Of a DNA stretch of 64,000 nt, positions 1 to 64,000 are shown one piece after another (within the stretch, counting starts at the first letter, position 1; every line of letters begins with the position of its first letter). A program made the translations under genes and the position numbers. Source of the DNA: a virus; the IMG/VR virus record IMGVR_UViG_3300032180_000001, positions 96,001 to 160,000 of that record. One strand, 5' to 3'. Below the pieces are notes generated by a model. The model was not told where the DNA came from. It saw only the letters and a list, made by a program, of their open reading frames with translations, and did no database searches.

Positions 1-3000
1 CAGCCCGCTGAGCCCGCTGATCGCCTCGTCCCAGAGATGGGCACCTTCATGACGCATCCCGTCGAAGATGACCGCGCCTTCCTGGATAGCCCTGTTCACG
101 AGGCCGTTGAGCCCGCTGATCGCGTCGTCCCAGAGATGTGCGCCCTCGTGCCGCGCTCCGTCGAAGACCACGGCCATCTCGTGCGGGAAAGAGTCACCGA
201 TCGCGTGCACGAACCGGTTATGGAACCCCTGGGCGATGATGCTCCAGAAACCGTCGAACAGCTTCAGCGTGTTGGACAGGAATCCCTTCAGGTCGCTGCC
301 CTTGCTCCCGACGAAGAAATCGTAGATCTTGTCGGCGACGTCGTGCTGGAATCCAGTGAAGACCCCAGCCCACGCCGTATGGAACACTCCGCCGATCGTT
401 TTGCTTGAACTGCCCAGGGCTCCGACGACCGAGTTCGGGTCACGCGGACCGCCCTGCCCGGAATCTGACGTCCGGTGACCGGTAAAGAACCCTGTCACGG
501 CATTGGCACCGCCAACAGAGATATTCGCCGCGCCCTGCCTAGTGAACAGCAGGTTGGCGATCGGCTGGAACCAGCCGGGGACCGTTTTGTTGTACGTTGC
601 CAAGTTAGACGCCTGCGTTGGCTTGCCCACCACAGCATTGCTGACGCGACCGAGCACCTGACCGATGATCGCGGCGATAAGTGCAGTCCCGCCCGCGCCC
701 CGCAGCAGCCCTTCCCCGCCCGCTCCTTCAGCTCCCCCGCCTGCCTTGCCGAACAAGCCCTTGAACCAGGTGCCAAACCGGGAGAAGAAGCCACCGGCCG
801 CCAGCTCGCCGCCCTGCACGACATCGGATGTGCCGCGGGCACCGGGGATGCCAGTGGGCGGGCCGAACTTGCCCCCAGTCGCTGCTCCGGCTGTTTCTTC
901 AGTCGCAACAGTCGCTCCGCCCGAAACCAGCGCTTCCCTGATCATAGCTGCGGCACTAGTGCCTCCTTCCTCGAACGCCGTTCTCATCAGGGCAGCTGCG
1001 TTTGAACCATCAACTTTCCCGCCGAGAAGACCACCGGTAAGCCTACCCAGAAGACTGCTACCGCTGAGAGCTTTGAAAAGGCTAGTAACACCAGTGAATT
1101 TCAGCAGTGCAATACCAGCAAGCGTGACCGCGATGCTCTCCAGAAATAGTTTGCCAGCCGTGTTCTTACTGATGTCCTTGACCCAGCCAGCGAAAAGGTT
1201 CAGCCCGTGCATAAGCGGAATGCCAACAACATCGATGATCTGCTTCAGGTTAAGCCGCAGGCTCTGGATCGTATCCGAAAAGCTGCTGGTGCCTGGTTTG
1301 GCGGCAGTCGTTGCCTTTCCCAGGTTCAGCGTGTAATTTGCCAGGTCATTAACGTACTTCGCGGCGTCCGGCCCGTAGATGCCTACTGATTTCAGGTCGG
1401 CGAGAAGCTGTACGCGATCCTTGCTGGCTGCGGCCTTATTGCCTTTTCCAAGGTCCGTAGTAAACTTAGCAAGAGCTGTCTGCACCTTACCGGTACTGCC
1501 AACGAGGGCCTGCTGCGCCGGAGTCAGGTCGGATTGCAAGGTATGCGCGAGCGCGGCGGCCTTGCCCGTCAGGTTGCTGTTGCCGATGGTGACCGCGTTC
1601 TGATTCCCCTGAAGTTTAGTCAGGCTGCCACCCATCTGGCTGATCCAGTTCGTCGCCTGCTGGAAGGTAGTTACGTACGGAGCGGCCCGTTGCACCCAGG
1701 AAACTACCTCAGCTTGCCAGGTCTTGTTGTTTCCGGCGGCCGTAACCATCGCCGCACCCGTATCAGCGATAGAACTCGTCAACTGTGGACCGGAGGCTCC
1801 TGCCTTCATGTTGGCGTCGACGAGAGAGTTAGCGTTGGTCAACAGCGACTGAAAATCAGTGTTCACTGTGTCGTAGGTGCTCGTGCCAGACGCAATGTCC
1901 GTGTTGAAAGTCTTCATGCTCTGGCCGAAGGTAGCCATCGACGTCTGGGTGCCAGTAACGATGCCGTACCAAGTGTCCCAGGCGCTCGTCAAGTTGTTAA
2001 TCGCTGTCACCTGGTCGTTGGCAGTTACCGACAGCACGTTCATGTCGCTGCCGACCATGCCCATCGTCTGGCCCATGTTCAGGTAACCGGTTACCAGGGA
2101 CGCGATCATTTGCATGGAGGTAGCCCACGCTTTGTTGTCCGCATTGGTGAAATCAGATACCTTGACTCCGGCTGTCTGTGCCAACTGCATTGCTGCGGGC
2201 AGACTGATTCCGTAGAGCTTCGAAATCTGAACAAGGCGCTCGGATTCAAGGGTGAAGTCCCCGAGGAGTTGCTGACGCGACTGGCCGAGCGTTCTCGCAT
2301 CAGCGCTGCCCGACGCTACTGCCTGCCGCCATGCGGCGGTAACATTCTTCAGCGAATTTTCTGTCGTGCTGAGCATAGTAATGGGTGTCGAATTAGCAAC
2401 GGCTGCAATTTGCGCGGATGCGTACTTCTGCATGGCATCCTGTGCCTTGACAGCCCAGACAACTACGGCAGCCAGTGCTGCTGCGATAAAGATGGCACCG
2501 CTTACCGCAGCCGGACCGAGTCCTTTCAGGACTTCACCAAATCTGGCGATCCGGCCACCCAGTGCTTCAAACATCGGTCCAACGACAGCCCAGCCTTTAG
2601 CCGCTGCGAGCCCGATGCCAAGACGTTCAACCAAATTCAAAAGGGCAGTAGCAGCAAGTCCGCTCCAGGCGTAGAGGGCATGCAGCCCGATTGCCCAGGC
2701 TGCCAGGGCGCCGCCAAACGGCGTATGGATAAAGTCAGCGACTACTCGAAACAGCTTGGTGACAGCGACGCCGATTCCTAGCATAATCTCAGCAATATGC
2801 GTTCGCTGGGTGATCCCGGCCAGAGCCCCCAGGAGCGCTCCAAGGTTAGCAAACGCTGTTGCCAGACCGGCGATGTCGCGCTGTCCCATCTTGATAAAGT
2901 TTGACAGGCCGGTACCAGAGCTGGCTTTATTCATGTCCACGGCAATGCGGGCGGCTGTCCTGTCTAGTGCCGTTCCGGTGTCCGTGATCAGCTTTTGCAT

Positions 3001-6000
3001 CACACCGCCACTCTTGCTGGCCATTGCGGTGAGCGCACTTCCGTATAGTTCGAATACCTGCGGGCGAACTTGATCCTGCAGCGCACTGAAAGAATTACCT
3101 AGTGAACTTACCTTTGTCGTAACGCCACCTGCTTGAGCGCCTAGCTTCTGAAGACTACCGCCTGCCGACACCACCATGAAATTCATCTGCGTGCCCATAG
3201 CCGTCGTCACAGTACCCAGATTTTTCACATATGTGGTAACCTGCGTAACCGCATCTTTGGCAGCAAGAGCAAATCCGCCGAGACCGAGCGCCAGCGTAGC
3301 CAGCGCCGGAATCCAGACGGCAAAAATTTCAACAGCCAGTTCCATGGCGATATGCCAGAGCTTGACGCTTTTCGCCGCACCATTAAATGCCTGAACCTGC
3401 TGCTGCATCCAGCCGAACCAGCCACCCGCACCCTTTGTGAGGAACGGGGTAATACCACCTCCGCCGGCTGCACCTGCCGCACCTGCTGCAGCGGCTGCAA
3501 GAACTCCACCCCCTCCACCGCCCTTGCCCCCGCCTGCACTCCCAGCCATAGTAGTGGCCATGACGGAACGCAATCTCCCGTACGCAGAGGCGAGATCTTT
3601 CACCCGGGCGATGTCTCCGGCGGTAGCCTTACTGAGGTCTATACTAGCTATATCTTTCAGTTCATCCTGAAGTCTTATCGCTTCGACAGCAATATCAGCT
3701 AGTACCCTCTTGGCGGAATCGCTGTCAACATGAGTTGCAAGGCTTATCAGGGTTTCCTTTATCTTCTTCGACTCAGCATCAAGCATAAATAGCTTATTCA
3801 TCGCCTCCGTAATGTCAATATTAGCGGCTGCGGTCTGCGGTGCAAGAAACTTCTGATATTCTTTAAGTGCAGCTTCCTGAAGTTTGCCGAGATCATTCCA
3901 GTCTTTCGTCATTTTCCGGGCTAGGTCATCCCAGGCTTTCCGCTGGTCCGCGTCAAACTTAAGATTATCCTTATTAGCGGACGCTTGCAGCTTACTGAGA
4001 TCATTCCAGTCTTTTGTCATTTTCCGGGCTAGGTCATCCCAGGTCTTCTGCTGATCCGCACCACCAGCAGCGCCACTCGCCGTATGCGCGGCTTTGACCC
4101 GCTTCAGTTCCTTTTCTGCCTGACTTAGCAGGGTTACCATCCGGATAACAGTGTCCGCCGCTGCCGCCTGGCTCATGAGGTCGACAGTCGACTGCTTCAT
4201 CTCATTCGATAGCTTGCTCTGCTCAATCCGGAGAATCATGGCCTGAGCAGCAGAATAACCGGCCTTCTCACCGAGATCAGACGTTGCAGCGTCAAGTTCC
4301 TTTAGTTTTGCTATCATATCAGCAGGAATAATAGTATTAAGCGGTTCGAATGCCTTTGCTGACTTTGCTGCCTGCGCTGCTGTTGCCGCCATAGTCGCGC
4401 CCAGTCCGCCGGTACTATCGGCTGCGGCATCTGCTGCCTTTTCCTGTACTTTTTCCGCAGCAGCAGCCAGGTACTCAGCCGCAGCCATCCCGCCTATCGC
4501 AGCGGTGGTGACAGTATATCCCTTATCAGCATAACCCCTAACGCCACCCTGACTTGACTCCCCGTATCCCTTGGCGTAAATAGCCCGGACGCGCTCAACC
4601 TCAGCAGCAGTCGTTTCAACTGTGTTCTTGAGCTTACCCCACTTACTAATTTGCAAGGTGATCGAAGTGTCCGCTGCTGCCGTTACCCGCTGATACTCCT
4701 GAAGGAAGCCTTTGCCCGTACCTACTTTCTCCGTCCAAGTGACTAGCTCCGCTGTTGCTTTCTCCATCGCCGGTGCCAGATTAACTTCCGGGGTGATCTT
4801 TGGCTTTTCCGTTGCGATTTTTTCGTCGAGCGCTGCTGCTTCCGCTAGTGCCGGTTTTTCATCAAGCTTCGGAGTAACAACCGGCGTATCAGCTTGATTG
4901 AAAGCAGCTTTCGCAGCCGTAGCAGCCTCTTTACTGCCATTCTCTATCGCCGTCCTGAACTCCCGGGTCGCGGCTTCCTTATTTACAGTTAGCGGCACCG
5001 CGACGGGCTTCATGACCTCCCCTACCCGGGCCTTAGCCGCCGTCATCATCATGTCCTGATACAGCTTATCGCGTGCTGCTTCCGACATCTTCGGCTCAAC
5101 AGGCACCTCGACTGGCTTACTGATCTTCGCGTCAAGCGCTGCCACCTCCGCCGTCGCCGGTCCCAGATCAACCTTCGGCTGAATGAATTCTTGCGACGAT
5201 ACTCGGTGCTTGTATTCCCCGCCGACAAACATGGCCTGCTGCCGCTGAAGATCTGTCAATGTCTGCTGGTTATGCTGCGGGACAAGGTTAACTTTCTGAT
5301 CCCGGTAAAGCTGGACTAGTGCTGCATCTAGATTCTTAACACCACTGAGCGCCGCCCGCAGATCCGTCAGGTTGATGTATCCTCCGGGCCTGTCCCCGCC
5401 TGCGGTTGCCATACTGCGGATCGTGGTCATAATCAGCTTGTCGAGCGCCATAACTTCCGTCATGGCCGGAGCCGTGTCCGCAGTAATCGACACCTCGGGC
5501 TTCTCTGCTTCTATAGCTTTGTCAAGCGCTGTGCATTCTGCCATGGCAGGAGCTGTGTTCAGTTCGGGGGTAACGACGGGCTTAGCTGCGGTAAGAGCAG
5601 CCTGAAATTTTTCCTGAACCTTGCGCATAAGAGCGGATGACTCGAAAGCTGCAAGGAACTCATTTATATCCGGAACAGCTTCGACAGGAACGGTTAGCTT
5701 AGTACTACTCCATTGTGCGCCAAGTGCCTGTGCGGCGGCAAGATTAGCATCCTCAACTTCTGTTCTATAGGTATCAAAAAATTTCTTCTGTGCCTTCGTC
5801 AGCGGAACCGTGATCGCCTCAGCAGTTGCGTCACCCGCACCCTTCATCGTTGTCCGGACCTTGTCGGCAAACCCGGTTAGCGCTGTCTCCGACTCTTCTA
5901 TGCTCGGCCCGAGATCAACCGGTATCTCAACAGGATTGGCCTTCACCTCCGCAACAGCCGCGGTAACAGCCGTTGCGACCTCCGGCATGACCTTCGACGT

Positions 6001-9000
6001 GTCCGCAGTGAACGGAACGCTTGCCGCCGCCGCCGCTGCCGCCTCTTGCGCGGCCTTCTTCAGCCTGGCTTTCATCACCATGTCGGCCTGCTTCTCCGAC
6101 AGCCCGGCCGCGATCAGCTCCGGTATCCCTCCCGCGACGGGCTTGTACTCTTCCCGCCCGACCGACATCTGCACGCTCTTCATAAAGTCGGCCATATTGG
6201 CTTTAACCGGGATTGTCCGGCTCTGAGTTATCCGCGCCATCTCCGCCTGGATCTCGGCTTCGCTGAACTTAGCCTTCATTTCGACTGGATGAGCTGCAAT
6301 CTCGGCATCCGCCACCGCGACTACCTTAGCTACCTCCGGGGTAATCACCGTTGTGTCTGTCTTGATTTGTTCCACAATCGGATTAGCCGCTGCCCAGGCG
6401 CTTGCTGCTTTTTTCGCTTTATCTAGATCATCATCCAGGTCTTCCAGGTAGTCAGCCGCAGGCCGAACAGATACCGTAGCAATAATCTTATAACCGGTTT
6501 TTGATGCATAGCTACCAGAACTTGGGTAGGCTGACGCATGAGGGGCATTATCTGCCGGATTTACGGGGGCGACCTGGTACGTATATCGACCAAGCAGGTT
6601 AGCCGCATTTGGTTTCTCATTAGCCCACGCCAGTCCGCTCCTACCGGGGTTAATGATATCTCCGACATCTAGCTTCGCATTAGTTGCGTGAAACAGGTCC
6701 TTTACCTCAGTGACGGCAGCAGTGGCCTCTGAGATAATTTTTTCTGTGTCAAGTTCTACCGGAATTTTAGTGTTCCTGTACTTAGCCTTTATGGCGGCTA
6801 GCTGCGCCTCAATCGGATCTTTATTTATATCTGGCGTGAACTCCATCTTCATCGACTTCATAATCTCGGCGACCGACTTGTCCGGCACCGGTACTGCGTT
6901 CTCCGGCTTATACAGGACCTGAGTAGCGCCCTTAAATACATCCTTCGAAGGGACGTCGAACGACCGGACAACGAAACCAAGCTCTTTCAGCTTAGGCAGC
7001 CATTCATCAAACCAGGTGTTCAACTGCTTCATGTCCTCGAATGCGCTGCGAGCACCTTCGCTGAAAAGCTTTATTGCCTTGTCTTCACTGACGATGTTTC
7101 CAAGAAGCGAGTCTTCCCAGACAGGAGGGTGCTCCCAATCTCGGGCGTTGTGCGTTGATGGTGCCGTCTCGGACACGCCAGGACTGCCCGCGTACGGCCC
7201 CCTGCCGGTCTCTGCATGCTCAACGCGGAAGATGCGAGTCATCTCCTGCTTTACTGCGGCTTCAGCAGCTTTGTCCATAACAGGCTCAACCGTAACCGGC
7301 AGGGCTTCAAGGTGAATATTCCGAACGCCCTCAATAATTTGATCTTTAAGTACCTTAAACGGCTGATTTCTCGGGAAGGTAAATTCATGTGCGTCGTCCG
7401 GGAGATCCCCCAGGGCTATACTCTGCCTATTCAGGGCCTTGACTCCCGGTCCTGCAGTAATTTTCATCAAGGTGGTGCCGAATGTTTTTGCTACATCCTC
7501 CGACACTGCGGCGCTAGTGTAGCCCTTATCCTGGATTATCTGACCGGTCTTACTCCCAACACTACCGAGAATCTCATCAGGCTTATTAACACCCCGAAAC
7601 AAAGTAACCTGCTGAGTAAAATCTGATACTTTATTAATCAGGGAGTCAATATCTGAGACAATACTAGCAACACCATTATCCTGAGTACTTCCAGCACCCC
7701 CGACTGATAGACCCCTTAGTTGATCCTGTATTGTCTTGAAAGACCACTCGTAATACCTTTTCATAGCAAACAGGTCGTCTTCAGTCGTGCTGCTAGGAGT
7801 CCCTTCGCTGGACTTAGCTAGTTTCATTCCTGACAAAGCCTGCTTCATCTCCCGGGAGGCATCCCTGAACTCCCCAGCAGACATCTGCACGCTTCGCATA
7901 AAGTCGGCCATTGACGATCCAGCGCTCGCGGTCGGGCCAGGCCCTGCAACCCCCGCTCCCGCAACCCCCGCTCCCTCAAGCCCAGAAGAATCAACCCGGA
8001 TCTTGACCGTCCGGTCCCGGGTGACGATCTTCAGCATCTCTTCGGCCACATCGATCGAACGGTCATCCAGGTCGGCCCGTATCCTCACCATGCGCTCGGC
8101 GGTCAGCGCGTCCAGTGCCGCCTGCGCCGCAGCCGAGTCCAGGACGACGTCGATCTCAAGGTCCTGTCCCGGCGGGAGTACGAGCTTTCCAACGTCAAAC
8201 GTCACCGGAATCTGGGTAGTAAGGCTGCGAAGCTCCGCCAGCTTCCGGTCCAGATCAGCCGTGTTGATATCGATGCTCAGGTAGTCGGACAGACCGGTTT
8301 GCGCGATCAGCTTCTTGATCAGCATGAGCTGGCTGCGGATCTTCGACTGAGGCACGTTAACATCAGCGAAGTCCGCCAGGCCAGACTGGGCTGCCAAAGT
8401 CTTCAGCTTCGCGAACGCCGCAGGAGCGCCCTCAACATTGACGCCGACATCAACCGTCCGGTCCGCCGTCAGGGCATTCAGCTCCGTTTTCGCCGCCGTC
8501 ACAGAACCAGGCTTCAGGTAAAACTCGACCGGAATATCCGCCACGACATCCTGAGTAACGGCGGCAACCTTAACCTGCAAGCCAATTGCGGTACCCAGAT
8601 TGAACTCAGCCGGAATATCCGCCTTAACGCCTTCGGTAACCGCATCAACCTGAGCCTGCAGTCCGCCCGAGCCACCGCGGACACCAAGATCGACAGGAAC
8701 GAGTGCGCTGGCGCCTTCCGCCATGGCATCAATCTTTACCTGAAACTCGGCCCGAGATGGCATGTTAAGGTCAACCGGTATCTTGGCTCCGATACCCGCA
8801 GTCAGCGTCTCAACCTGAGCCTTCATTCCTGTTTTAGTTCCAGTCAGGTCAACAGGTACCTTCGCCTTGATTCCTGCAGTCAGCGTCTCAACCTGAGTCT
8901 TTACGGCTGCCTTTGAAGGAAGCTTAAATTCGACTGGTATCTTTGCCTGAATCCCCGCGGTCAGCGTCTTAACCTGGCCTTGCAATTTAGTCTTAGTCCC

Positions 9001-9159
9001 AGTCAGCTCAATTGGAACCTTTACCTGCAAGTCATGATCAGTAAGAGCCAGCTTGTTAACTTCCCCCACCGCAGTTTTTACCTGCTTGGTAAGATCAGCA
9101 AAAAAACCGTCATCATTTGGTTTAATGTTAACGTAGGCCTCTCCCAAAAGACGGGCCAC
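1..9159 (-). CDS. Tape measure protein, >3053 aa, 3' end outside the window; contains an internal ADP-ribosyltransferase block
   Basis: GTG at 9159 opens MARLLGEAYVNIKPNDDGFFADL..., next to the stop of the neck gene. The same frame is still open at position 1 (...IQEGAVIFDGMRHEGAHLWDEAISGLSGL). The ORF track reports no stop-bounded ORF from this start, consistent with an open 3' end. Ala/Gly-rich amphipathic repeats and position after the tail chaperones fit a TMP. Confidence 0.92.
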   Translation of the reverse strand, partial: MARLLGEAYVNIKPNDDGFFADLTKQVKTAVGEVNKLALTDHDLQVKVPIELTGTKTKLQGQVKTLTAGIQAKIPVEFKLPSKAAVKTQVETLTAGIKAKVPVDLTGTKTGMKAQVETLTAGIGAKIPVDLNMPSRAEFQVKIDAMAEGASALVPVDLGVRGGSGGLQAQVDAVTEGVKADIPAEFNLGTAIGLQVKVAAVTQDVVADIPVEFYLKPGSVTAAKTELNALTADRTVDVGVNVEGAPAAFAKLKTLAAQSGLADFADVNVPQSKIRSQLMLIKKLIAQTGLSDYLSIDINTADLDRKLAELRSLTTQIPVTFDVGKLVLPPGQDLEIDVVLDSAAAQAALDALTAERMVRIRADLDDRSIDVAEEMLKIVTRDRTVKIRVDSSGLEGAGVAGAGVAGPGPTASAGSSMADFMRSVQMSAGEFRDASREMKQALSGMKLAKSSEGTPSSTTEDDLFAMKRYYEWSFKTIQDQLRGLSVGGAGSTQDNGVASIVSDIDSLINKVSDFTQQVTLFRGVNKPDEILGSVGSKTGQIIQDKGYTSAAVSEDVAKTFGTTLMKITAGPGVKALNRQSIALGDLPDDAHEFTFPRNQPFKVLKDQIIEGVRNIHLEALPVTVEPVMDKAAEAAVKQEMTRIFRVEHAETGRGPYAGSPGVSETAPSTHNARDWEHPPVWEDSLLGNIVSEDKAIKLFSEGARSAFEDMKQLNTWFDEWLPKLKELGFVVRSFDVPSKDVFKGATQVLYKPENAVPVPDKSVAEIMKSMKMEFTPDINKDPIEAQLAAIKAKYRNTKIPVELDTEKIISEATAAVTEVKDLFHATNAKLDVGDIINPGRSGLAWANEKPNAANLLGRYTYQVAPVNPADNAPHASAYPSSGSYASKTGYKIIATVSVRPAADYLEDLDDDLDKAKKAASAWAAANPIVEQIKTDTTVITPEVAKVVAVADAEIAAHPVEMKAKFSEAEIQAEMARITQSRTIPVKANMADFMKSVQMSVGREEYKPVAGGIPELIAAGLSEKQADMVMKARLKKAAQEAAAAAAASVPFTADTSKVMPEVATAVTAAVAEVKANPVEIPVDLGPSIEESETALTGFADKVRTTMKGAGDATAEAITVPLTKAQKKFFDTYRTEVEDANLAAAQALGAQWSSTKLTVPVEAVPDINEFLAAFESSALMRKVQEKFQAALTAAKPVVTPELNTAPAMAECTALDKAIEAEKPEVSITADTAPAMTEVMALDKLIMTTIRSMATAGGDRPGGYINLTDLRAALSGVKNLDAALVQLYRDQKVNLVPQHNQQTLTDLQRQQAMFVGGEYKHRVSSQEFIQPKVDLGPATAEVAALDAKISKPVEVPVEPKMSEAARDKLYQDMMMTAAKARVGEVMKPVAVPLTVNKEAATREFRTAIENGSKEAATAAKAAFNQADTPVVTPKLDEKPALAEAAALDEKIATEKPKITPEVNLAPAMEKATAELVTWTEKVGTGKGFLQEYQRVTAAADTSITLQISKWGKLKNTVETTAAEVERVRAIYAKGYGESSQGGVRGYADKGYTVTTAAIGGMAAAEYLAAAAEKVQEKAADAAADSTGGLGATMAATAAQAAKSAKAFEPLNTIIPADMIAKLKELDAATSDLGEKAGYSAAQAMILRIEQSKLSNEMKQSTVDLMSQAAAADTVIRMVTLLSQAEKELKRVKAAHTASGAAGGADQQKTWDDLARKMTKDWNDLSKLQASANKDNLKFDADQRKAWDDLARKMTKDWNDLGKLQEAALKEYQKFLAPQTAAANIDITEAMNKLFMLDAESKKIKETLISLATHVDSDSAKRVLADIAVEAIRLQDELKDIASIDLSKATAGDIARVKDLASAYGRLRSVMATTMAGSAGGGKGGGGGGVLAAAAAGAAGAAGGGGITPFLTKGAGGWFGWMQQQVQAFNGAAKSVKLWHIAMELAVEIFAVWIPALATLALGLGGFALAAKDAVTQVTTYVKNLGTVTTAMGTQMNFMVVSAGGSLQKLGAQAGGVTTKVSSLGNSFSALQDQVRPQVFELYGSALTAMASKSGGVMQKLITDTGTALDRTAARIAVDMNKASSGTGLSNFIKMGQRDIAGLATAFANLGALLGALAGITQRTHIAEIMLGIGVAVTKLFRVVADFIHTPFGGALAAWAIGLHALYAWSGLAATALLNLVERLGIGLAAAKGWAVVGPMFEALGGRIARFGEVLKGLGPAAVSGAIFIAAALAAVVVWAVKAQDAMQKYASAQIAAVANSTPITMLSTTENSLKNVTAAWRQAVASGSADARTLGQSRQQLLGDFTLESERLVQISKLYGISLPAAMQLAQTAGVKVSDFTNADNKAWATSMQMIASLVTGYLNMGQTMGMVGSDMNVLSVTANDQVTAINNLTSAWDTWYGIVTGTQTSMATFGQSMKTFNTDIASGTSTYDTVNTDFQSLLTNANSLVDANMKAGASGPQLTSSIADTGAAMVTAAGNNKTWQAEVVSWVQRAAPYVTTFQQATNWISQMGGSLTKLQGNQNAVTIGNSNLTGKAAALAHTLQSDLTPAQQALVGSTGKVQTALAKFTTDLGKGNKAAASKDRVQLLADLKSVGIYGPDAAKYVNDLANYTLNLGKATTAAKPGTSSFSDTIQSLRLNLKQIIDVVGIPLMHGLNLFAGWVKDISKNTAGKLFLESIAVTLAGIALLKFTGVTSLFKALSGSSLLGRLTGGLLGGKVDGSNAAALMRTAFEEGGTSAAAMIREALVSGGATVATEETAGAATGGKFGPPTGIPGARGTSDVVQGGELAAGGFFSRFGTWFKGLFGKAGGGAEGAGGEGLLRGAGGTALIAAIIGQVLGRVSNAVVGKPTQASNLATYNKTVPGWFQPIANLLFTRQGAANISVGGANAVTGFFTGHRTSDSGQGGPRDPNSVVGALGSSSKTIGGVFHTAWAGVFTGFQHDVADKIYDFFVGSKGSDLKGFLSNTLKLFDGFWSIIAQGFHNRFVHAIGDSFPHEMAVVFDGARHEGAHLWDDAISGLNGLVNRAIQEGAVIFDGMRHEGAHLWDEAISGLSGL
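3890..4045 (-). repeat. 108-bp-period tandem repeat within the TMP (WDDLARKMTKDWNDL x2)
   Basis: gagatcattccagtcttt(c/t)gtcattttccgggctaggtcatcccagg occurs near 3890 and 3998. Confidence 0.85.
6472..6696 (-). other. Arr-like (H-type) ADP-ribosyltransferase domain inside the TMP
   Basis: Hand translation: LFHATNAKLDVGDIINPGRSGLAWANEKPNAANLLGRYTYQVAPVN...SYASKTGYKIIATV. This follows the rifampin-ART Arr pattern FxHGTxAxLxxGDxL...YxVxP...SY. Confidence 0.65.
6901..7236 (-). other. Phage 'YRVE..GPY..HP..WF..GF..G..QV' globular domain inside the TMP (possible ART-like fold)
   Basis: Hand translation: RIFRVEHAETGRGPYAG...EHPPVWEDSLL...SAFEDMKQLNTWFDEWLPKLKELGFVVRSFDVPSKDVFKGATQVLY. The pattern resembles small free-standing phage proteins; the fold assignment is inference. 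Confidence 0.5.
7310..7790 (-). other. VIP2/C3/Alt-like (R-S-E clade) ADP-ribosyltransferase domain inside the TMP
   Basis: Hand translation: ...MKRYYEWSFKTIQDQLRG...SDIDSLI...TLFRG (R at 7594-7596)...IIQDKGYTSAA (S-T at 7513-7518)...AKTFG..LMKI..GPGVKAL...AHEFTFPRNQPFKV (E at 7384-7386). Confidence 0.85.
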
Positions 9160-9160
9160 A

Positions 9161-9556
9161 TCACACCGTCCCTTCTAGATCGAACAAGCCGGTGGTAAGG
9201 AACGGATAAGAGTTAGCCTCGGAACCTGGGCCGCCCGGCCCGTGCATCTGGATAGCAGGATGTTCCAGGAACACGGTGGGATTCGTCGGTGCTGCCGCGC
9301 TGCCGTAAATATGGCCGGTGTCATCCCAGCCGACGTACGGGTGCGTGAGTTCCTTGGTAAATCCCGGAGGCCTAGCGTTACTGCCCCGTCCAGTCCGGGC
9401 CGAAGCAGGCGTCCCTGGGCGAACATGCACCACAGCGATCGCGACTGCCGCAGCCCGGTCCGCGAGATCGAGCATCAAAGGTGCGACGAGACCCGTAGGA
9501 GAATTCAACATCTCAAATACCGCCTCTTCTGAGATATGAACGTCATCCACGTCCAA
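9161..9556 (-). CDS. Putative neck/tail-completion (HK97 gp10-like) protein
   Basis: 131 aa with a strong RBS (aaggagg). Lies between the tail chaperones and the TMP. Confidence 0.5.
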   Translation of the reverse strand: MDVDDVHISEEAVFEMLNSPTGLVAPLMLDLADRAAAVAIAVVHVRPGTPASARTGRGSNARPPGFTKELTHPYVGWDDTGHIYGSAAAPTNPTVFLEHPAIQMHGPGGPGSEANSYPFLTTGLFDLEGTV

Positions 9557-9565
9557 GCGCCTCCT

Positions 9566-9950
9566 TTACATCCCCATAAAAGACCCGGGGATCTCCTCGT
9601 CCTTGCCTTCTGCTTCCCAGGGCACAAGATTGCCGTCGGCTCCCTTGCGGAACCCACTGACAGGGGCGTCCGGGTTCTCGACCACCATTCCCGCTGCCTC
9701 CTGGAAGGCTTTCAGTGCCTTCAGCGCCTCCTTCTCCGGATCGACGCGCTGGCCGATCGTTTCCTCGAACGCTTCCAGCTGGTCGGCGTCCATGCCGTCC
9801 GTGCAGATCGCGTACACCATGTTGAGCAGCTGGCGCGGGGTTAGCGCCTCGATGCCTTTTTCCGTGTGCCGGAGCCGTTCCCCGTCGAGACGCGCTGAGT
9901 GGTGGGCGGCGTAACTGAGGAGCCATCGCGCGGCTTGGTAGGGCGCCCGG
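9566..9950 (-). CDS. Tail assembly chaperone, frameshifted C-terminal extension (G-T type)
   Basis: The -1 frame is open from about 9950 (APYQAARWLLSYAAHHSARLDGERLRHTEKGIEALTPRQLLNMVYAI...) to 9566 and overlaps the 3' end of the upstream chaperone ORF. Confidence 0.7.
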
Positions 9951-10608
9951 AGACGATCTCCATCACCTGCGAGATCACCGGCAGAAGCTCTTCCGCGTCA
10001 GCCTTGGTCTCGATGGCATGATTCTCGAAGGCCTGCCAGTCGCCCGTGTCGAACGACTTGCACATGGCCTCCCGGCCGGCCTTGCAGTGCTCGCAGTTGC
10101 CGCATGCCTTCGAGCCCGCATAAATGCAGTCTCGCAACATCATGTAGACCGCTCCCAGGGCGCGCGGGTCGTCGGATGACATATCCGCCGCGGACGCGTA
10201 CTTGAGCAGGGGCATCAGGCCGATCTTCTCCGCGATGCGGAACTTCTTCCCGAGCAGCTCGATCGTGTCGTGGTTCTCGATGACCGCACCCTCGGTGATC
10301 ATCGGCGCCCCCTCGGCCTTCGCGGCCCTGGCGTGCACGACGGCGAGATCCCGGTCGTCCTCGTTCGAGATGCCGTTCGCGGCTGCCGTAGCGGCTGCCT
10401 GAGGGGGCGTCACCGGTGCGGGCACAGAGGCGGGTGCGGAAGACTCCTCTTCCTCATCATCATCATCGTCGTAGTCGTCGACCGGAGTCGGCGTAGGGGT
10501 AGCGCGTGCGGCTGGGCTCCGGTACGCAGGAGGCGGTGTCGGGGTAGGCACATTGTCGGCTTCATTCCAGTCGATCTCGATATCGTAATCGGCTTCCTGA
10601 GCAGGCAT
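9841..10608 (-). CDS. Tail assembly chaperone
   Basis: Follows the major tail protein. Acidic/Pro-rich N-terminus; ends ...VSGRPTKPRDGSS..., typical of actinophage chaperones. Confidence 0.75.
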   Translation of the reverse strand: MPAQEADYDIEIDWNEADNVPTPTPPPAYRSPAARATPTPTPVDDYDDDDDEEEESSAPASVPAPVTPPQAAATAAANGISNEDDRDLAVVHARAAKAEGAPMITEGAVIENHDTIELLGKKFRIAEKIGLMPLLKYASAADMSSDDPRALGAVYMMLRDCIYAGSKACGNCEHCKAGREAMCKSFDTGDWQAFENHAIETKADAEELLPVISQVMEIVSGRPTKPRDGSSVTPPTTQRVSTGNGSGTRKKASRR

Positions 10609-10710
10609 TTTAACTTCTCTCTATTGTCTGATAGTGTCTGAAAGCGGTCCGGTCCACTTAGGGAACGTGAGCCATAGATGCAACGGCCGGATCGCATTTT
10701 CTTTGAGGAA

Positions 10711-10745
10711 CTCCCCCGGCCAGGACCCTTTCGCAGCCGGGGGAG
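10711..10745 (-). terminator. GC-rich hairpin after the major tail gene (terminator or processing site)
   Basis: 10-bp inverted repeat ctcccccggc...gccgggggag about 40 nt after the major tail stop. Confidence 0.45.
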
Positions 10746-10785
10746 CTTCTTTCTTGTTTTGTTACGGATGGTGCTAGCGATACGG

Positions 10786-11534
10786 TTACGTACCGGAGAT
10801 GCCCGTGGTGGGATAGCGCATTATCGCGCTTGCTGCGCTGAACGTGCTCTTCATGGAGACCGCTGCCGCAACGCCGCCGGCGACGGCGTAGTCGGGAAGG
10901 ATCTTGCCGAAGAAGTACTGGCCTGGCCCGGCTCCCTGCACGCCGACCGTGGACGGGTAGAGGTAAAAGTTCCGGGGCTGGCCGTCGGTCGCCGCGACGT
11001 AGGTCTGCGCAGTGGCAGTGTCGTAGAAGCCGGTAAAGTCACCGGATGCGTCCGGCAGGCCGGCCACCCAGATCAAGTTAGAGTCTCCCATGGTGGTGAC
11101 GTCTACCTTGGCGACGGTGAAGTTGAGGCTCCAGTCTGACAGAAACGCCATCGGGCTTGCTGAGTCGGTCGGGTTTACGCCAATGTAAGCGATCGTTCTG
11201 TTACCTCTCGTCCTTTTTACAGGGCGAGCGGGCTGGTCATTTCTGCCAGCCTCTGCATGTCTCCATGCAGTCCGGACTATACCTTCACCCACAAGGGGTG
11301 CCACGTACCTAGTCTCTGAACCATCCCGTCGAGACCTTTCAGTTCAGGCGGGCTCGGCTGCTGATTACCCCTGCTAATCTCTTTTTGAACCATCGCGCTC
11401 GCGTTTTCACGCCACGCTGTGGTGCGATCAGGTGACTCGGGCGTCCCAGCAATTCTCGCAGTTTGCACTGAGTGATTGCTCTCTCAGGCGGCCAGTCGAC
11501 CGTTGCGTCCATGAATTCTCGAGATGGTACTCAT
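10786..11534 (-). CDS. Major tail protein, spliced: exon 1 11534-11499 + exon 2 11193-10786 (147 aa)
   Basis: RBS AAGGAG then ATG gives MSTISRIHGRNG, which joins in frame to IAYIGVNPTDSASPMAFLSDWSLNFTVAKVDVT... once the intron is removed. Confidence 0.88.
11194..11498 (-). ncRNA. Group I self-splicing intron, 305 nt, no internal homing ORF
   Basis: P AAUUGCUGGGA (11444-11454), Q AAUCAGCAGC (11357-11366), R GUUCAGAGACUA (11310-11321), S AAGGUAUAGUCC (11274-11285). The 5' exon ends in U, which can pair in P1 (CGGU/GCCG). The intron ends in G. Splicing restores the reading frame. Confidence 0.92.
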
Positions 11535-11570
11535 CTCCTTCTGTATCGGCGCCTTGACGCCATACGGGAG

Positions 11571-11609
11571 AGACCGGCTCCAAGCGCATCGTGCCCGTGG
11601 CCGCGATCT
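11571..11609 (-). promoter_or_regulatory. Conserved late-leader hairpin (copy upstream of major tail gene), with -10 TACTAT at 11625-11630
   Basis: AGAUCG-CGG-CC-loop-GG-AGC-CGGUCU. Confidence 0.7.
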
Positions 11610-11825
11610 AGTGCTGCTCCTGCCATAGTAACTGTCTCGGAGGCGGATTGAAAGCTGCGCCGGATGCACTTACCAATCTGGCGGGAGATTACTTCTCGGA
11701 GGACTTCCAATCTCCTTTACAGAAGGGACCGAGTGGATGGCTAGATGACACTCTCCCTGTTGTGATAGGATTTTCTTATCTACAATCGCGCCAAAAGCTA
11801 GTCAACCCCAAAGAGGTGCCTGATT

Positions 11826-12941
11826 ATGAAAGAGAAAATCTGCATCGATTGTGGCAGAACTTACACACACGGCGGACGGGGGCTGTGCCCGAACGACTAC
11901 GCAAAAAGGAAGCGCTACGGAACACTTCCGCCCCTGAAAACAAGAGGCCCCGACGCTCAGTGCAAAGCTCCCGAAGGATGCACGAACATGGTAGGGCGCT
12001 CCGGCGCCAGAGGGCTGTGCCCTAAGCACTACCAGCGACTTGTCAAGTCAGCTGGAGGGCTGGAGCAACCGGTGCGAACGGCTCCACTAGCGGCGAGGTT
12101 TCGCGCGAAAATAAGTACCGAGCCATGCCCGTGCGGTTGCGATTGCGAACTGTGGACGGGAGGGATTCAGCCTAAAACCGGGTACGGTAATTTCTCGATC
12201 AAGAACAAGACTTATCTAGCACATCGCGTCGCGTGGGAGCTGGAGAAAGGCGAGATACCGGACGATTTCGATATCGATCACGTCCAGGAGCGCGGCTGCC
12301 GTCATAGGCATTGTGTTAAGATTACGCACCTGGAACCTGTTCCGACGGTGCTGAACAATCGGCGTATACCAATGACGGAGCAGCGAAGAGACGGACTTTC
12401 GGAAGCAGGAAAGAGGGGATCTGCCATCCGCTGGGCAAGAGTCCGGGCCGGTGAGGCTGAAGTCGATCAGGCAATCTGCTCCCGGGTTCTCGCTTTCGTT
12501 CTTGCCCATCCCGATGGTAGTCGTGCGCGGCAGATAGCAGAGGCGCTGGATATGTCTATCCACAACGCAAGGCAAGGTCTTACCCGTCTCGCTAAACGCA
12601 AGATGATTCTCGGTAATGGTTCCGGGCTTTACCAGCCGCTACCTGCTGAAGAATGCTGGCGTCCTGTGCGAGGCTATGCCGCGTTTTATGAAATCTCTGA
12701 CCGGGGGAACGTCTCTGCCCTGGCCCGGCCGCGAACGCACGGCGGACTGCTGATTCCCCAGCTCAACTCCGCAGGCTTCCGGGTTGTTCGGCTGTCTAAG
12801 TACGGTCAAGTGACAACATGGACTGTAGGACGACTCGTGCTCGAAACGTTCTGCTGGCCACCTCCGCATCCGAAGGCGAGAGCGAAGCATGGCCTAAACG
12901 GTAAGCTAGATGACGCACTGTCAAATCTTCACTGGAGTTAA
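11826..12941 (+). CDS. HNH homing-type endonuclease fusion (Zn motifs, HNH, HTH, truncated NUMOD4-HNH)
   Basis: LAHRVAWEL...DIDHV...HLEPVPTVLNNR; then ECWRPVRGYAAFYEISDRG...HGLNGKLDDALSNLHW. Confidence 0.85.
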   Translation: MKEKICIDCGRTYTHGGRGLCPNDYAKRKRYGTLPPLKTRGPDAQCKAPEGCTNMVGRSGARGLCPKHYQRLVKSAGGLEQPVRTAPLAARFRAKISTEPCPCGCDCELWTGGIQPKTGYGNFSIKNKTYLAHRVAWELEKGEIPDDFDIDHVQERGCRHRHCVKITHLEPVPTVLNNRRIPMTEQRRDGLSEAGKRGSAIRWARVRAGEAEVDQAICSRVLAFVLAHPDGSRARQIAEALDMSIHNARQGLTRLAKRKMILGNGSGLYQPLPAEECWRPVRGYAAFYEISDRGNVSALARPRTHGGLLIPQLNSAGFRVVRLSKYGQVTTWTVGRLVLETFCWPPPHPKARAKHGLNGKLDDALSNLHWS

Positions 12942-12949
12942 ATAAAACC

Positions 12950-13186
12950 ATGACTGACTACAGGGATGCTCACCGCGACGCGATGGCCGCCGTGCAATGC
13001 GAGGTCAACGACGACACCGAGGGCGTAATGGCGGTGCTGAACAACGCGAGCAACCTGGCTGCCACGGCACAGATCCTCGCCATCTGGCAGGCAGGCTTCC
13101 TCCGGTACATAGCCTCAGAAAGCGGTGCCCCCGTGCAGGAAGTGCTCGCCGCCTGGCGAAGGAACGAGGAGACGAGGAGCACCTGA
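12950..13186 (+). CDS. Hypothetical protein
   Basis: 78 aa, phage-like codon usage, directly after the HNH gene. Confidence 0.55.
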   Translation: MTDYRDAHRDAMAAVQCEVNDDTEGVMAVLNNASNLAATAQILAIWQAGFLRYIASESGAPVQEVLAAWRRNEETRST

Positions 13187-13517
13187 TCCTGGCCGGAAAG
13201 CGATGGCGCAACGAACCGGTGCCTGGTAAATTTCTTGCGTCGAGCCCCCGCACCTCCGGTTCCCGAAGCCTCGCTAGGCAGTGGAACGGGAGGAATCATG
13301 GTTCAGGCGGTACCAGAAGGTCGTGAAAGCGGGTACGGATCGCACGTCAGAGAAGCCGCGGAGACAAGGGCAGGGCGGCCCTGCCGGCTAGGGATGAGGC
13401 CGGCACCTTCCTGATCGGGATCCCTGGTTGCGTGCCCTCCTACTCTGTTATACTCTAAGCGTAGATAGAAACGAAGGAAGCAGAGTCACGGCCGACCGCT
13501 ACACGGGGAGTAACCAG

Positions 13518-14162
13518 ATGAGCGCAAATGTCGACGGAGGTGGTAAAAAATTTACCTGCTCGCGCTGCCATCGAGACGATCTAACGGAAGACGACTTCCC
13601 GATCGACTTGCGTCGAACATCAGGTCGATACCCCTGGTGCAAGCCTTGCAAGGCTGCATACATGCGAGAGAAATATCCTGAACGATACTCTGATGAGCAT
13701 CCAGGCCCACCTCTGTCTCCTGTCTGCACAGGATGCGGTGGACCACGGGGGGCTAAGCGTGCCCGTTGCAATGAATGTGAAGCAAAATACCAACGAGAAT
13801 ACCGCCATGGTGTAGTAATTAAGGAGTCGCCACTGACACTTGAACAACGAACTGAAAGACGTAAACAGAGTCAACGAGAGTCAAAAAGGCGCACAGAACT
13901 TCGACGCTACGGAACAACCCCAGAAGAATGGGATCGAGTACTTGTAGCTCAAGGAAATTGTTGCGCTATCTGTCGTACGAATACGCCTACAGGCGCTGGA
14001 GCTAAATACGGGCACTGGCATACAGATCACGACCACGCAACAGGAAAACTGCGCGGACTACTATGTTCATCATGCAATCTTCTCCTTGGACATGCTGAAG
14101 ATAATCCCGCACGACTGCGAGCAGCAGCAAATTACCTAGAAAAATACCTAGAAAAGGATTAA
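13518..14162 (+). CDS. Endonuclease VII-family protein with N-terminal Zn fingers
   Basis: QGNCCAIC...HTDHDHATGKLRGLLCSSCNLLLGHAEDNPARLRAAANYLE. Confidence 0.88.
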   Translation: MSANVDGGGKKFTCSRCHRDDLTEDDFPIDLRRTSGRYPWCKPCKAAYMREKYPERYSDEHPGPPLSPVCTGCGGPRGAKRARCNECEAKYQREYRHGVVIKESPLTLEQRTERRKQSQRESKRRTELRRYGTTPEEWDRVLVAQGNCCAICRTNTPTGAGAKYGHWHTDHDHATGKLRGLLCSSCNLLLGHAEDNPARLRAAANYLEKYLEKD

Positions 14163-14165
14163 ATT

Positions 14166-15236
14166 ATGCCTGCTGGTGAAATTCAAGAAATGTTCAGTGT
14201 CCGAGAGACGCCGTGGCACCGTCAGGGTCATGTTCTCGACGACTACCCGCAGACCTTCGAGGAGGCCCGCAAGCTTGCCGGGCTCGACTGGGATCCGATT
14301 GCTGTCCCCGTCTACCAGGGGCTGGACAAGGACAGGCTTCGTGAACGGATCGTTGAGGCCCTTAGAGAGGAGAGGCCGCTTGAGCAAGTCGATGCCCTTC
14401 TCGCAGCCTGCGATCAGTCACTCATCACCGACAAGGAGTTCCGACGCATCGCCCGCAGCGACGACGTGCCCAAGTCGCTCTCCTATCAGCGCGACAGTTA
14501 CAACATCATCCCGAACAGCGTCTTCGGCGAGATCATCGACTCGATCACCGGCGCCGCGCCAGGCAAGATCCGGCTGGAAACAGGTGGCTGCCTGTCCGGG
14601 GGCCGCCAGGTCTGGATACTCGCCCGCCTCGACGAGCCCATCGAGTTCAAGGGCGACAAGTCGCTGACCTTCCCGCACCTGGGTATCACCAGTCGTAACG
14701 ACGGCAAGGCATCCTGCGCCGCCCGACTCACTACCGTCAGAATCGTCTGCTGGAACACCTTCAGCGCTGCGGAAGCCGAGGGTGAGCGCACCGGCGCGGT
14801 GTACAGCTTCAGCCATCGCGGTAACTGGCGTGACCGGATCGGCGAGGCTCGCGAGGCACTGATGTTCGCCCGGCGTGAAGCTGCCGAATACGTCGAGACG
14901 ATGACCGAACTGCTCGGCATCAAGGTCACCTCGGTCCAGGAGCAGCTGTTCCTGCAGGCGTTCATCCCGTCACCGCCCGAAGGCGTCATCTCCGACCGGG
15001 TAGCAAAGAACATCGACGAGGCACGGGCAGCCGTTGCGGGCTTCCTGAACAGCCCGACGGTGGAAGGTGCCGGCGTCCGCGGTACTGCCTACGGTCTGGT
15101 GCAGGCGGCAGGTGAGTACCTCGATCACGCACGCCGGGCGAACAGTTGGGAAACGAAGATGGGGAGGTCGATTTTGCGGCAAGAACCCTTGAAAGCAAAG
15201 GCTGCTCAGCTGGCCCGGCAGGCGGCGCTGGCGTGA
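14166..15236 (+). CDS. DUF932 (TIGR03299-like) phage/plasmid protein
   Basis: MFSVRETPWHRQG...ARKLAGLDW...ETGGCLSGGRQVWILAR...RIVCWNT...GTAYGLVQAAGEYLDH. Confidence 0.85.
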   Translation: MPAGEIQEMFSVRETPWHRQGHVLDDYPQTFEEARKLAGLDWDPIAVPVYQGLDKDRLRERIVEALREERPLEQVDALLAACDQSLITDKEFRRIARSDDVPKSLSYQRDSYNIIPNSVFGEIIDSITGAAPGKIRLETGGCLSGGRQVWILARLDEPIEFKGDKSLTFPHLGITSRNDGKASCAARLTTVRIVCWNTFSAAEAEGERTGAVYSFSHRGNWRDRIGEAREALMFARREAAEYVETMTELLGIKVTSVQEQLFLQAFIPSPPEGVISDRVAKNIDEARAAVAGFLNSPTVEGAGVRGTAYGLVQAAGEYLDHARRANSWETKMGRSILRQEPLKAKAAQLARQAALA

Positions 15237-15430
15237 CGAACACACCCGGTCCGATCCTGCTCGAAACCTCTTCCGCTGACGTTAGCCTCAGTCCGGTCAC
15301 CCCAGAATCGTGCGATCGCTGCGGCCCAGCCGTCCGGGCGCTCTGGCAGGTCTCGGCCGGAACAGGAGTGCTGACCTTCTGCGGGTCGTGCTACCGGAGG
15401 TTCCGGAAGATAGCAGCGAGCCGGGAATGA
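15233..15430 (+). CDS. Small CxxC Zn-binding hypothetical protein
   Basis: CDRCG...FCGSC; GTGA and ATGA overlaps with its neighbours. Confidence 0.55.
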   Translation: MTNTPGPILLETSSADVSLSPVTPESCDRCGPAVRALWQVSAGTGVLTFCGSCYRRFRKIAASRE

Positions 15431-15521
15431 TCTGTTTCGTCCCTCGGTTACACCACCTCGTACCTCAGCACACCCCAGGCGAGACTCATCAGGAGTCGCC
15501 GAGAGAGCCGAGGAGAACAAG

Positions 15522-15995
15522 GTGCTATCAGCACTCGCAGCAATTTTCATCACAGTCCAGCCCGGAGACACGCTGTCCGGCATCGCCGTCAGTCACGGTG
15601 TGTCACTTGCCGCGGTGGAGGCGGCCAACCCCCAGATCGAGAACTTCAACCTGATCTACGCGGGCAACCGGGTCGCCATTCCGAAAGGGGGCAGCTACCA
15701 GGCGCAGCCTCAGCCGACCTACCGCCAGCCATCGCAGGCCCCGTCAAACAGTTACGGCGTTGCGGGCACAGGCGGCGGTTCCCTGTCGGATGTCCCGGGC
15801 GTCCCGTCGTCGTTCGCAGCATGCGTGGCCCTGCGAGAGTCGGGTGACGGGTCGGGCAGCTCGAACATCTACGGGATCATCCCTGGGAGCGGATACAGCG
15901 TCGCAGGTGACTCGCTAGCGCAGCAGAAGGCGGTGTTCGCCCAGATCTATCAGAGGTATGGAGTGACAGCCTGGCAGCCCTGGGACGGATGTTAG
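15522..15995 (+). CDS. LysM plus minimal lysozyme-like (Rpf/transglycosylase-like) protein
   Basis: LysM: TVQPGDTLSGIAVSHGVSLAAVEAANPQIENFNLIYAGNRVAIP. C-terminal CVALRESG...NIYG...QQKAVF...YGVTAWQPWDGC with catalytic Glu and a flanking Cys pair. Confidence 0.8.
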   Translation: MLSALAAIFITVQPGDTLSGIAVSHGVSLAAVEAANPQIENFNLIYAGNRVAIPKGGSYQAQPQPTYRQPSQAPSNSYGVAGTGGGSLSDVPGVPSSFAACVALRESGDGSGSSNIYGIIPGSGYSVAGDSLAQQKAVFAQIYQRYGVTAWQPWDGC

Positions 15996-16059
15996 AGTGG
16001 CCGAAAAGGCACTCCATCCGTTAACCTGTACCTGATGGGTCGTGGCTGACCCTGGGCAG

Positions 16060-16098
16060 AAGAACCACCGCTCCCCGTGTCAGGAGCGGTGGTTCTTT
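16060..16098 (+). terminator. Rho-independent terminator
   Basis: aagaaccaccgctcc-ccgtgtca-ggagcggtggttctt followed by t. Confidence 0.75.
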
Positions 16099-16183
16099 CA
16101 CGCTCGGCCCTCCGGATGGGGTATTATATGTGTAGCGGGTTTAGAGTGAACAACTAGTAAAGAGAAGGGGACGGGAAAGTAGC

Positions 16184-16432
16184 GTGCTGATAAAGCAGAA
16201 ATCTCATCCGATGCCCGATGAGGTCCTGCTGGTCGCCCGGATGGAAGCGGAAGACCGTCGCAAGACCCGGGAAGAGTACTATCACTGGCAGGAGCGGGAT
16301 CTCAGGATCCGGCTGGCGATCTACACCGACATCGTGACCGGAAAGCGCTTTCCTGCCGAAGGTCGCACCTACTACAAGGTCCGCATCGCGATGATCCGCA
16401 ACGAGCTGAAGGCGCGGAAGGCGGGGCCATGA
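16184..16432 (+). CDS. Hypothetical protein
   Basis: 82 aa ORF with purine-rich RBS; meets the minus-strand operon tail to tail. Confidence 0.55.
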   Translation: MLIKQKSHPMPDEVLLVARMEAEDRRKTREEYYHWQERDLRIRLAIYTDIVTGKRFPAEGRTYYKVRIAMIRNELKARKAGP

Positions 16433-16819
16433 CTAGTGCGGATACAGAGCCTTGCAGTCCCGCGGAGCGTCCTTGGCGTTCACGATCGCGCGCAGCTCGG
16501 TTACCTCCGCTATTATCTTCGGCGTCAGCTTTGCTCCCTTCGGCGTCGCATCAGAGAAAAATGCGCCCCAGAGAAGTTTATCTTGCGCTCGTGCACTATT
16601 ATTTTCCACGCACTGACTGTACTGAACGACCGCTTCACCGCTGTTCCCGTGAATCTGCCCGATCGTCAGGAAAACAACGATGATCGACAGTGCTACATCC
16701 AGGCAGATGGAAACAGCCAGCATCAGCGCGGTCTTCTTGCTGGCTTTGCCTCGCTGCAACTGCCCGATCAGCCTCATCGCCGTGCTGATCAGGGCCTCAT
16801 CATCCTCTTCCGGCTTCAT
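16433..16819 (-). CDS. Single-TM membrane protein with external Cys pair (paralog A)
   Basis: TAMRLIGQLQRGKASKKTALMLAVSICLDVALSIIVVFL...QC...DC. Confidence 0.7.
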   Translation of the reverse strand: MKPEEDDEALISTAMRLIGQLQRGKASKKTALMLAVSICLDVALSIIVVFLTIGQIHGNSGEAVVQYSQCVENNSARAQDKLLWGAFFSDATPKGAKLTPKIIAEVTELRAIVNAKDAPRDCKALYPH

Positions 16820-17214
16820 CTCGTCCCCTGTCCGTATACTTGCTGGCAGTCCACAGGAATATAAAGAGCTTCAACTACTTTCAGGAAAGATTTACCGAGC
16901 GCGTTACTATGAAAATCCTCAGTATTCAGTATCCACAGACTAACAAACTCCTGCTGAGTAGCATTGCTCTCATTGCAAATGGTCAGCTCCTGTGAGCGAA
17001 GTCGGTTTTCCTGATCAACAAGTCCGGAATTACTGTGCGACAACCCGACCCCGAGAAGTATCACCACAATGGAAAGCGTGACATCCAGAAAAATAGAAAT
17101 AGCGAGCAACAGCACAGTTTTCTTGCTGGCCTTCGTCCGCTGAAGTTTCTTTATCAACTCCATCGCAGTGCCGATCAGAACATCATCGGCGGGTTCCTCA
17201 GTTCTGTCCGGCAT
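16816..17214 (-). CDS. Single-TM membrane protein with external Cys pair (paralog B)
   Basis: TAMELIKKLQRTKASKKTVLLLAISIFLDVTLSIVVILL...IC...DC; RBS aggag before ATG 17214. Confidence 0.7.
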   Translation of the reverse strand: MPDRTEEPADDVLIGTAMELIKKLQRTKASKKTVLLLAISIFLDVTLSIVVILLGVGLSHSNSGLVDQENRLRSQELTICNESNATQQEFVSLWILNTEDFHSNALGKSFLKVVEALYIPVDCQQVYGQGTR

Positions 17215-17419
17215 CCGATCGCTCCTGCTCGATAACGCGCAGCATAATAGCCGCTGCCATCTTATCCCGATTCGGTTTCTTCGCATCCTCGCGAATCGAG
17301 ACCAGCAAGCTAATAAGCCGCAGCATATCTCCGTTCGTCAGTCGTCCTTCCTGATACCCTTCGAGCAGGCGATCAAGATCAGCCTTATCCGAATTAAGCT
17401 CGTCCACGATCACCGCCAT
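17198..17419 (-). CDS. Small helical protein, LDxLLE..AAAIMLR family, copy 3
   Basis: KADLDRLLEGYQEG...DKMAAAIMLRVIEQE; TAATG overlap with the upstream gene. Confidence 0.65.
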   Translation of the reverse strand: MAVIVDELNSDKADLDRLLEGYQEGRLTNGDMLRLISLLVSIREDAKKPNRDKMAAAIMLRVIEQERSDAGQN

Positions 17420-18264
17420 TATTTCCGCCCCAGCCGCAGGTACCACATCCGTGCGGACATCTCCCTCTCCGGAGCGAGAAAGGCTAGCGCCCAGGTGCCG
17501 AACCAGATAAACCAGCCCGCATCCCCAACGGACGGCTGACTCCAGCTCCAGTGCAGGATGGCATACGCGAACAGCGAATCAGAGGCCAGTAGCCCCAGTG
17601 CGCCGATGCTAATCAGCCAGAAGGAATTCGACACCCTCGTTCCGTGACGAAAATGCCGCATGGCCAGAACGATGGTGACCAGCGCGCAGATCTGCAGCAG
17701 CAGTAGAATGTCCGCCGTCGGATAGGCGATGGATACTACCTTGGCGATGGTCGAGGCGCCACTGGCATGCGCGTTAGGACTGATGAGGAGAGGCCAGGAG
17801 AACAGCCCGAAAGTAAGACCTGTTACCGCCACTGCCACCGCTGCGGCACGCCGGTTCACGTGGATGTTGCCGCCGCTGGCCAGCATCACCAGTCCGGCCA
17901 CGAAAAATACGTAGCTGCTCAGTTCCAGCGCGTCGGACAGCCCTGGATAAGGCACGCTGTCCGTGATCTTCGTGTAAGCGAGAGCCGTTCCAGCGCCCAG
18001 CAAGTTCAACGCCATCCCGACGAGCAGTAGCAGCCAGGCGAACTTCCGCCGACTGGGATTAAGCACGACGCCGAGGATCATCCCCGCTACGGCCAGTCCC
18101 AGAACCGGCATGAACCCCACCGTGATCCAGCCAGGCACTTTCGGCTGAATGTAGTAGGCGACGATGACCGCGATGTAGCCGAGAAGGAACAGCGCCTGCG
18201 CCTGGCTCAGGAAACCGGGCCAGGGCGCAGCTGGCTTTCCGGTGTCCGATGCTGAAATAGCCAT
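17419..18264 (-). CDS. Multi-pass membrane sensor-like protein with no cytoplasmic output domain
   Basis: About 8 hydrophobic helices with PYPGLSDALEL, SIAYPTADILLL, LLASDSLFAY and DAGWFIWF motifs, resembling the N-terminal TM input region of actinobacterial GGDEF/EAL proteins. Confidence 0.7.
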   Translation of the reverse strand: MAISASDTGKPAAPWPGFLSQAQALFLLGYIAVIVAYYIQPKVPGWITVGFMPVLGLAVAGMILGVVLNPSRRKFAWLLLLVGMALNLLGAGTALAYTKITDSVPYPGLSDALELSSYVFFVAGLVMLASGGNIHVNRRAAAVAVAVTGLTFGLFSWPLLISPNAHASGASTIAKVVSIAYPTADILLLLQICALVTIVLAMRHFRHGTRVSNSFWLISIGALGLLASDSLFAYAILHWSWSQPSVGDAGWFIWFGTWALAFLAPEREMSARMWYLRLGRK

Positions 18265-18530
18265 TACGATTCTCCATTCGCTTCCGGAACTACTCTTCTG
18301 GTGATCTGAACAACACGGCAGGGTGCCCCGCGGCAGGCTCTGGCGAGCTGTTTCGCCTCATCAAGCGTCAGCGGCCCCGTCAGTGAGAACCCGAGAAACG
18401 ATCTCACCTCGAACCCGGCTCCTCGCCACGCACCGAGAAGAAACCACTCGACATCATATTCTTCAGCCCAGCCAGCATCCGGCTCGATCTCGCGATCATC
18501 TGAACTGTCGTCTTCTCTCCATGCCTCCAT
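18264..18530 (-). CDS. Hypothetical protein
   Basis: 88 aa, translationally coupled within the operon. Confidence 0.5.
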   Translation of the reverse strand: MEAWREDDSSDDREIEPDAGWAEEYDVEWFLLGAWRGAGFEVRSFLGFSLTGPLTLDEAKQLARACRGAPCRVVQITRRVVPEANGES

Positions 18531-18555
18531 TGCGCACCTCCCCGCAGTTCTCTGC

Positions 18556-18771
18556 CTAGCTCAGCCATTTTTCCGTCTTCGCCTGCTCGATGAAACGTAG
18601 CATGATCGCCGCCGCAACCCTGTCCCCAGCGATAAAATCTTCTGCCACGCCGTTCATGATCCGCAGGAGCAGTCCTTTCAGCTCTTCCGTCTCCACAGGT
18701 ATCAGCTCGTCCCGGCCGAATTTCTCTAGCAAAGTATCCAGGCGCAGACGACTCGACGGGATAGCTGTCAC
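18556..18771 (-). CDS. Small helical protein, LDxLLE..AAAIMLR family, copy 2
   Basis: RLRLDTLLEKFG...DRVAAAIMLRFIEQ. Confidence 0.65.
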   Translation of the reverse strand: MTAIPSSRLRLDTLLEKFGRDELIPVETEELKGLLLRIMNGVAEDFIAGDRVAAAIMLRFIEQAKTEKWLS

Positions 18772-19268
18772 GACGAACCTGACTCGTCCTGGAAAAACTC
18801 TCTGCGCCTGACGGCAGCAATAACATACAACCCTCGCTCTGTCGGAATAGGGGCCAGTGTTATATCGACAGGAAGTTCCTGACCGCTCTTCGTCAGTAGC
18901 GAAAGAGCGAGGCCCGTGCCCATCGGGCGAATTACCGGGTTAGTCAGGTAAGCTTTCCGATGCGCCGCGTGCCCAGACCTCAGAACACTAGGTACCAGCA
19001 TATCTATCGACTCTCCGCGCAGTTGTGATCGGTAATAACCAGTCAGCAGCTCCATCTGACGGTTAACCAGGAAAATTTTTCCGGTCTCTCCCTCGACAAT
19101 GGTAATAGCATCCGGAAAATCATCGAATATCTTGATAGTCAGATCAGCGACGAAAACTATGTCAGTGCGAGGAATCTCCGGACGCAGCAGGAGATGCAGT
19201 ACAGGCACAACATACGTTTCAACCGAATTATCCGCCAATTCACTGCCTCCCTGTTCACTATTTGTCAT
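18768..19268 (-). CDS. Stand-alone PAS domain protein
   Basis: IFDDFPDAITIVEGETGKIFLVNRQMELLTGYYRSQLRGESIDMLVP...MG.GL.L..TKSGQELPVDITLAP. Confidence 0.9.
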   Translation of the reverse strand: MTNSEQGGSELADNSVETYVVPVLHLLLRPEIPRTDIVFVADLTIKIFDDFPDAITIVEGETGKIFLVNRQMELLTGYYRSQLRGESIDMLVPSVLRSGHAAHRKAYLTNPVIRPMGTGLALSLLTKSGQELPVDITLAPIPTERGLYVIAAVRRREFFQDESGSS

Positions 19269-19720
19269 GGCGAACCTGGCTTACCTGACGGACCATTTCG
19301 AGGCTCCCTGCGCCGAAGCGTAGCGATGACGAACAGGCCGTGCATTGTTGAAACGGGAGCGAGCATGATGTCCACCGGAACCTCCCGCCCGCTCTTCGTC
19401 TGAATCGAAAGATTGAGGTTGGCGCCCATCTGCCGGACCTTAGGATCAACCATGTACCCGGTTCGGTGCTCGAGATGCCGCGGACGGCGCTCTTGCGGCA
19501 CGAGCATGTCCACCGTCTGGTTGCGCAACTCGCTACGGTGATAGCCGGTCAGGAACTCAGCCTGGTCATTGACGAGCCGGATCCGGCCGGTTTCCCCGTG
19601 CACGATGATGATCGCATCCGGTGACTGCTGGAAAATCTGAACAGCCAGGTCGGCGGTGAAGCGGATATCTTCGGCGATCTGACCGATTCCGCGCTCGTCC
19701 TGGTAACTCTCTGTGCTCAC
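19265..19720 (-). CDS. Stand-alone PAS domain protein (paralog)
   Basis: IFQQSPDAIIIVHGETGRIRLVNDQAEFLTGYHRSELRNQTVDMLVP...TKSGREVPVDIMLAP. Confidence 0.9.
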   Translation of the reverse strand: MSTESYQDERGIGQIAEDIRFTADLAVQIFQQSPDAIIIVHGETGRIRLVNDQAEFLTGYHRSELRNQTVDMLVPQERRPRHLEHRTGYMVDPKVRQMGANLNLSIQTKSGREVPVDIMLAPVSTMHGLFVIATLRRREPRNGPSGKPGSP

Positions 19721-20395
19721 TTAAGTCTCGCCTTCTAGTACCCGGAGAATAATAACTGCTGCGATCCGGTTCCCCGTCGGTGCCTCCCGACTGTCCAGAA
19801 TCTCCCGGAGCATATCGGCTAGCGCCGCTTTCTCATTCGACGTAATGATCTGCGCCTGGTACCTTTCTAGCAAATTGTCCAGCTCCGGCGTATGCGGGCT
19901 GTGCAGAATGCGCGCGGCGTCATAGGCGACGTTCTTCCAGAACACGTCGATCTTGGTTTCCAGCACGCCAGTCCGGTCAGCAACCGTGCTCAGCCGGTCA
20001 GTAACTGACTGAAGCGAGGGCACGACCCGCCGGTTGATCTCGTCGACCTTGCCTTCCAGCGCTCCGGTTCGGTCAGAAACGAGATTGAGCTTGTCTGTTG
20101 CCGCAAGGAGTGCCGGAGCGACCCGGCTATTAATGTCGGCGATGTCCCGCTCGTTCTTCTCGATTTTGCTGATAAAGCCCTCTACCGAACTAGCCACTAC
20201 ATCCTTTGCGATGCCCTGTATCTGGGCAACACGATCCTTAGAGCTATCCCTTCTCCGAGAGTACAGAAAAGAGATAACAGCGACAAGAACAGCAGCTATC
20301 GCAGAAAGTATCGTGAGGATCTCGTAAAAAGCTACACCGCCGGACGAAGAAGATGCTGCCGCATCAGCCACCGTCAGTATCAGACCGCCTGCCAC
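19721..20395 (-). CDS. TM plus coiled-coil protein ending in LDxLLE..AAxIxLR domain (copy 1)
   Basis: One TM helix, heptad repeats, then HSPHTPELDNLLERY...NRIAAVIILRVLE. The start at GTG 20395 follows an RBS and the leader hairpin. Confidence 0.7.
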   Translation of the reverse strand: MAGGLILTVADAAASSSSGGVAFYEILTILSAIAAVLVAVISFLYSRRRDSSKDRVAQIQGIAKDVVASSVEGFISKIEKNERDIADINSRVAPALLAATDKLNLVSDRTGALEGKVDEINRRVVPSLQSVTDRLSTVADRTGVLETKIDVFWKNVAYDAARILHSPHTPELDNLLERYQAQIITSNEKAALADMLREILDSREAPTGNRIAAVIILRVLEGET

Positions 20396-20420
20396 GCCCA
20401 GATTCCCTTCGCTCGCAAGG

Positions 20421-20444
20421 GACCGGCTCCAGCAGGCCGCGGTC
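20421..20444 (-). promoter_or_regulatory. Conserved late-leader hairpin copy
   Basis: GACCG-CGG-CC-ugcu-GG-AGC-CGGUC downstream of TACGCT. Confidence 0.7.
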
Positions 20445-20631
20445 ATATACGCTTAGCGTAGCGTACCTGTCTAGTACAGTCTAAGCCTCGCTCGCGGGGG
20501 ATGATCCTTCCGGCGGAACGGTGAAATCGCGGTCACGTACCCAGCCCTGCCGTTCGAGGAGGACGGCCATCTCCTCGCTTACCACCGGCTTCGCGTGCAC
20601 CGGCCCGTCCCGGAAGTCCATGCCTGGCAGT

Positions 20632-21712
20632 TTACAGGTCGTCTAGCGCCCGCAGCAGCTTCCTGGCGTTCGCTTCGAAAGTTCTGTCGGCAACAGCTTC
20701 CCGCGCCTGCTCCGCTATCTTGCCCCGTTCTGCCTCGTGCGTGATATACCAGTGCAGGATTTCGCTGGCATCTTCCGGGTCGGTGAACCGCGGCAGCATG
20801 TGCAGCACTTCGTCTCCTTCCGGGCGCGCGTCCCGAAGGAAGGGCAATCCGATGGCCGCCATCTCTACCTCGCGCGGCCCCATGGCCCAGCCCTGGCCAG
20901 CGTAGGCGTCTTCGGACTCACGCCGGTACAGATTGATCCCCATCTTTGCGTGCCGGTACAGCTCCGCCGTTTCCGTGTTGTCCACACAGGTATCGCGACC
21001 GTGCCCGATATACTTCCGCAGCCTGCTGTCCGGTGCCAGCTCCTCGTCCCAGTAATTGCCGCCAAGCAGCACGTCGAGGTTCCCCAGATCGAGGCGCTCG
21101 AAAAACTCGGCACGGCTCTTGAAGCAGGTTCCGATGAAGGTCAGATCGGCAGCCAGCTCCGGGTTCACCGGCCCGCGCCGAGGGTAGTGCACGTCCGGGC
21201 GGTACGCGTGCGGCATGTACAGCGCCGGGCCAAGTTCCCGGTACGCAGCGATATTAACTGGATCGTTGAGGAGGTTCAGGTCAGCATGCTGAGCCCGGTC
21301 CAGTTGCTCTCCGTCCTGATAAGTAAGGCGATTCTGTATGAAGGATCACTTGCTTCATTTTCCGTAGCTTGAAAAGCTGGAACATGCCCCCGGTAATAAA
21401 GAACCCGGACACGTACAGAATAACGTCAGGCCAGAAAGTCATCGCCGCGTGGGTCAGCCCCTGCATCGACATGACGATGGCGTCCTTTTGACTCTTCACG
21501 GCCTGCTCGACGACAGGAAGCCCCTGTTCGTCCGTCACAATGTTGCCATGCTCATCTGTTTTCGGAAGAAGAGCCTTGGAATAAAACACGAGCCGATCGT
21601 TCAGGTTATACATAAGGACCTCATTGCCCAGCTCGCGCAATGCATCAGCCCATCCGTAGTAAACATCAGCAACCGAGAAGTCCGGGCCGGGGTGACATAT
21701 CAGAATACGCAC
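20632..21712 (-). CDS. CgeB/GT-B-like glycosyltransferase split by a +4 nt discontinuity at a UUA codon (21325-21319)
   Basis: The N-part (MRILICHPGPDFSVADVY...HTESPY) and C-part (QDGEQLDRAQHADLNLLND...DLTFIGTCFKSR...MGPREVEMAAIGLPF) are in different frames, joined at CCT TAC T TAT CAG. Confidence 0.8.
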
Positions 21713-21821
21713 AAAACCACCTCCTCCCGATGACACACTCGAAATTTTATGGTACGATTTATTCGGCTCGGTAGCACCGGTCAGGGGTACTTCCGAGCCT
21801 GATCGCATCGGAGGTGCGACT

Positions 21822-22355
21822 ATGCCTGATCATACACAGGCGGAGCGCTGGCTGCCAGTGCCGGGGTACGAAGGATTCTACGAGATCAGTAATCGCGGTC
21901 AGGTCCGCAGCATCCGCCACATGACGCAGGCCGGATGGCGCGGTGGCAAGCTGCTCTCACCGTTCCTCGATGCCGATGGGTACTTGCGTGTCAACCTCAG
22001 TCGTTATGGTGCTACTCGAAGTGTTACCATCCACACTCTCGTGCTGACAGCATTCGACCGTCCCCCTGCAAGCGGGGAGCAAGGCAGGCACGGACTCGGC
22101 GGGAAAACTGACAACCATCTAGAGAACCTGGAATGGGGAACGCCACAGGAAAACAGTGACGATAAATACAGAGACGGCACGATGGCCTGTGGCGAGAAGC
22201 AGGGAAATTCAAAACTTACCGCTACTGATATAAAATCAATCAGAACTCGTCGTGCTGCCGGGGAGGAAGCAAGTTCACTAGCTCTTAACTTTAAAATAAG
22301 TGAGACACATGTAAACCGAATCGTAAAGCGTGAATCGTGGCGTCACATACCGTAG
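21822..22355 (+). CDS. NUMOD4-HNH endonuclease with C-terminal HTH
   Basis: ERWLPVPGYEGFYEISNRGQVRS...HTLVLTAF...HGLGGKTDNHLENLEWGTPQENSDD. Confidence 0.9.
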   Translation: MPDHTQAERWLPVPGYEGFYEISNRGQVRSIRHMTQAGWRGGKLLSPFLDADGYLRVNLSRYGATRSVTIHTLVLTAFDRPPASGEQGRHGLGGKTDNHLENLEWGTPQENSDDKYRDGTMACGEKQGNSKLTATDIKSIRTRRAAGEEASSLALNFKISETHVNRIVKRESWRHIP

Positions 22356-22365
22356 CTCAGTACAT

Positions 22366-22788
22366 TTAAATCACGCCGCACTGCACACCAATCCTGGCTC
22401 CAAAGAAAGTCACTCCATTAAAAAGCAATCGCCCGTAGCTCTCAATTGCGATAGGCTCAGCGAAATGACAGGCTCCGCCCAAGGTTGGATCAACCATAAT
22501 GGCTTCTGGAATACTACTCGATGTTATATTTTCTCCTATACCGAGAAAACTATCCAGGGCGCGTTGGACAGCCTCGCTAGGCGCTGCATCACTGATCGCA
22601 ATAAGCACCCTTAGATTACAGGTGAACGCCCCGTCCATCGTAGCACCATAGGTAACGTATGGTTGGCCTGGCAAAATCACCGCGACAGGAGGCTGGATCG
22701 AGTCTTTCGCCTCGGCCATAACCCGCAGACCCGTCTTCGCGGCGATCTGATTCGCCAGGGCTGCCCGAACCGCACCAAGATCAGCCAC
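22366..22788 (-). CDS. Tail terminator / tail-completion protein
   Basis: MADLGAVRAALANQI...IQPPVAVILPG...DPTLGG; GTG overlaps the upstream TAG. Confidence 0.65.
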   Translation of the reverse strand: MADLGAVRAALANQIAAKTGLRVMAEAKDSIQPPVAVILPGQPYVTYGATMDGAFTCNLRVLIAISDAAPSEAVQRALDSFLGIGENITSSSIPEAIMVDPTLGGACHFAEPIAIESYGRLLFNGVTFFGARIGVQCGVI

Positions 22789-23246
22789 TAGTTCTCTCCT
22801 CCGCTTGCTTGCTCTCCCGAATGGTGCCGCAGGCGCTCCTCGACGTGCGCGAGATGCCGGGCATGAACGTCCGCAACAAACGCGGCCGTTATCGATCGGG
22901 TACCGGGGTGATCTGGATGATGACGGCGGCACAGGTTATAGGTCATTCCGGTAATGGGATCAGTCAGGGCATGATGTCCTAGCCGCCAGCACCAGCGCTG
23001 ATGACAATTGTGTTTCTTATAGATGGCAATTAGACCACCGATAATTGTCACTTCCGCCAGATCGCTGCCGAAACCCGAGAAAAACCCATAGTAGGGACCT
23101 GGCTCGTTAATGGTACCGGTATGAAACTGAAGCCAGTAGCCCAGGCCGAAATGAGTCACGTTCCACTGCCAGATTCCGTACGCTAGTACGCCTAGCAAGG
23201 CAACCGGAACAAGATACCAGAAAGTTTTCACACAAGTATGTCCCAT
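22788..23246 (-). CDS. Membrane protein with His/Cys-rich C-terminus
   Basis: Two hydrophobic segments; HNCHQRWCWRLGHH...LCRRHHP. Confidence 0.6.
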   Translation of the reverse strand: MGHTCVKTFWYLVPVALLGVLAYGIWQWNVTHFGLGYWLQFHTGTINEPGPYYGFFSGFGSDLAEVTIIGGLIAIYKKHNCHQRWCWRLGHHALTDPITGMTYNLCRRHHPDHPGTRSITAAFVADVHARHLAHVEERLRHHSGEQASGGEN

Positions 23247-23851
23247 TCCAGCGCCCAGGCTTCTTCCCGCTGGCCTGTGAACGGCATTAGCCTGCCCCAG
23301 GACACCATCCCCGCCGGATGTGTCAGGACCGCATGCCCGTCGTGCGGCAGGGAAATACCCATAACCAGGCCGGGTACCGGAGCATCCTCCGCAACCCGGA
23401 AGAAATCTCGCAGTCGCACCCGGCAGCCGCCACTCCTTGCCGCTTCCAGCGCGGCCTCGATCGACGTACCGCTGTCTACGGTCCCGCCGGCTAGGCGGTG
23501 CAAGGCCAGGATCTCATCGTCGGCTAGGACAATGCCGGTCACGGTCGCGAGATGGTAGGCGATCGCCAGGGCAGAGCAGGTTGGATAGACGTCGTTGAAG
23601 CCAGGCACTTTCGACATCACATCGGATGCCATGGCAGCTCGCTTAGCCGCCGTGTTCGCGGTAACCAGCGGGGAGACACTCGCCTTGTACAACGCCGCCT
23701 GGTGCTTCTGCTGCGCGGTCTGCTTCGCCTGTAGTGCGGCAAACTGCTTCTGTCCCGTCGGCAGCAGCGTGCGGGTTACCCACGACCGGGATCTCCGCGG
23801 GGTGTAGACCCGCTGCCACGGCCCGCCGCCCCACCCTTTTCCCCGGGCCAT
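23228..23851 (-). CDS. Basic N-terminus plus papain/C39-like peptidase-like domain; possibly extended upstream by a UUA hop
   Basis: YPTCSALA...DGHAVL...VSWG has Cys/His spacing typical of papain-like folds (inference). Confidence 0.5.
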   Translation of the reverse strand: MARGKGWGGGPWQRVYTPRRSRSWVTRTLLPTGQKQFAALQAKQTAQQKHQAALYKASVSPLVTANTAAKRAAMASDVMSKVPGFNDVYPTCSALAIAYHLATVTGIVLADDEILALHRLAGGTVDSGTSIEAALEAARSGGCRVRLRDFFRVAEDAPVPGLVMGISLPHDGHAVLTHPAGMVSWGRLMPFTGQREEAWALEWDILV

Positions 23852-24001
23852 AACCGGCCCTTACCGCTGGTGCGAGGACCCGCTACCCGGAGCATGACCA
23901 CTGTGCCCGACGGAGTGAGGATCTGCGGGACAATACCCCAGCAGTTGGTCGTCGTCAGCACAGGTCTCGTCCTGTCCACACCAGAGCCTCCTGTTCGAAG
24001 T

Positions 24002-24033
24002 CCCGGCTCCGGCTGTGACAAGCTGGCCGCAGG
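24002..24033 (-). promoter_or_regulatory. Conserved late-leader hairpin copy
   Basis: CCUG-CGG-CC-loop-GG-AGC-CGGG downstream of TACACT. Confidence 0.7.
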
Positions 24034-24041
24034 CTACAGTA

Positions 24042-24854
24042 TCAGTGTAGACGTTCGAGCAGCTCGTCGCGGTAGTTCGTCACCACAAAGTCAAGCAGAG
24101 CCCCTCGGTAGTTCGCCACCACAAAGCTCAGCAGATCATCGACGCGCTGCCCCTTCCAGGACACCCATAGTTCTAGATTGTCAGGCCGATTATCAGTCTT
24201 GATGCCATTCTTGTGATGAACCTCCTCTTCTCGAAGTAGCGGACGCCCTAGCTGTTCCTCCATGACTAGACGGTGTTCGAATCGATCCCTGCCATTAACC
24301 TTAATTTTTCGATAACCATTTTCTGTAACCCAGCCGCGATCATCGTGATAGTAGGCCGGGCCATCCATCGGGCTGCCTGCCTTGCGTCGTCGCTCATGCC
24401 GAGGGCAGAGACCGCTTGCCGAACTTATCTTGGGCTGGTCGCATCCTTCCCAGACGCACTCCGGAACGGGTTCGTCTTTCCGGCGATGCGGTCGGATTGG
24501 CGCGTTCATATCTGAATGCAGAATGTACTTTCGATGATAATGCACCGAGCAGTATCCACGTGAGCTATGCGGACGATCACAGCCAGGGTGACTACACAGC
24601 TTCTTTTCAGCAAACGGTACGTCCATGTTCCGGCCATTACGAACCCGCTGATAGTGTGCCGAACAGTATCCGCCCGCATGATGTGGCCGATCACAACCAG
24701 GATGATTGCAGTTTCGTTGACTGCCCCTGAACGGTATGTTCATGTCCCGACCCGTGAGCTGACGCTGGTAGTGCGCGTTGCACAGACCTGTTTTCTTATA
24801 AGAACGAGGCCGGTCGCAGCCAGGCCACGTGCAGGTAGACTGATCTTGTGTCAT
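24042..24854 (-). CDS. HNH endonuclease with four CxxxGCxRP..GYC..HY repeats; probably leaderless
   Basis: FEHRLVMEEQLGRPLLREEEVHHKNGIKTDNRPDNLELW; TGtTAAAAT 6 nt before the ATG. Confidence 0.9.
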   Translation of the reverse strand: MTQDQSTCTWPGCDRPRSYKKTGLCNAHYQRQLTGRDMNIPFRGSQRNCNHPGCDRPHHAGGYCSAHYQRVRNGRNMDVPFAEKKLCSHPGCDRPHSSRGYCSVHYHRKYILHSDMNAPIRPHRRKDEPVPECVWEGCDQPKISSASGLCPRHERRRKAGSPMDGPAYYHDDRGWVTENGYRKIKVNGRDRFEHRLVMEEQLGRPLLREEEVHHKNGIKTDNRPDNLELWVSWKGQRVDDLLSFVVANYRGALLDFVVTNYRDELLERLH

Positions 24855-24903
24855 ACCCTTATTTTAACACACCGACCAGAATTTCAAAAACCAACAAATT
24901 CGA

Positions 24904-25845
24904 TCACACGCCGACTTTCAGGCGCTGATCGGTATACGGGCGAAGCATTTCGATGATCCACGGATTGGCCTGAATTCTCACGACACCAAGGTCTCCTGCC
25001 CCAGCAATGCCAAAAGGCGCATCCTTGCGCTTAAACCATTCGGTGGCCAGCTCCAGGCAGGCCTGCGATACTGTCGGCGGAACAGATGGCCATCCCCAGG
25101 TGCCGGTAATCTGCACTCGGTCCATGTGCGCGAACGGGTAAATATACGGGAACCACTTACCGTTCTGCAGTACCTGTACCTTCTTGAACGGGCGCTGGAC
25201 TCCGAGAGCGTTCAGGTTGTAGCGATCTTTGCCAAACTTGAGCTGGTAGTCCACGTTCTGCGTCCACGCCTCAGCGAACACGCCATTCCCGGTCTGATCG
25301 ACGTTAAGAGAGGTGATGCTGACCAGAGGGTCAATCGTCAGTTCCCGGATGTCGTAGGGTACGAACGTCCGCGTCTCGGTAATCCGGTAAAAATGGGTGG
25401 CGCAATGCTCATTGATCCACGTACTCGCCGCCTGGATGGCCTGCTGCATGGCGAAATCGTCGGAACCGTCTTCAACGCTGATCCGGTCTCGCAGCTCCTC
25501 CAGTCCGCAGTACCAGTTGCCGAGTTGGGGCGGGAACACGCGCCAGGTGCCTGGTTGAACGTCGGAAACAGCTCCGGTACCGATCCAGATGTAGCTCCAC
25601 AGCCCGTCGATTCCGGTGATGGCCGGGGAACAGGGCACGATAAGCTCATAATGCCCAACCAGTGGCTTGGTGATGTCTGCGGGAGAGGCACCGTTGTACG
25701 TATGAACAACCTGATTTCCTGATGGATCAGTGACAACACAGGAAACAGTTGTCGGATCGGTGTCGACGAGTGGGTCGCCCGCCTGAAACTCGTTGCTGAG
25801 CAGGGCTATCTCGTTCTGGTTGTCATAGTAGATAGTGCTGGTCAT
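24904..25845 (-). CDS. Head-to-tail adaptor (gp6-like) with an extra N-terminal Ig-like domain
   Basis: YCGLEELRDRI...AIQAASTWINEHCATHF...TGTWGWPSVPPTVSQACLELATEWFKRKDAPFG. Confidence 0.8.
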   Translation of the reverse strand: MTSTIYYDNQNEIALLSNEFQAGDPLVDTDPTTVSCVVTDPSGNQVVHTYNGASPADITKPLVGHYELIVPCSPAITGIDGLWSYIWIGTGAVSDVQPGTWRVFPPQLGNWYCGLEELRDRISVEDGSDDFAMQQAIQAASTWINEHCATHFYRITETRTFVPYDIRELTIDPLVSITSLNVDQTGNGVFAEAWTQNVDYQLKFGKDRYNLNALGVQRPFKKVQVLQNGKWFPYIYPFAHMDRVQITGTWGWPSVPPTVSQACLELATEWFKRKDAPFGIAGAGDLGVVRIQANPWIIEMLRPYTDQRLKVGV

Positions 25846-25865
25846 CAGGGCCTCCTGCGCGAGAA

Positions 25866-25890
25866 CCCTGGCTCCATGACGGCCGCAGCG
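25866..25890 (-). promoter_or_regulatory. Conserved late-leader hairpin copy
   Basis: CUG-CGG-CC-gucau-GG-AGC-CAG downstream of TATCAT. Confidence 0.7.
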
Positions 25891-25900
25891 GTACGTACCC

Positions 25901-28351
25901 TCATGATACTCCGCTTAGGCTTCGTGCCGGGGAGGTGACAGTACTCGCGCCTGGCGCACCACCCGACACCGCCCCGTTCCGGCTCGACGCGGACTGGTTA
26001 ACCGCACTCTGCGCAGGTACCAGAGCCAGTATGCTGTCCTGGCTTACCATCGGCTGTCCGATCGACGTCGCCGTGCTGTGCCCCTTAATGGTGCTGATCT
26101 CTAGGGTTCCCGGACGCAGTACGACAGACAGTGCCTCGGCAGCCTGCGCATGTGCCGCCAGCAGTAGCGAAGCAGCGGTTATCCCTGTTCCTGTCGCTAC
26201 GCCGGCAGTTAGGGCAACCTCGGTTGAAGGTGACAGCACCGATCCGGTCCCGCTGGCAAGAGAAGGAGTCACCGCAGGAGCCGCAGGCAAGACGGTTCCG
26301 GTTCCAGTTGCAAGACCAGCAACGGTAACGAAGTCGGCCGAAGCGTCCGGAGCAGTACTCACCCCGTTGGCCACTCCGGCAGTGATAGCTGTCGCGATCC
26401 CCGCATCCAGAGCGAGTCCAGACCCGAGAGCCCCCGGATCACCGCAGAATCCCGCTTCAGATGCCAATGCAACCCCGATGCCGACAGCGAGTACGGCGTC
26501 AGTAGCGATCGCGGCAGCTACAGGCAATACGGTTCCGGTTCCTACAGCGACCCCGAGCGTGGTCTGACTATCAATCGCAGAAGCCGGGGTGGCACCTGTC
26601 CCGCTGGCAAGTCCCGCACCCGCCTGATTATCAGCATCCGACGCTAGGCTAGTTCCGCTTCCGGTTGCGGTATCAGCTACAAGCGCGAAAGAAACAACAG
26701 AAGCCTGACCCGTACCGGTAACAAGTCCAGCGGCAGTAAGCGCAGCAGTTACAGACGATACAGTCCCGATTCCGGTAGCGGTCCCCGCTGTAATCGCAAT
26801 CACGGCTGGAGTCGTAACAATACTTGTTCCTGGCGCAAAACCAGCATTCCCAACGTTATCGGCATCAGGTGCCTGGCTCGCACCCGTTCCAGTCGCGAAT
26901 CCAGGGGCTAGGCCAATTCCGGTAATACCAAGGCCGTAGAAACCTTCGCCGTAAGAACCTCCACCGTAAATGATCTCCGTCAGGGCGCTCGCAAGATCGG
27001 CAAAACCTTGACTGCCCGCACTAGCTGACGGGACACCCCCGGTTCCGCTGGCAGATCCCGCTGCAAGGCCGATTCCTGGTGCTTGCACAGTGACGAGGCC
27101 GTCAGCAAGCCCCGTGCCTGCAGCTACCGCGGATCCGGATGGCTGCGCAATGGCGAGACCGGTCGCAGATCCTGCCGCTAGGCTGATTCCCGGTGCTAGT
27201 GCTAGGCCCGTGCCCGATGCGAGTCCTACGAAGCCCTGATTATCGGCATCCGGTGCCTGCGCAGCTCCGGTTCCAATGGCAAGCCCCGCAGCTACGAATA
27301 CCGGAATCTGAGCTGTTGGTGCCTGTGCCGTACCGGTGGCGGATGCGAAGCCGGGGGTCAGTTCTGCTCCAGGGGCTCCTGCCGTGCCCGTGCCTGAAAC
27401 GAGTCCTGCGCCCCCCTGGTTGTCGGCATCAGAGGTCTGCGCTATTCCGGTTCCGGTGGCGAGACCTGGTGTCAGTCCGACCGCAAGCCCGTCAACAACG
27501 GGAGCCCCCGTACCGATCCAGGTTTGATCTGAAGCAGCAAGGTTATCCATCCAAAACGTGTTCGTGCTGTTCGATACGCTGGAGCCGATAAGGGCGAAGT
27601 TAAGTGCGGAAACGTTGTTGTTAGCTGCGTTGTTGACTGAATCCTGCAGAGTACCAGAAGCGTCGTAAAGTCGAGCGAAAGTCTGCGCATTTCCTGCCCC
27701 GGAAACAAACATGCCTTCAATTCGGTACCAGGTGTTCAGTGACATGGCGGTACCGGTACCGTTAACATTGCCGCCAGGTCCTATGGCAGAAATATGCCCG
27801 GTGCCTGTGATACCCAGCCCTAGTGCACCGGCTCCTGCACGGAATACGTACCCGATTGAATAGTTTGTCAGGTAGATATAAGCCCGCAGATAGAGGATAG
27901 CCGAGTTATACGGAAGCGGGTTCCAGCCGGTATAGCTGAGGCTCGCGGACGTGACAAACTTATAAGCCAGGGAGCCAGCGAAAACCTGAGAGTTGTCAAA
28001 GGTAATTGTTCCCACGCCACCTTGGGTAAGCGCATCACCTGACACTCCGCCGGAGTTCCCCGCTGTTACGGCCGTAGTGTTCGAGCCGCCTTCAGCTGTG
28101 TTTTTCAGCGCTAGAAAGCGAGCGCAGGCTACTCCGGTGCCTGTGGCGAGTCCGGCAGCCAGTCCTATTCCGGAAGACTGTACAGCACCGGTTCCGTGGG
28201 CGAGTCCTGCAGTGACGAATAGAGATGCCTCGCTATACAAAACAGGTGAGGCAACCGTCGTGCAGGCCGGCCATGGGAACTGCGGGACGACAATCTTACT
28301 AGTGCCGGGAACAAGTGCGACACCGCCGTCGAGCTGGATGACTACTGCCAT
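25901..28351 (-). CDS. Large Gly/Ala/Thr-repeat virion protein with a lectin-like globular domain
   Basis: GLATGTG and DADNQ repeats; shares a block of about 780 bp with 31650-35072. Confidence 0.75.
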   Translation of the reverse strand: MAVVIQLDGGVALVPGTSKIVVPQFPWPACTTVASPVLYSEASLFVTAGLAHGTGAVQSSGIGLAAGLATGTGVACARFLALKNTAEGGSNTTAVTAGNSGGVSGDALTQGGVGTITFDNSQVFAGSLAYKFVTSASLSYTGWNPLPYNSAILYLRAYIYLTNYSIGYVFRAGAGALGLGITGTGHISAIGPGGNVNGTGTAMSLNTWYRIEGMFVSGAGNAQTFARLYDASGTLQDSVNNAANNNVSALNFALIGSSVSNSTNTFWMDNLAASDQTWIGTGAPVVDGLAVGLTPGLATGTGIAQTSDADNQGGAGLVSGTGTAGAPGAELTPGFASATGTAQAPTAQIPVFVAAGLAIGTGAAQAPDADNQGFVGLASGTGLALAPGISLAAGSATGLAIAQPSGSAVAAGTGLADGLVTVQAPGIGLAAGSASGTGGVPSASAGSQGFADLASALTEIIYGGGSYGEGFYGLGITGIGLAPGFATGTGASQAPDADNVGNAGFAPGTSIVTTPAVIAITAGTATGIGTVSSVTAALTAAGLVTGTGQASVVSFALVADTATGSGTSLASDADNQAGAGLASGTGATPASAIDSQTTLGVAVGTGTVLPVAAAIATDAVLAVGIGVALASEAGFCGDPGALGSGLALDAGIATAITAGVANGVSTAPDASADFVTVAGLATGTGTVLPAAPAVTPSLASGTGSVLSPSTEVALTAGVATGTGITAASLLLAAHAQAAEALSVVLRPGTLEISTIKGHSTATSIGQPMVSQDSILALVPAQSAVNQSASSRNGAVSGGAPGASTVTSPARSLSGVS

Positions 28352-28391
28352 AACACTACCAGCATGTGATCACGCACTTATAATCACAACC

Positions 28392-28859
28392 CTACTTTCT
28401 AGGTGTACCGTTATAAACTCTCCCCTTATGCAAACCACATGTGCAGCCTGGAAGACAAGGTTGCTTCCTTGGAGCATTATGCTTTCCACAATCACAGCCA
28501 GGAAGACAAGGAGGGGACCCAGGAAGACCATGTTTTGCGCATTCGCAGCCCGGAAAACATGGTGGAGATGGTCTAAGATTTCCAACTGTTCCATCATAAA
28601 CTCCGTGACAGCTATAGCACAACGGCCTGTAGTGCCAAACATCTGAACCATCTAGTCCGTGAATTTGAGACCATTGCTTAGCAAAGTCGTTACAAAACGT
28701 GCATCCATAACCAGTAGCTTTGCCTCTTACTTTCTTAACAAGAGAATGGAGGTTAAAGTAGTCTAGTTCACCATCGTATGCCCTACCTTTGTGTCTACCG
28801 CACTCGCACCCTGGAAGGCATTTTTTACCGGGGTGATTACTTCGATTTCCTTTAGTCAT
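28392..28859 (-). CDS. HNH-like (His-Me finger) protein with CxPGCxCxxH repeats and its own leaderless promoter
   Basis: CTFC...AKQWS...YRPLCYSCHGVYD; TTGAAT-17-TATAAT (28894-28866) 6 nt before ATG 28859. Confidence 0.7.
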   Translation of the reverse strand: MTKGNRSNHPGKKCLPGCECGRHKGRAYDGELDYFNLHSLVKKVRGKATGYGCTFCNDFAKQWSQIHGLDGSDVWHYRPLCYSCHGVYDGTVGNLRPSPPCFPGCECAKHGLPGSPPCLPGCDCGKHNAPRKQPCLPGCTCGLHKGRVYNGTPRK

Positions 28860-28865
28860 AGTAGT

Positions 28866-28894
28866 ATTATACAACATTCCTTGAATAAATTCAA
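28866..28894 (-). promoter_or_regulatory. Near-consensus housekeeping-sigma promoter (leaderless)
   Basis: TTGAAT-N17-TATAAT-N6-ATG. Confidence 0.75.
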
Positions 28895-28907
28895 CCATTG
28901 AAATTCC

Positions 28908-29867
28908 TAACCAGCATGTTATACAGACGAGTCCATTACCACCGTTCCCGCCTGCACCGCCTGTAACTCCACCGCCTCCGCCTCCGCCGCCACAGCCGAT
29001 AGCACCATCGCCACCACGGCCACCGATACCAGCGCTAGCCGATCCGCCACCCGTTCCCCCGAAGAATACCCAGGTTAGATTGGTATAACTAGCTCCGGAC
29101 ACTCCGGCACCTCCCCCGCCTGCGACCCCGGTACCCCCAGGAAAATTAGCCGGAAAAAAATTAGGCCCTACACCTGAATATGTATTCGAATACGGTGTTA
29201 TACTACCGCCATTTGTATCGCCATTTGCAGCTGATGCGCCCCCTCCGCCGCTGCCTCCGGTTGTCATTATTCCGCCTGCAGCAAGAGTCACACCTGTAGC
29301 ATTTCCTGTTCCATTCCCGCCAGCGGAGGCGGAGGCGATAATGGAACTAGCTGATACCATCCCGACCATACCATAACCAGCATAAGACTGACTTCCATTT
29401 TCACTAGCCCCAGCTGCACCGCCCACACTAGCTGTCCCGGCTGATCCGAAAGCTGCCGACTGGTTTGAATTAGTTACAGCAAGAGCAGGGGCCTGACCGC
29501 CTATATTACTGCCGCGCATGATGTCACCAAATAGTCCTACGGCAGTAACATCGCCCGAAGAGCCGTTTGAACCAGCCGCACCGCCCGCACCGCCAGTCCC
29601 TGCATAAACATATAGAGAGGCAGGCAAGAGAAATGCCGGGACCAGGTACCGTACAGATGCCCCGGCGCCGCCACCGCCTCCGCCGCCACGTAGTGTAGAA
29701 GTGGCTCCAGAATAGCCTCCTCCGCCACCAGCCCCGGGTCCGATCAGCATCATCCAGACCATGGTAATCCCTTTTGGTTTTGTCCATATCTGACAGGAGT
29801 TTAGACCGATATTGTAAAACACCTGCTGCCGGTCACCTGTATCTGGCCAGCCAAAAAAATCAGGCAT
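28908..29867 (-). CDS. Glycine-rich virion protein; stop lost, so it reads through a TTA into the HNH ORF
   Basis: WTKPKGITMVWMMLIGPGAGGGGG...GGNGGNGLVCITCW, then TTA GGA instead of a stop. Confidence 0.75.
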
Positions 29868-29868
29868 G

Positions 29869-30309
29869 TCAGTAATCACCGCCGACGACTGATACCCGCA
29901 CTCCGGCTGCTACAGCAGTTCCTAGCGTACAGTTAATGACATATCCAGCGGGGATGGCAAAATTAAAGGCGATCTCGCTTGTCTGAAGAGCTGCTGCCGC
30001 ATTCGCGGTAGATGCAGGAATAGTCAGCTCTGAGATCAAGACGTTGTTCGCTTGCGTCGCGTTAGTAGACCCATTATTAAGAAAAACACGGAGAACAGTA
30101 GTAACATTCGTACCGACCGGACGGCAGACTAGCTTCTGAATGTACGAGCCATTCGCCCCGGCGGTGAAGACCGAAGTTACATAACCTGTACCATCCATCG
30201 CTGTGTTAGCAGACAGTATCGGTCCTGCGGTTGCCGCCGCATTGTCGTCGACTGAACCCCAGCTGATATGCGGCGTGAGGGTAAACAGGGGGGCGGTGTT
30301 AGCAGGCAT
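29869..30309 (-). CDS. Putative virion structural protein
   Basis: MPANTAPLFTLTP...; beta-rich; ends in GGDY. Confidence 0.65.
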   Translation of the reverse strand: MPANTAPLFTLTPHISWGSVDDNAAATAGPILSANTAMDGTGYVTSVFTAGANGSYIQKLVCRPVGTNVTTVLRVFLNNGSTNATQANNVLISELTIPASTANAAAALQTSEIAFNFAIPAGYVINCTLGTAVAAGVRVSVVGGDY

Positions 30310-30317
30310 CTCGGCTC

Positions 30318-30530
30318 CTACTCGTGATCCCGGTCGTCACCCTGGGCGGTAACGCCTGGCTGGCTGCTCGCTGGGTAGACGCGGGTTAGCTCGGAGCCGT
30401 CCGGGTAGACGCGAGCCGAGTCGGGGTTGCCGTCAGCGGCGAAGTACGAGCCGGTGACCGTCAGGTCGGTGAGGTTCAGGGCGGCAGCAACCGCAGACGC
30501 GAGTCCCGAGGGGAGACTGAGGTTTGCCAT
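30318..30530 (-). CDS. 70-aa protein consisting largely of the shared C-terminal 'SARVY..PGVTAxGDDRDH' tag
   Basis: RBS aggag, leader hairpin upstream; tail matches that of 52233-53150. Confidence 0.65.
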   Translation of the reverse strand: MANLSLPSGLASAVAAALNLTDLTVTGSYFAADGNPDSARVYPDGSELTRVYPASSQPGVTAQGDDRDHE

Positions 30531-30554
30531 GTCGTCTCCTGCAGGTCGAGGGAA

Positions 30555-30584
30555 CCTGGCTCCAGGATGGCGCTGGCCGCAGAT
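30555..30584 (-). promoter_or_regulatory. Conserved late-leader hairpin copy
   Basis: CUG-CGG-CC-loop-GG-AGC-CAG downstream of TACGAT. Confidence 0.7.
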
Positions 30585-30660
30585 GGCACTTCTCGTCCAT
30601 CGTACCGTCAACCGGCCCGATCGTACCTCCGCGCTCCCGAAGACTTGCCGAGCTGCACCG

Positions 30661-31128
30661 CTATGCCGCCATCTGAATCGTAAGAATCCCGAGCACATTC
30701 CATGAAATGGCGAATGTTCCGGCTACCGTCGAATACCCGGTGCCGCCGAAATAAATGCCGCAGATTTTAGCCTTCGGACTAAGACCATTAGCATATATAT
30801 AGCAGCCATAGGCAGGGGCGGTTGTAGTGGTGCTCCCGACGCTAACATTATTCATTGACCACATAAGTGTTTTACTTGGTGATTGCGTCAGGGTCGGGGC
30901 ATAGGAACCAGTGCTCAGGTTGATGCCGCCCGTCGGCCAATTCGAACCCGCAGTCACCTCATTCCCATTAGTCCAGGTAGACGGATCAGTAGCTGAAATA
31001 TAGTCAGGTGTCTCCGAGTTTGTAGATAGCGACAAATTATTGTTTGTATCGAGAAGACTCATCGCGATGACTTGCTTAAGGGTATCTCTAAAAGTGGCGT
31101 AAAAGATACCACTCTCCGTCCAGGCCAT
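30661..31128 (-). CDS. Virion structural protein, intein-free paralog of 36967-37917
   Basis: MAWTESGIF...NEVTAGSNWPTGGINL...YGCYIY...FGGTGYSTVAGTFAISW. Confidence 0.7.
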   Translation of the reverse strand: MAWTESGIFYATFRDTLKQVIAMSLLDTNNNLSLSTNSETPDYISATDPSTWTNGNEVTAGSNWPTGGINLSTGSYAPTLTQSPSKTLMWSMNNVSVGSTTTTAPAYGCYIYANGLSPKAKICGIYFGGTGYSTVAGTFAISWNVLGILTIQMAA

Positions 31129-31129
31129 A

Positions 31130-31384
31130 TCACCCTCCGTTACTCGGTAGCACGCCCGCTGCCACGCCCTGCGCGGCCCGGACCGGTGCCAGCTCGTCAG
31201 CGAGAGCCTGCGCAGCGGTGTGATCTCCGTCTGCCATCGCCTCCGCGTACAGAGCGACCAGCTCATTCAGCGGACGGGATGCGCCCAGGTGCCCGACTGC
31301 GGCCTTGCGCAGCACGGCAGGGTCAGCGTCTGGCTGATGCTCGCGCAGCGCCTTATCAAAAATCGCCTGGCTCTGCCAGCTCAT
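31130..31384 (-). CDS. Hypothetical protein
   Basis: 84 aa, coupled to both neighbours. Confidence 0.55.
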   Translation of the reverse strand: MSWQSQAIFDKALREHQPDADPAVLRKAAVGHLGASRPLNELVALYAEAMADGDHTAAQALADELAPVRAAQGVAAGVLPSNGG

Positions 31385-31626
31385 ATCAGCCCCGTCTTCG
31401 TCTCGATAGTCTGGGGATGGATGTTCACATCTTGCCGACAGGAAACTCCTGAGCCGGGATTACTATGTTCGGTTACCATGTTTCCAAGCGTGTCAGTAGT
31501 TTCCTTGAAAGGCAGGTGCGACTCGGGGTGCTCACGGCCTGATTTTTCTGTTACCCGTGTTCGTCCATGGGACAGATGACCGATTGACTTCATCCGGTCC
31601 AGCTGCTTACGCCACTCATCCGTCAT
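31381..31626 (-). CDS. Hypothetical protein
   Basis: RBS ggagagg; ATGA overlap downstream. Confidence 0.55.
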   Translation of the reverse strand: MTDEWRKQLDRMKSIGHLSHGRTRVTEKSGREHPESHLPFKETTDTLGNMVTEHSNPGSGVSCRQDVNIHPQTIETKTGLI

Positions 31627-31649
31627 CGCGATGTCCTCTCCAACTGCTC

Positions 31650-34600
31650 TCAGGGTACCGTCCACACAGCGTTAGAATTATCCGGTACGCCAATTACGCC
31701 AGGTGCGTTCGTCCAGGCTCCCTCCCCCGCAGTCACCGGCAGGTCTTCAGCCGTGGCCCAGCTGAGCGATGTCACGTCGGTGATGACTGGGAACGCCGGC
31801 ACGACGGCAAGAGTAGCCGGGTGCACGGTGGCGTTCGCATCGGCCACGACCGCCGGTACCGGGATCACCGCAGAGACGCTCAGCGCACTCGCGAAGATAT
31901 GCGCGGCCTCGAACCCGGCAGTAGCGGCCGGTAGCGCTGAGGCAACGGCAAGCGTACTCGGAGCGACCGACGCGTTCACGATCCCGCTAGCCGATGGTGC
32001 CTGAATTGCGGTGAGCACGTTGAACGTCTCCGGGAAAACAATCGCGCTGTGGCCTGGCAGCCAGACGACAGACAGGCTTACAGCGTCAACGTTCACCGTT
32101 GCGCCGTGATTGCCCAGAAGAGTGCCGGCGATCACCCGCAGCCGGAGCGTGGCAAGCTGGCTGTAGGCTACCCCACTGAATTCAACGACATCGGCGTGGC
32201 CGGGAACGGTAGACACGGTGCCCATCTGGGGAGAGCCGATCCGTGCAGAGGTTCCGTCCCACAGTTCGTACGAGGGCGCAACGATACTCGCGTTGGAACC
32301 GTATTGCACGATAGTGGCGATTACGGACTGGATGAGAGAACCGGCCGGTACCTGCGGGAATGAGCTGAACCCGTAGCCTTCTAGCGCTGGAGACATAGTC
32401 GCCACGCTTGGCGGCAGTGCCGTGCCCGCTCCGGCGACGGATCCCGCGATTACCCTGCTCGCGGGCGCGGGAGCCTGTGCAGCAGCAATGCCCGAAACCA
32501 ATCCAGGAGCCAATCCCATCCCGGTAATTCCGAGACCGTAGAAACCTCCTCCGTAAGAACCTCCGCCATAGGTAATTTCCGTCAAAGCGCTTGCAAGCCC
32601 GGTACTAGCGGCCTGGTTATCAGCATCGGGCGCCTGGCTTACGCCCGTCCCGGTAACAAGACCGACGGTAAGCCCGATACCGATAAGACTGAAACCATAC
32701 ACTCCCGCGCCGTACACGCCACCGCTGTACACAGGTCCTGTCAACCCAGCGGCGAATCCGGCAGCGACCTGATTATCAGCATCTGGCGACAGAACCGTAC
32801 CCGTACCGCCCGCAGTCCCTGAGCTAATCCCTCGACCGACTACCTGCGCCGTGCCCGTGCCTGAAACGAGTCCTGCGCCCCCCTGGTTATCGGCATCCGG
32901 TGCCTGCGCAGCTCCGGTTCCGGTGGCAAGACCTGGTGTCAGTCCGACCGCGAGCCCGGCAACGAGAGGAGCCCCTGTACCGATCCAGGCCTGATCAGAG
33001 GCGGCCAGGTTATCCAGCCAGAGCGTGGTCGTGCTGTTCGAGATGCTGGAACCAATAAGAGCGAAGCCAAATGTTGAAACATTATTGTTAGCCGCGTTGT
33101 TTACCGAGTCCAGCAAGGTGCCAGAGGTATCGTACATGCGGACAAATGCCTGCGCATTACCAGCTCCGGCTACGAACATACCTTCAATTCGGTACCAGGT
33201 ATTCAAAGAGGCCGCCGTACCGGTACCAGTAACGTTACCGCCAGGGCCTGCTGCGAGCAAATGCCCCGAGCTATTAATGAGCAACCCCAGTGCCCCGGTT
33301 CCAGCCCGGAATATATACCCGACAGAGTAGTTCGTCAGGTAAATATACGCCCGCATGTAAAGAATCGCCGGGTTGTATGGACATGGGTTCCAGCCGGTAT
33401 AGCTGAGGCTCGCAGCAGTGACGAACTTATAAGCCAGAGAGCCGGCGAAAACCTGAGAGTTGTCAAAGGTAACTGTTCCCACGCCACCTTGGGTAAGCGC
33501 ATCACCTGACACTCCGCCGGAGTTCCCTGCTGTTACGGCAGTTGTGTTCGAGCCGCCCTCGGCCGTGTTTTTCAGCGCCAGGAAGCGAGCGCAGGCGATT
33601 CCGGTACCTGTGGCGAGTCCGGCGGTGATCTGAACGTTCGAAGAAGGTGACTGCGATACCCCTGTTCCGGTAGTCAGTCCCGGTGTCAGCTCCGTACTCG
33701 GTACCTGAGCGGTTCCGGTGCCTGTCGCGAGTCCCGGAGTTAGCTCGATGCCCGATGCCGAAACGGATCCAGTACCTGTTGCCAAACCGGGCGTCAGCTC
33801 GATGCCCTGTCCTGGCGGGGTAAGGACAGAAGCGTCGTCAATATACAGCTGGATGGTCGAGTCTGGCGTCCCGTTAAATCCTACGCTGGCATGAACCTTG
33901 TAAGTGCCTGCGGGTATAGTAAACGCGCCTGACGTGTAGAATCCAGCCGTCGCGGCGGGAAGGTTAAAAGAGGCAGGATAGTATCCGCCCAGGTAGTTGC
34001 TCCCGGAATAATCAAAGTAGTCCATGGTAAATCGGGTAAGAGAGTAACCTTGCGGGCTGTAAAGATAAGCCTGAACCTGAAGAACCTGACCAGGGACAAC
34101 GTTTATTGTCTCAATGGTGACGATGCCTGACGATACCCCAGTTGTTGTCATCAACCAGGACTGGGTGCCGTCGTTCGACCACCCAGAAGAAAGCGCTCCG
34201 GTCACGCCAGTTTGGAATACATTCCACAGCCCGGTACTGCCCTCGAAATTGTCGAAGGTGATGACCGTGGTTCCGGTGCCGGTAGCGAAAGAGGTTGCCT
34301 GTGGTGGTGTCAGCCCAATGCTCGTTGCCCGAGCTGTACCTGTACCGGTGGCTAGCCCCGCGGTCACCGTGAAAGTTTCCTTTGCCAGCAAAAGATAAGA
34401 GTTGCTGGAAACGGCTTCGTTGAACGTCTGACCACCGGGCGTGACCGTTCCCGTAGACGACAAGGTCTCCGTGTAAGCTGACACCGAGTTCGCGAAGGCC
34501 CCGCCCGCCCCCGCATATCCGCCCAGGGCGACAACTGAGAAACCACTGGACGGCGTGGTCATCGAGATAGCGGAAGAACCGCTTGTCTGGTAGCGCGCCG

Positions 34601-35072
34601 CGTTGAGAATGATCGCCATATCGGCTGCATACGTAGCAACAGCGGTATTAGGCGTATTCACCGTGCCTGGCGATGTGATGACATGGACGCTGCTCTCAGC
34701 ATCAAAAACAGCAGTAGCCGGAGCGTTCGCAGCCGTAGAGCGCAAGGCGAGCATCATATAGGCATAGGCAGCGCTGGTACCCCAGCTAAAGGTCGGAGCG
34801 GTATCTCCGGTAGCGTATGTTTTATACGCAAGCATGGACGTAAACGGGGCGTTCGTCGCAGCATTGCTGTCGCTGCTCGTGATCGTCCAGGTACCTGTGC
34901 CTGCACTCTGGGTGAAGGTCAGGCCGGAGGCAGTGACCAGGAAGATGACGAGAACGAGGTCGCCGTTGCTGGCTCCAGCTGTCGTCCAGCCCGTATACTG
35001 GGTTGCCTGCGAGGTGACACCGGCCGTTCCGCTGTTACTCGGCGCTAGGTACCCGCGTAGTGCTACGGCCAC
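31650..35072 (-). CDS. Large multi-domain virion adhesin/decoration protein (1140 aa; carbohydrate-binding-like domains plus GLATGTG/DADNQ repeats)
   Basis: Long ORF, Ser/Thr/Gly-rich; CBM-like segment (ETINVVPGQVLQVQAYLYSP); block shared with 25901-28351. Confidence 0.8.
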   Translation of the reverse strand: MAVALRGYLAPSNSGTAGVTSQATQYTGWTTAGASNGDLVLVIFLVTASGLTFTQSAGTGTWTITSSDSNAATNAPFTSMLAYKTYATGDTAPTFSWGTSAAYAYMMLALRSTAANAPATAVFDAESSVHVITSPGTVNTPNTAVATYAADMAIILNAARYQTSGSSAISMTTPSSGFSVVALGGYAGAGGAFANSVSAYTETLSSTGTVTPGGQTFNEAVSSNSYLLLAKETFTVTAGLATGTGTARATSIGLTPPQATSFATGTGTTVITFDNFEGSTGLWNVFQTGVTGALSSGWSNDGTQSWLMTTTGVSSGIVTIETINVVPGQVLQVQAYLYSPQGYSLTRFTMDYFDYSGSNYLGGYYPASFNLPAATAGFYTSGAFTIPAGTYKVHASVGFNGTPDSTIQLYIDDASVLTPPGQGIELTPGLATGTGSVSASGIELTPGLATGTGTAQVPSTELTPGLTTGTGVSQSPSSNVQITAGLATGTGIACARFLALKNTAEGGSNTTAVTAGNSGGVSGDALTQGGVGTVTFDNSQVFAGSLAYKFVTAASLSYTGWNPCPYNPAILYMRAYIYLTNYSVGYIFRAGTGALGLLINSSGHLLAAGPGGNVTGTGTAASLNTWYRIEGMFVAGAGNAQAFVRMYDTSGTLLDSVNNAANNNVSTFGFALIGSSISNSTTTLWLDNLAASDQAWIGTGAPLVAGLAVGLTPGLATGTGAAQAPDADNQGGAGLVSGTGTAQVVGRGISSGTAGGTGTVLSPDADNQVAAGFAAGLTGPVYSGGVYGAGVYGFSLIGIGLTVGLVTGTGVSQAPDADNQAASTGLASALTEITYGGGSYGGGFYGLGITGMGLAPGLVSGIAAAQAPAPASRVIAGSVAGAGTALPPSVATMSPALEGYGFSSFPQVPAGSLIQSVIATIVQYGSNASIVAPSYELWDGTSARIGSPQMGTVSTVPGHADVVEFSGVAYSQLATLRLRVIAGTLLGNHGATVNVDAVSLSVVWLPGHSAIVFPETFNVLTAIQAPSASGIVNASVAPSTLAVASALPAATAGFEAAHIFASALSVSAVIPVPAVVADANATVHPATLAVVPAFPVITDVTSLSWATAEDLPVTAGEGAWTNAPGVIGVPDNSNAVWTVP

Positions 35073-35125
35073 GGCTGGTCACCTCCTCGGTGCGCTGCTA
35101 CCGTCTATTATGCGGCTTGACGCTT

Positions 35126-36514
35126 CTAGTGATAATTGAGACCACGAACCGAAGCGTAGGTACTCACTCCATCCGGTGTCCACACATCGCAGACGTCCTC
35201 GTACCCGTTCGTCGATGACAGCGTGACCACTCCTGACCCGACGGTGGTAGCCGCCCCCGTTATCGTCAGTGTCCCTGCGGCTCCTGAAGCTGGCTGCTTG
35301 ACGTGAAGAACAATCTTCTGGGCATACCCGGCGATGATATTCTTGAAAGAGATGGTATTCGCTCCGTTAGCAAGAGTAATCTTGAACGTATTTCCTTCGG
35401 CGTTGTAGATACCGTCACCGACCGCTGCGTAAACAGTCTGGGATCCTGCCTCCAGTACTCCGCCCATAAGTATAGCAGAAAACCCCAGGCCTCTCGTATT
35501 CGCCAGGAAATCTCCGGAGGTATTGCAGTCCATTATCCCGTTGAAGCTAAACTGGTACGTAAACTCCAGGCCGCTTGTCTGCTTGTATGCGGCAGGCGAG
35601 CTGCTGTAGATCCTGATGACTCCTATGTTTCCGTAGAAGTTAAAGCTACCCCCGGCGTTAATCGGGACCGGCCCGACGTTTCCGGCTCCGGCATCCGCTT
35701 CCATGTTGATGTTGATGATGGACTCAAGGATTCCTGCTCCGGTATTCCCGAAGTCAATTCCCTTGCCCGTGTCCGAGGTCCCGCACTTGTTGTTCAGCGA
35801 GAAGTTAAATACGGGACAGGCAAAGAATCTCGATCCGCCCTGGAAGGCCAGTCCTGTCTGATTCGGGTTACAGAGGGTCTTAATGTTGACTGAAGCTCCA
35901 CCGATAACATTCAGACCGGAAGTGTTCCTAGCTAGAACGCCTGTTGTGCAATTACTAGTGTTGAAATCAAAAACACCCCAGTTAGTCCACCCGACCAGGC
36001 TGTCTACCACGATTCCAAGCTGGCCTGCGGCCGAATAATTCTGTGCGCTCACCGATGACTTAGGGCTGTTGATATCTCCGCACACGAACCCTATCGCGTT
36101 AGCCCCGGCATTAGTCCCGTCAACGATAAAACCTGATACATAACCGCCGAGAGAAACAGTCGGGCTGGTAGAACCAATGTTGAACGCTGAGTCGTACTGA
36201 TGAAGCCAGGTATTGTTTCCGGTATGGTTGATTGTCGCGCCGGGAGAGATAAAGTTCTGCTGAACACCAAGAACGTGACCACCGCTGTCCTTATACGTTC
36301 CCGGAGGCAGGAAGATGGTGCCTGGCGACGTCCCAAGTGAAGTGAAAGCGGCAGCGATGGCAGTGCTGCTGTCATTGACTCCGGTAGAATCAGCACCCTG
36401 AACGGTAATCTGCCCAGCTGTCGACCCGTCAGCATTGTGACCAACCAGCAGCCAATTGTTGAGCTGCGTCCCCCAGATATTAGTGCTGCCGCTAACCGTC
36501 GGCAGGGATGCCAT
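35126..36514 (-). CDS. Pectin-lyase-fold (beta-helix) tailspike-like protein
   Basis: VQGADSTGVNDSSTAIAAA...TIFLPPGTYK, the typical beta-helix N-terminal signature; N-terminal anchor shared with 38865-41234. Confidence 0.75.
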   Translation of the reverse strand: MASLPTVSGSTNIWGTQLNNWLLVGHNADGSTAGQITVQGADSTGVNDSSTAIAAAFTSLGTSPGTIFLPPGTYKDSGGHVLGVQQNFISPGATINHTGNNTWLHQYDSAFNIGSTSPTVSLGGYVSGFIVDGTNAGANAIGFVCGDINSPKSSVSAQNYSAAGQLGIVVDSLVGWTNWGVFDFNTSNCTTGVLARNTSGLNVIGGASVNIKTLCNPNQTGLAFQGGSRFFACPVFNFSLNNKCGTSDTGKGIDFGNTGAGILESIININMEADAGAGNVGPVPINAGGSFNFYGNIGVIRIYSSSPAAYKQTSGLEFTYQFSFNGIMDCNTSGDFLANTRGLGFSAILMGGVLEAGSQTVYAAVGDGIYNAEGNTFKITLANGANTISFKNIIAGYAQKIVLHVKQPASGAAGTLTITGAATTVGSGVVTLSSTNGYEDVCDVWTPDGVSTYASVRGLNYH

Positions 36515-36540
36515 GCCACCTCCGCGAGCAACGAGAACCG

Positions 36541-36567
36541 GCTGGCTCCACGCTTACGGCCGCAGCA
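36541..36567 (-). promoter_or_regulatory. Conserved late-leader hairpin copy
   Basis: GCUG-CGG-CC-loop-GG-AGC-CAGC downstream of TGgTACGCT. Confidence 0.7.
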
Positions 36568-36668
36568 TCTTGCTCTTCAGCGTACCAGTCCTGGCTGTCT
36601 CTCGACTGTCTCTGCCAGAAATCTGCCTCAAAACGCTGAGCACCATTGTCACAGCAGCCCCTCCTGGT

Positions 36669-36905
36669 CTACTCCGCCCCAGGCTCTGCTCTGCGAGATG
36701 CTTCTTCCAGGTACACAGCTGCTGCACGCAACCGGATCGGATCATGACCGGCATGACCAATGAAAAGGTTGCAGTTTCCGCAAAGAAGACCCCTGATTAC
36801 ACCGGTTCCATGATCATGGTCGACATGCGGACTTTTACCCTTACCCGTACTGCGGAGAACTCCCTGGAAGCCCCAGCACGTATTTAAGCGGTGTACTGCC
36901 CGCAT
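36669..36905 (-). pseudogene. Truncated endonuclease VII remnant
   Basis: HVDHDHGTGVIRGLLCGNCNLFIGHAGHDPIRLRAAAVYLE without the N-terminal CxxC. Confidence 0.65.
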
Positions 36906-36966
36906 CTAGTTCGCCTGACCCGTATTGCTGCTGCGTCCATACTCTCAGCATTTTCTGTCCTGCCCT

Positions 36967-37917
36967 CTAAACGGCGATGTTAAAGACTGCGGTAACGAGT
37001 GCTCCACCAGGTGTCGCCCAAAGGATCGTATTCCCGGTGAAGTACTGAGTCCCGTTGAGGCGAGCATACCAGGTGCGATTCGGCGTTTGCACGCACCACA
37101 CCAGATCAGCCGTCTCGGCAGTAGCGGTCAGGTCGGCTACCTTGTCCGTTCGCTCCGTTTCACTAATGCAGAGCTGCGCATCCGACGGAAGAGTCTGGGT
37201 CGTGTACCACTCGATTCCGTCTGCGCCCGGGGTTGTAGCCGGCCAGCGATGACCTGGAGTAGTAACCGACGAGTGCGAGGGGCCGTCCATCCGGATGACA
37301 TCGTAAGGACCGTCGTGGAAAACGTGCACCGATGTAACGGGCTGCCATTCCGCTTGCCCGGTAACCGTGTTCAGAGTCAGGCAGATATCGCCAGGGATTA
37401 CCTCGTCGTAACGAAGCCAGCCGCGCTCCGTCATAATTTCAGTATCCGGGCTAACGCAGAACGTTCCGGCCGTGACCGTTTGCGATCCGCCGAAGTAGTT
37501 GAAGCAGAGGCCCTGTTGTGCCGTGCCCGCCCCAGTAATGGTATTATCGTATACCAAACATCCGTAAAAACCGGTCAGCGTTACCGTTCCGCCGCCTGGG
37601 GTGTTTGCCGCCGTAAAGCAGATAGAACTAGAACCGGTGTCGATGGCGAATGCCTTGCCGGTGAGCGCGATACCACCGGCCGCCCAGTTTGTGCTAGTGA
37701 CCTCATTACCAGTGACCCACTGGGCGACAGCGTAGGCTGAGTTGGCAACCGAGACTGTCTTGTCCGGCGCCGTGGTGTTGTTGAATAGCGCGACTTTAAT
37801 CGAGTCGGCGGACAGGCTGCCATAAGTAGGCGGGGCTGCGGTAGTCCAGCACCTGCCCAGAATTGGGTTAAGCGCGGCCTGCTGGAAAATAGCCGATCCT
37901 GCGGTGGCCCAGCTCAT
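36967..37917 (-). CDS. Virion structural protein containing a mini-intein
   Basis: The extein is a paralog of 30661-31128; a Hint domain interrupts ...AGTF|TILW. Confidence 0.8.
   Translation of the reverse strand: MSWATAGSAIFQQAALNPILGRCWTTAAPPTYGSLSADSIKVALFNNTTAPDKTVSVANSAYAVAQWVTGNEVTSTNWAAGGIALTGKAFAIDTGSSSICFTAANTPGGGTVTLTGFYGCLVYDNTITGAGTAQQGLCFNYFGGSQTVTAGTFCVSPDTEIMTERGWLRYDEVIPGDICLTLNTVTGQAEWQPVTSVHVFHDGPYDVIRMDGPSHSSVTTPGHRWPATTPGADGIEWYTTQTLPSDAQLCISETERTDKVADLTATAETADLVWCVQTPNRTWYARLNGTQYFTGNTILWATPGGALVTAVFNIAV
37030..37458 (-). mobile_element. Mini-intein (143 aa, no endonuclease)
   Basis: Starts CVSPDTEIMTERGW; block B TTPGHRW; ends DLVWCVQTPNRTWYARLNGTQYFTGN followed by Thr. 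Confidence 0.9.
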
Positions 37918-37924
37918 AATCGCA

Positions 37925-38110
37925 TCATTCCTTCATTTTCTTCTCGTTGCTGTTTTCTGGCTTGACCGCACCTTGGGCGGCTGCCAAGCCTGCCTGAACG
38001 GTAAAGGCTGGAGGTTCCGGAGACGCCGTCATTGAAGCAGACGCGACTCCACCCAGGGCGAGTGCCTGCTCTCGTTCGGTTTTCAGCCGACGTCGCTGAC
38101 GCTTTCCCAT
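37925..38110 (-). CDS. Small basic hypothetical protein
   Basis: 61 aa in operon context. Confidence 0.45.
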   Translation of the reverse strand: MGKRQRRRLKTEREQALALGGVASASMTASPEPPAFTVQAGLAAAQGAVKPENSNEKKMKE

Positions 38111-38112
38111 GT

Positions 38113-38433
38113 TCAGTCTCCCCGCTTGCCGCTAGCCACTGACAGCCCCTGATCGCGCAAGATGCACGCAGCCGCGTCGAGGGAAACCCAGCCGTACTGA
38201 TAGCCGGCAACCGCAACACTGCCGATGTGGACCTTCTCGCGCTCCTGACGTACATTAGCCAGCTCCGCGCGCAGCGCCCGGACGGTCTTCCGGCGGAAAC
38301 CGAGGTGCTCGGCAATCAGCGGGATATAGTCAACTGATACCCAGCCGGGATTTTCGCGCTCGATCAGGCCCATTCGCTGCAGCTCGCGCACCGCTCGGAT
38401 CGTCGTGTCCATGTCAACGTCGGCAGGATTCAT
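38113..38433 (-). CDS. Hypothetical protein with duplicated GWVSxD motif
   Basis: 106 aa in operon context. Confidence 0.5.
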   Translation of the reverse strand: MNPADVDMDTTIRAVRELQRMGLIERENPGWVSVDYIPLIAEHLGFRRKTVRALRAELANVRQEREKVHIGSVAVAGYQYGWVSLDAAACILRDQGLSVASGKRGD

Positions 38434-38439
38434 GAGCCG

Positions 38440-38769
38440 TCAGTCCCCGAGCCTGAGCTGCGCGAGCCCGGCGTTAGCGGCTAGATCGGTACCCTCGTCG
38501 CGAGTTGTCCTGATCGACATGTACGGCCGGCCATCGTCTCCGGTCGCCTGGATCTCACCGTTCAGGTAATCCTCGCGCTCGACAGCCTCCACCTTGCAGG
38601 CAGTCCCGGCGCGAACGAGAGGCGCGGTGAGGTAATGCAGCCGCGGGCAGGTATGGAACCGTGAAGAGCCGGGGGGTAGCGCGGGGACTCGCTCTGACAG
38701 CCCGCAGTTGGGACATGACCAGTCTTCAAACGGCGTTCGCAGCAGCGGTACGTTCCGCGGCACGTCCAT
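38440..38769 (-). CDS. Zn-ribbon hypothetical protein
   Basis: WSCPNCG...HTCPRL; start MDVPRN lies just after a leader hairpin. Confidence 0.65.
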   Translation of the reverse strand: MDVPRNVPLLRTPFEDWSCPNCGLSERVPALPPGSSRFHTCPRLHYLTAPLVRAGTACKVEAVEREDYLNGEIQATGDDGRPYMSIRTTRDEGTDLAANAGLAQLRLGD

Positions 38770-38794
38770 GCGGCAGCTCCCGGGTTCGGAATCC

Positions 38795-38818
38795 GCCGGC
38801 TCCTGGGTGGCCGCAGCG
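38795..38818 (-). promoter_or_regulatory. Conserved late-leader hairpin copy
   Basis: GCUG-CGG-CC-accca-GG-AGC-CGGC downstream of TGcTATGCT. Confidence 0.7.
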
Positions 38819-38864
38819 CTACTGACCTTCAGCATAGCAGCCTGGACAACACTCGTTCCGCTGG

Positions 38865-41234
38865 CTACTGGAAATAGGTAATCACGAGCGCGTACCCGGC
38901 GGCGCCCTGAGCGCCCGCACCTGAAGACGTGCCGCCTGAGCATGCTCCTCCGCCTCCGCCACCGCCGCCAGTGTTCGCCTGAGGAGATGCCCCCGCCTGT
39001 GCCGCTCCGGTGATCGCCGCCGCCCCGCCACCGCCACCAGGCCCAGTTCCGCCTTGAAAGGCCGGAGCCGTACCGCTAGTCGGAGATGCCCCGCCGACAA
39101 TACCGCCAGCAGAAGTATTGGCACTTGATCCCAGGAATGTATAATAACCGACTCCGCCATTGGCAGCCGTCGGCCCGGAAGCGATCACCCCGCCACCTCC
39201 GCCGCCGCCGCTTGTCGCACCTTGGACTGCGGCATCACTGGTTCCGCCGGTTCCTGTCGTTCCGGTACCACCCGCTCCACCGGTTGTCAGCCCGGATCCG
39301 CCTCCACCGCCGGCTGCCGTTCCCGACGCACCCGGCCCAGCCGCGCCTGCTGCTCCACCGTGCGCCCACAGATAAGAACCGAAAAACGTTCCTGATCCGG
39401 CAACGCCTGGGTTACCCGCGCCAGCCCCCGTAACGGCCGCTCCGCCCGCTCCCCCGGTGCCGAGGGTGACCGCGACCGTGCCGGATAGCTGTGACGCCTG
39501 AAACATGGCCGTCGAATAGCCGCCTCCTCCGCCGCCACTACCGCCGACTGCGGCTCCGCTTGCCTCGAATGCCCCGGATCCGCCGCCACCGCCGTCCGCG
39601 ACGAGGGCGACATAAACAGTCTGCGCTCCAGCTGGCTTCGTCCATGTTGCCGTGGAGGTATAAAAATTGACTTGCGGAGTGACAATTGAAGATCCGGGGG
39701 TGTCTAGATTAGTCCACGAGCCACCCGAACCGGTACCGGTAAAAATAGATTCGAGGTCTCCGGAAGCGACAGCGGTATAAACCCCGGTAGCAGGAGCGTA
39801 GTTAGCGTAGTTCCGGACCGAAATGCTCACCGGGCTGGCGCCGGCTGGAACGATGCAGGTAGCTTTCGGGCCATTCAGCGTCACCAGGTCCAGGTTGACT
39901 CTGCACGGCCGTGTGCTCGCCGATCCGCTGATCGATATAATCGGAGCCTGATAAGCACCTGAGGAATACATCAGAGCTGATATACTATTAAAACTCCACT
40001 GACCGCCGATGACAGTAATAAGCGGATTACCAGCCTGCGGATAAACAGTTGTAAAGGCAATATCCTCAAATGATACCGGAGTCGGACTGAAACTATTGGT
40101 ACCAAGGATAAATTGTGAACTGTTCTGCGACTGAATATTTTTAATTGTCGTCTGACCAGCACTATTATCAGTGAAATAAAAATCACACCAGTTCTGCGCT
40201 GGCTGGGCTCCGAGCAGAGCGAAACTAGAGCAATTTATCTTGTATCCGTAGTAGCACAGGTTAGCATCAACTCCGAGACCCCGGTGATCATAGTTGTTCC
40301 CGTTGCCGCCGCAGCCGAAGGCAAAAGCCACCAACCAGTTCCCGGTGCTGCTCCAGGATCCACCTGCCTGTCCTCCGGTTACGATAACATTTTCTAGCGT
40401 CGTGCCGTCGACCTGTCGGGCACCGTTTCCTTCTAGCGAGAGCCCAGTAATGAATTTAAGAGTACGAATACGAATATCCCGGAAGCAGTTTCCCGAAGTC
40501 GACCGAGCTGCGACATTAGCCGATACAACAGCGACCGTTACGGTAACGGTTCCGGTGGCCGTGCAGTTCTGCGACAGCGTCCACCCGACACCGGAAGTGG
40601 AGGTGAGAACAGTCGTCCCGCCGGGGATGCCGGTACCCGTTACCGTCGCGCCGACGTCGTAGGCCTGAGCCAGAGTGTTAGTTACGACCGCCGACCCGGA
40701 AATAGTTCCGCAGCCCGCGTCGGTCCGGCTGGCCGTCACCCAGTCGAGCCGGATGCCGTCAATGACCTGCTCGGTTCCGTCACCCGTGACCTCGAAGCCC
40801 TCGAACACCCCGTCCGCAGATCCGTTAACGAACAGCACCGCCTGGGTGAACCCGGTTCCGGACGCGCGGATGTTGGTCATCGCCGGGCCGTCGCCGATCA
40901 GCTTGAAGTTCTGCACCGACTGGATAATCAGGTCCGACGTTACTTTGTACGTACCGCGTGGGAGGTAGACCGGTGCGAGCGCTCCCCGGGTATGTGTGGC
41001 TGGAGCAGCATTGCCGGTGGCGGCGTTAATGGCCGCCTGAATCGCAGCGGTGTCATCGGTGGTGCCGTTGCCGGTCGCCCCGTACTGCGGGTCCTGCACG
41101 TTGATGACACCGCTGACACCGTTGACGCTGGCCAGGGATCCGTCAGCCTTGTGCGCGACCCGCAGCCAGGTATTGAGCTGCGTGCCCCATGAGTTCTGGC
41201 TAGCGCCCTGGCTGGGAAGGCTCGGCGTTGTCAT
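38865..41234 (-). CDS. Pectin-lyase-fold tailspike-like protein with C-terminal glycine-rich domain
   Basis: INVQDPQYGATGNGTTDDTAAIQAAINAA...VYLPRGTYKVT; WTKPAGAQTVYVALVADGGGGG. Confidence 0.82.
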   Translation of the reverse strand: MTTPSLPSQGASQNSWGTQLNTWLRVAHKADGSLASVNGVSGVINVQDPQYGATGNGTTDDTAAIQAAINAATGNAAPATHTRGALAPVYLPRGTYKVTSDLIIQSVQNFKLIGDGPAMTNIRASGTGFTQAVLFVNGSADGVFEGFEVTGDGTEQVIDGIRLDWVTASRTDAGCGTISGSAVVTNTLAQAYDVGATVTGTGIPGGTTVLTSTSGVGWTLSQNCTATGTVTVTVAVVSANVAARSTSGNCFRDIRIRTLKFITGLSLEGNGARQVDGTTLENVIVTGGQAGGSWSSTGNWLVAFAFGCGGNGNNYDHRGLGVDANLCYYGYKINCSSFALLGAQPAQNWCDFYFTDNSAGQTTIKNIQSQNSSQFILGTNSFSPTPVSFEDIAFTTVYPQAGNPLITVIGGQWSFNSISALMYSSGAYQAPIISISGSASTRPCRVNLDLVTLNGPKATCIVPAGASPVSISVRNYANYAPATGVYTAVASGDLESIFTGTGSGGSWTNLDTPGSSIVTPQVNFYTSTATWTKPAGAQTVYVALVADGGGGGSGAFEASGAAVGGSGGGGGGYSTAMFQASQLSGTVAVTLGTGGAGGAAVTGAGAGNPGVAGSGTFFGSYLWAHGGAAGAAGPGASGTAAGGGGGSGLTTGGAGGTGTTGTGGTSDAAVQGATSGGGGGGGVIASGPTAANGGVGYYTFLGSSANTSAGGIVGGASPTSGTAPAFQGGTGPGGGGGAAAITGAAQAGASPQANTGGGGGGGGACSGGTSSGAGAQGAAGYALVITYFQ

Positions 41235-41264
41235 GCGGCTGCTCCCGGATCGCGAGTGTCCCCG

Positions 41265-41288
41265 CCGGCTCCGTCTCAGGCCGCAGCG
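41265..41288 (-). promoter_or_regulatory. Conserved late-leader hairpin copy
   Basis: CUG-CGG-CC-ugagac-GG-AGC-CGG downstream of TGaTACGCT. Confidence 0.7.
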
Positions 41289-41306
41289 CTACTGGCCTCT
41301 AGCGTA

Positions 41307-41594
41307 TCAGCCTTGGTTCCGCCCGTTTCGCTGGCTGAGCGCCGCCACATCGAAAACCGTGGCCGGAACCACCTTGCTGCCGCCTCCGGCCATAGAATCA
41401 CGGAGACCCGTCAGGACATCCAGCCAGTTGCCTAGATCTTCAGCGCTGAGCAACGCGGTGAACGTAGTCGAGGCAGACCGCAGCGTGATCACGGCGAAAG
41501 TACCGGCAGGCGCATCGATGGTACCGGTCTCCAGGCGGACGGGCACCTGAGTGAGCAGCTGGTTCGCAGAATCGACGAACGACGGAGTTGTCAC
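41307..41594 (-). CDS. Hypothetical protein
   Basis: 95 aa; GTGA overlap with the upstream gene. Confidence 0.55.
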   Translation of the reverse strand: MTTPSFVDSANQLLTQVPVRLETGTIDAPAGTFAVITLRSASTTFTALLSAEDLGNWLDVLTGLRDSMAGGGSKVVPATVFDVAALSQRNGRNQG

Positions 41595-43081
41595 GGCTTC
41601 TGCCAGATGCCTCGAATGACGTCTACATCATCGAGCACGACCCACCAGCTGTCCGGCGGCCTGGCAAGCAAGTTAACGCCGATGAGCACCGCTCCCCGCT
41701 TCATGTCCTCCTGCACCTTCCGCTCAAGCTGCGCCTGAAGCTCCCGGTCATGGAACGTCAGGTTGAGGAAGATGATGTCCTGATCCCCGTACCCTTCGTA
41801 GCTAAGGGCATCACGACGGCGTACCCCGTCGAGGCCGAGCTTCCGCGCTTGATCGAGATACTCGGGTACTCGCTCGATGCCGGCTACCTCGAGACCAAAA
41901 ATCTCCTGCGCGAGCAGCATCTTAGTACCGATCCCGCAGTTCCCGGTCATCACTACGTTCCCGCCGCGACGCATAACCCAGAAGCCTGTCGGCACGGTAA
42001 AGCAGTAGGCCTTCCCGTCTTCGCTCGGCACCTTCAGGATATCCGTTTTCGGACGGCCTGCCATACCAACCATAGTGTTAGTATTGGCAAACACAGTGTA
42101 GTCAGTAGCATCCCCACGTCGATCTTCACGAAGTACCGCTCGGTACCCGCTGGCGGTCATCGCATACTGAATGAAGTCCGCTGATTCTCGGATACGCGTG
42201 CTAAATCGCCCGGCCCGTGATTCAGTTACACTGCCATCCCAGTGCAGGCATTCCTCTGAGATTACGCGAAGCTGCTCGGTCGAAGCAGGCCAGAACCCTT
42301 CATATGACTTCGTAGACCACGGCGGGATGAAACTGAAACGCACTGTTCGCGTATTGTCGAGTGATTCATGATAAGAAATTCCTGCTGCCGCAAGCAGTTC
42401 ACGTGCACGTTCGATTTTTCGTGGCTTGCGAAACTTCAGAACCGCATTTTCAGGTCGCCGCAGATACCCGTCTGCGTTCACCATAACCTGAACCCTGATC
42501 TGTTCATCGGACAGCTCTACCTTGGTGCTGATCTGCGGGATAAACGTCGTCTGAAACTCGCCACTAACGCCTAGCGCTAGACGACCGTGCTCTGCTGCGA
42601 ACTTTTCCGCCGTCCACACCGTAGGAACGCGACGCCTCTCTGCACCGGTGATCTTCCAGAACAGTACTCGGTGCTCTGCGGACAGACGCTGATTGATACC
42701 GTATTTGGTATGCAGGTCATAAAACTCATCGCATGACTTGACGATATAGCGCTCCGGCTGTACTAGCGCGCCCTCTCCAGTGTCCGGATCGTACTGCATC
42801 ACCGGGCCGCCATCGTAGTCGACGATCCTGCACCAACCTGTCGGCGACAGGTACTCGCTGTCCGCATCAACGCAACCGACCTCGAAGAAAACATCACCAG
42901 AAGCTTCCGGCAGTGCCTCAGCGAGCAAGGAGATGAACTCAGGTACCGAGAACGGCATCCACGGCAGGCTGTCCGGCTTCTCACGTCCGGCCGGATTGGT
43001 CATCCACTCGCGGTCCAGCTTTGCGACCGTGCGAAGCGTGTCAGCGATGTTCTTTGCGATGTGCTTACTGTTCGCGCTCAC
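41591..43081 (-). CDS. Class I SAM-dependent methyltransferase with a LAGLIDADG intein in motif I
   Basis: Spliced product reads FFEVG|CGIGTKMLLA...AGIERVPEY...DIIFLN (184 aa). Confidence 0.82.
   Translation of the reverse strand: MSANSKHIAKNIADTLRTVAKLDREWMTNPAGREKPDSLPWMPFSVPEFISLLAEALPEASGDVFFEVGCVDADSEYLSPTGWCRIVDYDGGPVMQYDPDTGEGALVQPERYIVKSCDEFYDLHTKYGINQRLSAEHRVLFWKITGAERRRVPTVWTAEKFAAEHGRLALGVSGEFQTTFIPQISTKVELSDEQIRVQVMVNADGYLRRPENAVLKFRKPRKIERARELLAAAGISYHESLDNTRTVRFSFIPPWSTKSYEGFWPASTEQLRVISEECLHWDGSVTESRAGRFSTRIRESADFIQYAMTASGYRAVLREDRRGDATDYTVFANTNTMVGMAGRPKTDILKVPSEDGKAYCFTVPTGFWVMRRGGNVVMTGNCGIGTKMLLAQEIFGLEVAGIERVPEYLDQARKLGLDGVRRRDALSYEGYGDQDIIFLNLTFHDRELQAQLERKVQEDMKRGAVLIGVNLLARPPDSWWVVLDDVDVIRGIWQKP
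41939..42874 (-). mobile_element. Intein with LAGLIDADG endonuclease (312 aa)
   Basis: CVDADSEYLSPTGW...LSAEHRV...MVNADGY...LHWDGS...YCFTVPTGFWVMRRGGNVVMTGN followed by Cys. Confidence 0.9.
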
Positions 43082-43248
43082 GCGCTGTCCTCCGGCTCGT
43101 AGTCGTTGTCGATCTTCAGCGGCAAGACCGCGTCCGGGAGTTCCGGCAGCTCCTCGCCTGGCCTAGCGTTGCTCCAGTCGGGCTTGTCACCACCGCGGTG
43201 CTCCTCGGGCGGCAGCTTCGGCTTCTTGACTTCCCTTGTCTCTTCCAC
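43078..43248 (-). CDS. Small acidic/Pro-rich protein
   Basis: RBS ggagg; GTG start; GTGA overlap with the methyltransferase. Confidence 0.45.
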   Translation of the reverse strand: MEETREVKKPKLPPEEHRGGDKPDWSNARPGEELPELPDAVLPLKIDNDYEPEDSA

Positions 43249-43323
43249 GGTTTCCTCCGCTCCTGCTGGTGCCGGTCCGCTGCAGCGGCAACCTACGCTG
43301 CAGCGGACCGAACTGCTGCCACC

Positions 43324-44397
43324 CTACGTCAGACCCCGTACCTGCGGAAAGAGGTTCTGATACGCATCGCGCCATCGGGTCCAGTTTTTCTCGATCGTCC
43401 AGCTTCGAGCATCATCGCGGGCAGCCTCACCCAGCTTCAGGCGAAGGTTTTCGTCAGAAGCCAAAATGCTGAGATACTTGAGCCACTCATGTTCATAGCG
43501 AACGAGGAATCCGTTCTCACCATGCCGGATAAAACCACTGTAAACCGGACAGTCAGTAGCGATCGACGGAATGCCGCGAGCTGCCGCCTCCAAAACCTTA
43601 ATATTGCTCTTAGACAGATCGAATTCGGTAACGGCGAGCGGTGCGAGATTGATGTCGAAGTCAAGCGTCGCGTAATAGCCTTCAGGGTCCTCGTACACCG
43701 GAACCCAGGGGCGGAACTTTGCCCGGTTCCCGACCTTGAAGGTTGGCCGGTAGTCAGTACCGCCGAGATGGAAATCCCAGCCTGAAAATCGCTTCAGGAA
43801 CCTGCGGACTGAACTGGTGATCAGGCTGACATCGATACCGTGACTGGCGCCTCCCTGCCAGCCGATGGACGGGCGCGACCTGACTCGGGGCGTTTCCGCT
43901 GAGCCTGTAACCTGACTGGGCGGTACCGTATCCAGCAGCCAAGCGGGGATGCAATTTGGCAGCACGGCGATGTTCTCGTTCCCGGTATGCTCATGGATAA
44001 CCCGAGCCAGCTGATCGGTGGTCACGGTAACCAGGTCGGAAACTTCGGCCATGTGCGTCACAGCATCCTGGACATCTCCCCGCTGGTAGAGGCTGTAAGC
44101 CTGGAAGTTGATCGGCGAGATGCTGAACACGTCGTCGTCGGTCTCATAGACGAGCCGTGATTGCGGGGTCCGAGCGCGACGCCAGGTTTCCAGCCCACGG
44201 TGCGTATTAAAACGCTGTCCGATGATGATGTCAAAGCCCTGCATGTCCCGGAGCGTGACCGGCGTCCTGTTGCCCTTGTCGTCGCTGGCCGACCGGAAGG
44301 TTACCTCATGACCGTGCTTTTCGAGCTGACGCAAAGGCAATTCAATCCGGTACCAGCAACATCCGCTTCCACCGTCATGACCTGCGAAGATCCTCAC
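43324..44397 (-). CDS. GT-B (GT4-like) glycosyltransferase
   Basis: GCCWYRIELPL...VYETDDDVF...SIGWQGGASH...KSNIKVLEAAARGIPSIATD. Confidence 0.85.
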   Translation of the reverse strand: MRIFAGHDGGSGCCWYRIELPLRQLEKHGHEVTFRSASDDKGNRTPVTLRDMQGFDIIIGQRFNTHRGLETWRRARTPQSRLVYETDDDVFSISPINFQAYSLYQRGDVQDAVTHMAEVSDLVTVTTDQLARVIHEHTGNENIAVLPNCIPAWLLDTVPPSQVTGSAETPRVRSRPSIGWQGGASHGIDVSLITSSVRRFLKRFSGWDFHLGGTDYRPTFKVGNRAKFRPWVPVYEDPEGYYATLDFDINLAPLAVTEFDLSKSNIKVLEAAARGIPSIATDCPVYSGFIRHGENGFLVRYEHEWLKYLSILASDENLRLKLGEAARDDARSWTIEKNWTRWRDAYQNLFPQVRGLT

Positions 44398-44409
44398 TGT
44401 GCTCCCTCC

Positions 44410-44628
44410 TTACCGCTGTACTGACCCTGTTGACCAGATGCCCTGCTCGTAGTGCGTTTTCATCCGGTGGTAGAGAGCGTCCAGCTCAGCGCGGGTCATC
44501 ACGAGAAGCTGACAGCGCAGTTCCTCGTCCGGCTCATCCTCTCGTTCGATGAAGATGCTCGCCTCTACCCAGTCGGTCTCCGCTTCGTTCAGCTCGCTTG
44601 CCTCAAGAGAAATCCGGGACTTACTCAC
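44410..44628 (-). CDS. Acidic hypothetical protein
   Basis: 72 aa; GTGA overlap. Confidence 0.5.
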   Translation of the reverse strand: MSKSRISLEASELNEAETDWVEASIFIEREDEPDEELRCQLLVMTRAELDALYHRMKTHYEQGIWSTGSVQR

Positions 44629-44757
44629 AGCTTTCCCTCCGCCTGCAGTCTCCGGGTCAGGCCAATTCTGTGCTCGACATCAAGCCGGACTCCGAACCTG
44701 GCGATGAACACCGGATTGGCAGTTATCACCGTCATGACCTGCGAAGATCTTCACCGC
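44625..44757 (-). pseudogene. Chimeric scar: glycosyltransferase 5' end joined to a PLD-gene 3' end
   Basis: GTG AAG ATC TTC GCA GGT CAT GAC GGT copies the start of the GT at 44397; the following ITANPVFIARFGVRLDVEHRIGL copies the end of 45048-45671. Confidence 0.65.
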
Positions 44758-44856
44758 GCTGTCTCCTAACATACGTAAGGCCGATACCATCGGGGTGATA
44801 CCAGTCGCCAAACCACGCCGGAGCGCCAAGAAACCGAAGAAAGCACCAGAGATCCT

Positions 44857-45051
44857 TCACCTGAACACCCCTCTCCGCTTTGCCGTCATCCGTTCAGCCT
44901 GCGTTCCGAACAGGGTAACTCGCTGCGCGTGCGGGTGCTCACGGGAGACAGTTCCGGTCCTAGTCGTGCATTTAGTTCCAGCTCGGGCATGGCAATACGG
45001 GCAGGCTACTCCGCTTTCCACCAGGCGCCGTGCGTCCCTGAGCGTGCTCAC
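44857..45051 (-). CDS. Small zinc-finger protein
   Basis: VACPYCHARAGTKC...HPHAQR. Confidence 0.6.
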   Translation of the reverse strand: MSTLRDARRLVESGVACPYCHARAGTKCTTRTGTVSREHPHAQRVTLFGTQAERMTAKRRGVFR

Positions 45052-45671
45052 TTCTTCGCTGCCCTCGCCTGCTTTTTAGCCTGCCGTGATAGTCCGGTGC
45101 GGTGCTCCGTATCAAGCCGCGCGCCAAACCTGGCCAGGAACACCGGATTAGCGCTCACCAGCAATGTATTGTTTTGAGCCTTGTAGCCAGGAGCGGGCTT
45201 TACCGTCGGATCGAGACTGATGCCGGTTCCCTCACCGGACGCCGACCAGTTCGTTGAGCCCTCCCAGCCGAGACCCTGCCCGACCAGTACCCCGCCCTTG
45301 GTATGGCTGATCTGACCCGTCGCGGACTCTGTGACTACGAACGAATTATAAAAACCCGGATCCGCTACCTCATCGGCTGCGAGGATAACCCTCTCATAAC
45401 GACCCTGCGCCTGATAGCTGTCCAGAGTACCCTGAACGGACACGTTCGGATTCTTCAGCAAAGCCATGATGGCATCGTTCAGCTCCCTGTCGTCATAGCC
45501 GAACATATCGATTTTCAGGCCCATTCTTTCATTAACAAGCAAATCGAGAAGAATGCCATGAACATCATCGCGGCCGACGAGAAACAGGTAATGATCACCG
45601 TAGCCGAGAGTCAAGACGCCTTCCGATGTATAACGGCCGAAACGAGCGAGTCGTGGGTCATCGTAAGTCAT
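45048..45671 (-). CDS. Phospholipase D/nuclease-superfamily protein with a single HxK motif
   Basis: ISHTKGGVL...EGSTNWS...QNNTL. Confidence 0.75.
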   Translation of the reverse strand: MTYDDPRLARFGRYTSEGVLTLGYGDHYLFLVGRDDVHGILLDLLVNERMGLKIDMFGYDDRELNDAIMALLKNPNVSVQGTLDSYQAQGRYERVILAADEVADPGFYNSFVVTESATGQISHTKGGVLVGQGLGWEGSTNWSASGEGTGISLDPTVKPAPGYKAQNNTLLVSANPVFLARFGARLDTEHRTGLSRQAKKQARAAKK

Positions 45672-46228
45672 GGCAAGAACCCCCAGGCTAGATGCCCGAC
45701 CTGCCCCTGAACGCCTGTCACGTCGTCAGCTGCCTCCGTCACACCGAACCCCGGATGCCCAGTGGCGGCGCAGCGCCCGTAATCGTGATAAGCAATAAAT
45801 CCGCCAGGCCGGATCAGCGGCAGTGTGAATGAAAGATCGGCTCGCACCGATTCCTCGCTATGATGAGCATCGAGGAACACGCCATCGAAAATAGGCGGAT
45901 CGTGCCGCATTCTGGGCAGGGCATCCTCGAACCGCTCTTTCACCGGCGTAACGCGATCTGCTACCCCGTACCGGTGGATGGTGTTCCAGAAGATGTCCCA
46001 GGTGTCACCGCGGCCGGCCATGTCGTCACCCTGATGCCAGTCGACGGACACCACGTGATCCGCAACCGAAGCAATCACCACCGTCGAGTAGCCATGGTAG
46101 GCACCCAGCTCCAGCACATACTTGTCCCGGCACAGTGCCGCCAGCGCGGTTGCCTCGGCCGGGGTAACAGCGGAGCTGACGTCGTACGGAAAAATGATCT
46201 GACGCTCGGGGCTATCTGTTTCGCTCAC
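45668..46228 (-). CDS. Class I SAM methyltransferase (Methyltransf_24-like)
   Basis: VLELGAYHGYSTVVIA...FDGVFLDAHHSEESVRADL...IRPGGFIAYHDY. Confidence 0.85.
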   Translation of the reverse strand: MSETDSPERQIIFPYDVSSAVTPAEATALAALCRDKYVLELGAYHGYSTVVIASVADHVVSVDWHQGDDMAGRGDTWDIFWNTIHRYGVADRVTPVKERFEDALPRMRHDPPIFDGVFLDAHHSEESVRADLSFTLPLIRPGGFIAYHDYGRCAATGHPGFGVTEAADDVTGVQGQVGHLAWGFLP

Positions 46229-46237
46229 TAGCTCATC

Positions 46238-46903
46238 CTAATCATTCCAGGCGCTCTTCCCTCTCGGTGCCCAGTGGCTGAGACCTCGCTCGGCGTGGTC
46301 ATAGTACCAGCGCTGCTCATCGGTCGGATTTTCCAGATCCTCATACCAGGCAAGATGCTCGCCAATATAGGGAGGCCCGGTACGCAGCGCGCCATCCAGG
46401 TCGAACCCAGATCCTTCCCGGTACAGGGCGAGCGTGGTATCGATATCTGCCCGGTAGGCACCATCACCCAGTGGATACTGCCAGAACTGAGTTTCGTGCC
46501 CGACGACCTGCTGCTTACGGGAGTAGTGATCTGGGAGGTTGTCGATGCGCAGCCCGAGTCCGGCCTTCGTTCGATCCGGGTACTTATCCAGCAGGGAACC
46601 GAGATGCTGCGGCCAGTCCGGTGGGCAGTCGAGCGCAGGCACGACATCCGGATCAGTGACGATATATCGTTCGCTGCCGCGTGCCACGTTGAACGGCTCC
46701 CAGCCCCAGAGACCTCGCGGGTGGCCGCCGCCCCGGCGCAGAACCGTGATACCTCGTGCTTCCCAGGACCTAAGCAAGCTGAGCGCAGCAGGCCAGGTGC
46801 TGCCGTGATCAACGATGACAACTTCCAGCTGCGCGTCCATTAGTGCCTTCAGGCAGTACCGGGCATACGTTACCCGATCTCGGAAGATTACGAAGGCCTT
46901 CAA
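46238..46903 (-). CDS. GT-A (GT2-like) glycosyltransferase
   Basis: VVIVDHGST...YIVTDPDVV...ADIDTT. Confidence 0.72.
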   Translation of the reverse strand: MKAFVIFRDRVTYARYCLKALMDAQLEVVIVDHGSTWPAALSLLRSWEARGITVLRRGGGHPRGLWGWEPFNVARGSERYIVTDPDVVPALDCPPDWPQHLGSLLDKYPDRTKAGLGLRIDNLPDHYSRKQQVVGHETQFWQYPLGDGAYRADIDTTLALYREGSGFDLDGALRTGPPYIGEHLAWYEDLENPTDEQRWYYDHAERGLSHWAPRGKSAWND

Positions 46904-47250
46904 CCGCTCACGACTCCTGCTTCCGGCGCCCGGCGTCGGCGCCTCTTACGCGAAACTTCCGGCTCAACGACCAACGCGACTTCTGGTTCCCGCGCAGCTT
47001 CCGGCACCTGCTCCGGCACCTCCATAACCGGCACAACTGCGGGCGTCTTATACCGCTGGCCGTCCAGGTAATACGACTCGCTATAGCCGATGTGCTCCCG
47101 GGCAAGGATGGCCACCGGAGTCCAGGTACGCCCGCCGATCACTACTTCGGATGACTCACATCGATAACCGTCCTGACGGTGCACGATCGCAGCCGTAGCA
47201 TCGATTAGCTGAACGCGCCGGTGATGCAGCTTGCAAGTGAGTCTCGTCAT
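46900..47250 (-). CDS. Hypothetical protein
   Basis: 116 aa, coupled in the operon. Confidence 0.5.
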   Translation of the reverse strand: MTRLTCKLHHRRVQLIDATAAIVHRQDGYRCESSEVVIGGRTWTPVAILAREHIGYSESYYLDGQRYKTPAVVPVMEVPEQVPEAAREPEVALVVEPEVSRKRRRRRAPEAGVVSG

Positions 47251-47906
47251 TGTTTACACAGCTTCCTTGATGGCCAGCCTGGCAGCAAGTCGAACGCTTT
47301 CGGCTTATTCTGGCCAACCCATTCCTCCGCCTGGTGACGGTACTCATTCTCCGGCGGCGGTAGTTCCCGAAGGTATTGCGTTCTAGCCCACCAGTAATTA
47401 CCACCGTACATCGGTACCGTGACCGGATAATCTGGCGGGTTGTGATGCTCTTCCGGGGTCAGCCAGTGGCAGCCGACAGTGTCATAATCGTGCAGCAGAG
47501 CCGCGCACGCCCGCCAGTTGCTGACGACATGCCTAGTCATCGACCGGCGCCAGATCGCGTTCCACTCCGAATCGTCATGAGCGCCCTTAGTGTGCGCGTA
47601 CAGCACAGGGAAATTACCCGGAATATTATGGATATCGCAGTGAAGCTTCGAGAGGGTAAGCTGCTCAAATCCCTCATCTGCTTCAACCCACACCTCCGGA
47701 ATTGGCACGCCGTTGCTCCCGAACCGCATCACGATATGGTTTTTAGCCCGCTCCCGGTCTTCCGGATACCCGACCAGGCCGACAACCGTTTCACCCTCGA
47801 ATCCGGATTTCCCGAGAGCCTCGGCATGCTCGCGAACCGGAGTCGACCAGGCTCCAGAAGCGTAAACATGGTAGAAGTGGCGAATGTAAGAACTGATGTA
47901 ACTCAC
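47247..47906 (-). CDS. Putative glycan-modifying/GT-like protein
   Basis: FEQLTL...VLYAHTKGA...WRRSM...YGGNYWWAR...RHQAEEWVG; family typical of viral glycosylation clusters (inference). Confidence 0.55.
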   Translation of the reverse strand: MSYISSYIRHFYHVYASGAWSTPVREHAEALGKSGFEGETVVGLVGYPEDRERAKNHIVMRFGSNGVPIPEVWVEADEGFEQLTLSKLHCDIHNIPGNFPVLYAHTKGAHDDSEWNAIWRRSMTRHVVSNWRACAALLHDYDTVGCHWLTPEEHHNPPDYPVTVPMYGGNYWWARTQYLRELPPPENEYRHQAEEWVGQNKPKAFDLLPGWPSRKLCKQ

Positions 47907-48553
47907 GTTTGTTCCTTCTCCCGCCAGCGGTAAGCACTCGGCCAGGAATCGCAGGTGATCTCGCTGACCCGTACGTACGGCACTTCTTCGTTCAGCCAGA
48001 GCAGCACCATGTCCCAGTCTTCCCAGCAGCTGCCTGGCTCGCTCCATGTCCCCCGCTCCAGAGTCTCCCGACGGTGCATGATCATCGGCGTACCGACATT
48101 TCCGGCGGAAATCTGACCATGACCGACCTCGTGCACACCATGCGGAGCGTGACTGGCTAGCAGGGACACCGCGAATCCGGCCTTCGGGTTCTCGTCCAGC
48201 GCGCGAGCCAGCACCTCGCAGTGCTGCGGCCGGAGCGTGTCGTCGTCGTCACAGTAGGCGATGTACTCGCCGCTGGCGTATTCTAGGCCGTGCAGCCTAG
48301 CCGGGGCGCCCCAGTGCTTATCCTCGGTATGCTCCGGCAGCTCAAAATACCAAAGCTGCTGCCCCCGACGGAAACGAAGTGCCAACGGGGTGTTTTCTAT
48401 GCGCTTCCGCAACTCCGGATCCGGGCCATCGCTGATGATGATATGCTCGACTGCTGGATATGTCTGTGCCTGTACACTCGGAATACACCTGCTCACCAGT
48501 AGCTCGTGCCGTTTCCAGGTTGGGGTGATCACCGAAATCAGGGGCGTGCTCAT
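47903..48553 (-). CDS. GT2 glycosyltransferase
   Basis: LISVITPTWKR...EHIIISDG...GEYIAYCDDDD...WEDWDM. Confidence 0.9.
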   Translation of the reverse strand: MSTPLISVITPTWKRHELLVSRCIPSVQAQTYPAVEHIIISDGPDPELRKRIENTPLALRFRRGQQLWYFELPEHTEDKHWGAPARLHGLEYASGEYIAYCDDDDTLRPQHCEVLARALDENPKAGFAVSLLASHAPHGVHEVGHGQISAGNVGTPMIMHRRETLERGTWSEPGSCWEDWDMVLLWLNEEVPYVRVSEITCDSWPSAYRWREKEQT

Positions 48554-48708
48554 TGTCTCCTCGCTGGTGGGTAGAGGGCGATCCAGATCAGAACAAGCAT
48601 GACAACCGTCCAGCCCCAGTAGCCCGGTATGCCAAGGATGCCCAACGCAATAATCACCGCTATCCCAGCTAGCAGTCCGGTAATGTGAACGGCTGTTCTC
48701 CGGGTCAT
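48550..48708 (-). CDS. Small two-TM membrane protein
   Basis: 52 aa, hydrophobic, ATGA overlaps. Confidence 0.45.
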   Translation of the reverse strand: MTRRTAVHITGLLAGIAVIIALGILGIPGYWGWTVVMLVLIWIALYPPARRQ

Positions 48709-48796
48709 CGCAGTAGCACCTGGGCAGCCACGAGAATCAGCGCCAAGGTGCAGGCCCATGCACCAAAAGCATAATAAAAAGCACGTAGGGCAAGCC

Positions 48797-49426
48797 TCAT
48801 GACGGCCACGGTTCCGTCCATTCCCCTCTCGTAACCTTTCGCAGCGCCTCATAATACAGCGCCCGATCGTAATTGGTCCGTGCTTCCTCCGACCCCATGC
48901 CCGCCCCGCGTTTATGCATCGCCCAGTGATGGTTAAATGAGTACTTGTTGCACATCTTCGGCGGAAATCCAGCCTGCCGTCCCCTATCGCTGAAAAAATC
49001 ATCAGAGTAATAATGCGACAAAAGCAGCGGACTTATTTTCTCCCACTGCTGACGGCTGCAGAACGGAATAACAGTAATACCAGTATCGATGCCGTCCGGG
49101 AACTCGGAACTGGCATATGGCCGCGACTGAAGTATTCCCAGGTGAACGTTCAGTACCCGCGGAGCCGGCAGGAATCCACGGTCAGTCAGCTCGATTGCCG
49201 CGAGATCCCAGCCGTCCATGGGCTCCAAATCATCACATGTCAGGTGAATGTAGTCGCCTTTCGCCTTATCCGCACCGGCCTGCCAGGCCTTACCGCATGT
49301 CGAATGATCATACTCGGTAATGATCTCGTTCGGAGTGCTGGTGCGATCGCGGTAGGCGTTCAGGCAGCGCTCATAGTGATCTTCGCGGCCGGGAATCGTC
49401 GGAATGATGATCGAGAGCAGGGTCAC
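48797..49426 (-). CDS. GT2-like glycosyltransferase
   Basis: LLSIIIPTIPGR...GDYIHLTCDDLEP...HYYSDD. Confidence 0.8.
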   Translation of the reverse strand: MTLLSIIIPTIPGREDHYERCLNAYRDRTSTPNEIITEYDHSTCGKAWQAGADKAKGDYIHLTCDDLEPMDGWDLAAIELTDRGFLPAPRVLNVHLGILQSRPYASSEFPDGIDTGITVIPFCSRQQWEKISPLLLSHYYSDDFFSDRGRQAGFPPKMCNKYSFNHHWAMHKRGAGMGSEEARTNYDRALYYEALRKVTRGEWTEPWPS

Positions 49427-49596
49427 GGGAACTCCGATTTCATTGTCCGCAACGCCTCAATCAAAGCATCGAGATCTTCACGATCTATGCTTATAGCTTC
49501 ATAACCCTCATCGCGGATAACTATATCAACATCCCGGCCTTCGACATAGATACGCTCTGAGCCATCTTCCGCTACTCCGATCCGCTTAACGGTCAC
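49423..49596 (-). CDS. Small hypothetical protein
   Basis: RBS ggagg; GTG start; GTGA overlap. Confidence 0.45.
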   Translation of the reverse strand: MTVKRIGVAEDGSERIYVEGRDVDIVIRDEGYEAISIDREDLDALIEALRTMKSEFP

Positions 49597-49614
49597 CCCT
49601 CCACCTCCACGAAG

Positions 49615-49917
49615 CTAGACCGCCGTCAGTAGTATGTAAAGATTCAAAGCACCAGAATACGTATTCTTCACGTATACAGGGTCGCGATCTGTAATGAATG
49701 AATACGAATTAGTGCCGACAGGCGTTCCTTCTGCATTCGGAATAGCGAACGACAGCGACGTTCCTGTGGAATCTTGCGACAGAACATTTTCTCCAGTAAT
49801 ACCTCCCGTGTCCCCGCTGTGCAGGCTCACCGTGCAGCGTATTGGGCTGATACCGAGAGCCGTGAACACCTCGACAACAGCTCCTCCTGCGACAGTTACT
49901 GTAGCTGCATAAATCAT
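49615..49917 (-). CDS. Hypothetical (beta-rich) protein
   Basis: RBS aggagggg; 100 aa. Confidence 0.55.
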   Translation of the reverse strand: MIYAATVTVAGGAVVEVFTALGISPIRCTVSLHSGDTGGITGENVLSQDSTGTSLSFAIPNAEGTPVGTNSYSFITDRDPVYVKNTYSGALNLYILLTAV

Positions 49918-49943
49918 GACTACCCCTCCTGCGATTTTCTTGA

Positions 49944-50789
49944 TTAACTAATCCTACCCTCAAATGACTGTTCTGTCATTGAGAGCCTTTCATCGAGAAG
50001 CGACATAGCATAAATATCATACTCGTCTAGATCAAAATCAAAGATACTAATATTCTCCTGAAGCCGTTCAAATGTACCTGTCTTCGGAATCACCGAATTA
50101 CCAAGCTGCAAACTCCAACGCAGTACTATTTGTGCTGGGGACCGCCCATACTTGCTCGCAATAGAAACTAGTATCGGCGAATCAAGATTCTTTCTTCCCC
50201 GACCAAGCGGACCCCATGCCTGGGTAATAATATCAAACCTATTATGAAAAGTTCGTTGCGCAGCCTGGGGACACCAAGGATTTAGCTGTATCTGATTCAC
50301 GGAAGGCGGAGTAGAAGCATAACTAAGAAGACAGGTAAGATCATCAAACTTAAAGTTAGAAACACCGATACTCCGGCATCTGCCATCATTCAGAAGCCGT
50401 TCAAACGCCCGCCACGCTCCCTTGGTCAACGCTACCTCCATCCTGGGCCAGTGCATCAAGTAGAGATCAATCACGTCAAAGCCAAGACGTATCATACTGG
50501 CATCGAATGCCCGAAGCGTAGAATCGTACCCGTCCGCAGCCCATACCTTACTCGTAACAAATAGCTCATCACGAGGAAGTCCCGATTCAGCAACAGCCCG
50601 ACCTATTCCCGCCTCATTGCGATACTGATCGCTCGTGTCGAACATTCGGTATCCGATATTTATAGCCTCGCCAACTATAAGTTGAGCCTGATCATCGGAC
50701 AATTTCCACGTACCTAGTCCAAAATTTGGCATAGCCCTACCAGAGTTAAGTTGGACTGTCGGAACCACCGTTACTGTCATCCCAGCCAC
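49944..50789 (-). CDS. Aldo/keto reductase (AKR5/DkgA-like)
   Basis: GLGTW...GYRMFDTSDQYRNE...LFVTSKVW...DLYLMHWP...IGVSNF...NQIQ...QIVLRW...VIPK. Confidence 0.95.
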   Translation of the reverse strand: MAGMTVTVVPTVQLNSGRAMPNFGLGTWKLSDDQAQLIVGEAINIGYRMFDTSDQYRNEAGIGRAVAESGLPRDELFVTSKVWAADGYDSTLRAFDASMIRLGFDVIDLYLMHWPRMEVALTKGAWRAFERLLNDGRCRSIGVSNFKFDDLTCLLSYASTPPSVNQIQLNPWCPQAAQRTFHNRFDIITQAWGPLGRGRKNLDSPILVSIASKYGRSPAQIVLRWSLQLGNSVIPKTGTFERLQENISIFDFDLDEYDIYAMSLLDERLSMTEQSFEGRIS

Positions 50790-51721
50790 GTGCCTTCACT
50801 ATCAAATCTTGACACGTAACCTAGCGTCTCCTTCATTCCATCGTCCAGGCTTTTCTCCGGTCGCCATCCCATCTTCCACAGCCGGTCACTATCAAGCATC
50901 TTACGCAGCGTAATCTGACTATCCGGGAGAATCTCAGTCAGCGACGATCTACAGCCTGGAACGAGGGCCATGCACCGACTGGCCAGCTCCCCCGTAGTGA
51001 TATGCTGGTCATTCCGGTTAACGTTCCATACCCCAGATAGTCCTGATTCTACAATCAAGGCCAGTCCTCGGCAAGTATCACCCACATACGTAAAACAGCG
51101 CATACAACCCTTATGAACGATAATTGGCAGACCATGATGCGCCTGCCAGAGCATAGTATGCAAAGCGTTGTACCCGATAACCCCCGTGCGCCCGGAAAAA
51201 CGCGGCACCGTACCAGGCAGCGGCAGAACAGCGGCTGGACCGTAGGGCATGTTCAATCGAGTAATCATCAGCCCATCGGGGGCATACAACCGACACGCTT
51301 CTTCTCCCCACTTCTTGGACAACCCATACATATTCAGCGGCTCTAGCGGCATGGACGTCAGAATATCTCCCCGCTGATCAGTGGTTTTACCATACACCTC
51401 AGACGATGACATAAACATGAGCCTAGCCCCCGTCTCCGCAGTATCCCGAGCTAGCTCAGCAGTCAGTCCAACATTAGCCTTCACCGTAAGCTGCAGATTC
51501 TTTTCACCCCACACACGCCCGTACAAAGCAGCAAGATGAATCACAACATCTGGACGCGCGTAAGCCAGCCAGCTTCGCCGAGCATCATCATCATGCAAAT
51601 CAAACAGCATATCCGCCCCCGCTTGAATATCCTGCCCGAACACCTCGTGACCGCGTTCAGCAAAAGTTTTCACTAGCCAGCCACCGATATATCCAGCCGC
51701 ACCAGTTATCGCGATCCTCAT
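50777..51721 (-). CDS. NAD-dependent epimerase/dehydratase (extended SDR)
   Basis: IAITGAAGYIG...SSSEVYG...YGLSK...NMPYGP...RCFTYVGD. Confidence 0.92.
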   Translation of the reverse strand: MRIAITGAAGYIGGWLVKTFAERGHEVFGQDIQAGADMLFDLHDDDARRSWLAYARPDVVIHLAALYGRVWGEKNLQLTVKANVGLTAELARDTAETGARLMFMSSSEVYGKTTDQRGDILTSMPLEPLNMYGLSKKWGEEACRLYAPDGLMITRLNMPYGPAAVLPLPGTVPRFSGRTGVIGYNALHTMLWQAHHGLPIIVHKGCMRCFTYVGDTCRGLALIVESGLSGVWNVNRNDQHITTGELASRCMALVPGCRSSLTEILPDSQITLRKMLDSDRLWKMGWRPEKSLDDGMKETLGYVSRFDSEGTWLG

Positions 51722-52035
51722 TGCCCGACCTCCCGCCAGCGCGCCTCGACCAGCCGCTCAGCCAGCACCGTAGCATCATAATCCCAGATCTGCTCATTGC
51801 GGTACAGCGGGTGTCCCAGCGGAAGCGTCTTCGCGCGGAAGTTCTCCAGGTACCGGATGTTCTCCCAAATCTGGATCCAGCGCCCGCCCCGGGACTTAAC
51901 CAGCACCTCGACCCGCTCATTGGCGCTGCCCGGATTCGGTCGCGTCACATAGGCCCGCGCCCCGACCGCCGCAACGTTCCTCGGGACGGTGAAGTTGCAC
52001 TGCACGACGATCCGGTCTCCTGGCTCAGGCATCAT
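51718..52035 (-). CDS. Hypothetical protein
   Basis: 105 aa; ATGA overlap. Confidence 0.55.
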   Translation of the reverse strand: MMPEPGDRIVVQCNFTVPRNVAAVGARAYVTRPNPGSANERVEVLVKSRGGRWIQIWENIRYLENFRAKTLPLGHPLYRNEQIWDYDATVLAERLVEARWREVGQ

Positions 52036-52232
52036 CCGGAACCTTCCGCAGCCGGGGCAGCCGTGACCGCACCAGGTCATCCCAGCGGTAGTGAGCACCC
52101 AGGAAGTGCCGGGTCATCCCCGTGGGCGTGAAGAACATCCTCCGGCAGGACACGCACCGGATACTGCGGCTGCTTCCTCGCATGGAGAGACTGTATCAGA
52201 CGGGAAGCTCGCTAGAAACTAGCCTGACAGGG

Positions 52233-53150
52233 TCACATGTGATCACGGTCATCACCCCTGGCAGTGACCCCGGGTTCCATTCCCCGCGAGTACACGCGTG
52301 CACTTTCGGGACGCCCGTCGGCACTGAACCCGGTTGGCAGAACGGCAACTGTCGGGACTGAAGACGGAGAGTATGGCACCAGAGAACCACCTGTGTCCGT
52401 CACAGCAAAACCAACGTTAAACTGCTCGAACGGAAAATTCGCCTGCATGTCATCGTTATATCCCGGAGTCAGGACACCAGCGGACGAATTAACCGTGTAA
52501 AGCCATGATCCCCCAAATCCAGCCGGCCCGGTAACCCAGATGTTAAAGCCGAACGAATAGTGCGCCGAGTCATCTGCCGCCGGGGAATCCTGGAACGCAC
52601 TGCTAAATTCCCAGGCAGCAAAGCACCCGGCACCAGGCGCAAGAGCTGGCATGGGAACTGGATAGCTGTTTGCAATACTAGTGTTTGAAACAAAGAAGGT
52701 GTCTACAGCAGGATACCCCCATTGCGGACTACCCCGAGTGGATCGTAGGATAAAGCCAGACGGCTCTACTGCATAGTCAGAATTCGCTGGAACAGTAACA
52801 GAGCAACTGATCCCGGTGACCGTACCAGTAACAATCCCGAACCATACCTCGGTGCTAACAGGAATATCCGAACCAAGCGGCGGCGGAGATGTCAAAACTC
52901 GATGCCATGTGACATTAGCACTGCTGACGGTACTCGATCCCGGAACGTATCCGGTCGTCAATACATGCAAGAACACCAGGATGCAGTCACCCGAATGAAC
53001 TAGGGTAAAATCGCAAGGCCAGCTGTCAGCTGTCACAACCAGGTCTCCTGAACCATTGCTAAGAGGCTGCCCCACCCCTGTTCCGGATCCCCAGAAGGGA
53101 TTCTGGTTATTACCGCCTGGACCATCATTACTAATGAGGCTAATAGTCAT
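52233..53150 (-). CDS. Beta-rich virion protein ending in the 'SARVY..PGVTARGDDRDH' tag
   Basis: 305 aa, Ser/Thr/Gly-rich; tail shared with 30318-30530. Confidence 0.7.
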   Translation of the reverse strand: MTISLISNDGPGGNNQNPFWGSGTGVGQPLSNGSGDLVVTADSWPCDFTLVHSGDCILVFLHVLTTGYVPGSSTVSSANVTWHRVLTSPPPLGSDIPVSTEVWFGIVTGTVTGISCSVTVPANSDYAVEPSGFILRSTRGSPQWGYPAVDTFFVSNTSIANSYPVPMPALAPGAGCFAAWEFSSAFQDSPAADDSAHYSFGFNIWVTGPAGFGGSWLYTVNSSAGVLTPGYNDDMQANFPFEQFNVGFAVTDTGGSLVPYSPSSVPTVAVLPTGFSADGRPESARVYSRGMEPGVTARGDDRDHM

Positions 53151-53336
53151 GACGGACCGCCTCTCTCACGCCCCCACTGACGTACCTTACCAGTAACTAC
53201 ACCGTGATGTCAGTTACCTTATCGCTGTGGGCACCCTTGTTCGTCGCCTTCTCACTGCCGTTCTTCTCCGGCAGGCCACCAGTCTGGCCACCGAGAGCCT
53301 TCTCGCTCCCGTTCGGATAGACTCGGGAAAGATCGC

Positions 53337-53528
53337 TCACGTCTGCTCCCAGTCCCCGCCACTGGAAGCGCCGTTGTCCGACCAGCCGCCTGCGATGTTC
53401 CCGGCGCGATCAGCGGCGCCGCCATCCGGAATCTTCTCCCACTTGCCGATCGAGCCCTCGCCCGTAGCGTCGTACGGCTGCCCTGGAACGTTCGGCGGGC
53501 TGGTGATCGGGTTCGGTGCGTCTGCCAT
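53337..53528 (-). CDS. Small disordered protein (paralog, ends WEQT)
   Basis: PYDATGEGSIGKWEKIPDG...GNI...DWEQT. Confidence 0.6.
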   Translation of the reverse strand: MADAPNPITSPPNVPGQPYDATGEGSIGKWEKIPDGGAADRAGNIAGGWSDNGASSGGDWEQT

Positions 53529-53545
53529 GTCAGTCTCCTTGCTCG

Positions 53546-53761
53546 TTATGTCTGCTTCCATCGTCCGACATCCGGAAACGCTGCGGTAACGTTCCCGCTC
53601 AGGTCTATCTCCCCGCTGTCACCGTCGACGGCCTTCCACCGACCAGCGGGAGTCTTGTCGGTGGCATCCCAGTCGCGGGGTGTCGCGCCATTCGTTCCCG
53701 TCGCCGTAACAACGTGCGGAGAATCAGTAGCCGGTCCGTTCGTCGCTGGATTGCCTGCCAT
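53546..53761 (-). CDS. Small disordered protein (paralog, ends WKQT)
   Basis: WDATDKTPAGRWKAVDG...GNV...RWKQT. Confidence 0.6.
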   Translation of the reverse strand: MAGNPATNGPATDSPHVVTATGTNGATPRDWDATDKTPAGRWKAVDGDSGEIDLSGNVTAAFPDVGRWKQT

Positions 53762-53775
53762 CTAGGTCTCCCGGA

Positions 53776-54027
53776 CTACTTCCAGGCGGGCGGGCTCGGA
53801 CTCCACCCTTGCTGCCCGCTCGCCTGCGGCTTCCCGTCCGTTCCCGGCTTAATCGGAGCGCTGTTGCTCGGCCCCTCGCGAACAGACTGGATATCGTCCG
53901 AGGTAACCGATTCTGAGTCCGTGCCCGGCGCCCCAAAATCCGGCTGTTCCGAGATAGTGTTCGTAGCCGCCATCGACCCAGCCTTAACACCAAGACTGTC
54001 CTTTGCCAAGCTACTGAGATCCTGCAT
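53776..54027 (-). CDS. Small disordered protein
   Basis: MQDLSSLA...GAPGTDSESV...PAWK. Confidence 0.55.
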   Translation of the reverse strand: MQDLSSLAKDSLGVKAGSMAATNTISEQPDFGAPGTDSESVTSDDIQSVREGPSNSAPIKPGTDGKPQASGQQGWSPSPPAWK

Positions 54028-54031
54028 GTCC

Positions 54032-54562
54032 TCAGCCCCGAACCGCCCGGCCACCGCGGAGAACCCTGCCGCCGGCACCCGGCTGGAAGCGTCCCGAGCC
54101 GGCCTCAGGCTCGTTGCCCCTGATGCCTTCAAGCTGCGGACCGCCGGTCGCGTAACCCTGGTCGTTGGCGTCCGTCGAGTCCCGCGGGCCGGAAACGTCA
54201 TCGCTCACAGTCGTCGTGGTGTACGGGCCGATGCCGTCATTGGGAGTCGTGTAAGTGATCGAGTCCGCACCGCCCGTGCTGTCAGTTGCGCCCTGCGTAC
54301 CGGGAGCGCCCGTGCTAGTGATGTCCGCATCGCTGACGCCGGTCACGCTGTCGCTAACCTGACCGATTTCGTTGGTCGGGTCGAGTCCTGCCGTCCTGCC
54401 GCCCTGCGTGCCAGGCGCACCTGTGCCGGTAGGAAGAGGACCGCCGAAGATCGCGGTGCTCCAGTCGCCGGGCGGGTAGCCTTCGTTTCCGGTGGGGTCG
54501 CCTGCCTTGCTGGTACCCGAGTACGGCCTGCCGCTCGTCGGGGTCTTTCCTGAGTCAGCCAT
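54032..54562 (-). CDS. Gly/Thr/Asp-rich disordered protein
   Basis: Repeated TGAPGTQG; 176 aa. Confidence 0.65.
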   Translation of the reverse strand: MADSGKTPTSGRPYSGTSKAGDPTGNEGYPPGDWSTAIFGGPLPTGTGAPGTQGGRTAGLDPTNEIGQVSDSVTGVSDADITSTGAPGTQGATDSTGGADSITYTTPNDGIGPYTTTTVSDDVSGPRDSTDANDQGYATGGPQLEGIRGNEPEAGSGRFQPGAGGRVLRGGRAVRG

Positions 54563-54598
54563 TTCGGGCTCCTATCGTCATGTCCTGCCATGTCTATC

Positions 54599-55042
54599 TT
54601 ACAGCCGGCCGCCGAACGCCGACTGAAGCTGGGCCTTGGTCAGCGCCCCGGCCTCATCAAGGCTGGTGCCCTGACTGACCGCGTACGCTACCCAGGCTGA
54701 TTTCGGATCCGCCGGGGCCGGACGCGGAACCTCGGGAGAAGGGGCCGGCGGCGGAGGCTCGTGATGCGGAACAGGCGGTGCGGCTTCCGCTGCCTTCACC
54801 GCTGCGGGCGTCTGGGTAACTTCCGTCACCGAAACCGGAGTCTCCCATGACTGAGCGGCTGGCGGCGCTGACGGCGGTGGAGCAGGACGTGCCCAGTCCG
54901 GTGCCGCTACCTGCCTGGCCAGCTGACCGCGGACAAGCGCAATGCCTTCATCATCATCGACCTCGAACACCGCGTACTTCGGCGGCCACGCGTCCCCGCC
55001 CGGACGGCCCCCGGAGATCCCCTCGAGCATCTGAACCCACAT
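54599..55042 (-). CDS. Post-capsid protein with Pro-rich linker and C-terminal helical (HeH-like) motif
   Basis: KSAWVAYAVSQG...ALTKAQL. Confidence 0.6.
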   Translation of the reverse strand: MWVQMLEGISGGRPGGDAWPPKYAVFEVDDDEGIALVRGQLARQVAAPDWARPAPPPSAPPAAQSWETPVSVTEVTQTPAAVKAAEAAPPVPHHEPPPPAPSPEVPRPAPADPKSAWVAYAVSQGTSLDEAGALTKAQLQSAFGGRL

Positions 55043-55044
55043 GC

Positions 55045-55353
55045 CTATGCTTCCCTCCGGAAGTCGTTAATATCGACAAGCTGCCTCGTGCCCGATGACG
55101 AGCAGTCGGTACACACGAATGTCTTCCCATCGCCATTCTCGCTGATGATCCGGGCGCCGGGAAGAGCGAAATGACCGCAGGCCAGCCGCTGCAGGCCACC
55201 CGTCTCCCGGCACTTAGCGCACGCGAGCTGACCTGTCTTCAGCCGGAGTGCCCGCCGCACCGAACCCGACCCAAGCGACCGCCCGCAGAACGCGCACCGT
55301 TCCCGAGGAGCCGACGGTGCCTGCCGGATCCTGGCTCGACGCGTATTACTCAT
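55045..55353 (-). CDS. Multi-CxxC zinc-binding protein
   Basis: CAFC, CAKC, CGH, CTDC. Confidence 0.55.
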   Translation of the reverse strand: MSNTRRARIRQAPSAPRERCAFCGRSLGSGSVRRALRLKTGQLACAKCRETGGLQRLACGHFALPGARIISENGDGKTFVCTDCSSSGTRQLVDINDFRREA

Positions 55354-56170
55354 GTCGGGTCACCGTCTCCAAAGCCTCGCGCACCTCATCAGGATAATTC
55401 TCGACAACGAACGCGATAAGGTCTGAAACCCGCTGCCCCCGCGGCTGGCGCTGGTTCGTCCACAGTTCCAGGTTCTCCGGCCGGTTGTCGCTGCGGATAC
55501 CGTTCTTGTGATGCGGTTCCTCGAACGTGCGCAGCTCGCGCCCGAGCATCTGCTCCATCACTAGCCGATGCTCCAGGATCGGGCGACCGTTCCGACGCTC
55601 GGGTGACATCCTGTAGCCATCGGTAGTGGTATATCCCTGGCTCTTGCGAGGCTGCGCGCCCCACTTGCCTTCCGGATCGCCGGTAAGCTTCCACCGACTA
55701 TAGTGCATCCGACACCAACCGCGTGACGTAGCCTGCCTGGGACACTCTTCAATAGAGCAAGACTTACCCTTGTACTTAGACTTACGTTCCTGCTGAGGAG
55801 TAACTAGCTCCGGTCCCCCAGGATCTCCGGTTCGCCGTACGCGGGCGTAATGCCCCTGACAGTAACCGCGCGCTTTAGCAGGATTATCACAGCCTCCTAC
55901 CGAGCACTCCGCACCTGGATTCCAGATCCGAGTAGGTTCTGGCGTCCCCCGTCGCTGCACTCTCATATAATGCGCTTTGCAGTAACCCTTGGCGTAGGGC
56001 TTTTCATCGCAATCATCAGCCTGGCATTCGGAAGCCTGCCGTACATACTCCCGCAACGGATGCAGTGGCTTACCACTCATGAACTGCTTATAGTGCTGCG
56101 TACAGTAACTACGACTGTAGTACGGCCTGCCGCAATCCTCGTAGTCACAGATTCGATCTGAGGCTGGCAT
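55346..56170 (-). CDS. HNH endonuclease with four CxxxxC..A(K/R)GYC..HY repeats
   Basis: ILEHRLVMEQMLGRELRTFEEPHHKNGIRSDNRPENLELW. Confidence 0.9.
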   Translation of the reverse strand: MPASDRICDYEDCGRPYYSRSYCTQHYKQFMSGKPLHPLREYVRQASECQADDCDEKPYAKGYCKAHYMRVQRRGTPEPTRIWNPGAECSVGGCDNPAKARGYCQGHYARVRRTGDPGGPELVTPQQERKSKYKGKSCSIEECPRQATSRGWCRMHYSRWKLTGDPEGKWGAQPRKSQGYTTTDGYRMSPERRNGRPILEHRLVMEQMLGRELRTFEEPHHKNGIRSDNRPENLELWTNQRQPRGQRVSDLIAFVVENYPDEVREALETVTRHE

Positions 56171-56328
56171 CTCCTGGTGTGTCCTTCCGTGAGATGGTAC
56201 GAAGGCAAACGGCATCTGCACCGTGCGCCTCCTAAACTGTACCATCTCACGGACTGACATGTAAATCCCGACTTTCCCCTGTCCGACCTAATCGAACGAG
56301 TTCTCGAAAAAACTCTTTGAACTGCTGA

Positions 56329-57582
56329 TCAGGTAGAAGCTCCCTTAAAGAGCTTCACGGCGCCGGTGCGATCGACCATAGTCCCATCACCACGGAGGAT
56401 GGCCCTAAATGTCACGAGATCAGTGGAAAATGCGAAATCATCGCTACGCTCGAAGCGGACCCCGCCGACGAGCCGGACGAAATACTGGCTGAAGTCACCG
56501 AACGCGATGGGGGTCGCGCCGGTGGCGAGAGCGGGCATGAACGGGTCCGCGACGAGGGGCTTGCCGAGTAGCAGGTCGGGCGATCCGAGCACCGCGGAGG
56601 GCTCCCAGATCGGCCTGCCTACGGTGTCCGTGATCTTGCGGAATCCGCCGATGGTCTTGTCCGCCGCGAGCCAGTAGCAGCTGCGTGACTGACGATACGG
56701 TGCGATGACCGAGTACTCCAGGTCCACCAGGTTGGCGTAGCTGGGGGCACCCGCAACGCCGGTCGTAGCGCCGGTGACGCCGACCGAGTTGTTGATGATC
56801 CCGTAAGGCTGACCGGAACCGGTGCCGTTCACCAGGTCGGTGCCGAATGCGTTGCCCAGCGCGCGGCCGGCCTGCATGGCGAGATAGCCGAGCAGGTCGA
56901 CGGCAGTGTCATCGATCAGCTCGCGAGCCACCTGCAGCATGATGCCGTACTTGTAAGCCGACAGCTGCTGCATGCTGAACGCCGGGTCGGAGGTAGCGAG
57001 GGCACCCGCCTGGGCCGCCGACGCCGCCGTGGAGTGCGCGGTCGTCTTCGGCACCTGCAGCGTCTCGCCGCCCCCGGTGTTGAGCACCGTAGGACCGCAC
57101 TGCATGACCCCGGACACCTCGATGAGGTGCGCGATGAGCATGTCGTAGAAGTCTGTAGGCACAATGCTCGACGCGTTGGTGCCCTGTGTGCCTGTGGTCA
57201 GGACACGATAGTTGACCGGACCGCGGGCACTGGTGTCGTGCCGGAATTCCATCGCCCGGGGTGCGCCATCCTCGCCACGCGCCCACTTGCGGAATTCGCC
57301 TTCCAGGCCCTGCATCGCTGCCGGGACCGGGCGCTGATCGGCTGGCTTGCCGGAAAGCGCATCATAAGCAGCGTCCGCATCCTTGGCCCTCTTCTCGGTG
57401 TCGAGAACGGCCTTGATGCGAGTATCGAGGGTACCCATCTCCTCCTGCATGGCGTCCCAGCGGCCCTGCTCTTCGGGAGTGAAGGCCCTGTTCTCCTCGG
57501 CCGCGGTCTCGGCGATCTTCCTTGCCTCGTTCCAGACGCCGAGACGCCGGTCACGAAGCTTCTTCGCAACTTCACTAGCCAT
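56329..57582 (-). CDS. HK97-fold major capsid protein (with delta domain)
   Basis: Coiled-coil N-terminus, then IVPTDFYDMLIAHL...LSAYKYG...LLGKP...FGDFS...F.TDLVTFRAILRGDG. Confidence 0.95.
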   Translation of the reverse strand: MASEVAKKLRDRRLGVWNEARKIAETAAEENRAFTPEEQGRWDAMQEEMGTLDTRIKAVLDTEKRAKDADAAYDALSGKPADQRPVPAAMQGLEGEFRKWARGEDGAPRAMEFRHDTSARGPVNYRVLTTGTQGTNASSIVPTDFYDMLIAHLIEVSGVMQCGPTVLNTGGGETLQVPKTTAHSTAASAAQAGALATSDPAFSMQQLSAYKYGIMLQVARELIDDTAVDLLGYLAMQAGRALGNAFGTDLVNGTGSGQPYGIINNSVGVTGATTGVAGAPSYANLVDLEYSVIAPYRQSRSCYWLAADKTIGGFRKITDTVGRPIWEPSAVLGSPDLLLGKPLVADPFMPALATGATPIAFGDFSQYFVRLVGGVRFERSDDFAFSTDLVTFRAILRGDGTMVDRTGAVKLFKGAST

Positions 57583-57638
57583 AGCTAGCCCCTCCTTCTA
57601 CGGGGGATCGGTTGAAACACCCACATCGGATGTCTCGG

Positions 57639-57682
57639 TACCGGCTCCGTCCGCACCCTGGAAGGGCAGCTACGGCCTCGGA
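57639..57682 (-). promoter_or_regulatory. Variant late-leader hairpin upstream of the major capsid gene
   Basis: CCG-AGG-CC-long inner stem-GG-AGC-CGG (AGG in place of CGG). Confidence 0.55.
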
Positions 57683-57712
57683 AATTTTGTTGTCAGCTAC
57701 CTGCGCGGACTG

Positions 57713-58726
57713 CTAGATCTCGTCTGCGTAGGGGTCTTCCTGGTTGGCCTGCAGCGCGAGCATGGCCTGCGCCCCGGACAGCACCGGCTTGGGCGGCGGC
57801 TTCGGAGCCGGGATGTTCCGCTTGTCCGGGCCGATATTGTCGGTACGCTTGAAGAATTCGAGTACACGCCCGTCGTTCACCCTGGAACGAACTTCCTCGA
57901 CGTCGGCCTGCACCCAATTGGCGAGGGATTCGACCGCACCGTTCATGGCCCTGGCTGCGGCCGTCGCGTCGGGGTAGGCCGGGTCGAGCACCGGCGCCAC
58001 GTCGACGAGCTGCACGGACACGAGGGTCCGCATCGGGAAGTTGAAGTCCGTGACGCCCCATTCGTCACCGCCGGGGAAGACCCGGAATGCAAAGCTGGAA
58101 TGCCGGACGTCTCCGCGATCGACGTATTCGAGAATGTCAGCCCGGGACTGCGGCGGCAGGACGTCGTAGAGAAGGCCCTGCTGATCGACTCGAAGCGAGA
58201 GCGTGTTGGCGTGCGTGGTGCCAAGTAGCAGGTCATCCTTGTGGTTGAATCGGCACACGACATCCGGCCAGTTCTCAGTGCGCGACTGGTCGAAGGCGGT
58301 AGTGTCGACCTGCTCCACGAAGCCGCTCATCCGTCGGGACAGCTTGTTGAAGCACGCGGCGTAGCCGTAGATACGCTTCGGACCACCGGAATGCTCTTCC
58401 CTGGTCTCCAGCGGGAACTTGGTGAACCGGCGCTCCGGCCACGCATCACCCGAGGTGGTTGCCCCGAGAGCGTCACGCTGCGCTCCCGACACCTTGATGC
58501 CGAAACGCCTCGCGGCCGTCATGATCTTCGGCATTGCCTGCTTGCCGAACGGAGACTGCGGTGCCCGCGCGAGAGCATTACGAGCATGTGCCTCATCATG
58601 CACCGGGAAATGCCGCTTGCTTCGCGGCGATGTCCGACCTGACGGGTCCTTTATGCCACCCGGCTCGATAAATGCGAATGCGCTGTCTTCGAGGTCGTTG
58701 ATTGCTTGAGATGATAGTGTGCTCAC
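57713..58726 (-). CDS. HK97 prohead protease with an N-terminal small extra domain
   Basis: IYGYAACFN...FVEQVDTTAF...CRFNHKDDLLLGTT...RGDVRHSSFAF...LVDVAPVLDPAYPD. Confidence 0.92.
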   Translation of the reverse strand: MSTLSSQAINDLEDSAFAFIEPGGIKDPSGRTSPRSKRHFPVHDEAHARNALARAPQSPFGKQAMPKIMTAARRFGIKVSGAQRDALGATTSGDAWPERRFTKFPLETREEHSGGPKRIYGYAACFNKLSRRMSGFVEQVDTTAFDQSRTENWPDVVCRFNHKDDLLLGTTHANTLSLRVDQQGLLYDVLPPQSRADILEYVDRGDVRHSSFAFRVFPGGDEWGVTDFNFPMRTLVSVQLVDVAPVLDPAYPDATAAARAMNGAVESLANWVQADVEEVRSRVNDGRVLEFFKRTDNIGPDKRNIPAPKPPPKPVLSGAQAMLALQANQEDPYADEI

Positions 58727-58755
58727 AGATCTTCCTTCCATGTTATACTTAGGTC

Positions 58756-59448
58756 ATGACCAGTGGACGTAACCCTGACTACATCCCGGGCAAGACCTGC
58801 GAGAACTGCGGGAAGCCTATTCCGTGGCGTCCCGGGATAGAGGTGCGAGCGAGAGCCCGCTGGTGCAGCAAAGACTGCTTCCAAACCGCTGGACGCGATG
58901 CTGCACCTAAGCCGTGTGAAAACTGCGGCAAGCCAATCCCGTGGCGGGAAGGCCGCGCAGCCCGTACTAAGGCTCGCTTCTGCTGCGACGCCTGTAAATT
59001 CGCTTGGCAGAAGCTCCACCCGCCGAATCCACGACAACCTCGGGAAACGAAGCCATGCGACACATGCGGCAAGCCTGTCGAGTACCTTCCATCCCAGAAG
59101 CTGGCAAGTAAGTACCCGAACGGAAACATCTACTGCTCCCGAGAATGCTTCGGTATCGGGCATTCTAAAACCATGACGGGACGCCGTCCCAGCGGAGGCA
59201 TCTATACCTCGCCCAGCACCTTCCGACTGATGATCCGACGCGAATTCTTCGACCGCTGCGCCATCTGCGGCTGGGACACAACCCCGTGCGACGTCGCGCA
59301 CATCATCGATCGGAAAGACGGCGGACCCGACTCGCTGGAGAACGTTGTGATGCTGTGCCCGAACCACCACCGGGCCTTCGACATGAAGTTGATCCCCGTC
59401 GAGACAATCCGGCTGGCACGAGAAACGATCCTGCGTAATCATCAGTGA
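58756..59448 (+). CDS. HNH endonuclease with CxxC..CS Zn-finger repeats; probably leaderless
   Basis: CAICGW...DVAHII...GGPDSLENVVMLCPNHHRAFD; TGtTATACT 6 nt before the ATG. Confidence 0.88.
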   Translation: MTSGRNPDYIPGKTCENCGKPIPWRPGIEVRARARWCSKDCFQTAGRDAAPKPCENCGKPIPWREGRAARTKARFCCDACKFAWQKLHPPNPRQPRETKPCDTCGKPVEYLPSQKLASKYPNGNIYCSRECFGIGHSKTMTGRRPSGGIYTSPSTFRLMIRREFFDRCAICGWDTTPCDVAHIIDRKDGGPDSLENVVMLCPNHHRAFDMKLIPVETIRLARETILRNHQ

Positions 59449-62133
59449 TCACCGTGCCCGTTTCCGTTACCATTCATTGATCCGGCCAGGACTGACCGCT
59501 CCGCATCGGACGGTATCCACGCCCCAACGTATTCAGGCTCGACCTTTTCCGCACGAGCCCGTCCTTCACGCGCCAGCGCCCGCAGGACAGCTATCAGACC
59601 ATCCGTGGACAGATCTCCGGCATCTCGCGTCTTCGTCAGAACGGCTGCAAGCAATGATGCGGGAGATTTCGCAGACGGCTCAATATTAGGCTGCGCGATA
59701 CCTTCCTGCTGAAGCTTTTCCAGCCGGTCTGCGGCTAGGTCCATCTCCAGCGTAATCTGGGGAAGCATGGAGTTCGGAATGCCGCGAATAGAGTGAGCCA
59801 TCGCGACCATGACATCCGCCGGGATAACCTCATTGCCTGCCCCGCCTGGAAGTGGCCCCATGTCTTCCTTCTCGCGAATCTCGTCGATGGTCAGGATCCC
59901 CGTGTCCCGCTGAGACTCGTAGATCTCCGTCCGGGTCTTCAGATCAGTCTTCAGCAGCGCGTCAGAATTAAAGCGAACGTACCGGTTAGCGGGAATAATA
60001 TCGAAGAACGCGGTCTCTAGCCTAACCATCCACGGACGCAAGGATTCAATGACCTGAAGGGTACTCATCTCTACCGTGTTGCCAGTAAAATAGCAGGTGC
60101 CGTTCCGACGCGCATACCAAGACTTACTTGGCGTACTTACACACCATACAAGATCTGTAACCTCGTCGGTCACGTACTCCGGATGACCCTTCGGCTTACG
60201 CCACGGTGAAATCTGAATCGGCATAACATACATACCATGCTTATTCGGTCCCCGTACCACGCCCGAGCGTCCAGACAGTGCGCAGGCAACCTGGAACGCA
60301 TCAAGCCGCGCTTTATCCTTCTGTGCCATCGTCCAACTTGCGGCATGCCGAGAGCCATCAGCATCGAGGGACGTTTGAATGAAAAGCTCAAGCTGTGCCC
60401 TGGTAAGCTGGCTCAGAAATTCCGTAGAAACTACCTTAGCAGGAGCATGCTTTGTCAGCACCTGCCCAGCTTGCGCGTTCAACCTGAAATGCACGTGCCC
60501 CCGCTCGTCCAGGTCTTCCTGCCATGCCGGACCGCCATCGTGCTGTCCCGTAAGACCATTTCGCAGATTTCGCACCACACTCGCGTGTGAACCGCACTTC
60601 CGAGCTATTCCCCGATTCGTCCCACTCGGATCACGAAGTAGCTCAACCCGGATAAGATCCCGCTTCTTCCGCCCACGCCCGCCTAGCAACGAAACGCCAC
60701 GCTCTACAGCACTTGGCCCAAACATCTCCGTCAGCGCTGCCCTAATCCGCATTACGTTCAGCGGGTTCACTCGCTCCGACTGAGCAATTGTCACGGCACC
60801 TGATTCCCCGATCCATCCCTCTGTCCAGAACCAAGCCACCAACTCAGCTAGTGCGTCCGACCACTTCGGCTCTACCGGAGTCACAACCGGAGCCGCCGCG
60901 CAGACCCGCGAATTAATCGGCATAGTTTCTGTAGTTCGCCACTGGTAACCTTCGTTTCTGCGCCTTTCCCCAGACAACATCACAGGCCAACGATGATTTG
61001 GCGTGGTTACCGACGAATGTGACAGGTTCTCCAGGCGGATAACCGGATAAGACGCGTCATCAAAAACATGTACCTTTTGAACTGGCTGCCATTCAGCCAT
61101 ACCCGTTTCAGTATTCAGTCCAAGACAAGTGTCCCCGGCAAGCACCTGATCGTGCCTCAGCCAACCGCGCAAGGTTAGGATTTCCGTCTCAGCATCAGCG
61201 CAGTTGTAGGTTAGACTGTCAGCCCTTTTCCCGCCAACGCGATCCGGAGGAAGCCCATAAATGGCAGCAAGCTGGGTAGCGCTAAACTGCTGACTCTCGA
61301 TGAATTGAGCTTCAGACGGCGGAACTGTTATCGGCTTGTATTCCCAGTCTCGACCGTAGACGAGTGGCGTATGGTTCCGGATCGCATCGACTAGCTGCTC
61401 CTTGATCTGGTCAGACGCATCCTTATCCACTTCCAGCTGATTATTCTGAAAGGTGCCTGGTGGAAAACCACCGGAAGCGAACCAGTCGTTGCCAAACCGC
61501 TGGGCTTCCGTTCCCGACGAGATCGTCAGCATGAAATGCCGTAGCGGAGAAATACCCTCCGTACGGCCGGGGAGCGTAAATGCCCGGATATGAAAAAGCT
61601 CGTCACGCCAGTTTTCAATCAACCGTCCGTAGACGTACACCCGGGTACGAAGGGGATTCCATGGCTGCTGCGGGTCATCAATGACGTTAACCATGTCCGG
61701 CGGAATCCAATCGATTCCAGTCGGGTAACTAAAGCCATCGCGACCGGTGACGAAACCCCAGGCGTTTCCGTGCAGGAGCAGTGATGTCATGCACTGGTAC
61801 ACCCAGTCAAAGGTGTTCGCGCTGACTGATGGCCGATCAAAAATAGACGGTCCCCAGTACCTGGCCGCAACGCCACCGCCGGGGGCTCGTGTGTAAAGCT
61901 TGATTGGCAGGCTGGCGAGAGATTCGGCTAGCAACCGGACGCAGGAATAGAGTGCCGGAAGACCGAGTGCCTGATCCTGGCCGTAGAACGCCCGGGACGG
62001 ATGAATCGGCCCACCTTGCGAAAATTTGAAGTAAATAGGGTGAATCCCATGGACGAATTAATCGCCATGGAACTCCGCCGATAACGCGCTGCTCAACACT
62101 TCTGTCAGCCAAGATGCGATCAAGGAAACCCAT
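59442..62133 (-). CDS. HK97-type portal protein, needing a +4 nt recoding event at 62037-62031 and intein excision
   Basis: N-part MGFLDRILADRSVEQRVIGGVPWR(LIR)PWDSPY joins FKFSQGGP...ALGLPALYSCVRLLAESLASLP...LLHGNAW...GISPL...QLAAIYGLPP...|intein|...TIDEIREKED. Confidence 0.88.
60078..61202 (-). mobile_element. Intein with LAGLIDADG endonuclease and an HTH-like insert (375 aa)
   Basis: CADAETEILTLRGW...TTPNHRW...AWFWTEGW...SLDADGS...DLVWCVSTPSKSWYARRNGTCYFTGN followed by Thr. Confidence 0.92.
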
Positions 62134-62174
62134 AACCCCTACCACCTCCCTCCGCCTACTGCTAGAATGGAACT

Positions 62175-62867
62175 ATGGGTAGAGGGACGCCGGACCTGGC
62201 AGATCAAAAATTCGGGCGCCTGCGGGTGCTGACGCGAGACTGGGACGCTCCTGGTCCACATGCTCAATGGCTGTGCTGGTGCGACTGTGGCACGATGACT
62301 TCGGTAGCTAGCAGCGCTCTGCGCTCGGGTGCAACACAAAGCTGCGGCTGCCTGCACAGTGAACGAACGGCAACATCGAACGCAGCTCGCGCAGGCTATA
62401 GCGCGCCTATCCGCAGGAACACAAAGCCCCGACCTAGCTTGGCTGACCCAACAGTATGGCGCAGTAGCTCCCGATCCTACGGAAGCTGGATTAACATGAT
62501 TCGCCGTTGCACGCACATGAACGATCCGCGATACCCCGAATGGGGTGGACGAGGTATCACTGTCTGCGAACGCTGGTTGTCCTTCGACAATTTTCTGGCC
62601 GATATGGGAGAACGTCCGCCTAAAATGTCCCTGAACAGAATCGATAACAACGGGAACTACGAACCCGAAAACTGCAACTGGGCTACATCTCATGAGCAAC
62701 AGATGAACACCAGGAGCTTTAAACTGATACCCGAAGTGGTAGCCGAGATCAAACGTCTCCGCACAACTGGACTGACACTGGACGCGATTGGAACGAAGCT
62801 CAACCTGCATCGCAATACTGTGTCGCGAGCCCTGAGCGGGAAGACGCGGCAGCGTAGCGGTAAGTAG
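62175..62867 (+). CDS. HNH-type homing endonuclease with C-terminal HTH; probably leaderless
   Basis: WLCWCDCG...SCGC...SWINMIRRC...[43 protein letters not shown]; TGcTAGAAT 6 nt before the ATG. Confidence 0.88.
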
Positions 62868-62933
62868 CTTTGACCTACCGTTCACCTGCTCGACTTGCCT
62901 CACCTGACAACAGACCCTTCGCTGGAACGAGGG

Positions 62934-62957
62934 CCTGGCTCCGACGCTGGCCGCAGG
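62934..62957 (-). promoter_or_regulatory. Conserved late-leader hairpin copy for the portal transcript (separated from portal by the inserted HNH gene)
   Basis: CCUG-CGG-CC-agcguc-GG-AGC-CAGG downstream of TACTCT. Confidence 0.7.
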
Positions 62958-63055
62958 CACTATTGGCTACAGAGTACGTCATGGACGCCGTTCCGCAAAC
63001 CATTCTAGGCACTTATCTCGGATCAGCGACGCTTACAGACTTTACGATACAGTCT

Positions 63056-63358
63056 TTAAACTTTGCTGTTGTCCTGAGATCGCGACCCGGCTGCCGCCTG
63101 CCGAACTGACTTTTCGGTCTGCCGAACGTCCCACCCGGTACCATCCCGCCAGCCACGGCGTACCGCTATCGCAAAAATAACCAGGCCGTTATGCCACACC
63201 CATAGCGCACCGATGACAAGCACAAGCCACACGCGCCCCAATACAAAACCTGGAACCCAGCAAAGCCAGAGAACCACGGCAAGAACTATCTGCGAAAACC
63301 TGACCTTCTTAGCGCGGACCGTAATCTCGCTCAGCGGCAGAAACTTCAGCGTTGTCAT
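63056..63358 (-). CDS. Small membrane protein between terminase and portal
   Basis: Two hydrophobic segments; ATGA overlap with TerL. Confidence 0.6.
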   Translation of the reverse strand: MTTLKFLPLSEITVRAKKVRFSQIVLAVVLWLCWVPGFVLGRVWLVLVIGALWVWHNGLVIFAIAVRRGWRDGTGWDVRQTEKSVRQAAAGSRSQDNSKV

Positions 63359-64000
63359 ACCGGCATCCTAAGGCAGATGTTCTCCGCTAAGCGCACAGAG
63401 CTGAGAAGGTCGTAGCCGCGCCTCTTCTTCCCGAGCGCCCAGCTAGCCAGGGTAACGGCAACGATCGGCGTAATATCAGCCTCGCTGTCGCGTCGTGACC
63501 AGCCGCGCCCGCCATCTCCGATCTGCCGGGTTTCGGCACTGCCGATCGCAGACCACAGCACAGGTGCCTGCTCCCTGCCGAGATGAATGACCTGGCGATC
63601 ACGGATGCCGGTGACAATCTGAGCAAATGCAGCAGCCTCATCAGCACTGCCGGCCGCCAGCACTTCAATCCCTGCCTGCTCTGCCGCGTCAATCAGCCCG
63701 GCCGCCGGTCCGTTCTTCGGAATGCAGACAGCAGCAGGATGGTACTCGCGGTTCAGCTCGACAAGCCGGGGGATGACCCAGTCCGTACCCTCGCGAGAGC
63801 AGCCGCGGGGGATCTCCAGCACCGTTCGATACCTCGTCCTCGGTGGTGACAGAGGAAATTTTTCCTCGAGCTTCGGCTCTGGCCGTTCCCAGGCCGCTCC
63901 GATAGTAGTGACAGTCATCTCCGGGTTGACATCAACCGCGAAGGCCAACGGTCGGACCGCACCACCGGGATCTCCCAGGGCACACTGACTCCAGGCTTCT
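63355..64000 (-). CDS. terL: Terminase large subunit, C-terminal nuclease domain (5' part outside the window)
   Basis: FAVDVNPE...IGAA...DWVIPRLVEL...GPAAGLI...HLG..Q..L..A...A..R.IGDGG.GW.RR.S..DITPIVAVTLA.W; lies upstream of the portal. Confidence 0.85.
   Translation of the reverse strand, partial: EAWSQCALGDPGGAVRPLAFAVDVNPEMTVTTIGAAWERPEPKLEEKFPLSPPRTRYRTVLEIPRGCSREGTDWVIPRLVELNREYHPAAVCIPKNGPAAGLIDAAEQAGIEVLAAGSADEAAAFAQIVTGIRDRQVIHLGREQAPVLWSAIGSAETRQIGDGGRGWSRRDSEADITPIVAVTLASWALGKKRRGYDLLSSVRLAENICLRMPV

Follow-up and report, generated by a model that had tools for sequence, protein, structure and literature searches.

Three predicted ADP-ribosyltransferase-superfamily domains in the tape-measure-type protein of an uncultured soil phage

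Results

The source record IMGVR_UViG_3300032180_000001 (184,980 bp, 99% complete) represents an uncultured soil phage of ~185 kb, and the sole known source of this phage is one soil metagenome. In a search of sequencing reads, a single run contained the stretch, and this run is probably its origin. The window analysed here is the whole 64,000-nucleotide stretch from position 96,001 to 160,000 of that record. Its first part (window 1..9159, minus strand) holds the opening 3,053 codons of a tape-measure-type gene, a single open frame that leaves the window and runs on to genome position 89629, and the complete ORF in the whole genome encodes a protein of 5,176 aa. The gene order starts from the major tail gene, recognised by a phrog match at 10786-11304 on the minus strand and split by a group I intron, continues through ORFs of 255, 127 and 131 aa and arrives at the tape-measure-type gene. 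The C-terminal half of the latter matches phrog_4197 (tape measure) with an E-value of 4.4e-9 and LysM with 24.8 bits, and hydrophobic and Gly-rich segments are found at residues ~1941-2240 of the protein, with hydrophobic stretches at 1941-1963 and 2214-2240. The first-pass annotation of this DNA had taken the protein to be a tape measure protein (TMP), and this identification is supported by the position and content of the gene.

It is very unlikely that the gene encodes another giant virion or ejection protein situated in the tail module, such as a polyvalent protein (Iyer et al. 2017), and not the length-determining tape measure. In favour of such an identity, none of the Pfam TMP models match the protein and the single TMP phrog that does so is weak (E 4e-9). 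A programmed-frameshift (G/GT-type) chaperone pair, also looked for upstream of the gene, was not found, there being no obvious slippery site. The region contains two overlapping small ORFs (9543-9926 and 9161-9556) that gave no family match, and the ORF at 9161-9556 has its own AGGAGG Shine-Dalgarno sequence and its own start codon. At ~1.5 Å per residue, 5,176 residues that all measured length would furthermore produce an implausibly long tail. However, the gene position fits a TMP, as do the Gly-rich/hydrophobic core and a C-terminus with LysM and parts that look lytic, and the large ORFs of the genome offered no further candidate for this role. Tape measures are also unmentioned in the paper describing polyvalent proteins (PMC5512222). 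The gene is referred to as a TMP gene below.

We propose that, in this phage of siphovirus type, the N-terminal region of the giant TMP is arranged as "beads on a string", in which short (I/V)PV-plus-helix linker units carry domains between them. Residues 417-999 hold three mutually unrelated domains, designated D1, D2 and D3. No similarity was detected between the D2 and D3 families by hhalign or among D1, D2 and D3 by pairwise BLASTP, and the three are thus not duplicates of each other. They lie near the head-proximal N-terminus of the TMP. A search of the genome outside the TMP gene gave no second copy of PF03496, of the D2 family or of the D3 family, and macro and ADP-ribosylglycohydrolase families were absent from the genome in a family search.

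D1 (residues 456-619; 7303..7794, minus strand) matches PF03496 (ADPrib_exo_Tox) with 35.9 bits when the domain is searched by itself and 27.3 bits when the whole protein is. The score exceeds Pfam's own gathering cut-off (23.4) and therefore places D1 in the VIP2/C3/Alt-type (R-S-E) ADP-ribosyltransferase (ART) family. The match covers profile positions 14-191 of 196, it reappears at 33 bits in a six-frame search of the genome, and D1 has PF03496 clusters as its ESM-Atlas neighbours (score 0.97). LFRG, GYTS and AHEF can all be read in the translation, in agreement with the VIP2/C3/Alt-like R-S-E domain that had been read by eye at 7790-7310. In alignments, L-F-R522-G (Arg522, 7594-7596, minus strand) corresponds to LYRG of a MuF-ART fusion and FRG of ExoS. 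The segment GY-T-S549-A-A (Ser549, 7513-7515, minus strand) is aligned with GF-M-S-T-S and GY-L-S-T-S, so that the first Ser is kept and the Thr and second Ser are replaced by Ala. A-H-E-F stands opposite E-Q-E-V, with the catalytic Glu592 retained and Ala rather than Glu/Gln in the first position, and the loop preceding A-H-E is longer by 5 residues. Glu592 (7384-7386, minus strand) is located exactly where the catalytic Glu had been predicted, and the predicted occurrence of A-H-E instead of ExE/QxE in the ARTT loop is likewise borne out by the alignments. The domain is divergent in sequence: the sole tblastn match among 50,697 phage records was the MuF-ART fusion MW202455, no BLAST match was significant, and a PDB sequence search with D1 returned nothing significant. 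D1 is very likely a true member of the ART family.

D2 (residues ~640-756; 6892..7242, minus strand) is a domain of the T4 Y00F family, PF26820 (Phage_T4_Y00F)/phrog_1106, with an E-value of 6.8e-26 to phrog_1106; the match coincides with a second domain that had been delimited at 7236-6901. The invariant set of PF26820 (R, G, Y, H, D, F, W, G, Q) is complete in D2, which keeps Arg645, Tyr656, His677, Asp683, Phe707, Trp716 and Gln747. A word-based search for homologues yielded nothing when D2 was the only query. A profile started from D2 plus three homologues from phages retrieved 76 proteins, every one of which (76/76) carries PF26820. Atlas neighbours of D2 are also PF26820 clusters, and D2 is 28-34% identical to stand-alone members of the family. 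Members are known from T4 and from numerous other phages of diverse hosts (RaK2, 201phi2-1).

The fold of D2 was approached by structural comparison, as a PDB sequence search with the domain gave nothing significant. Its AlphaFold model (pLDDT 81) has 31 matches in BFVD at E<1e-3, all of them uncharacterised phage proteins. When the model was compared with the PDB, ART-superfamily proteins made up at least 40 of the best 50 matches among 48,161 representatives, including ParT, MbcT, RES toxins, TreTu/TreX, DarT, PARPs and the cholera, pertussis and diphtheria toxins. In a second structural comparison all 19 rows (every Z>=2) were ART-superfamily proteins. The best Z was 4.5 (rmsd 3.8, 86 aligned), which is below the best Z of 7-8 that the same tool typically gives for models without a clear match, and the Foldseek E-values were at least 0.67. 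Moreover, the position that is likely to be catalytic is Gln instead of Glu in the PF26820 family, which has no conserved Glu on the strand that bears the catalytic Glu in R-S-E enzymes. The first-pass view of the middle domain as ART-like consequently stands in so far as its structural matches are mostly ART folds, but each match is weak (Z <=4.5) and the Glu is replaced by Gln. On the strength of the model, D2 probably derives from the ART superfamily and has an ART-like core. An ART-like fold for the PF26820 family was not mentioned in the papers found in a literature search.

D3 (residues 816-908; 6436..6714, minus strand) is a predicted minimal Arr-like ART-fold domain, identified by structure matches and by a small family of its own. 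The family match spans 6469-6705 and agrees with the Arr-like H-type domain proposed earlier for 6696-6472. Five stand-alone homologues of 82-98 aa were found, one of which sits in a phage contig, and the H, W and D residues are invariant in 6/6 members. In D3 these are His824 (6688-6690), Trp845 (6625-6627) and Asp870 (6550-6552), all on the minus strand, and the His occupies precisely the codon that had been put forward as catalytic. An exhaustive HMMER search with D3 recovered only its own protein, with a later start, and one homologue of 86 aa. For the model of D3 (pLDDT 84), the best three Foldseek matches were Arr structures (E 6e-4 to 1e-3, probability 1.00, TM 0.62). The VIA comparison also ranked Arr-2/Arr first, with Z 9.6 (rmsd 2.8, 90/93 residues aligned), 9.1 and 8.8, followed by TreX/TreTu (Z 8.0) and Tpt1/KptA (Z 7-7.9), the rest of the list being ART folds.

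At the sequence level the relationship of D3 to Arr is confined to a short region. D3 scores 15 bits against PF12120 (Arr-ms; cut-off 25) over profile positions 1-20 only, which hold the N-terminal H motif, and 12.4 bits against NF033144 (rifampin_ARR; cut-off 130). The invariant residue of the second strand in the D3 family is Trp845, where Arr-type enzymes have Tyr. The ART-PolyVal profile (PF18760) has no match in the genome at E<=10; two of the stand-alone homologues of D3 match it weakly (best E 0.0065). PDB sequence searches with D3 and with the D3 profile gave nothing significant, and an NCBIfam search gave nothing usable. The structural agreement makes it very likely that D3 has an ART fold.

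D1 (S-A-A and A-x-E), D2 (Gln replacing Glu) and D3 (Trp replacing Tyr) all deviate from the canonical sites, which could be taken to mean that D1-D3 lack catalytic activity and are relics or binding modules, i.e. spacers, plugs, or parts of the TMP that bind NAD/ADP-ribose or a target. The family of D2 has no known activity and T4 Y00F is without assigned function (PMC8076793), which would fit with this. Nevertheless, D1 retains the three most important residues of the R-S-E enzymes (Arg, first Ser and catalytic Glu), and the odd residues of D2 and D3 are invariant throughout their families, stand-alone phage proteins included. Such invariance speaks for a functional site kept by purifying selection and not for decay. 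Three conserved enzyme folds of different kinds would furthermore be superfluous in a spacer, and we regard loss of activity in all three domains as quite unlikely.

The block is bracketed by an in-frame direct repeat of 39 nt, found by a repeat search. The upstream copy, MADFMRSVQMSAG, encodes residues 417-429 (7873..7911, minus strand) and has 85% identity to the downstream copy, MADFMKSVQMSVG, which encodes residues 989-1001 (6157..6195, minus strand). The copies are identical at 33/39 nt, with similarity ending sharply on either side, and they start 1,716 nt apart, i.e. exactly 572 codons. At 10/11 positions encoding the same residue, the same codon is used. By our own estimate the chance of such a match in 9.3 kb is ~1e-7. 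The repeat had been described as 32 nt with 29 identities; this count is correct for that span, and the repeat proper extends to 39 nt. A third, weaker copy of the junction motif that had been missed, VAEIMKSMKMEF, begins at residue 763 on the D2/D3 boundary (6835..6873, minus strand; 64% identity).

D1 and D3 have GC3 values of 0.45 and 0.46, respectively, to be compared with 0.644 for the whole gene and a standard deviation of 0.12 among 90-codon windows, and the minimum of the gene falls in D1. The claim that the block is lower in GC accordingly holds for D1 and D3 but not for D2, which is at the gene average (0.645). The 39-nt repeat with its near-identical codons, together with the low GC3 of D1 and D3, makes it plausible that the block arose by cassette insertion. 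No relatives of the block or of the TMP flanks were found in INPHARED phages, IMG/VR contigs or JGI metagenome contigs.

Discussion

The presence of three toxin-like domains in a tail protein suggests that ready-made host-modifying enzymes probably enter the cell together with the DNA. We lean towards the hypothesis that three NAD-using ART-superfamily domains are carried in a phage TMP and would be injected ahead of the DNA to modify the host. For the narrower proposition that at least one of D1-D3 acts as a delivered effector, the case is about evenly balanced.

Cytoplasmic passage, enzymatic activity and targets of D1-D3 are what we infer, along the following lines. The TMP would leave the tail tube before the DNA with its C-terminal end, containing the wall-binding and lytic parts, first, and the hydrophobic middle (residues ~1940-2240) may insert in the membrane. 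The N-terminal part would come next, directly ahead of the DNA, into the cytoplasm. There D1-D3, folded or refolded, could use host NAD+ on host targets before phage gene expression. Their targets might be the transcription/translation machinery or defence proteins, or perhaps a small molecule or nucleic acid. It must be noted that D1, D2 and D3 all depart from textbook catalytic sets, which counts against the proposal. The lumen of the tail tube is ~4 nm, and three globular domains of ~20 kDa should fit poorly when folded. We know of no study that shows cytoplasmic entry of the head-proximal N-terminal part of a TMP. A precedent in favour of the proposal is the TMP of lambda, which was labelled during injection by TurboID fused to the inner-membrane protein ManZ (PMC13190303).

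An alternative, which we consider unlikely, is that D1-D3 are active but not delivered by the TMP, the N-terminal ~1,700 residues being a polyprotein-like extension. The domains might then be released by cleavage, perhaps at MADFM-type motifs, act late in the producing cell, or act extracytoplasmically from the tail or envelope. The junction motif occurs thrice and exactly on the module borders (residues 417, 763 and 989), as a processing site might, and TMPs of other phages undergo proteolytic processing. The block also precedes the membrane-active and lytic parts of the TMP, which agrees with this alternative, as does the poor fit of folded globular domains in a tail tube. However, no protease for the MADFM-type motif was identified, and a late intracellular ART could be supplied by an ordinary gene, for which a 5,176-aa structural fusion would be an odd route. 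That the stand-alone homologues of D2 and D3 are normal small phage genes suggests that fusion to the TMP serves a purpose, most simply co-packaging.

Beyond injection of the three domains as such, one may speculate that the N-terminal third of the TMP is a conveyor of exchangeable effector cassettes, swapped in frame from one phage to another at the 39-nt MADFM-type repeat, threaded in shortly before the DNA and delivering three mechanistically different NAD-using enzymes at time zero. D2 would then represent an unrecognised but widespread ART clade with an Arg/His/Gln site, and D3 an Arr-like enzyme for which a non-protein substrate (small molecule or nucleic acid) is possible. We advance this extended version only tentatively and do not expect it to hold in full.

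Several known systems resemble the arrangement described here in part. Enzymatic modules used during entry are found inside TMPs with embedded wall-lytic motifs, such as the Rpf-like and peptidase motifs of mycobacteriophages and T5 pb2. Those modules act on peptidoglycan outside the membrane, whereas ART domains need cytoplasmic NAD+ and targets. ARTs carried in virions include T4 Alt and the MuF-VIP2 fusions (PMC5512222, PMC7302621); like D1, these belong to the PF03496 family and are joined to a virion protein, with infection as the moment at which they would act. They are carried by head proteins (MuF, portal or capsid-targeted Alt) and D1 by the tail tape measure. D1 differs from them also in being very divergent, with S-A-A for S-T-S and A-x-E for E-x-E. 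A survey of viral NAD/ADPr systems ties virion ARTs mainly to myovirus heads (PMC9503650), a point against the proposal made here.

The polyvalent proteins, like the present TMP, combine several effector-type domains in one polypeptide made with late/structural genes (PMC5512222). ART is their commonest modifying domain, present in 1-12 copies, and their predicted role is co-injection with DNA (PMC5512222). The ARTs of polyvalent proteins are nevertheless of one clade (H-Y-D, ART-PolyVal/Tox-ART-HYD2), whereas the TMP contains three lineages including an Alt/VIP2-type domain. TMP-related effectors of contractile injection systems have exchangeable functional domains, and the Sle1-type effectors of actinobacteria offer a parallel in that a tape-measure-like scaffold bears an exchangeable domain which is ejected from a tail-like tube (PMC13277306). 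They differ in that the Sle1-type cargo is a single C-terminal domain in a phage-tail-like particle made by a bacterium, and here three internal domains are found in a phage TMP.

For the individual domains, Arr (PDB 2HW2, 9IAF, 9IBA; PF12120) is the best structural match of D3, and both are minimal ART cores. They have in common the N-terminal motif aromatic-H-x-[ST] ... GD-hh-x-P/T-G, which is the source of the weak Arr-ms and rifampin_ARR matches. The core of D3 is ~85 residues compared to ~140 in Arr, i.e. ~50 shorter, Trp stands at the second catalytic position where Tyr is expected, and nothing was found that suggests rifamycin binding by D3. D2 is a member of the T4 Y00F family by every invariant residue, but the PF26820 members found (63-263 aa range searched) are small stand-alone proteins and D2 is embedded in a structural protein. 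The three members inspected had small hypothetical genes as neighbours and lay away from the structural module.

It is known already that ARTs of phage heads are borne by virions, as in T4 Alt, the MuF fusions and polyvalent proteins. In a literature search, neither a tape measure as the carrier of an ART nor a tandem of three ART lineages was found described, and the term "tape measure" is absent from the surveys of both polyvalent proteins and viral NAD/ADP-ribose systems. If D1-D3 are delivered, the TMP would be an effector-injection device in addition to a ruler and a channel, and the travel of globular enzymes in or through the tail tube would pose a physical puzzle. Delivery would also provide a first functional handle on PF26820. 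D1-D3 are also obvious candidates in the search for new targets of ADP-ribosylation or for anti-defence functions.

The tape measure gene and its setting

Three domains of the ADP-ribosyltransferase (ART) type, here D1, D2 and D3, lie within residues 417-999 of the product of a single open frame that starts at window position 9159 on the minus strand, continues past the window edge and reaches 5,176 codons in the whole genome. The record (184,980 bp, 99% complete by CheckV), in which the window spans bases 96001-160000, is present in one sequencing run only, a soil metagenome. The gene was accepted as encoding the tape measure protein (TMP) because the order usual for a tail module is found, with the major tail protein gene followed by three small ORFs and the TMP, because its C-terminal half carries LysM and matches a tape-measure phrog (E 4e-9), because a Gly-rich, strongly hydrophobic stretch occupies residues ~1940-2240, and because portal and capsid genes are found further along on the same strand. 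Bearing on the alternative that this is not a true TMP, Pfam TMP models gave no match to the gene, and a frameshifted chaperone pair was looked for upstream and none was seen.

The major tail protein ORF (10786-11304, minus; phrog_10528/9522) is preceded just upstream by a group I intron that interrupts this gene (11253-11508, minus; Rfam RF00028, 52.5 bits against a gathering threshold of 50, E 1e-11, full model length). An HNH_3 and NUMOD4 homing-endonuclease-type gene (11826-12941, plus) adjoins the intron-bearing gene on the opposite strand. In the long stretch between head and tail genes lie, on the minus strand, a protein with pectate-lyase-like and glycine-rich domains (38865-41234) and a group-1 glycosyltransferase (43324-44397). 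In the 830-aa portal protein (59442-61934, minus) the Phage_portal domain ends after ~235 residues, and no Pfam family matches the ~600 that follow. The capsid has only ~32% identity to Streptomyces phage capsids, and the nearest tblastn matches of D2 among phage records are in Streptomyces, Arthrobacter and Pseudomonas phages. An actinobacterial host is likely.

Three ART-type domains

D1 (residues 456-619) scores 35.9 bits against PF03496, where the cut-off is 23.4, over nearly the whole model, and is by Pfam's own cut-off a sequence member of that family; its language-model neighbours are PF03496 clusters. A tblastn search of 50,697 phage genomes with D1 gave a single match, which lies in the ART end of a MuF-ART "minor capsid" fusion (MW202455). 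Aligned with this fusion and ExoS, D1 has Arg522 in L-F-R-G, Ser549 in GY-T-S-A-A where both others have S-T-S, and Glu592 in A-H-E-F against E-Q-E-V, so that on alignment the core R-S-E triad is kept. The A-H-E reading of the ARTT loop in the first-pass annotation was thus correct.

D3 (residues 816-908) belongs to a very small family. An exhaustive HMMER search of 1.84 billion representatives retrieved only the TMP itself and one 86-aa protein, and a search seeded with the latter added four more of 82-98 aa; a His, a Trp and an Asp are invariant in all six members. The D3 model (pLDDT 84) has Arr structures as its top three Foldseek matches (E 6e-4 to 1e-3, probability 1.00), every other match having E of at least 0.7. 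VIA likewise placed Arr-2/Arr first (Z 9.6, 9.1 and 8.8, 90 of 93 residues aligned), followed by TreX/TreTu (8.0) and Tpt1/KptA (7-7.9), with ART folds filling the rest. The Arr-like character proposed at first pass is therefore borne out by both lists. Arr HMMs, however, align to D3 at its N-terminal His motif alone, with scores far under their cut-offs, so D3 resembles Arr in its predicted fold yet falls outside the Arr family. One stand-alone homologue, of 86 aa, is encoded in region 7273-8554 of a Logan contig and has a small GNAT acetyltransferase-like gene on either side; the contig, which comes from a phage, has terminase, RNR small subunit, HNH and M23 genes as well. The Arr-like and GNAT genes resemble gene types that modify small-molecule antibiotics.

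D2 (residues ~640-756) matches phrog_1106 (E 7e-26) and shares 28-34% identity with 76 small proteins, all with PF26820 (Phage_T4_Y00F). No function is assigned to T4 Y00F, whose expression was tried in E. coli without success (PMC8076793). For D2, an AlphaFold model built from 42 sequences (pLDDT 81) matches 31 viral proteins in BFVD, all uncharacterised, and has no significant Foldseek match in the PDB. When the model was compared structurally with all 48,161 PDB representatives, the list of matches was drawn almost purely from the ART superfamily, but with Z at or below 4.5 throughout; it includes ParT, MbcT, RES toxins, TreTu/TreX, DarT, PARP domains, Arr, Tne2 and AcrIF11 as well as pertussis, cholera, diphtheria, CARDS and Scabin toxins. 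On this model D2 is probably a much-modified ART core. By secondary-structure order rather than superposition, invariant Arg645 falls on strand 1, Gly/Phe707 takes the S-T-S place of R-S-E enzymes, and invariant Gln747 heads the strand that normally bears the catalytic Glu; with these residues the chemistry may differ from classical transfer.

Assembly of the block

All coordinates given for the block in the first-pass annotation were correct on re-check. The direct repeat that brackets it is real but 39 nt long (6157-6195 and 7873-7911; 33/39 identical), not 32. It encodes a MADFM-type motif in frame, with exactly 572 codons from the start of one copy to the start of the other, and similarity stops abruptly at both ends of each. 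At the D2/D3 border there is a third copy, which has diverged further. The same codon is used in 10 of 11 same-residue codons, which favours a joint formed recently by duplication, gene conversion or recombination over an old peptide motif. The low GC reported for the block is a real dip but a patchy one: GC3 is 0.45 in D1 and 0.46 in D3, while D2 (0.645) is at the gene average. The lowest 90-codon GC3 window of the whole gene falls in D1.

The N-terminal ~1,200 residues are filled by linkers in which an (I/V)PV(D/E)(L/F) strand motif and a short helix form a ~27-residue unit (81-nt DNA period); a repeat and motif scan placed these units at 8515-8982 (minus) and scattered over residues 48-1160. 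The three domains sit between such units, one linker preceding each, and pairwise comparison detected no similarity among them, so that they resemble beads on a repetitive string, each acquired separately. Each family occurs once in the genome. GC3 also falls below 0.45 at residues ~1100-1180, 1530-1570 and 1750-1770 (window ~5620-5860, 4450-4570 and 3850-3910), and stretches such as residues ~1250-1340 appear globular by eye. These have no Pfam match at E<=1 and may be further inserted modules. In-frame tandem repeats of the TMP on the minus strand include a 99-nt unit around GMRHEGAHLWDEAISGL (2-174 and on into the upstream genome, at least five copies) and a 108-nt unit around KTWDDLARKMTKDWNDL (3847-4059).

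Proposed delivery and wider meaning

Given the fold and family identities, conserved sites and structural-gene context of D1-D3, the best-supported reading is that the TMP would carry them as NAD-using effectors made in advance. The N-terminal region would then enter the cytoplasm, where the domains would be active on their targets. ARTs are carried in virions as T4 Alt and MuF-VIP2 fusions (PMC5512222, PMC7302621), and as many as 12 ART domains are stacked in polyvalent proteins (PMC5512222). TurboID fused to the inner-membrane protein ManZ labels the Lambda TMP during injection (PMC13190303), and actinobacterial injection systems carry swappable functional domains on TMP-like scaffolds (PMC13277306). 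The rival readings, in which the protein is processed but not delivered, the domains are inactive relics or the gene does not encode a true TMP, have jointly a little under an even chance.

No report of an ART in a TMP was found in the literature searched; tape measures go unmentioned in the polyvalent-protein paper (PMC5512222) and in a 2022 survey of viral NAD and ADP-ribose functions. As candidate virion-delivered ARTs, a known kind, D1-D3 would differ from T4 Alt and the MuF-VIP2 fusions in a new carrier, the TMP, and in a new combination of three ART lineages. As a further outcome, PF26820 may prove assignable to the ART superfamily.

Follow-up and report, generated by a model that had tools for sequence, protein, structure and literature searches.

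Organization of the tail tube locus

The window, i.e., the whole stretch of 64,000 nt analysed here (bases 96001–160000 of the IMG/VR record), belongs to a phage genome of ~185 kb (184,980 nt; completeness estimate 99 %) from an uncultured soil phage. The genome is metagenome-derived, and the viability of the phage is accordingly a matter of inference. The minus strand carries a gene for a tail tube protein split by a group I intron that is ORF-less, followed by an overlapping ORF pair and a giant tape-measure-like ORF (Table 1), and this gene order is kept in relatives. Two nuclease genes form a plus-strand island upstream of the tube gene.

Table 1. Features of the tail tube locus (window coordinates) and intron sites of the family in tube genes; a slash marks the point of insertion, and counts of compensatory pairs refer to the family alignment
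Feature	Position	Strand	Remarks
Tape-measure-like ORF, 3' part within window	1..9159	-	Open frame of at least 3053 aa, running off the window; named by gene order
Overlapping ORF pair	9566..10608 (9841-10608, 9566-9997)	-	-1 frame relation; resembles tail assembly chaperone G/GT
Mis-called ORF P0001	10786..11304	-	GTG 11304, 172 aa; first 37 residues are translated ribozyme
Tail tube exon 2	10786..11193	-	IAYIGV...GISGT, 135 aa plus stop; 801 homologues; PHROG; fold
ORF-less group I intron	11194..11498	-	305 nt; RF00028, family HMM, covariation-backed structure
GUAACA element	11204-11199	-	GUAAC (11204-11200) invariant and A 11199 nearly so in 37 introns; 5-10 nt before 3' splice site
P9.2	11228-11207	-	6/6 pairs compensatory
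P9.1	11251-11231	-	GAAA loop; 7/8 pairs compensatory
P9	11270-11253	-	GAGA loop; 5/7 pairs compensatory
P8	11300-11286	-	Enclosed by P7; 4/5 pairs compensatory
P7 pseudoknot	11314-11310 with 11279-11275	-	GACUA with UAGUC; 3/5 pairs compensatory (U-A to C-G in 10 sequences)
P6/P6a	11358-11320	-	P6a 4/4 pairs compensatory
P5/P5a/P5b	11441-11369	-	GAAA loop; compensatory pairs P5a 7/7, P5b 5/8
P4	11451-11446 with 11364-11359	-	Mapped from family alignment
P3	11461-11457 with 11305-11301	-	3/5 pairs compensatory; encloses P4, the P5 and P6 helices and the P7 5' strand
P2 hairpin	11468..11487	-	CUGAGAGA-GCAA-UCACUCAG, GNRA loop; 7/8 pairs compensatory
UGA in frame with exon 1	11484..11486	-	Four codons into the intron, foot of P2
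P1	11489..11502	-	Exon CGGU (11502-11499) with GCCG (intron 7-10, 11492-11489), U.G wobble at splice site; extra pair of intron C1 (11498) with G6 (11493); loop GACU
Tail tube exon 1	11499..11534	-	ATG 11534 to GGT 11499; reads MSTISRIHGRNG; U at -1
Free-standing HNH_3 + NUMOD4 endonuclease gene	11826..12941	+	Pfam, PHROG; divergent, 292 nt from tube-gene ATG
Endonuclease VII-domain gene	13428..14162	+	Pfam, PHROG; same plus-strand island as HNH gene
Site s1, IHG/RNG			5' exon end CACGGU, guide GGCCG; L027/28/30, L066, L067, L086/87, L096a
Site s2, RNG/IAY			5' exon end AACGGU, guide GGCCG; window only
Site s3, LTD/W			5' exon end ACCGAU, guide GUCG; L047
Site s4, NFV/V			5' exon end UUCGU, guide GCGA; L081
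Site s5, AKV/DV			5' exon end CAAGGU, guide GCCU; L106
Site s6, AMG/DQN			5' exon end AUGGGU, guide GCCC; L096b

A search with exon 2, which opens with ATC GCT TAC ATT GGC GTA from 11193, retrieved 801 homologous proteins. These are mostly of 144 aa and begin with (M/V/L)SRIHGRNGI(A/V)Y, unbroken across the junction of the window. Among 80 related IMG/VR loci the contiguous motif was matched 75 times, representing 50 distinct DNA alleles. The exact frame restoration at SRIHGRNG/IAY, as claimed in the preliminary description, is thus no chance frame match, since more than 70 intron-less homologues are continuous at this point. When all U...G splice pairs up to 14 nt from each end were scored blind, the same junction came out best. 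The start of the gene is ambiguous and may be ATG 11534, which is abutted by AAGGAG, or ATC 11525, with which the start codon of the relatives aligns.

The public gene call (P0001) starts inside the intron, as had been noticed from the ORF track. Its 37 N-terminal residues have no homologue outside the own genome, and the resulting 172-aa form is devoid of the SRIHGRNG motif. Searches against 50,697 deposited phage genomes yielded no match, neither by BLASTN (distant mode) with positions 10700–11650 nor by TBLASTN with exon 2.

Exon 2 alone has only weak matches, to two PHROG families designated "major tail protein" (E 1.7e-5 and E 4.7e-5). Pfam searches with exon 2 and the adjoining small ORFs as well as a profile search of PDB sequences retrieved nothing. 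A profile search of 1.8 billion representatives yielded 393 relatives of the tube protein, and Pfam detected tail tube domains among 90 of these relatives: PF06199 in 6 (best E 5.7e-11), Phage_TTP_16 in 5 and Phage_TTP_11 in 5. AlphaFold modelled P0002, a homologue without intron and with 84 % identity to exon 2, with a mean pLDDT of 91 on the basis of a 90-sequence alignment; a shallow alignment (39 sequences, 70–90 % identical) gave a pLDDT of 34 and was unusable. Foldseek related the P0002 model with a probability of 1.0 to solved tail tube proteins (TM 0.67–0.78), i.e., to those of 80alpha, monocin (MttP), R4C (siphophage) and lambda (gpV) with TM 0.72–0.78 and to those of GTA and SPP1 with TM 0.67–0.71. 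A lead from the ESM Atlas also indicates a tail tube protein. Fold, Pfam domains in relatives, PHROG matches and gene order together demonstrate that the name "major tail (tube) protein", given beforehand to the interrupted gene, is correct. The gene is present as a single copy in the genome, which is estimated to be 99 % complete.

Intron fold and covariation

Scanning the whole window against Rfam revealed a sole match reaching the gathering score of any family, i.e., RF00028 (group I intron; gathering score 50 bits) at 11253–11508 on the minus strand (52.5 bits, E 1.7e-10, model positions 1–253). The supposed group I intron was thereby borne out by the covariance model that had been suggested for its verification. 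The P, Q, R and S elements (AAUUGCUGGGA, AAUCAGCAGCC, GUUCAGAGACUA and AAGGUAUAGUCC, respectively), the U at the exon end and the terminal G (11194) are likewise all present on the minus strand where they had been placed. The intron starts with CGACUGGCCGCCUGA, ends with ...GUAACAGAACG and carries no gene of its own. RF00028 matches the 184,980-nt genome once, and so does a family-specific HMM, which scores the window intron with 271–295 bits. The Rfam margin of this intron is 2.5 bits over the cut-off; other introns of the family score up to 86 bits. Among the sequencing runs listed as holding the stretch none is recorded as RNA, and the one run that covers the stretch completely is of soil DNA and may represent the source sample.

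Related introns were collected by searching IMG/VR with BLAST and with three exact motifs; nhmmer with an HMM built from nine introns then yielded 123 family matches in the fetched loci. For 37 full-length, distinct members, RNAalifold predicted 74 pairs, 53 of them with compensatory double changes. Addition of the P7 pseudoknot by hand resulted in 79 pairs, 56 of which changed on both sides, with 97.7 % of 2890 cells being standard pairs. None of 500 shuffles reached any of five measures, and sliding the 3' partners by 1–3 columns lowered the paired fraction to 31–42 %. Hence, the core helices P3–P8 with the P/Q/R/S elements and the P3/P7 pseudoknot are supported across the family by covariation. 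It is this covariation on which the evidential weight rests, since folding of the window copy alone is unremarkable (z = -2.3). The window copy has an A-A mismatch at one position of P2, and the pairing in its P5a/P6b is less clean than in the consensus of the family. P7 is presumed to be the guanosine-binding helix. P1 is short, consisting of four exon pairs and one intron pair. No convincing P10 pairing with the 3' exon and no convincing partner for the invariant GUAACA tail were found.

Subgroup IA2 is typical of the introns of phages T4, Twort and SPO1. It was rejected for the present family, in which P7.1/P7.2 are absent: the 5' strand of P7 is linked to the 3' strand of P3 by GGUA in 36/36 core-aligned members, and these 4 nt leave no room for the two helices.

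When translation runs on from exon 1, it is terminated by a stop codon among intron codons 1–9 in 14/14 introns of known phase. In 10 of these 14, the stop is the conserved UGA of a CCUGA at the foot of P2, and it is kept although the P1 loops span 5–14 nt and the insertion phases differ. The in-frame stop may thus reflect selection to halt ribosomes before they unfold the ribozyme, a reading modelled on the T4 td intron.

Sites, genes and guides of the intron family

Judged from these matches, the window intron is a member of a large family that had no name before and occurs in phage contigs of IMG/VR. Its six tube-gene sites (s1–s6 in Table 1) all lie within the first ~46 codons, and the tube gene of a 190-kb relative (L096) holds two introns. 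Capsid genes homologous to the intron-less capsid gene of the window phage are interrupted in L099, L123 and L146 (two introns), two other capsid types in L084, L093 and L098 (phrog_10) and in L104, L122, L131 and L133 (phrog_1357). A gene for a protein of PHROG family 13692 also contains a family intron (L138 and others). The maximum per gene is five family matches, and RF00028 independently detects two or three introns per gene in L096, L122, L131, L133 and L146. In some members, the P8 loop accommodates an endonuclease gene, i.e., GIY-YIG-like (L115), HNH-like (L138, L108), with a LAGLIDADG-like motif (L121) or of another type (L132).

With the junctions fixed, alignment columns 13–16 pair with exon positions -1 to -4 at every site, the capsid introns L123 and L146a providing no unambiguous junction. 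Intron nucleotide 1 is paired with the column before the guide, and position -5 of the exon remains unpaired throughout, so that P1 comprises 5 bp. In capsid genes, CUCGAU is matched by the guide GGUCG, and AGCGGU/UGCGGU by GGCCG. A CGGU target combined with a GGCCG guide is common to s1, s2, the capsid introns L099 and L146b and the intron of phage Baka. Since the guide is matched to the own site in each copy, the copies are evidently under selection to splice.

Site s2 of the window was seen in no other locus. It is situated 9 nt from the commonest site (s1), with which it shares both the ACGGU target and the guide. In the window, s1 reads CAU GGA, and the alternative target is thereby destroyed. 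Of the 50 intron-less alleles, only 9 contain CACGGT at s1, and AACGGT is present at s2 in 5. Alleles of the s1 type often have s2 altered.

In a tree of the introns (P1 left out), the tube-gene and capsid-gene copies of the phage lineage of the window form one clade (support 0.82), in which they are interleaved; internal supports of the tree range from 0.76 to 0.94. By identity, the nearest relative of the window intron is the capsid intron L093 (83.9 %).

Full-length members among the bacterial-genome loci scanned are confined to four MAG contigs of Actinomycetota (Streptosporangiaceae, Acidimicrobiaceae and two unclassified). The P3–P4 motif alone was discarded as a family marker, since in the bacterial genome collection it hits many phyla, including many Proteobacteria, and is not family-specific. 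The phage probably has a host among the Actinomycetota, as indicated by the confinement of full-length members to these contigs and by the homology of the 3' domain to that of the Baka intron.

Nuclease genes adjoining the tube gene

The slot upstream of the tube gene, occupied by the HNH gene in the window, holds a homologue of this gene in 35/70 intron-less and in 4/7 intron-bearing loci, mostly matching only its C-terminal ~100 residues. In L086/L087, an Endo VII-like gene is located directly upstream of the intron-bearing tube gene. Because a related nuclease is encoded in half of the relatives, we regard this slot as a hot spot for free-standing nuclease genes. The HNH protein of the window shares no similarity at E 1e-6 with the endonucleases inside family introns. 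The preliminary description had envisaged that it mobilises the intron in trans. This proposal was not sustained by the distribution of the two elements, as the above counts reveal no enrichment of the nuclease gene in intron-bearing loci.

Probable splicing and possible mobility of the intron

The tube gene, present as a single copy in a 185-kb phage that probably infects Actinomycetota, is very probably interrupted at positions 11498–11194 by a group I intron that is ORF-less, functional and self-splicing. Structure, covariation, guide matching, essentiality of the gene and the precedent of Baka argue for splicing, which is almost certainly functional. In the late transcript, the intron would fold into the P3–P9 core and peripheral hairpins capped by GNRA loops, and the 4-nt guide (GCCG plus the wobble G) would pair with ...CGGU of exon 1. 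Exogenous guanosine bound by P7 would then attack after U 11499, and the freed exon 1 would attack after G 11194, thereby joining GGT to ATC. The dependence on guanosine/Mg2+ that the preliminary description attributes to tail production would be a general trait of group I chemistry. The predicted ligated-exon sequence is ...CGCAACGGT/ATCGCTTAC, and the spliced mRNA would encode a 147-aa tube protein (MSTISRIHGRNG-IAYIGV...) with the predicted N-terminal peptide ...SRIHGRNGIAYIGV. On unspliced RNA, ribosomes would stop at the UGA four codons in, before P2, and would presumably be kept off the ribozyme core. The alternative that the intron is a decayed, non-splicing relic, with the tube gene being a pseudogene or encoding the 172-aa protein from GTG 11304, is very improbable. 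Such a relic would agree with the Rfam score barely above the cut-off, the few imperfect pairs of the window copy and the listed sequencing runs that include none recorded as RNA. However, the genome, with an estimated completeness of 99 %, contains no tube gene besides the interrupted one, the core helices and the guide–exon pairing are all intact, and exon codons and reading frame are preserved. Moreover, the 172-aa form would lack the invariant SRIHGRNG and begin with 37 ribozyme-read residues that have no homologue outside the genome.

With regard to how the intron came to its site, ectopic insertion directed by the guide is at least as well supported as collaborative homing with a neighbouring nuclease. 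Tentatively, introns of the family may insert ectopically by reverse splicing into abundant late mRNA, followed by copying back to DNA, or by an equivalent route; the window copy could, with the same reservation, be a recent 9-nt hop from IHG/RNG to RNG/IAY, i.e., to a second ACGGU with an unchanged guide. Introns with 76–84 % identity reside at six sites in tube genes and at several in capsid genes, in each case behind a 4-nt guide match, and s1, s2, the capsid introns L099/L146b and the Baka intron all follow CGGU with a GGCCG guide. Furthermore, tube and capsid introns are interleaved in the tree, with a capsid intron being nearest to the window copy by identity. The targets are the most abundant late transcripts, and the change to CAUGGA at s1 of the window, together with the frequent changes at s2 in alleles of the s1 type, agrees with a hop between the two sites. 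On the other hand, mobility by reverse splicing is without direct experimental support (PMC3984707), the tree supports are moderate, and a 4-nt target occurs every ~256 nt, so that ectopic insertion does not account for the clustering of the sites. Since most sites have guides of their own, these would additionally have to mutate after insertion, or selection would have to act on random insertions. Co-conversion in the vicinity of a nuclease cut would agree with the clustering of six sites within the first ~46 codons, all adjoining the nuclease slot, but this is only suggestive. In such collaborative homing, the 11826 HNH or the 13428 Endo VII protein would cut intron-less tube alleles near their 5' end at co-infection, which we consider rather unlikely. 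Repair from the genome of the window phage would transfer the nuclease gene along with the nearby intron, and the split target would shield the own allele, a continuation of the scheme that is equally doubtful. The HNH_3 + NUMOD4 gene 292 nt upstream on the opposite strand, the nuclease-gene hot spot filled in half of the relatives, the Endo VII-like gene in the slot of L086/L087 and published pairs of a free-standing nuclease and an ORF-less intron (PMC3984707; PMC6083498) speak for it. The lack of enrichment (35/70 versus 4/7 loci), the restriction of most slot homologues to the C-terminal ~100 residues and the dissimilarity of the window HNH to the endonucleases within family introns speak against it, and the capsid-gene copies would need a separate explanation.

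If ectopic insertion is true, the family would provide natural evidence, clearer than any so far, that group I introns move in protein-coding genes by a mobility of the reverse-splicing type, and a tractable system with a 4-nt guide and many naturally retargeted copies. According to a 2014 review (PMC3984707), direct evidence on the choice of new sites by group I introns and on their adaptation to them is lacking.

Implications

Introns of the family have spread into the tube and capsid genes of related phages, which are the late genes with the highest expression. Since starts or stops are set within the introns by gene callers, the tube protein of the window phage as well as tube and capsid proteins of many IMG/VR relatives are mis-called, some capsid genes being in up to six pieces. 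To RNA biology, the family is of value as a ready-made data set on site choice and adaptation of group I introns, comprising dozens of natural ribozyme variants at different sites, all equipped with a 4-nt guide matched to the own site and with a stop codon in frame before P2.

Comparison with known introns

The introns of phage Twort and the td, nrdB and sunY introns of phage T4 are from low-GC or Gram-negative phages and generally belong to subgroup IA2 with P7.1/P7.2. In Staphylococcus phage Twort, orf142 reportedly holds three related group I introns, a finding attributed to Landthaler and Shub in 1999 (cited in PMC6669764). These systems resemble the family of the window intron with respect to related introns in one gene, early in-frame stops and ORF-less members. 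The present family differs from them by the absence of P7.1/P7.2.

Known collaborative homing pairs are the ORF-less psbA intron and the free-standing F-CphI of cyanophage S-PM2 as well as the DNA polymerase intron and a free-standing nuclease of T3/T7-like phages (PMC3984707; PMC6083498). The window shares with these pairs an ORF-less intron and free-standing genes of the HNH and Endo VII type within 0.3–2.6 kb, but differs in that the presence of the nuclease among relatives does not track the intron.

In Cluster J mycobacteriophages, splicing of an endonuclease-bearing intron from the capsid gene of LittleE and of a 265-nt ORF-less intron from the minor tail gene of Baka/Optimus was demonstrated by RT-PCR (Pope et al. 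2013, PMC3706429). The preliminary description had regarded an intron in a highly expressed tail-tube gene of an actinophage as uncommon. The phage is probably an actinophage, but the rarity is overstated in view of these precedents and of the common occurrence of the family in capsid and tube genes of related uncultured phages. Introns in virion genes of actinophages are already known. The family is more interesting than the single copy because of its spread over multiple sites and genes with retargeted guides. As in the family of the window intron, ORF-less and endonuclease-bearing forms occur side by side in Cluster J.

The Baka intron (region compared: 27600–29000) resembles that of the window by residing in a late virion gene of an actinophage, with exon 1 ending in U, the intron ending in G and the guide region UGGCCGCC following an exon end ...GCGGU; the host genes differ (minor tail protein in Baka versus tube protein in the window). 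The peripheral 3' domain P9–P9.2 (11207..11270) is common to both introns. The 3' domain of Baka (P7 3' strand, P9, P9.1, P9.2 and GUAACA tail) is homologous to that of the family (family HMM 205–296, nhmmer E 4.4e-16), with 77 % identity to the window intron over 62 nt. Homology thus comprises the guide region and ~90 nt at the 3' end, whereas the P3–P8 core of the window intron is not alignable with the Baka core. In contrast to the window intron, the Baka intron scores below the RF00028 cut-off, and it does not share the P5a/P5b extension of the subfamily of the window intron. The core of the L067 intron, located at s1 of a tube gene, is of the Baka type (66.5 % over 209 nt), demonstrating that two core types share end domains and target sites. 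These findings extend the Cluster J precedent: group I introns appear to reside regularly in the virion genes of actinophages, and production of tail tube and capsid would therefore depend on ribozyme folding.

Tube gene and its surroundings

The start of the window's tube gene is uncertain from its sequence, since the Shine-Dalgarno-like AAGGAG directly abuts ATG 11534 (zero spacer) and the start codon of most relatives aligns to ATC 11525-11523, located 9 nt past AAGGAG; translation may therefore begin at either codon. Comparison with relatives reveals about 9 kb of extra DNA upstream of the gene (window 11648-20483); within it lies a plus-strand island whose genes include HNH, Endo VII and DUF932. 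In the relatives, the homologue of window 20635-21345 is directly followed by the tube gene. Two overlapping ORFs in -1 frame relation, with GGAAAAAGG 8 codons ahead of the first stop, look like a programmed-frameshift tail chaperone pair (G/GT).

In a related locus (L066:2997-3003, IMGVR_UViG_3300044814_000124), the tube gene carries, in addition to its intron, 7 extra bases (TTAGCTC; first codon TTA, rare) between ...TTC CTT and AGC GAC TGG, which break the reading frame. This insertion could represent an assembly error or, alternatively, a dead gene.

Coordinates of features in the window and in related IMG/VR loci
Feature	Location	Strand
Start region of tube gene	window 11523-11540	minus
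Overlapping ORF pair	window 9841-10608 and 9566-9997	minus
Multi-intron capsid genes	L133:5664-7722; L122:1666-4014; L131:4466-6424	
Further multi-intron capsid genes	L098; L137; L138; L147	
Family introns with endonuclease genes	L115:819-1550; L132:7352-8137; L138:2044-3039; L108:4485-5351; L121:4948-5577	
Tube-gene intron, site s1 (IHG|RNG)	L067:2722-2991	

Intron content of related phages

Capsid genes of related uncultured phages contain up to four or five family matches each, with the shortest intervening exons comprising 39-54 codons. Two or three introns per gene are backed by the Rfam group I intron model RF00028; the remaining copies, detected by the family HMM only, are divergent or Baka-type, i.e., like the ORF-less minor-tail intron of mycobacteriophage Baka. 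Several distinct kinds of endonuclease genes (GIY-YIG-like, HNH-like, another endonuclease and one with a LAGLIDADG-like motif) reside within family introns, inserted in the P8 loop (HMM positions ~195-206).

In the tube-gene intron of L067, both the guide/P2 region and the P9 domain are those of the family to which the window's intron belongs, whereas the central core is of the Baka type. Family-type ends flanking a Baka-type core suggest that two intron types with common ends have recombined.

Follow-up and report, generated by a model that had tools for sequence, protein, structure and literature searches.

The DNA that we analysed (the window) is a stretch of 64,000 nucleotides from a 184,980-bp IMG/VR phage genome (IMGVR_UViG_3300032180_000001). 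The source is an uncultured actinobacterial phage, the relatives of which come from soil metagenomes. The window carries nine canonical copies of a small hairpin motif and one variant copy before the capsid gene. All of them lie on the minus strand, which is the gene strand for these copies, and the motif was present at each of the ten positions listed in a first-pass annotation of this DNA. The canonical pattern is stem (4-6 bp)-CGG-CC-(4-17 nt)-GG-AGC-stem, that is, a single hairpin of 21-39 nt.

A covariance model (CM) was built from the genome's ten canonical copies, which scored 27-37 bits. The next best score in the 185-kb genome was 18.6 bits, and the scan revealed no further canonical copies. 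All ten occupy gaps between genes of the virion module and are oriented with the genes. When the window was searched with the pattern CGGCC-N3-30-GGAGCC, we obtained 11 matches on the minus strand and none on the plus strand. In nine of the 11 the outer stem is paired, and these are true copies; the matches at 46727 and 19340 have no stem and look like chance.

One canonical copy (genome 161137-161169) lies just beyond the window and precedes the large terminase gene. Within the window, the hairpin at 62933-62958 (CM 37 bits) has a 5-bp stem, GCCUG/CAGGC, and a 6-nt loop. Its -10 box TACTCT (62971-62976, minus strand) gives a predicted transcription start near 62963, and the gene behind it, the ORF at 62139-62903, is the N-terminal part of the portal region; in relatives, the orthologous leaders precede the portal gene. 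The copy at 41263-41288 (32.5 bits; -10 box TACGCT, 41301-41306) precedes a tailspike-like gene (38865-41234) with Pfam pectate-lyase-like and Gly-rich domains, and that at 36541-36566 (29.1 bits; TACGCT, 36579-36584) precedes a fibre-like gene of 462 aa (35126-36514); an N-terminal WGTQLN motif is common to the two products. The copies at 38794-38818 (33.2 bits; TATGCT, 38831-38836), 30554-30584 (30.1 bits; TACGAT, 30599-30604) and 24002-24033 (28.6 bits; TACACT, 24044-24049) lie before ORFs of 109 aa (38440-38769), 70 aa (30318-30530) and 67 aa (23776-23979), respectively. The small ORFs directly behind motif copies gave no informative matches in Pfam and PHROGs.

The stem of the copy at 25868-25888 (32.1 bits; TATCAT, 25903-25908) has 3 bp and then a mismatch, and the gene behind it encodes a head-tail adaptor (24904-25845; phrog_442, E=6e-25). 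The copy at 20421-20444 (34.2 bits; TACGCT, 20460-20465), with the stem GACCG/CGGUC and a 4-nt loop, is followed by a 224-aa ORF (19721-20395). Behind the copy at 11571-11609 (27.2 bits; TACTAT, 11625-11630), which has a 6-bp stem and a 17-nt loop, we found a group I intron (11253-11508) and a major-tail-like ORF (10786-11304; phrog_10528, E=3.6e-5). This intron is the sole Rfam match in the window (RF00028, 52.5 bits). The variant copy, CCG-AGG-CC-(25-nt structured loop)-GG-AGC-CGG, scored only 13.7 bits with the CM; it is located at 57636-57686 (minus strand), between the genes for the prohead protease (57713-58741) and the major capsid protein (56329-57582), and has no -10 box. The genes behind the copies are thus those for the large terminase, portal region, capsid, head-tail adaptor, major-tail-like and tailspike/fibre-like proteins, and these Pfam and PHROGs identities agree with the earlier view that the element stands in front of late genes.

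As for the phage itself, megablast with 24 kb of the window gave no match among cultured phages, and in a tblastn search with the capsid the best proteins showed at most 32% identity, with no annotated relative among them. The capsid proteins of motif-bearing relatives are 76-87% identical to that of the window. The genomes of this clade, of about 130-210 kb, are widespread in the metagenomes searched, and no cultured member was found in the collections searched. The phage genome encodes WhiB but gave no match to sigma-70 region 2, and no sigma factor or polymerase of its own was found; the phage must therefore use the host polymerase. In the 44-64 kb part of the window, sigma-70 consensus promoters and U-tailed terminators occurred at chance level.

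Structure and covariation of the hairpin

The covariance model recovered 90 further copies from about 56 related metagenomic loci, almost all of them on the gene strand. In these relatives, 86% of the cells of the outer stem are paired and six of eight pairs have changed on both sides, so that the covariation claimed for this stem holds beyond the genome in which it was noticed; its score was reached by none of 500 shuffles. The inner CC/GG helix has 2-4 bp. The distal loop does vary in length; it has 4-17 nt in the canonical copies but 25 nt in the variant, and the terminal loop has no conserved sequence across these lengths; conservation is found in the internal loop instead. The CGG/AGC internal loop, which had been described as fixed, is invariant in the canonical copies, but the capsid class has AGG or UGG. 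In that class the upper CC/GG helix also covaries, from C-G to U-A.

The pairs in the relatives' copies include 29 G.U and no A.C. This asymmetry and the compensatory changes indicate that the element is a sense-strand RNA and not a DNA palindrome. The co-orientation of the copies with the genes points in the same direction and supports the first-pass annotation's reading of RNA structure rather than a DNA operator. Furthermore, insertions of variable length between the halves of the motif keep the pairing, and one copy has no promoter.

When folded alone, the hairpin is the minimum free energy (MFE) structure or nearly so, and its stability is unremarkable (z-scores near 0). An alternative register of the core (CGGC with GCCG and a bulge) is energetically competitive in four of the ten copies, but we rejected it because the A in CAGG arms is always matched by a covarying U of the 5' arm. 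A K-turn reading of the loop was rejected on sequence, there being only one GA step. Nothing in Rfam 15 overlaps any copy, even at E<=10, in line with the earlier impression that no known family is involved. A link to a guide-RNA-like array was also rejected: the array region contains neither GGAGCC nor GGCTCC, and three spacer pairs recovered by pattern look unrelated to the hairpin motif. We explain the element best as a cis-regulatory RNA that is specific to this clade and resides in the 5' leaders of virion (late) genes.

Promoters, leaders and the ribosome-binding region

Each of the ten canonical copies is preceded by a TAnnnT -10 box that ends 12-21 nt ahead of CGGCC, as previously noticed for nine copies, whereas such a box is found at 7.3% of random positions. 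The leaders of relatives show no shared -35 element either, and a purine lies 7-8 nt past the -10 box in 46 of 52 of them. The promoter consensus is thus GGnn-TAcgCT, a -10-only type. From the spacing of the box and the position of the purine, the hairpin should begin about 1-8 nt into the predicted transcript. The start codon is as close as had been stated, 25-37 nt behind GGAGC in nine of the ten canonical copies; the exception is the copy at 11603, which is followed by the group I intron.

The tight linkage of the canonical copies to -10 boxes would also be expected of an element acting as DNA, either a downstream promoter element or an operator bound by a late regulator (activator or repressor), in the form of duplex DNA or of a hairpin in the non-template strand. 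We consider this very improbable, because G.U is tolerated and A.C never occurs, the spacing of the conserved halves ranges over 4-25 nt with pairing kept, the distance to the -10 box is itself variable, and a conserved copy exists without a promoter.

What is new here is that the 3' strand of the stem, with its flank, is complementary to the Shine-Dalgarno (SD)/spacer region. At least six contiguous pairs centred on the 3' stem strand were found in 40 of 55 leaders, as compared with 23/55 and 10/55 in controls. At 62904-62937 (minus strand), for example, the 3' stem strand and flank, CAGGCCCUCG, are complementary to the SD region, CGAAGGGUCUG; this alternative pairing is the MFE in ViennaRNA, with a duplex energy of -18 kcal/mol. 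In the MFE structures of full leaders the hairpin appeared in none of 50, its 3' half being paired with the SD region instead, and enforcing the hairpin cost 8.8 kcal/mol on average. The duplex energy was -13.7 kcal/mol within a leader and -12.1 kcal/mol across leaders (p=2e-4, an optimistic value since the leaders are related). In the terminase leader family the alternative helix has 13 bp and is 89% paired, and it shows a G-C to A-U change at a base that also covaries in the hairpin stem. Within the nine copies of the window the complementarity is marginal (p=0.08, optimistic for the same reason), and it is weak for the copies 41283 and 36562. Co-variation of tetranucleotides (CAGG arm with downstream CCUG vs CGGG with CCCG) was not significant. 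GC-rich sequence pairs easily, and the complementarity signal should be read with this caveat.

Complementarity of the 3' strand of a closing stem to the ribosome-binding region is the arrangement of a translational ON switch, and it means that formation of the hairpin and masking of the ribosome site are mutually exclusive. An ON riboswitch has the same architecture, in which the 3' strand that closes the stem also serves as the anti-SD; the internal loop would then be an aptamer, and a small molecule or ion would close the stem and free the SD. For such an aptamer, however, the core is very small (a 3x3 loop and 2 bp), and no known riboswitch class matches. Moreover, the element is confined to one phage clade, only before virion genes, and the strict pattern gave only scattered single matches in bacterial genome contigs, in GC-rich genomes and consistent with chance. 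We therefore see little chance that the hairpin senses a ligand of this kind.

The capsid leader differs from the others in this respect. The variant at 57636-57686 is orthologous to a well-conserved capsid-leader class, kept in 23 relatives, in which the upper helix is 100% paired and the compensation described above occurs. It shows no complementarity to the ribosome-binding site, its hairpin is more stable, and its ribosome site is A-rich and open; the mean longest alternative helix is shorter in the capsid class (3.8 bp vs 6.4 bp). This promoter-less version suggests that binding of a factor may also aid stability or ribosome loading. The capsid class keeps the conserved core where nothing is masked, an observation that speaks against a switch.

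A rival reading is a passive 5' stabiliser or processing mark, that is, a stem-loop with an SD-like GGAG that would protect late messages from RNase E/J or mark a cleavage site without any dedicated regulator. Only 1-8 nt separate the hairpin from the predicted 5' end, the most stable version belongs to the capsid gene, which is expressed most heavily, and GGAG resembles STAB-SD elements such as that of the Bacillus cryIIIA leader. Yet a stabiliser needs only a stem, and ten loop bases are invariant across relatives whose capsids are 76-87% identical; in addition, 5-8 unpaired 5' nucleotides are long for 5'-end protection, and the stability of the hairpin, as mentioned, is ordinary. Taken together, a purely passive role seems quite unlikely.

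A possible switch for late-gene translation

The same hairpin is at the predicted 5' end of most virion-gene messages in this phage and its soil relatives. One way in which it might act is processive antitermination, in which the newly made hairpin, by itself or together with a phage protein, would modify the host polymerase for terminator read-through across the long virion operons. The hairpin is promoter-proximal and emerges within the first ~40 nt, its invariant purine-rich internal loop is of the kind bound by arginine-rich peptides, as in Rev-RRE and N-boxB, and the phage supplies neither its own polymerase nor a sigma factor. With at least ten separate promoters 2-16 kb apart, however, there is less need for read-through, and terminator-like sites stay at chance level in the 44-64 kb scanned. 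A hairpin 25-40 nt before the start codon with an overlapping anti-SD partner is not required for antitermination; the capsid copy lacks a promoter, boxA is absent, and the sequence of the terminal loop is not conserved. We regard antitermination as unlikely, and the anatomy favours translational control over it because the distance to the start codon is tight and the 3' half of the hairpin complements the ribosome-binding region.

We think that the best explanation is a factor-stabilised ON switch for late-gene translation, to which we would give a probability of roughly 0.45. Host RNA polymerase would initiate at the -10-only promoter, with a purine start 7-8 nt past the box, and the transcript would fold almost at once into the 4-6 bp covarying stem, the 3x3 internal loop and the CC/GG helix. 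Alternatively, the 3' stem strand and its pyrimidine-rich flank could pair with the SD and spacer 25-40 nt downstream, a pairing that is predicted to be more stable than the hairpin. A trans-acting factor, most likely a protein that the phage produces ahead of its late phase, would recognise the invariant loop and lock the hairpin as it leaves the polymerase, so that the ribosome site would stay open and the virion module would be translated. Without the factor, leaky transcripts would refold and remain silent.

We searched the phage genome with profiles for a protein that may bind the hairpin. CAT_RBD (PF03123) gave no match in the 185-kb genome, while control genomes responded, and CsrA and CSD were absent. 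The best ANTAR match scored 12.4 bits, below the cut-off of 27.3 bits. Small ORFs upstream of the virion module/terminase gene had no Pfam matches and no informative PHROGs. Thus, these profile searches and upstream small ORFs yielded no candidate protein.

To our knowledge, the temporal control of late genes is understood in a handful of model phages, almost always at transcription. The present clade appears to tag its virion transcripts, almost without exception, with one small structured RNA. We tentatively propose that this undescribed motif and a putative RNA-binding factor may constitute a post-transcriptional 'late switch' for large actinophages without a sigma factor or polymerase of their own, in which a factor would time the entire virion module by locking the 5' hairpin and unmasking the ribosome sites of at least ten separate transcripts. 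If the switch model is true, it would reveal an RNA-protein (or RNA-ligand) pair that is new and a logic by which phages that depend entirely on the host polymerase can regulate their genes; it would also supply a small, transferable ON switch with which to control expression in actinobacteria. Even by itself, the motif makes a clear candidate for inclusion in Rfam as a new family. Its instances number over 100, they covary, and their genomic context is defined.

Comparison with known systems

Among phage leader RNAs, the nut site (boxB) of lambda N and HK022 put are also promoter-proximal hairpins that act in cis on downstream operons. Recognition of boxB depends on its conserved terminal loop, and each genome has two boxB copies, located behind early promoters; put consists of two hairpins, about 70 nt in all, and acts without a protein. 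The present element has neither the conserved GNRA-like pentaloop of a lambda-type nut site nor two adjacent stem-loops spanning ~70 nt. It is a single hairpin with a free terminal loop and a fixed internal loop, and its many copies all stand before late genes near start codons. As for the loop, it resembles stem IIB of the Rev-response element, a purine-rich internal loop with possible G.G and G.A pairs between G-C helices. Such loops are typical docking sites for arginine-rich peptides, and the resemblance is one of loop chemistry alone, with no known homology.

Leaders of the ANTAR type combine an ANTAR protein with paired hexaloop hairpins, in contrast to the single hairpin with variable loops found here. 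The CsrA/Rsm arrangement consists of a CsrA protein and a GGA in a hairpin loop over the SD, whereas the GG of GGAGC is paired with CC in the present hairpin, and this pair covaries.

In Cluster K phages, the SAS is a 13-mer located 3-8 nt upstream of many start codons, and the ESAS are imperfect inverted repeats of 17 bp, for which the authors saw little evidence of compensatory pairing (PMC3203893). Like our motif, they are actinophage-specific repeats at many gene starts that contain GGAGCC, their function being still unknown, and the ESAS is also an inverted repeat with a variable spacer. The present motif differs in that it covaries and follows promoters, with arms of 4-6 bp and 2-4 bp. 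The SAS 13-mer GGGATAGGAGCCC (<=2 mismatches) is not enriched in the window, with one match in 64 kb vs 2.07 expected.

The RAT hairpins (LicT/BglG/SacY) are likewise short, imperfect hairpins with conserved internal loops, the 3' side of which overlaps a stabler helix. Protein binding to RAT favours the weaker hairpin over the alternative helix. The sequences are unrelated and the CAT_RBD domain is missing from the phage; the alternative helix masks the SD in our case, whereas in RAT it forms a U-tailed terminator.

In the Com/mom system of phage Mu, a zinc-finger protein binds a hairpin upstream of a masked ribosome-binding site and turns translation on. Mu has one site and a known protein, whereas here there are at least ten sites that cover the whole virion module; the recognition element here is the internal loop, and we found neither sequence similarity nor a Com-like protein. 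What the two have in common is an upstream hairpin that is incompatible with an inhibitory pairing, and the control of a late function.

Copies of the hairpin and their promoters

The first-pass annotation had placed ten copies of a small leader hairpin before late genes, and the motif was present at all ten positions on the region's coding (minus) strand. Read 5' to 3', it consists of a stem, G, CGG, CC, 4-17 nt, GG, AGC, C and the closing stem. A simple pattern of this kind matched the minus strand of the window 11 times and the plus strand 0 times; the pattern matches at 46727 and 19340 are stemless and were set aside as probably due to chance. The whole genome held exactly one extra copy, outside the window and before the large terminase gene (genome 161137-161169). 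A covariance model was made from the ten canonical copies, that is, nine in the window and this one, with the structure first proposed. These copies scored 27-37 bits, and the next best match in 185 kb scored 18.6 bits. The sequence common to the copies is only a core of about 32 nt, so a dispersed mobile repeat was ruled out.

As the annotation had also described, a TAnnnT -10 box precedes the hairpin, ending 12-21 nt upstream of CGGCC in 10/10 canonical copies; such a box occurs at 7.3% of random genome positions. When 52 leaders of this genome and its relatives together were aligned on the box, the consensus was GGnn-TAcgCT-g and, again as described, no shared -35 appeared. A purine lies 7-8 nt past the hexamer in 46/52 leaders, which is the spacing expected of a transcription start, and the stem would thus begin 1-8 nt into the transcript. 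The distance from box to hairpin is variable, so the two are separate elements. The reported closeness to start codons held in nine of the ten canonical copies, where GGAGC ends 25-37 nt upstream and a Shine-Dalgarno (SD) sequence is present.

The genes downstream of canonical copies are those for the large terminase, the portal region, the head-tail adaptor, two fibre or tailspike-like proteins, three small ORFs and one ORF of 224 residues. In relatives, the same leader stands before the terminase, portal and sugar epimerase genes and before a gene of 185 residues that follows the capsid gene. In two relatives the epimerase-gene leader carries its 3' conserved block as a tandem duplicate (GGAGCCGGAGCCGGG; L035:16331-16367 and L043:17719-17756). 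In the intergenic region behind the capsid gene of relatives (L035:12190-12240 is one example), an inverted repeat of its own (CCCAGG...TATCCTGGG) encloses the following gene's -10 box; the capsid transcript may be terminated or attenuated here, at a site that overlaps the promoter of that gene.

Several other features adjoin the leaders. Directly behind copy 11603 (hairpin 11571..11609, minus strand) is a group I intron (11253-11508, minus strand; Rfam RF00028, 52.5 bits), with a major-tail-like ORF downstream of it (10786-11304, minus strand). HNH endonuclease genes at 24042-24854 (minus strand) and 11826-12941 (plus strand) adjoin two leaders, and the -10 box of copy 24029 (hairpin 24002..24033, minus strand) lies inside the last codons of an HNH gene. 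Just upstream of the terminase leader are four abutting tandem small ORFs of 60-93 aa (L086:1457-2320, minus strand, a stretch of this same genome; genome 161357-162220). Their first ~20 residues are nearly identical to the large terminase N-terminus (M-x-V-R/H-L-V-A-V-P-D-V-F-L-P-D-G...) and then diverge; the hairpin is absent from all four.

Structure of the RNA and the capsid-gene variant

With the capsid protein as query, 271 related IMG/VR stretches were obtained; in the best 80 of the 271 the capsid protein shares 76-87% identity with the window's. The covariance-model scan that the annotation had proposed, with a model derived from the window's genome alone, gave 90 matches (E<=1) in 56 of these loci, 82 of the matches in gene-strand orientation. 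The annotation had not recognised the motif as a known Rfam family, and indeed none matched, whether at gathering scores or with the limit relaxed to E<=10. Full-length relatives carry at least 4-6 copies each, nearly all on one strand. A strict pattern found 107 stretches in IMG/VR, mostly contigs already found via the capsid protein.

In the alignment of the relatives' matches, 86% of cells are paired and 6/8 pairs have changed on both sides; none of 500 shuffles reached the observed covariation. At the second stem pair, 59 rows have C-G, 8 have U-A and 6 have U-G, with no row unpaired. In four copies a different register, CGGC with GCCG, can compete in energy; the U-A covariation contradicts it. 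Longer terminal loops lengthen the upper helix and do not disrupt it. The thermodynamic stability of the hairpin is ordinary (z-scores near 0), and therefore the case for structure rests on covariation.

The capsid-gene variant (57636-57686) represents another hairpin class, itself well conserved and present in 23 relatives, where it lies between the protease and capsid genes. In this class the upper helix is extended (CCGU/ACGG, 100% paired), with a C-G to U-A double change within the CC/GG pair itself, and the outer stem is longer. The internal loop CGG/AGC, described earlier as fixed, is so only in part: this class keeps GG/AGC but has A or U as its first loop base. Since the class is without a -10 box, the RNA element can be separated from the promoter. 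This argues against a DNA-level promoter element, as does the occurrence in the five stem pairs of 29 G.U and 0 A.C, an asymmetry expected of sense-strand RNA and not of a duplex DNA palindrome. The earlier view that the motif is RNA structure rather than a DNA operator is thus borne out. A stem might also act as a passive stabiliser, but a mere stem would not need the ten loop and flanking bases that are invariant across the clade.

Predicted masking of the ribosome site

We folded the leaders in full, each starting 2 nt ahead of the stem and ending 18 nt beyond the start codon. The hairpin appeared in the minimum-energy fold of 0/50 leaders, and enforcing it cost a mean of 8.8 kcal/mol. In the predicted full-leader fold, the 3' stem strand and the bases following it pair with the SD sequence and spacer. 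This complementarity goes beyond GC-rich noise: duplexes within a leader were stronger than cross-leader ones (-13.7 vs -12.1 kcal/mol, p=2e-4), and 40/55 leaders had 6 or more contiguous pairs with their centre on the 3' stem strand, as compared to 23/55 for the reversed segment and 10/55 for the 5' half. Within the window's own nine copies it was marginal (p=0.08), and a crude tetranucleotide test of leader co-variation failed. As the leaders are related to one another, these p values are optimistic.

The terminase leader family has an alternative helix of 11-13 bp, 89% paired; in this genome's terminase leader, the 3' arm has changed from G to A, and the 5' arm and the downstream partner have both changed from C to U to match. 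Capsid-class leaders show no such pairing (mean longest helix 3.8 bp vs 6.4 bp), and their ribosome site is A-rich and open. Hairpin and masking are mutually exclusive, with the masked form predicted as the more stable.

A possible switch and its relation to known systems

We consider a factor-operated ON switch the most economical reading. That is, the hairpin would form first, during transcription; a putative factor would then recognize the internal loop, which may form G.G and G.A pairs as first proposed, and lock the hairpin, leaving the SD sequence free. Without the factor, strand exchange would mask the SD sequence. No loop-recognizing factor was found among small ORFs upstream of the module by Pfam or in CAT_RBD, CsrA, CSD and ANTAR searches. 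A PhoH-like ATPase (phrog_32482, E=4e-39) is encoded in the virion module at 41591-43081 (minus strand), directly upstream of the tailspike leader. Since RNA can be acted on by proteins of the PhoH type, we speculate that it is a candidate remodeller of the leaders.

The window covers positions 96001-160000 of one contig, 184,980 bp long and of 59% G+C, and its IMG/VR record is 99% complete (CheckV). The phage encodes a portal, prohead protease, HK97-type capsid protein, large terminase, head-tail adaptor, major-tail-like protein and tailspike-like protein. A WhiB gene is present (E=2e-12), and the genome gave no match to sigma-70 region 2 and only sub-threshold ones to region 4; from this we take it to be a large phage of actinobacteria, dependent on host RNA polymerase. 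An ON switch, if true, would time the virion module of a phage without its own polymerase or sigma factor. Megablast found no cultured relatives, and the capsid protein had 32% identity to its best match.

A group-1 glycosyltransferase gene (43324-44397, minus strand) lies inside the virion module, where relatives have a hairpin-led NAD-dependent epimerase; together these hint at virion glycosylation. A giant ORF at 1-9159 (minus strand) is open at the window edge and exceeds 3,052 aa. Its residues 456-619 are occupied by an ADP-ribosyltransferase exoenzyme domain (PF03496, E=2.7e-6).

Among known systems, nut and put resemble the hairpin in position, and antitermination of their kind is a rival to the ON switch, as are a passive stabiliser, a riboswitch and a DNA element. 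The hairpin lacks the defining features of the families tested (Rfam, nut, put, RAT, ANTAR, CsrA, Cluster K SAS/ESAS). The motif is also reminiscent of the start-associated sequences of Cluster K mycobacteriophages, themselves still without an explained function. We class the hairpin as a putative phage leader RNA switch, which by analogy would be closest in its working to the Mu Com/mom hairpin and to the RAT antiterminator hairpins.

Follow-up and report, generated by a model that had tools for sequence, protein, structure and literature searches.

How an uncultured phage obtains full-length protein from two genes whose reading frames each break at a tyrosine codon is the question raised by this locus, a window of 64,000 nucleotides (positions 96,001 to 160,000 of IMG/VR record IMGVR_UViG_3300032180_000001). 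A first-pass annotation had noted that both breaks, one in a portal gene and one in a glycosyltransferase (GT) gene, share the structure Tyr codon, in-frame TTA and a second Tyr codon 4 nt on; the coordinates it gave for them proved exact. The reading favored here, with a probability of roughly 0.8, is that ribosomes bypass short untranslated gaps in the portal and GT mRNAs. What can be observed directly is the anatomy of the sequence, how it is conserved and how it covaries over many independent phage genomes, and from these we infer the ribosomal hop itself; the case that both window sites are real rests on cross-genome conservation. The features needed for the portal gene are as follows.

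59442-62133, minus strand: HK97-type portal gene, with a Phage_portal domain (Pfam, E=1e-52) in the +1 frame
62031-62037, minus strand: portal site B, comprising take-off TAT (62037-62035), TTA (62034-62032) and landing TAC (62033-62031)
61837-61839, minus strand: dead-end frame-0 stop, closing an ORF at 61837-62145

Translation from the portal ATG at 62133 yields, in frame 0, MGFLDRILADRSVEQRVIGGVPWRLIRPWDSPY and ends at the stop at 61839-61837. The +1 frame contains no ATG, GTG or TTG start before 61934, and a 4-nt hop is required at codon 33/34. At site B, the landing TAC lies 4 nt downstream of TAT, and decoding restarts at TTC (62030-62028). When the frames are joined there (protein P0122), the N-terminus, MGLIERIQADR..GGVPWRPWDSPYWKFSQGGP, agrees with those of homologs, as the annotation had predicted for re-pairing at this site. 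Removal of the 4 nt gives DSPY/FKFSQGGP, and DSPYFKFSQ is identical to homolog P0055 at this position. Alignment of related genes revealed TAT-T-TAY at the identical portal codon in relatives L003, L118 and L133.

The second break lies in the glycosyltransferase gene.

20632-21808, minus strand: CgeB-like glycosyltransferase gene, with Pfam Glyco_trans_1_2 in the +1 frame
21319-21325, minus strand: GT bypass site, comprising TAC (21325-21323), TTA (21322-21320) and TAT (21321-21319)

In this gene, a 4-nt hop is required at codon 162, with decoding restarting at CAG (21318-21316); frame 0 runs into a stop at 21283-21281. The joined-frame product (P0121) matches more than 100 homologs encoded as a single ORF, and 92% of its length aligns to such homologs of ~350 aa. 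Because the homologs align from residue ~30, the true GT start is probably near 21712. Without the 4 nt, the junction reads TESPY/QD, the family motif, again the protein expected by the annotation; TESPYQ[DE] is ungapped and near-invariant, with one conservative change in 2/45 homologs. In relative G001, the GT frame breaks at this Tyr as well (CCT TAT T TAC CAG), with the Tyr codons swapped: TAT-T-TAC there and TAC-T-TAT in the window. The GTs of relatives G002 and G003 also carry TTA gaps, but at other codons. RNA folding at site B and at the GT site gave no notable structure (z=+0.5 to +1.5).

In the proposed mechanism, UUA in the A site would be decoded slowly, its cognate tRNA-Leu(UAA) being scarce or absent. 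The P-site peptidyl-tRNA, carrying Tyr on UAU or UAC, would detach from its codon, the mRNA would move along by 4 nt, and that tRNA would pair again on the synonymous Tyr codon, which shares bases with the UUA, followed by translation in the new frame. The predicted products of the hop are full-length portal (..DSPY-FKFSQGGP..) and GT (..TESPY-QDGEQL..). Normal decoding of the TTA at site B would lead to a 102-aa frame-0 dead-end product.

Upstream of site B, the portal gene holds a second TTA (62061-62059), which the annotation had correctly placed between matched Arg codons.

62053-62064, minus strand: portal site A, in-frame, comprising CGA (62064-62062), gap TTAATT (62061-62056) and CGT (62055-62053)
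62042-62075, minus strand: predicted hairpin in which CCAUGG palindromes pair, with the site A gap in the loop
62076-62073, minus strand: Shine-Dalgarno (SD)-like sequence GGAG by site A

The arrangement CGA-UUAAUU-CGU is the in-frame form of the site B device: a hop would yield the consensus WRPW, and standard decoding yields WRLIRPW. RNA folding around site A gave z=-2.2 over 100 nt. A TTA gap occurs at the site A codon in 21 portal family members, and several features accompany it, namely the Arg take-off codon CGA (19/19 carriers vs 4/36 non-carriers), an upstream SD-like motif (16/21 vs 12/49) and CCATGG hairpin arms (7/21 vs 0-1/49, enriched on both sides). These enrichments were assessed by Fisher tests on phylogenetically related sequences, so the p-values overstate independence.

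The portal gene contains a further interruption.

60078-61202, minus strand: intein-like insertion within the portal, spanning P0122 residues 310-684

This insertion begins with Cys, ends in ..GN followed by Thr, and splits the conserved stretch DSLTYN/TVEQSTLQ. The portal of homolog P0071 has Pfam intein/LAGLIDADG domains; a Pfam search with the window insertion returned no intein match. The insertion is intein-like and separate from the recoding.

Comparison across the portal family provides the broadest evidence for the device. Soil metagenomes supplied 93 distinct portal 5' ends for comparison, of which 49 show a canonical 36-nt spacing and contain no in-frame TTA. A further 39 have 2-23 extra nt, and in 38 of the 39 the insert opens with an in-frame TTA. 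The expanded members were resolved by a simple rule, in which TTA is the trigger, landing and take-off codons agree at two or more of three positions, and the spacing returns to 36 nt. By this rule, 35 of the 39 resolve to 36 nt, all 35 with the consensus [RKQ]PW..P; among the 63 other trigger codons tested, the best resolves 4 portals, none with the consensus. Exceptions number 3-4 (L045, L078, L094 and L140). Over 46 events, the skipped length is 2-13 nt, landing and take-off codons match at two or more positions in 43 (chance ~16%), and they encode the same amino acid in 33. In three members (L098, L127 and L142), a pair of sites compensate for each other and are separated by a stop codon. 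The sites fall within a hot spot of 12 portal codons, occupied in ~40% of the family with at most two sites per gene; downstream of it, 39,744 codons contain no TTA. Take-off codons are mostly weak-pairing, either CGA (I:A wobble) or U-ending, and landing codons are mostly C-ending. An SD-like motif lies ~8 nt upstream, and a +1-frame stop often follows.

The rarity of TTA elsewhere, which the first-pass annotation had made a test of its proposal, is borne out: TTA is the rarest sense codon, accounting for 82 codons in a crude set of ORFs that totals 57,197. ORFs of at least 300 codons contain it 10 times in 28,486 codons (0.35 per 1000), against 11 per 1000 off-frame. Enrichment at frame breaks was also found. 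In a homology-based search with four related genomes as queries, 7 of 12 supported frame breaks (five genomes) had an in-frame TTA at the junction, vs a TTA frequency of ~0.5 per 1000 codons. In the present genome, this search recovered the GT break alone; the portal head, at 33 codons, is too short for such a test, and the outcome is compatible with the claim that the window holds only two clear breaks. A codon-usage score (LLR), applied to the frames surrounding each TTA, carried too much noise to establish further sites. Other candidate TTA sites lie at 14106, 57808 and 74489 in genome numbering; those at genome positions 12194 and 61945 were set aside as resembling adjacent genes or off-frame TTAs. 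Three more window TTAs that had been drawn into the recoding system do not belong to it. The one at 23853 was rejected as a bypass: it overlaps the ATG of the next gene, which is in the same frame as the upstream ORF and follows the TAA stop of that ORF. The one at 28910 is an ordinary in-frame codon of a 495-aa ORF whose frame is unchanged, and the one at 15448 falls in a uORF, itself unsupported, within the intergenic region ahead of a LysM gene.

Could the breaks be artifacts, either sequencing or assembly indels or the decay of pseudogenes in a defective phage? The record is a contig assembled from a metagenome, which lends the idea some initial plausibility, but it is 99% complete by CheckV, both genes are otherwise intact and conserved, and the same type of insert recurs in dozens of independent assemblies, nearly always opening with an in-frame TTA and accompanied by matched flanking codons and compensating pairs. 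This explanation is accordingly very improbable. Transcriptional slippage was rejected because homopolymer runs are absent at both breaks, and quadruplet decoding because gap lengths range from 2 to 13 nt.

A closer competitor, though still an improbable one, is +1 frameshifting at a hungry UUA, in which the P-site tRNA-Tyr would stay in place, the first U would be skipped and UAY would be decoded anew, giving ..DSPYYFKF.. and ..TESPYYQD... Frameshifts of this kind at hungry codons are well known. Given the form NNN-U-UAY at both window sites, such a shift regains the correct frame without a stop, as it does, with an extra Tyr, at any TTAY gap of 4 nt. For TTAY gaps, the opposition comes only from the GT motif and from analogy with longer gaps: an extra Tyr would disrupt the near-invariant, ungapped TESPYQ[DE], and in 25 of the 40 gaps that skip at least 5 nt, simple +1 frameshifting is excluded because TAA or TAG follows directly in the +1 frame, so that these sister elements of the hot spot would need another mechanism. 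A +1 shift also leaves the Tyr/Tyr pairing and the swapped form in G001 without explanation, and P-site re-pairing in the +1 frame fails (UAU to AUU, UAC to ACU). Bypassing remains the preferred reading of both window sites.

To date, the only reported cases of UUA-triggered bypassing are a few terminase genes of Streptomyces phages. The annotation had pointed to such literature, and it does exist: UUA-mediated bypassing was proposed for the large terminase genes of phage phiHau3 and of two prophages, StrepC.1 and S. catenulae (Smith et al., 2013, J Bacteriol; Antonov et al., 2023, RNA Biol; PMC10732093). In that model, lack of the cognate tRNA leads to a hop and thereby to full-length protein (PMC10732093); the "inverted logic" put forward for the window is this published Smith/Antonov model and is not new. 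Support includes a phiHau3 ter g6/7 junction peptide detected by mass spectrometry in E. coli, where a UAA stop stood in place of the UUA; the terminase cases amount to 3 of 100 terminase genes, their non-coding blocks being 7-10 nt long, and Antonov et al. call the hypothesis "mostly languishing unknown" (PMC10732093). The present sites share with this type an in-frame rare UUA directly 3' of the take-off codon, a landing codon cognate with the take-off codon (TAT/TAC, TAC/TAT and CGA/CGT in the window), a conserved junction that excising a short block restores with no additional residues, location in an essential morphogenesis gene of an actinophage, and the same proposed logic of a hop when the cognate tRNA is lacking. 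The upstream SD-like motif and stem-loop suggested as stimulators there are enriched here in carriers of a gap at site A, with no prominent structure at the two Tyr sites. Unlike the phiHau3 type, the genes concerned are portal and glycosyltransferase rather than terminase, the window gaps are 4 nt with a landing codon overlapping UUA (2-13 nt skipped in the family), and ~40% of the portal family is occupied, at a 12-codon hot spot. Moreover, whereas phiHau3 is a Streptomyces phage, the genome here has 185 kb and 59% GC, and its host can be placed only as actinobacterial.

Other bypassing systems offer partial parallels. In phage T4 gene 60, too, take-off un-pairing is followed by matched landing re-pairing, and a hairpin may enclose the gap. 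There, however, UAG follows the take-off codon, the gap measures 50 nt, and a nascent-peptide signal and a take-off stem-loop take part; a bypass of its type was rejected here, the A-site codon being a sense UUA and the gaps 2-13 nt. In E. coli, Weiss et al. in 1987 reportedly observed "forward hops" of +2, +5 and +6, and short hops are also attributed to work by Gallant and Lindsley. Such hops at hungry or stop codons likewise involve an empty A site and a P-site tRNA that re-pairs on an overlapping or near-adjacent matched codon, and their sizes match the 2, 4 and 5 nt skipped here; they are low-efficiency reporter events, whereas the present element is conserved in essential natural genes. 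The byp elements of Magnusiomyces capitatus mitochondria, said to have been described by Lang et al. in 2014, are also numerous bypassed inserts, dispersed over protein genes, whose take-off and landing codons match, but they are mobile, GC-rich and 27-55 nt long, lie in a mitochondrial code context and lack a UUA trigger.

Whether the gaps also regulate is a separate matter. A WhiB gene in the phage genome (45 bits) and the distant kinship of its portal to actinophage portals point to an actinobacterial host, with no finer assignment. The nearest portal relatives in protein searches are actinophage portals at ≤36% identity; a nucleotide search of isolated phages gave no close relative, and a portal search against the actinomycete class, covering 401 genomes, gave distant matches only. 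The conclusions drawn here do not depend on the unpublished genomes G006 and G029. No tRNA genes were found in the phage's own genome. Four relatives encode 33-39 tRNAs each, none with anticodon UAA. Tentatively, full-length output may depend on charging of the host UUA-reading tRNA, with late structural genes gated by host state. It is quite possible, if short of an even chance, that bypass is instead constitutive, the host always reading UUA poorly and the gaps being near-neutral insertions that were tolerated and then tuned for efficiency, with no sensor; this view competes with the regulatory role, not with the bypass mechanism. In line with it, gap length and position vary freely, 49 of the 93 portal family members lack any gap, and the genome, at 59% GC, has no link to bldA. 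The claim that normal decoding leads into a dead frame holds for site B, where frame 0 ends in a stop, but not for the 10 of 46 family gaps (about a fifth) that are in-frame; these escape it under ordinary decoding, which weakens a strict on/off switch. Against a purely constitutive bypass, gaps concentrate in late morphogenesis genes and toward gene 5' ends, the stimulatory features (CGA take-off, SD-like motif, hairpin arms) track gap presence, the large tRNA arrays of relatives omit precisely the UUA reader, and the published phiHau3 model is regulatory (PMC10732093).

The findings extend the same device to portal and glycosyltransferase genes, with shorter gaps. Until now, the evidence for UUA bypassing came from terminase genes, three in all, and from heterologous work in E. 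coli; the portal family adds ~46 naturally varied events, differing in codon pairs, gap lengths, in- or out-of-frame state and compensating pairs. TTA frame breaks in actinophage genes should not be called pseudogenes or "fixed" as errors, and the comparative rules (take-off, landing, +1 stop, SD-like motif) are directly testable with reporters. A wider proposal, rather unlikely as it stands, is that UUA gaps in this soil actinophage family form a distributed sensor through which several late genes are co-gated by one host tRNA. If so, portal, GT and further genes in relatives would be gated together, and near-complete phage tRNA arrays would deliberately omit the UUA-reading tRNA. Gap turnover would be rapid at hot spots near gene 5' ends, where weak take-off (CGA, NNU) and stronger landing (NNC) codons, SD-like motifs and hairpins would do the tuning, and the gaps would constitute a natural mutational series defining the rules of short-range bypassing. 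Whether phages time virion assembly by host tRNA status becomes a testable question.

A tailed-phage structural module lies on the window's minus strand, with genes for a tape measure protein (over 3000 codons), the portal, an S78 prohead protease and an HK97-type capsid. The portal gene starts at an ATG (62133, minus strand) preceded by a GGAGG-rich ribosome-binding site. Its frame 0 reads MGFLDRILADRSVEQRVIGGVPWRLIRPWDSPY, then meets TTA at 62034-62032 and terminates at 61839-61837. The Pfam portal domain sits in the +1 frame. Some 8 codons ahead of the TTA this frame is interrupted by a TAA, and it contains no ATG, GTG or TTG start before 61934. Portal homologs are one continuous protein, MGLIERIQADR..RVIGGVPWRPWDSPYWKFSQGGPVHP, and the window's two frames joined at DSPY|FKFSQGGP give the homolog sequence exactly (homolog P0055 contains DSPYFKFSQGGP). 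The join needs a 4-nt skip, TAT-[T-TAC]-TTC. The same gene carries a further insertion:

60078-61202, minus strand: intein-like insertion in the portal (~375 aa), starting with Cys and ending ..GN before a Thr

This element splits the conserved DSLTYN|TVEQSTLQ stretch, and Pfam intein/LAGLIDADG domains lie at the same place in the portal homolog P0071; the window's own insertion gave no Pfam intein match.

A second break of the same form lies in the CgeB-like glycosyltransferase (GT) gene (21808-20632, minus strand), where a 175-codon frame gives way at CCT TAC TTA T CAG (21328-21316) to the frame that contains Glyco_trans_1_2. In alignments covering 92% of its length, the product joined across the 4-nt gap (P0121) matches upwards of 100 CgeB-like proteins of ~350 aa, each encoded by a single ORF. 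The junction lies inside the ungapped motif TESPYQ[DE]; of the 45 homologs shown, 43 match it exactly and two differ by a single conservative substitution each. The observation of the first-pass annotation, that both genes break at Tyr/TTA/Tyr and that skipping 4 nt restores the expected protein, is confirmed by the homologs at both junctions. A hop at the TTA would yield the portal junction ..PWDSPYFK.. and the GT junction ..TESPYQDGEQLDR...

Among four related phage genomes (G001-G004), three extend this picture in their GT genes. In G001, the break falls at the same Tyr as CCT TAT T TAC CAG, with the Tyr codons swapped relative to the window, a covariation that preserves the Tyr/Tyr pair. 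The G002 gene carries AAT-TTAC-GAC at residue ~70, and that of G003 carries CGA-TTATC-CGG, compensated by a site that has no TTA:

L168 (G003 locus), ~1545-1560: +1 frame change GAT TTT C TCC in the GT gene, with the compensating TTA gap CGA-TTATC-CGG 100 nt downstream

This site is possibly a U_UUC slip, and it indicates that some recoding sites in the family are not TTA-triggered.

Relatives of the portal were also compared. From ~160 loci encoding them in soil metagenomes and IMG/VR, the stretch bounded by the conserved ..VPW and GGP.HP motifs was extracted, giving 93 distinct segments. A canonical 36 nt (R-P-W-D-S-P-Y-W-K-F-S-Q) was found in 49, none with an in-frame TTA, and five more, of 27, 39 or 42 nt, lack a TTA gap. 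The remaining 39 carry 2-23 extra nt, distributed over one or two sites that each skip 2-13 nt. All but one of them (38) have an in-frame TTA at the start of the extra block, immediately behind a sense codon. Sequencing or assembly error is very unlikely to explain this regularity, and the breaks are regarded as genuine. Downstream of the hot spot, no TTA occurs among 39,744 portal codons. The predicted TAY-T-TAY gap in related genes was also recovered: besides the G001 GT, the portals of loci L003 and L118 contain TAT-T-TAC, the same element at the same codon as in the window. At the 5' end of the L078 portal, CGA-AAAC-CGC stands where others have CGA-TTAC-CGC, so that AAA replaces TTA within the same 7-nt design; the change may reflect another hungry codon, decay of the site or an error.

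The 39 segments with extra nt were passed through a mechanical solver that decodes normally and, at an in-frame trigger codon, jumps 1-15 nt onto a landing codon identical to the previous codon at two or more of three positions, with a stop-free 36-nt result required. With TTA as trigger, 35 of 39 were resolved, and all 35 gave [RKQ]PW..P, even though the solver did not require this consensus. Among the 63 other trigger codons, none resolved more than four segments, and the four resolved by the best of them lacked the consensus. Gaps with Arg or Gln take-off include CGA[TTAC]CGC, CGA[TTATCT]CGC and CAG[TTAC]CAG; others are TCT[TTAGGTAA]TCC, TGG[TTACCC]TGG, AAT[TT]AAT and TTT-TT on a U5 run. 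Across 46 events, the skipped length was 2-13 nt (mode 7). The landing codon matched the take-off codon at two or more positions in 43, against ~16% expected by chance, a contrast that includes some selection bias from choosing the best solution, and the two codons were identical or synonymous in 33. Of 40 gaps of at least 5 skipped nt, 25 run straight into TAA or TAG in the +1 frame, so that a simple +1 shift cannot account for them. Three loci (L098, L127 and L142) have two compensating sites each, with a TAG between them. Taken together, these comparative data give good support to a short UUA-triggered hop in which the tRNA re-pairs, to which we assign a probability of roughly 0.8.

Genome-wide, TTA is the rarest codon, with 10 occurrences among 28,486 codons (0.35 per 1000) in ORFs of at least 300 codons; the next rarest stands at 3.05 per 1000, and off-frame TTA at 11 per 1000. 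The proposed enrichment of TTA at frame breaks was borne out by a homology-based census of the window's genome and G001-G004: 7 of 12 breaks between adjacent HSPs had an in-frame TTA at the junction, compared with ~1% expected per junction because TTA makes up ~0.5 per 1000 codons. One of these seven, a new case, lies in neither a portal nor a GT gene:

L192 ~7900-7950 (G004:147934), minus strand: frame break GCC-TTATC-GCC

Two further candidates outside the window have weak coding-score evidence. CAG-TTATCCTCGC-CAC (G000:C1:14106, where G000 is the window's whole genome; locus L212) follows a Clp_N-domain ORF and leads into an ORF ending in a WLKAVPWQP tag; the ORFs flanking GAT-TTAGCGTC-GGC (G000:C1:74489; L213) gave no Pfam match. 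Not every TTA is a recoding site, and those at 23853, 28910 and 15448, which the first-pass annotation named, are not. Several of the few in-frame TTAs, at 37917-37922 in the window and at genome positions 50408, 85522, 162040 and 174708, come last before the stop in TTATGA, with an embedded ATG starting the next gene; here the overlap of stop and start probably dictates the TTA, and recoding is unlikely.

Features that may stimulate hopping were compared at the first site (after VPW) between TTA-gap carriers and canonical sequences. The Arg take-off codon CGA was used by 19/19 carriers and 4/36 canonical sequences (Fisher p=3e-11), and an SD-like motif (GGAG, GGGGG and similar) lay ~8 nt upstream in 16/21 versus 12/49 (p=1e-4); neither p-value is corrected for shared ancestry among the sequences. 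The rare palindromic CCATGG encodes the flanking Pro-Trp upstream in 7/21 carriers versus 1/49, and downstream in 7/21 versus 0/49. When two copies pair, a hairpin whose loop holds the gap can form, and the predicted window hairpin (62075-62042) has z=-2.2; no outstanding RNA structure was predicted at the Tyr portal site (62037-62031) or the GT site. Of the 46 events, 32 have a take-off codon with A or U in third position and 21 a landing codon with C there. I:A and G:U wobble pairing is weak in the P site, and the codon endings thus suggest weak pairing at take-off and stronger pairing at landing.

UUA-triggered bypassing is known but thinly documented, and the window's case probably belongs to it. 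As the first-pass annotation noted, it has been proposed for Streptomyces phages (Smith et al., 2013) and was later supported (Antonov et al., 2023; PMC10732093). The published cases, 3 of 100 terminase genes examined, are bypassed blocks of 10 nt and 7 nt in phiHau3 and two prophages, and a junction peptide was detected by mass spectrometry in E. coli from a construct with a UAA stop replacing UUA (PMC10732093). The argument from junction conservation made there for terminases is likewise used here for portal and GT, for which no description of UUA bypassing was found in the literature searched. In the published model, a non-functional cognate tRNA leads to bypass and so to the lytic protein (PMC10732093). 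The logic that the first-pass annotation called inverted, with scarce tRNA permitting the hop, is therefore the published one.

The window covers positions 96001-160000 of a single virus record of 184,980 bp (59% GC; CheckV completeness 99%). Despite this completeness, no tRNA genes were found in the 185-kb genome. G001-G004 (140-210 kb, 68-70% GC) carry 33-39 each, covering nearly all codon families, including the rare A-ending codons AGA, AUA, AAA, CAA, GAA, ACA, CCA, GGA, UCA, GCA and GUA; two examples are:

L195:12787-19515: tRNA array
L177:7540-15285: tRNA array

None of the tRNA sets of G001-G004 contains a tRNA-Leu with anticodon UAA or UAG, and the absent UAA anticodon fits phages that keep UUA 'hungry'. 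No close cultured relative was found by a nucleotide search of isolated phages and a protein search; the nearest cultured portals in the latter (≤36% identity) are all from actinophages. These portals and the following gene indicate an actinobacterial host:

G000:C1:37858-38055 (L209): WhiB-family gene, 45 bits, above the Pfam cut-off

The proposed developmental switch, of the bldA type known from Streptomyces, is hypothetical and would go further than this host indication, which is actinobacterial only. It would also have to operate in a family in which 49 of 93 members lack any gap and a fifth of gaps (10 of 46 events) are in-frame, both of which speak for caution. The portal-family gaps constitute a natural variant series of unusual value.
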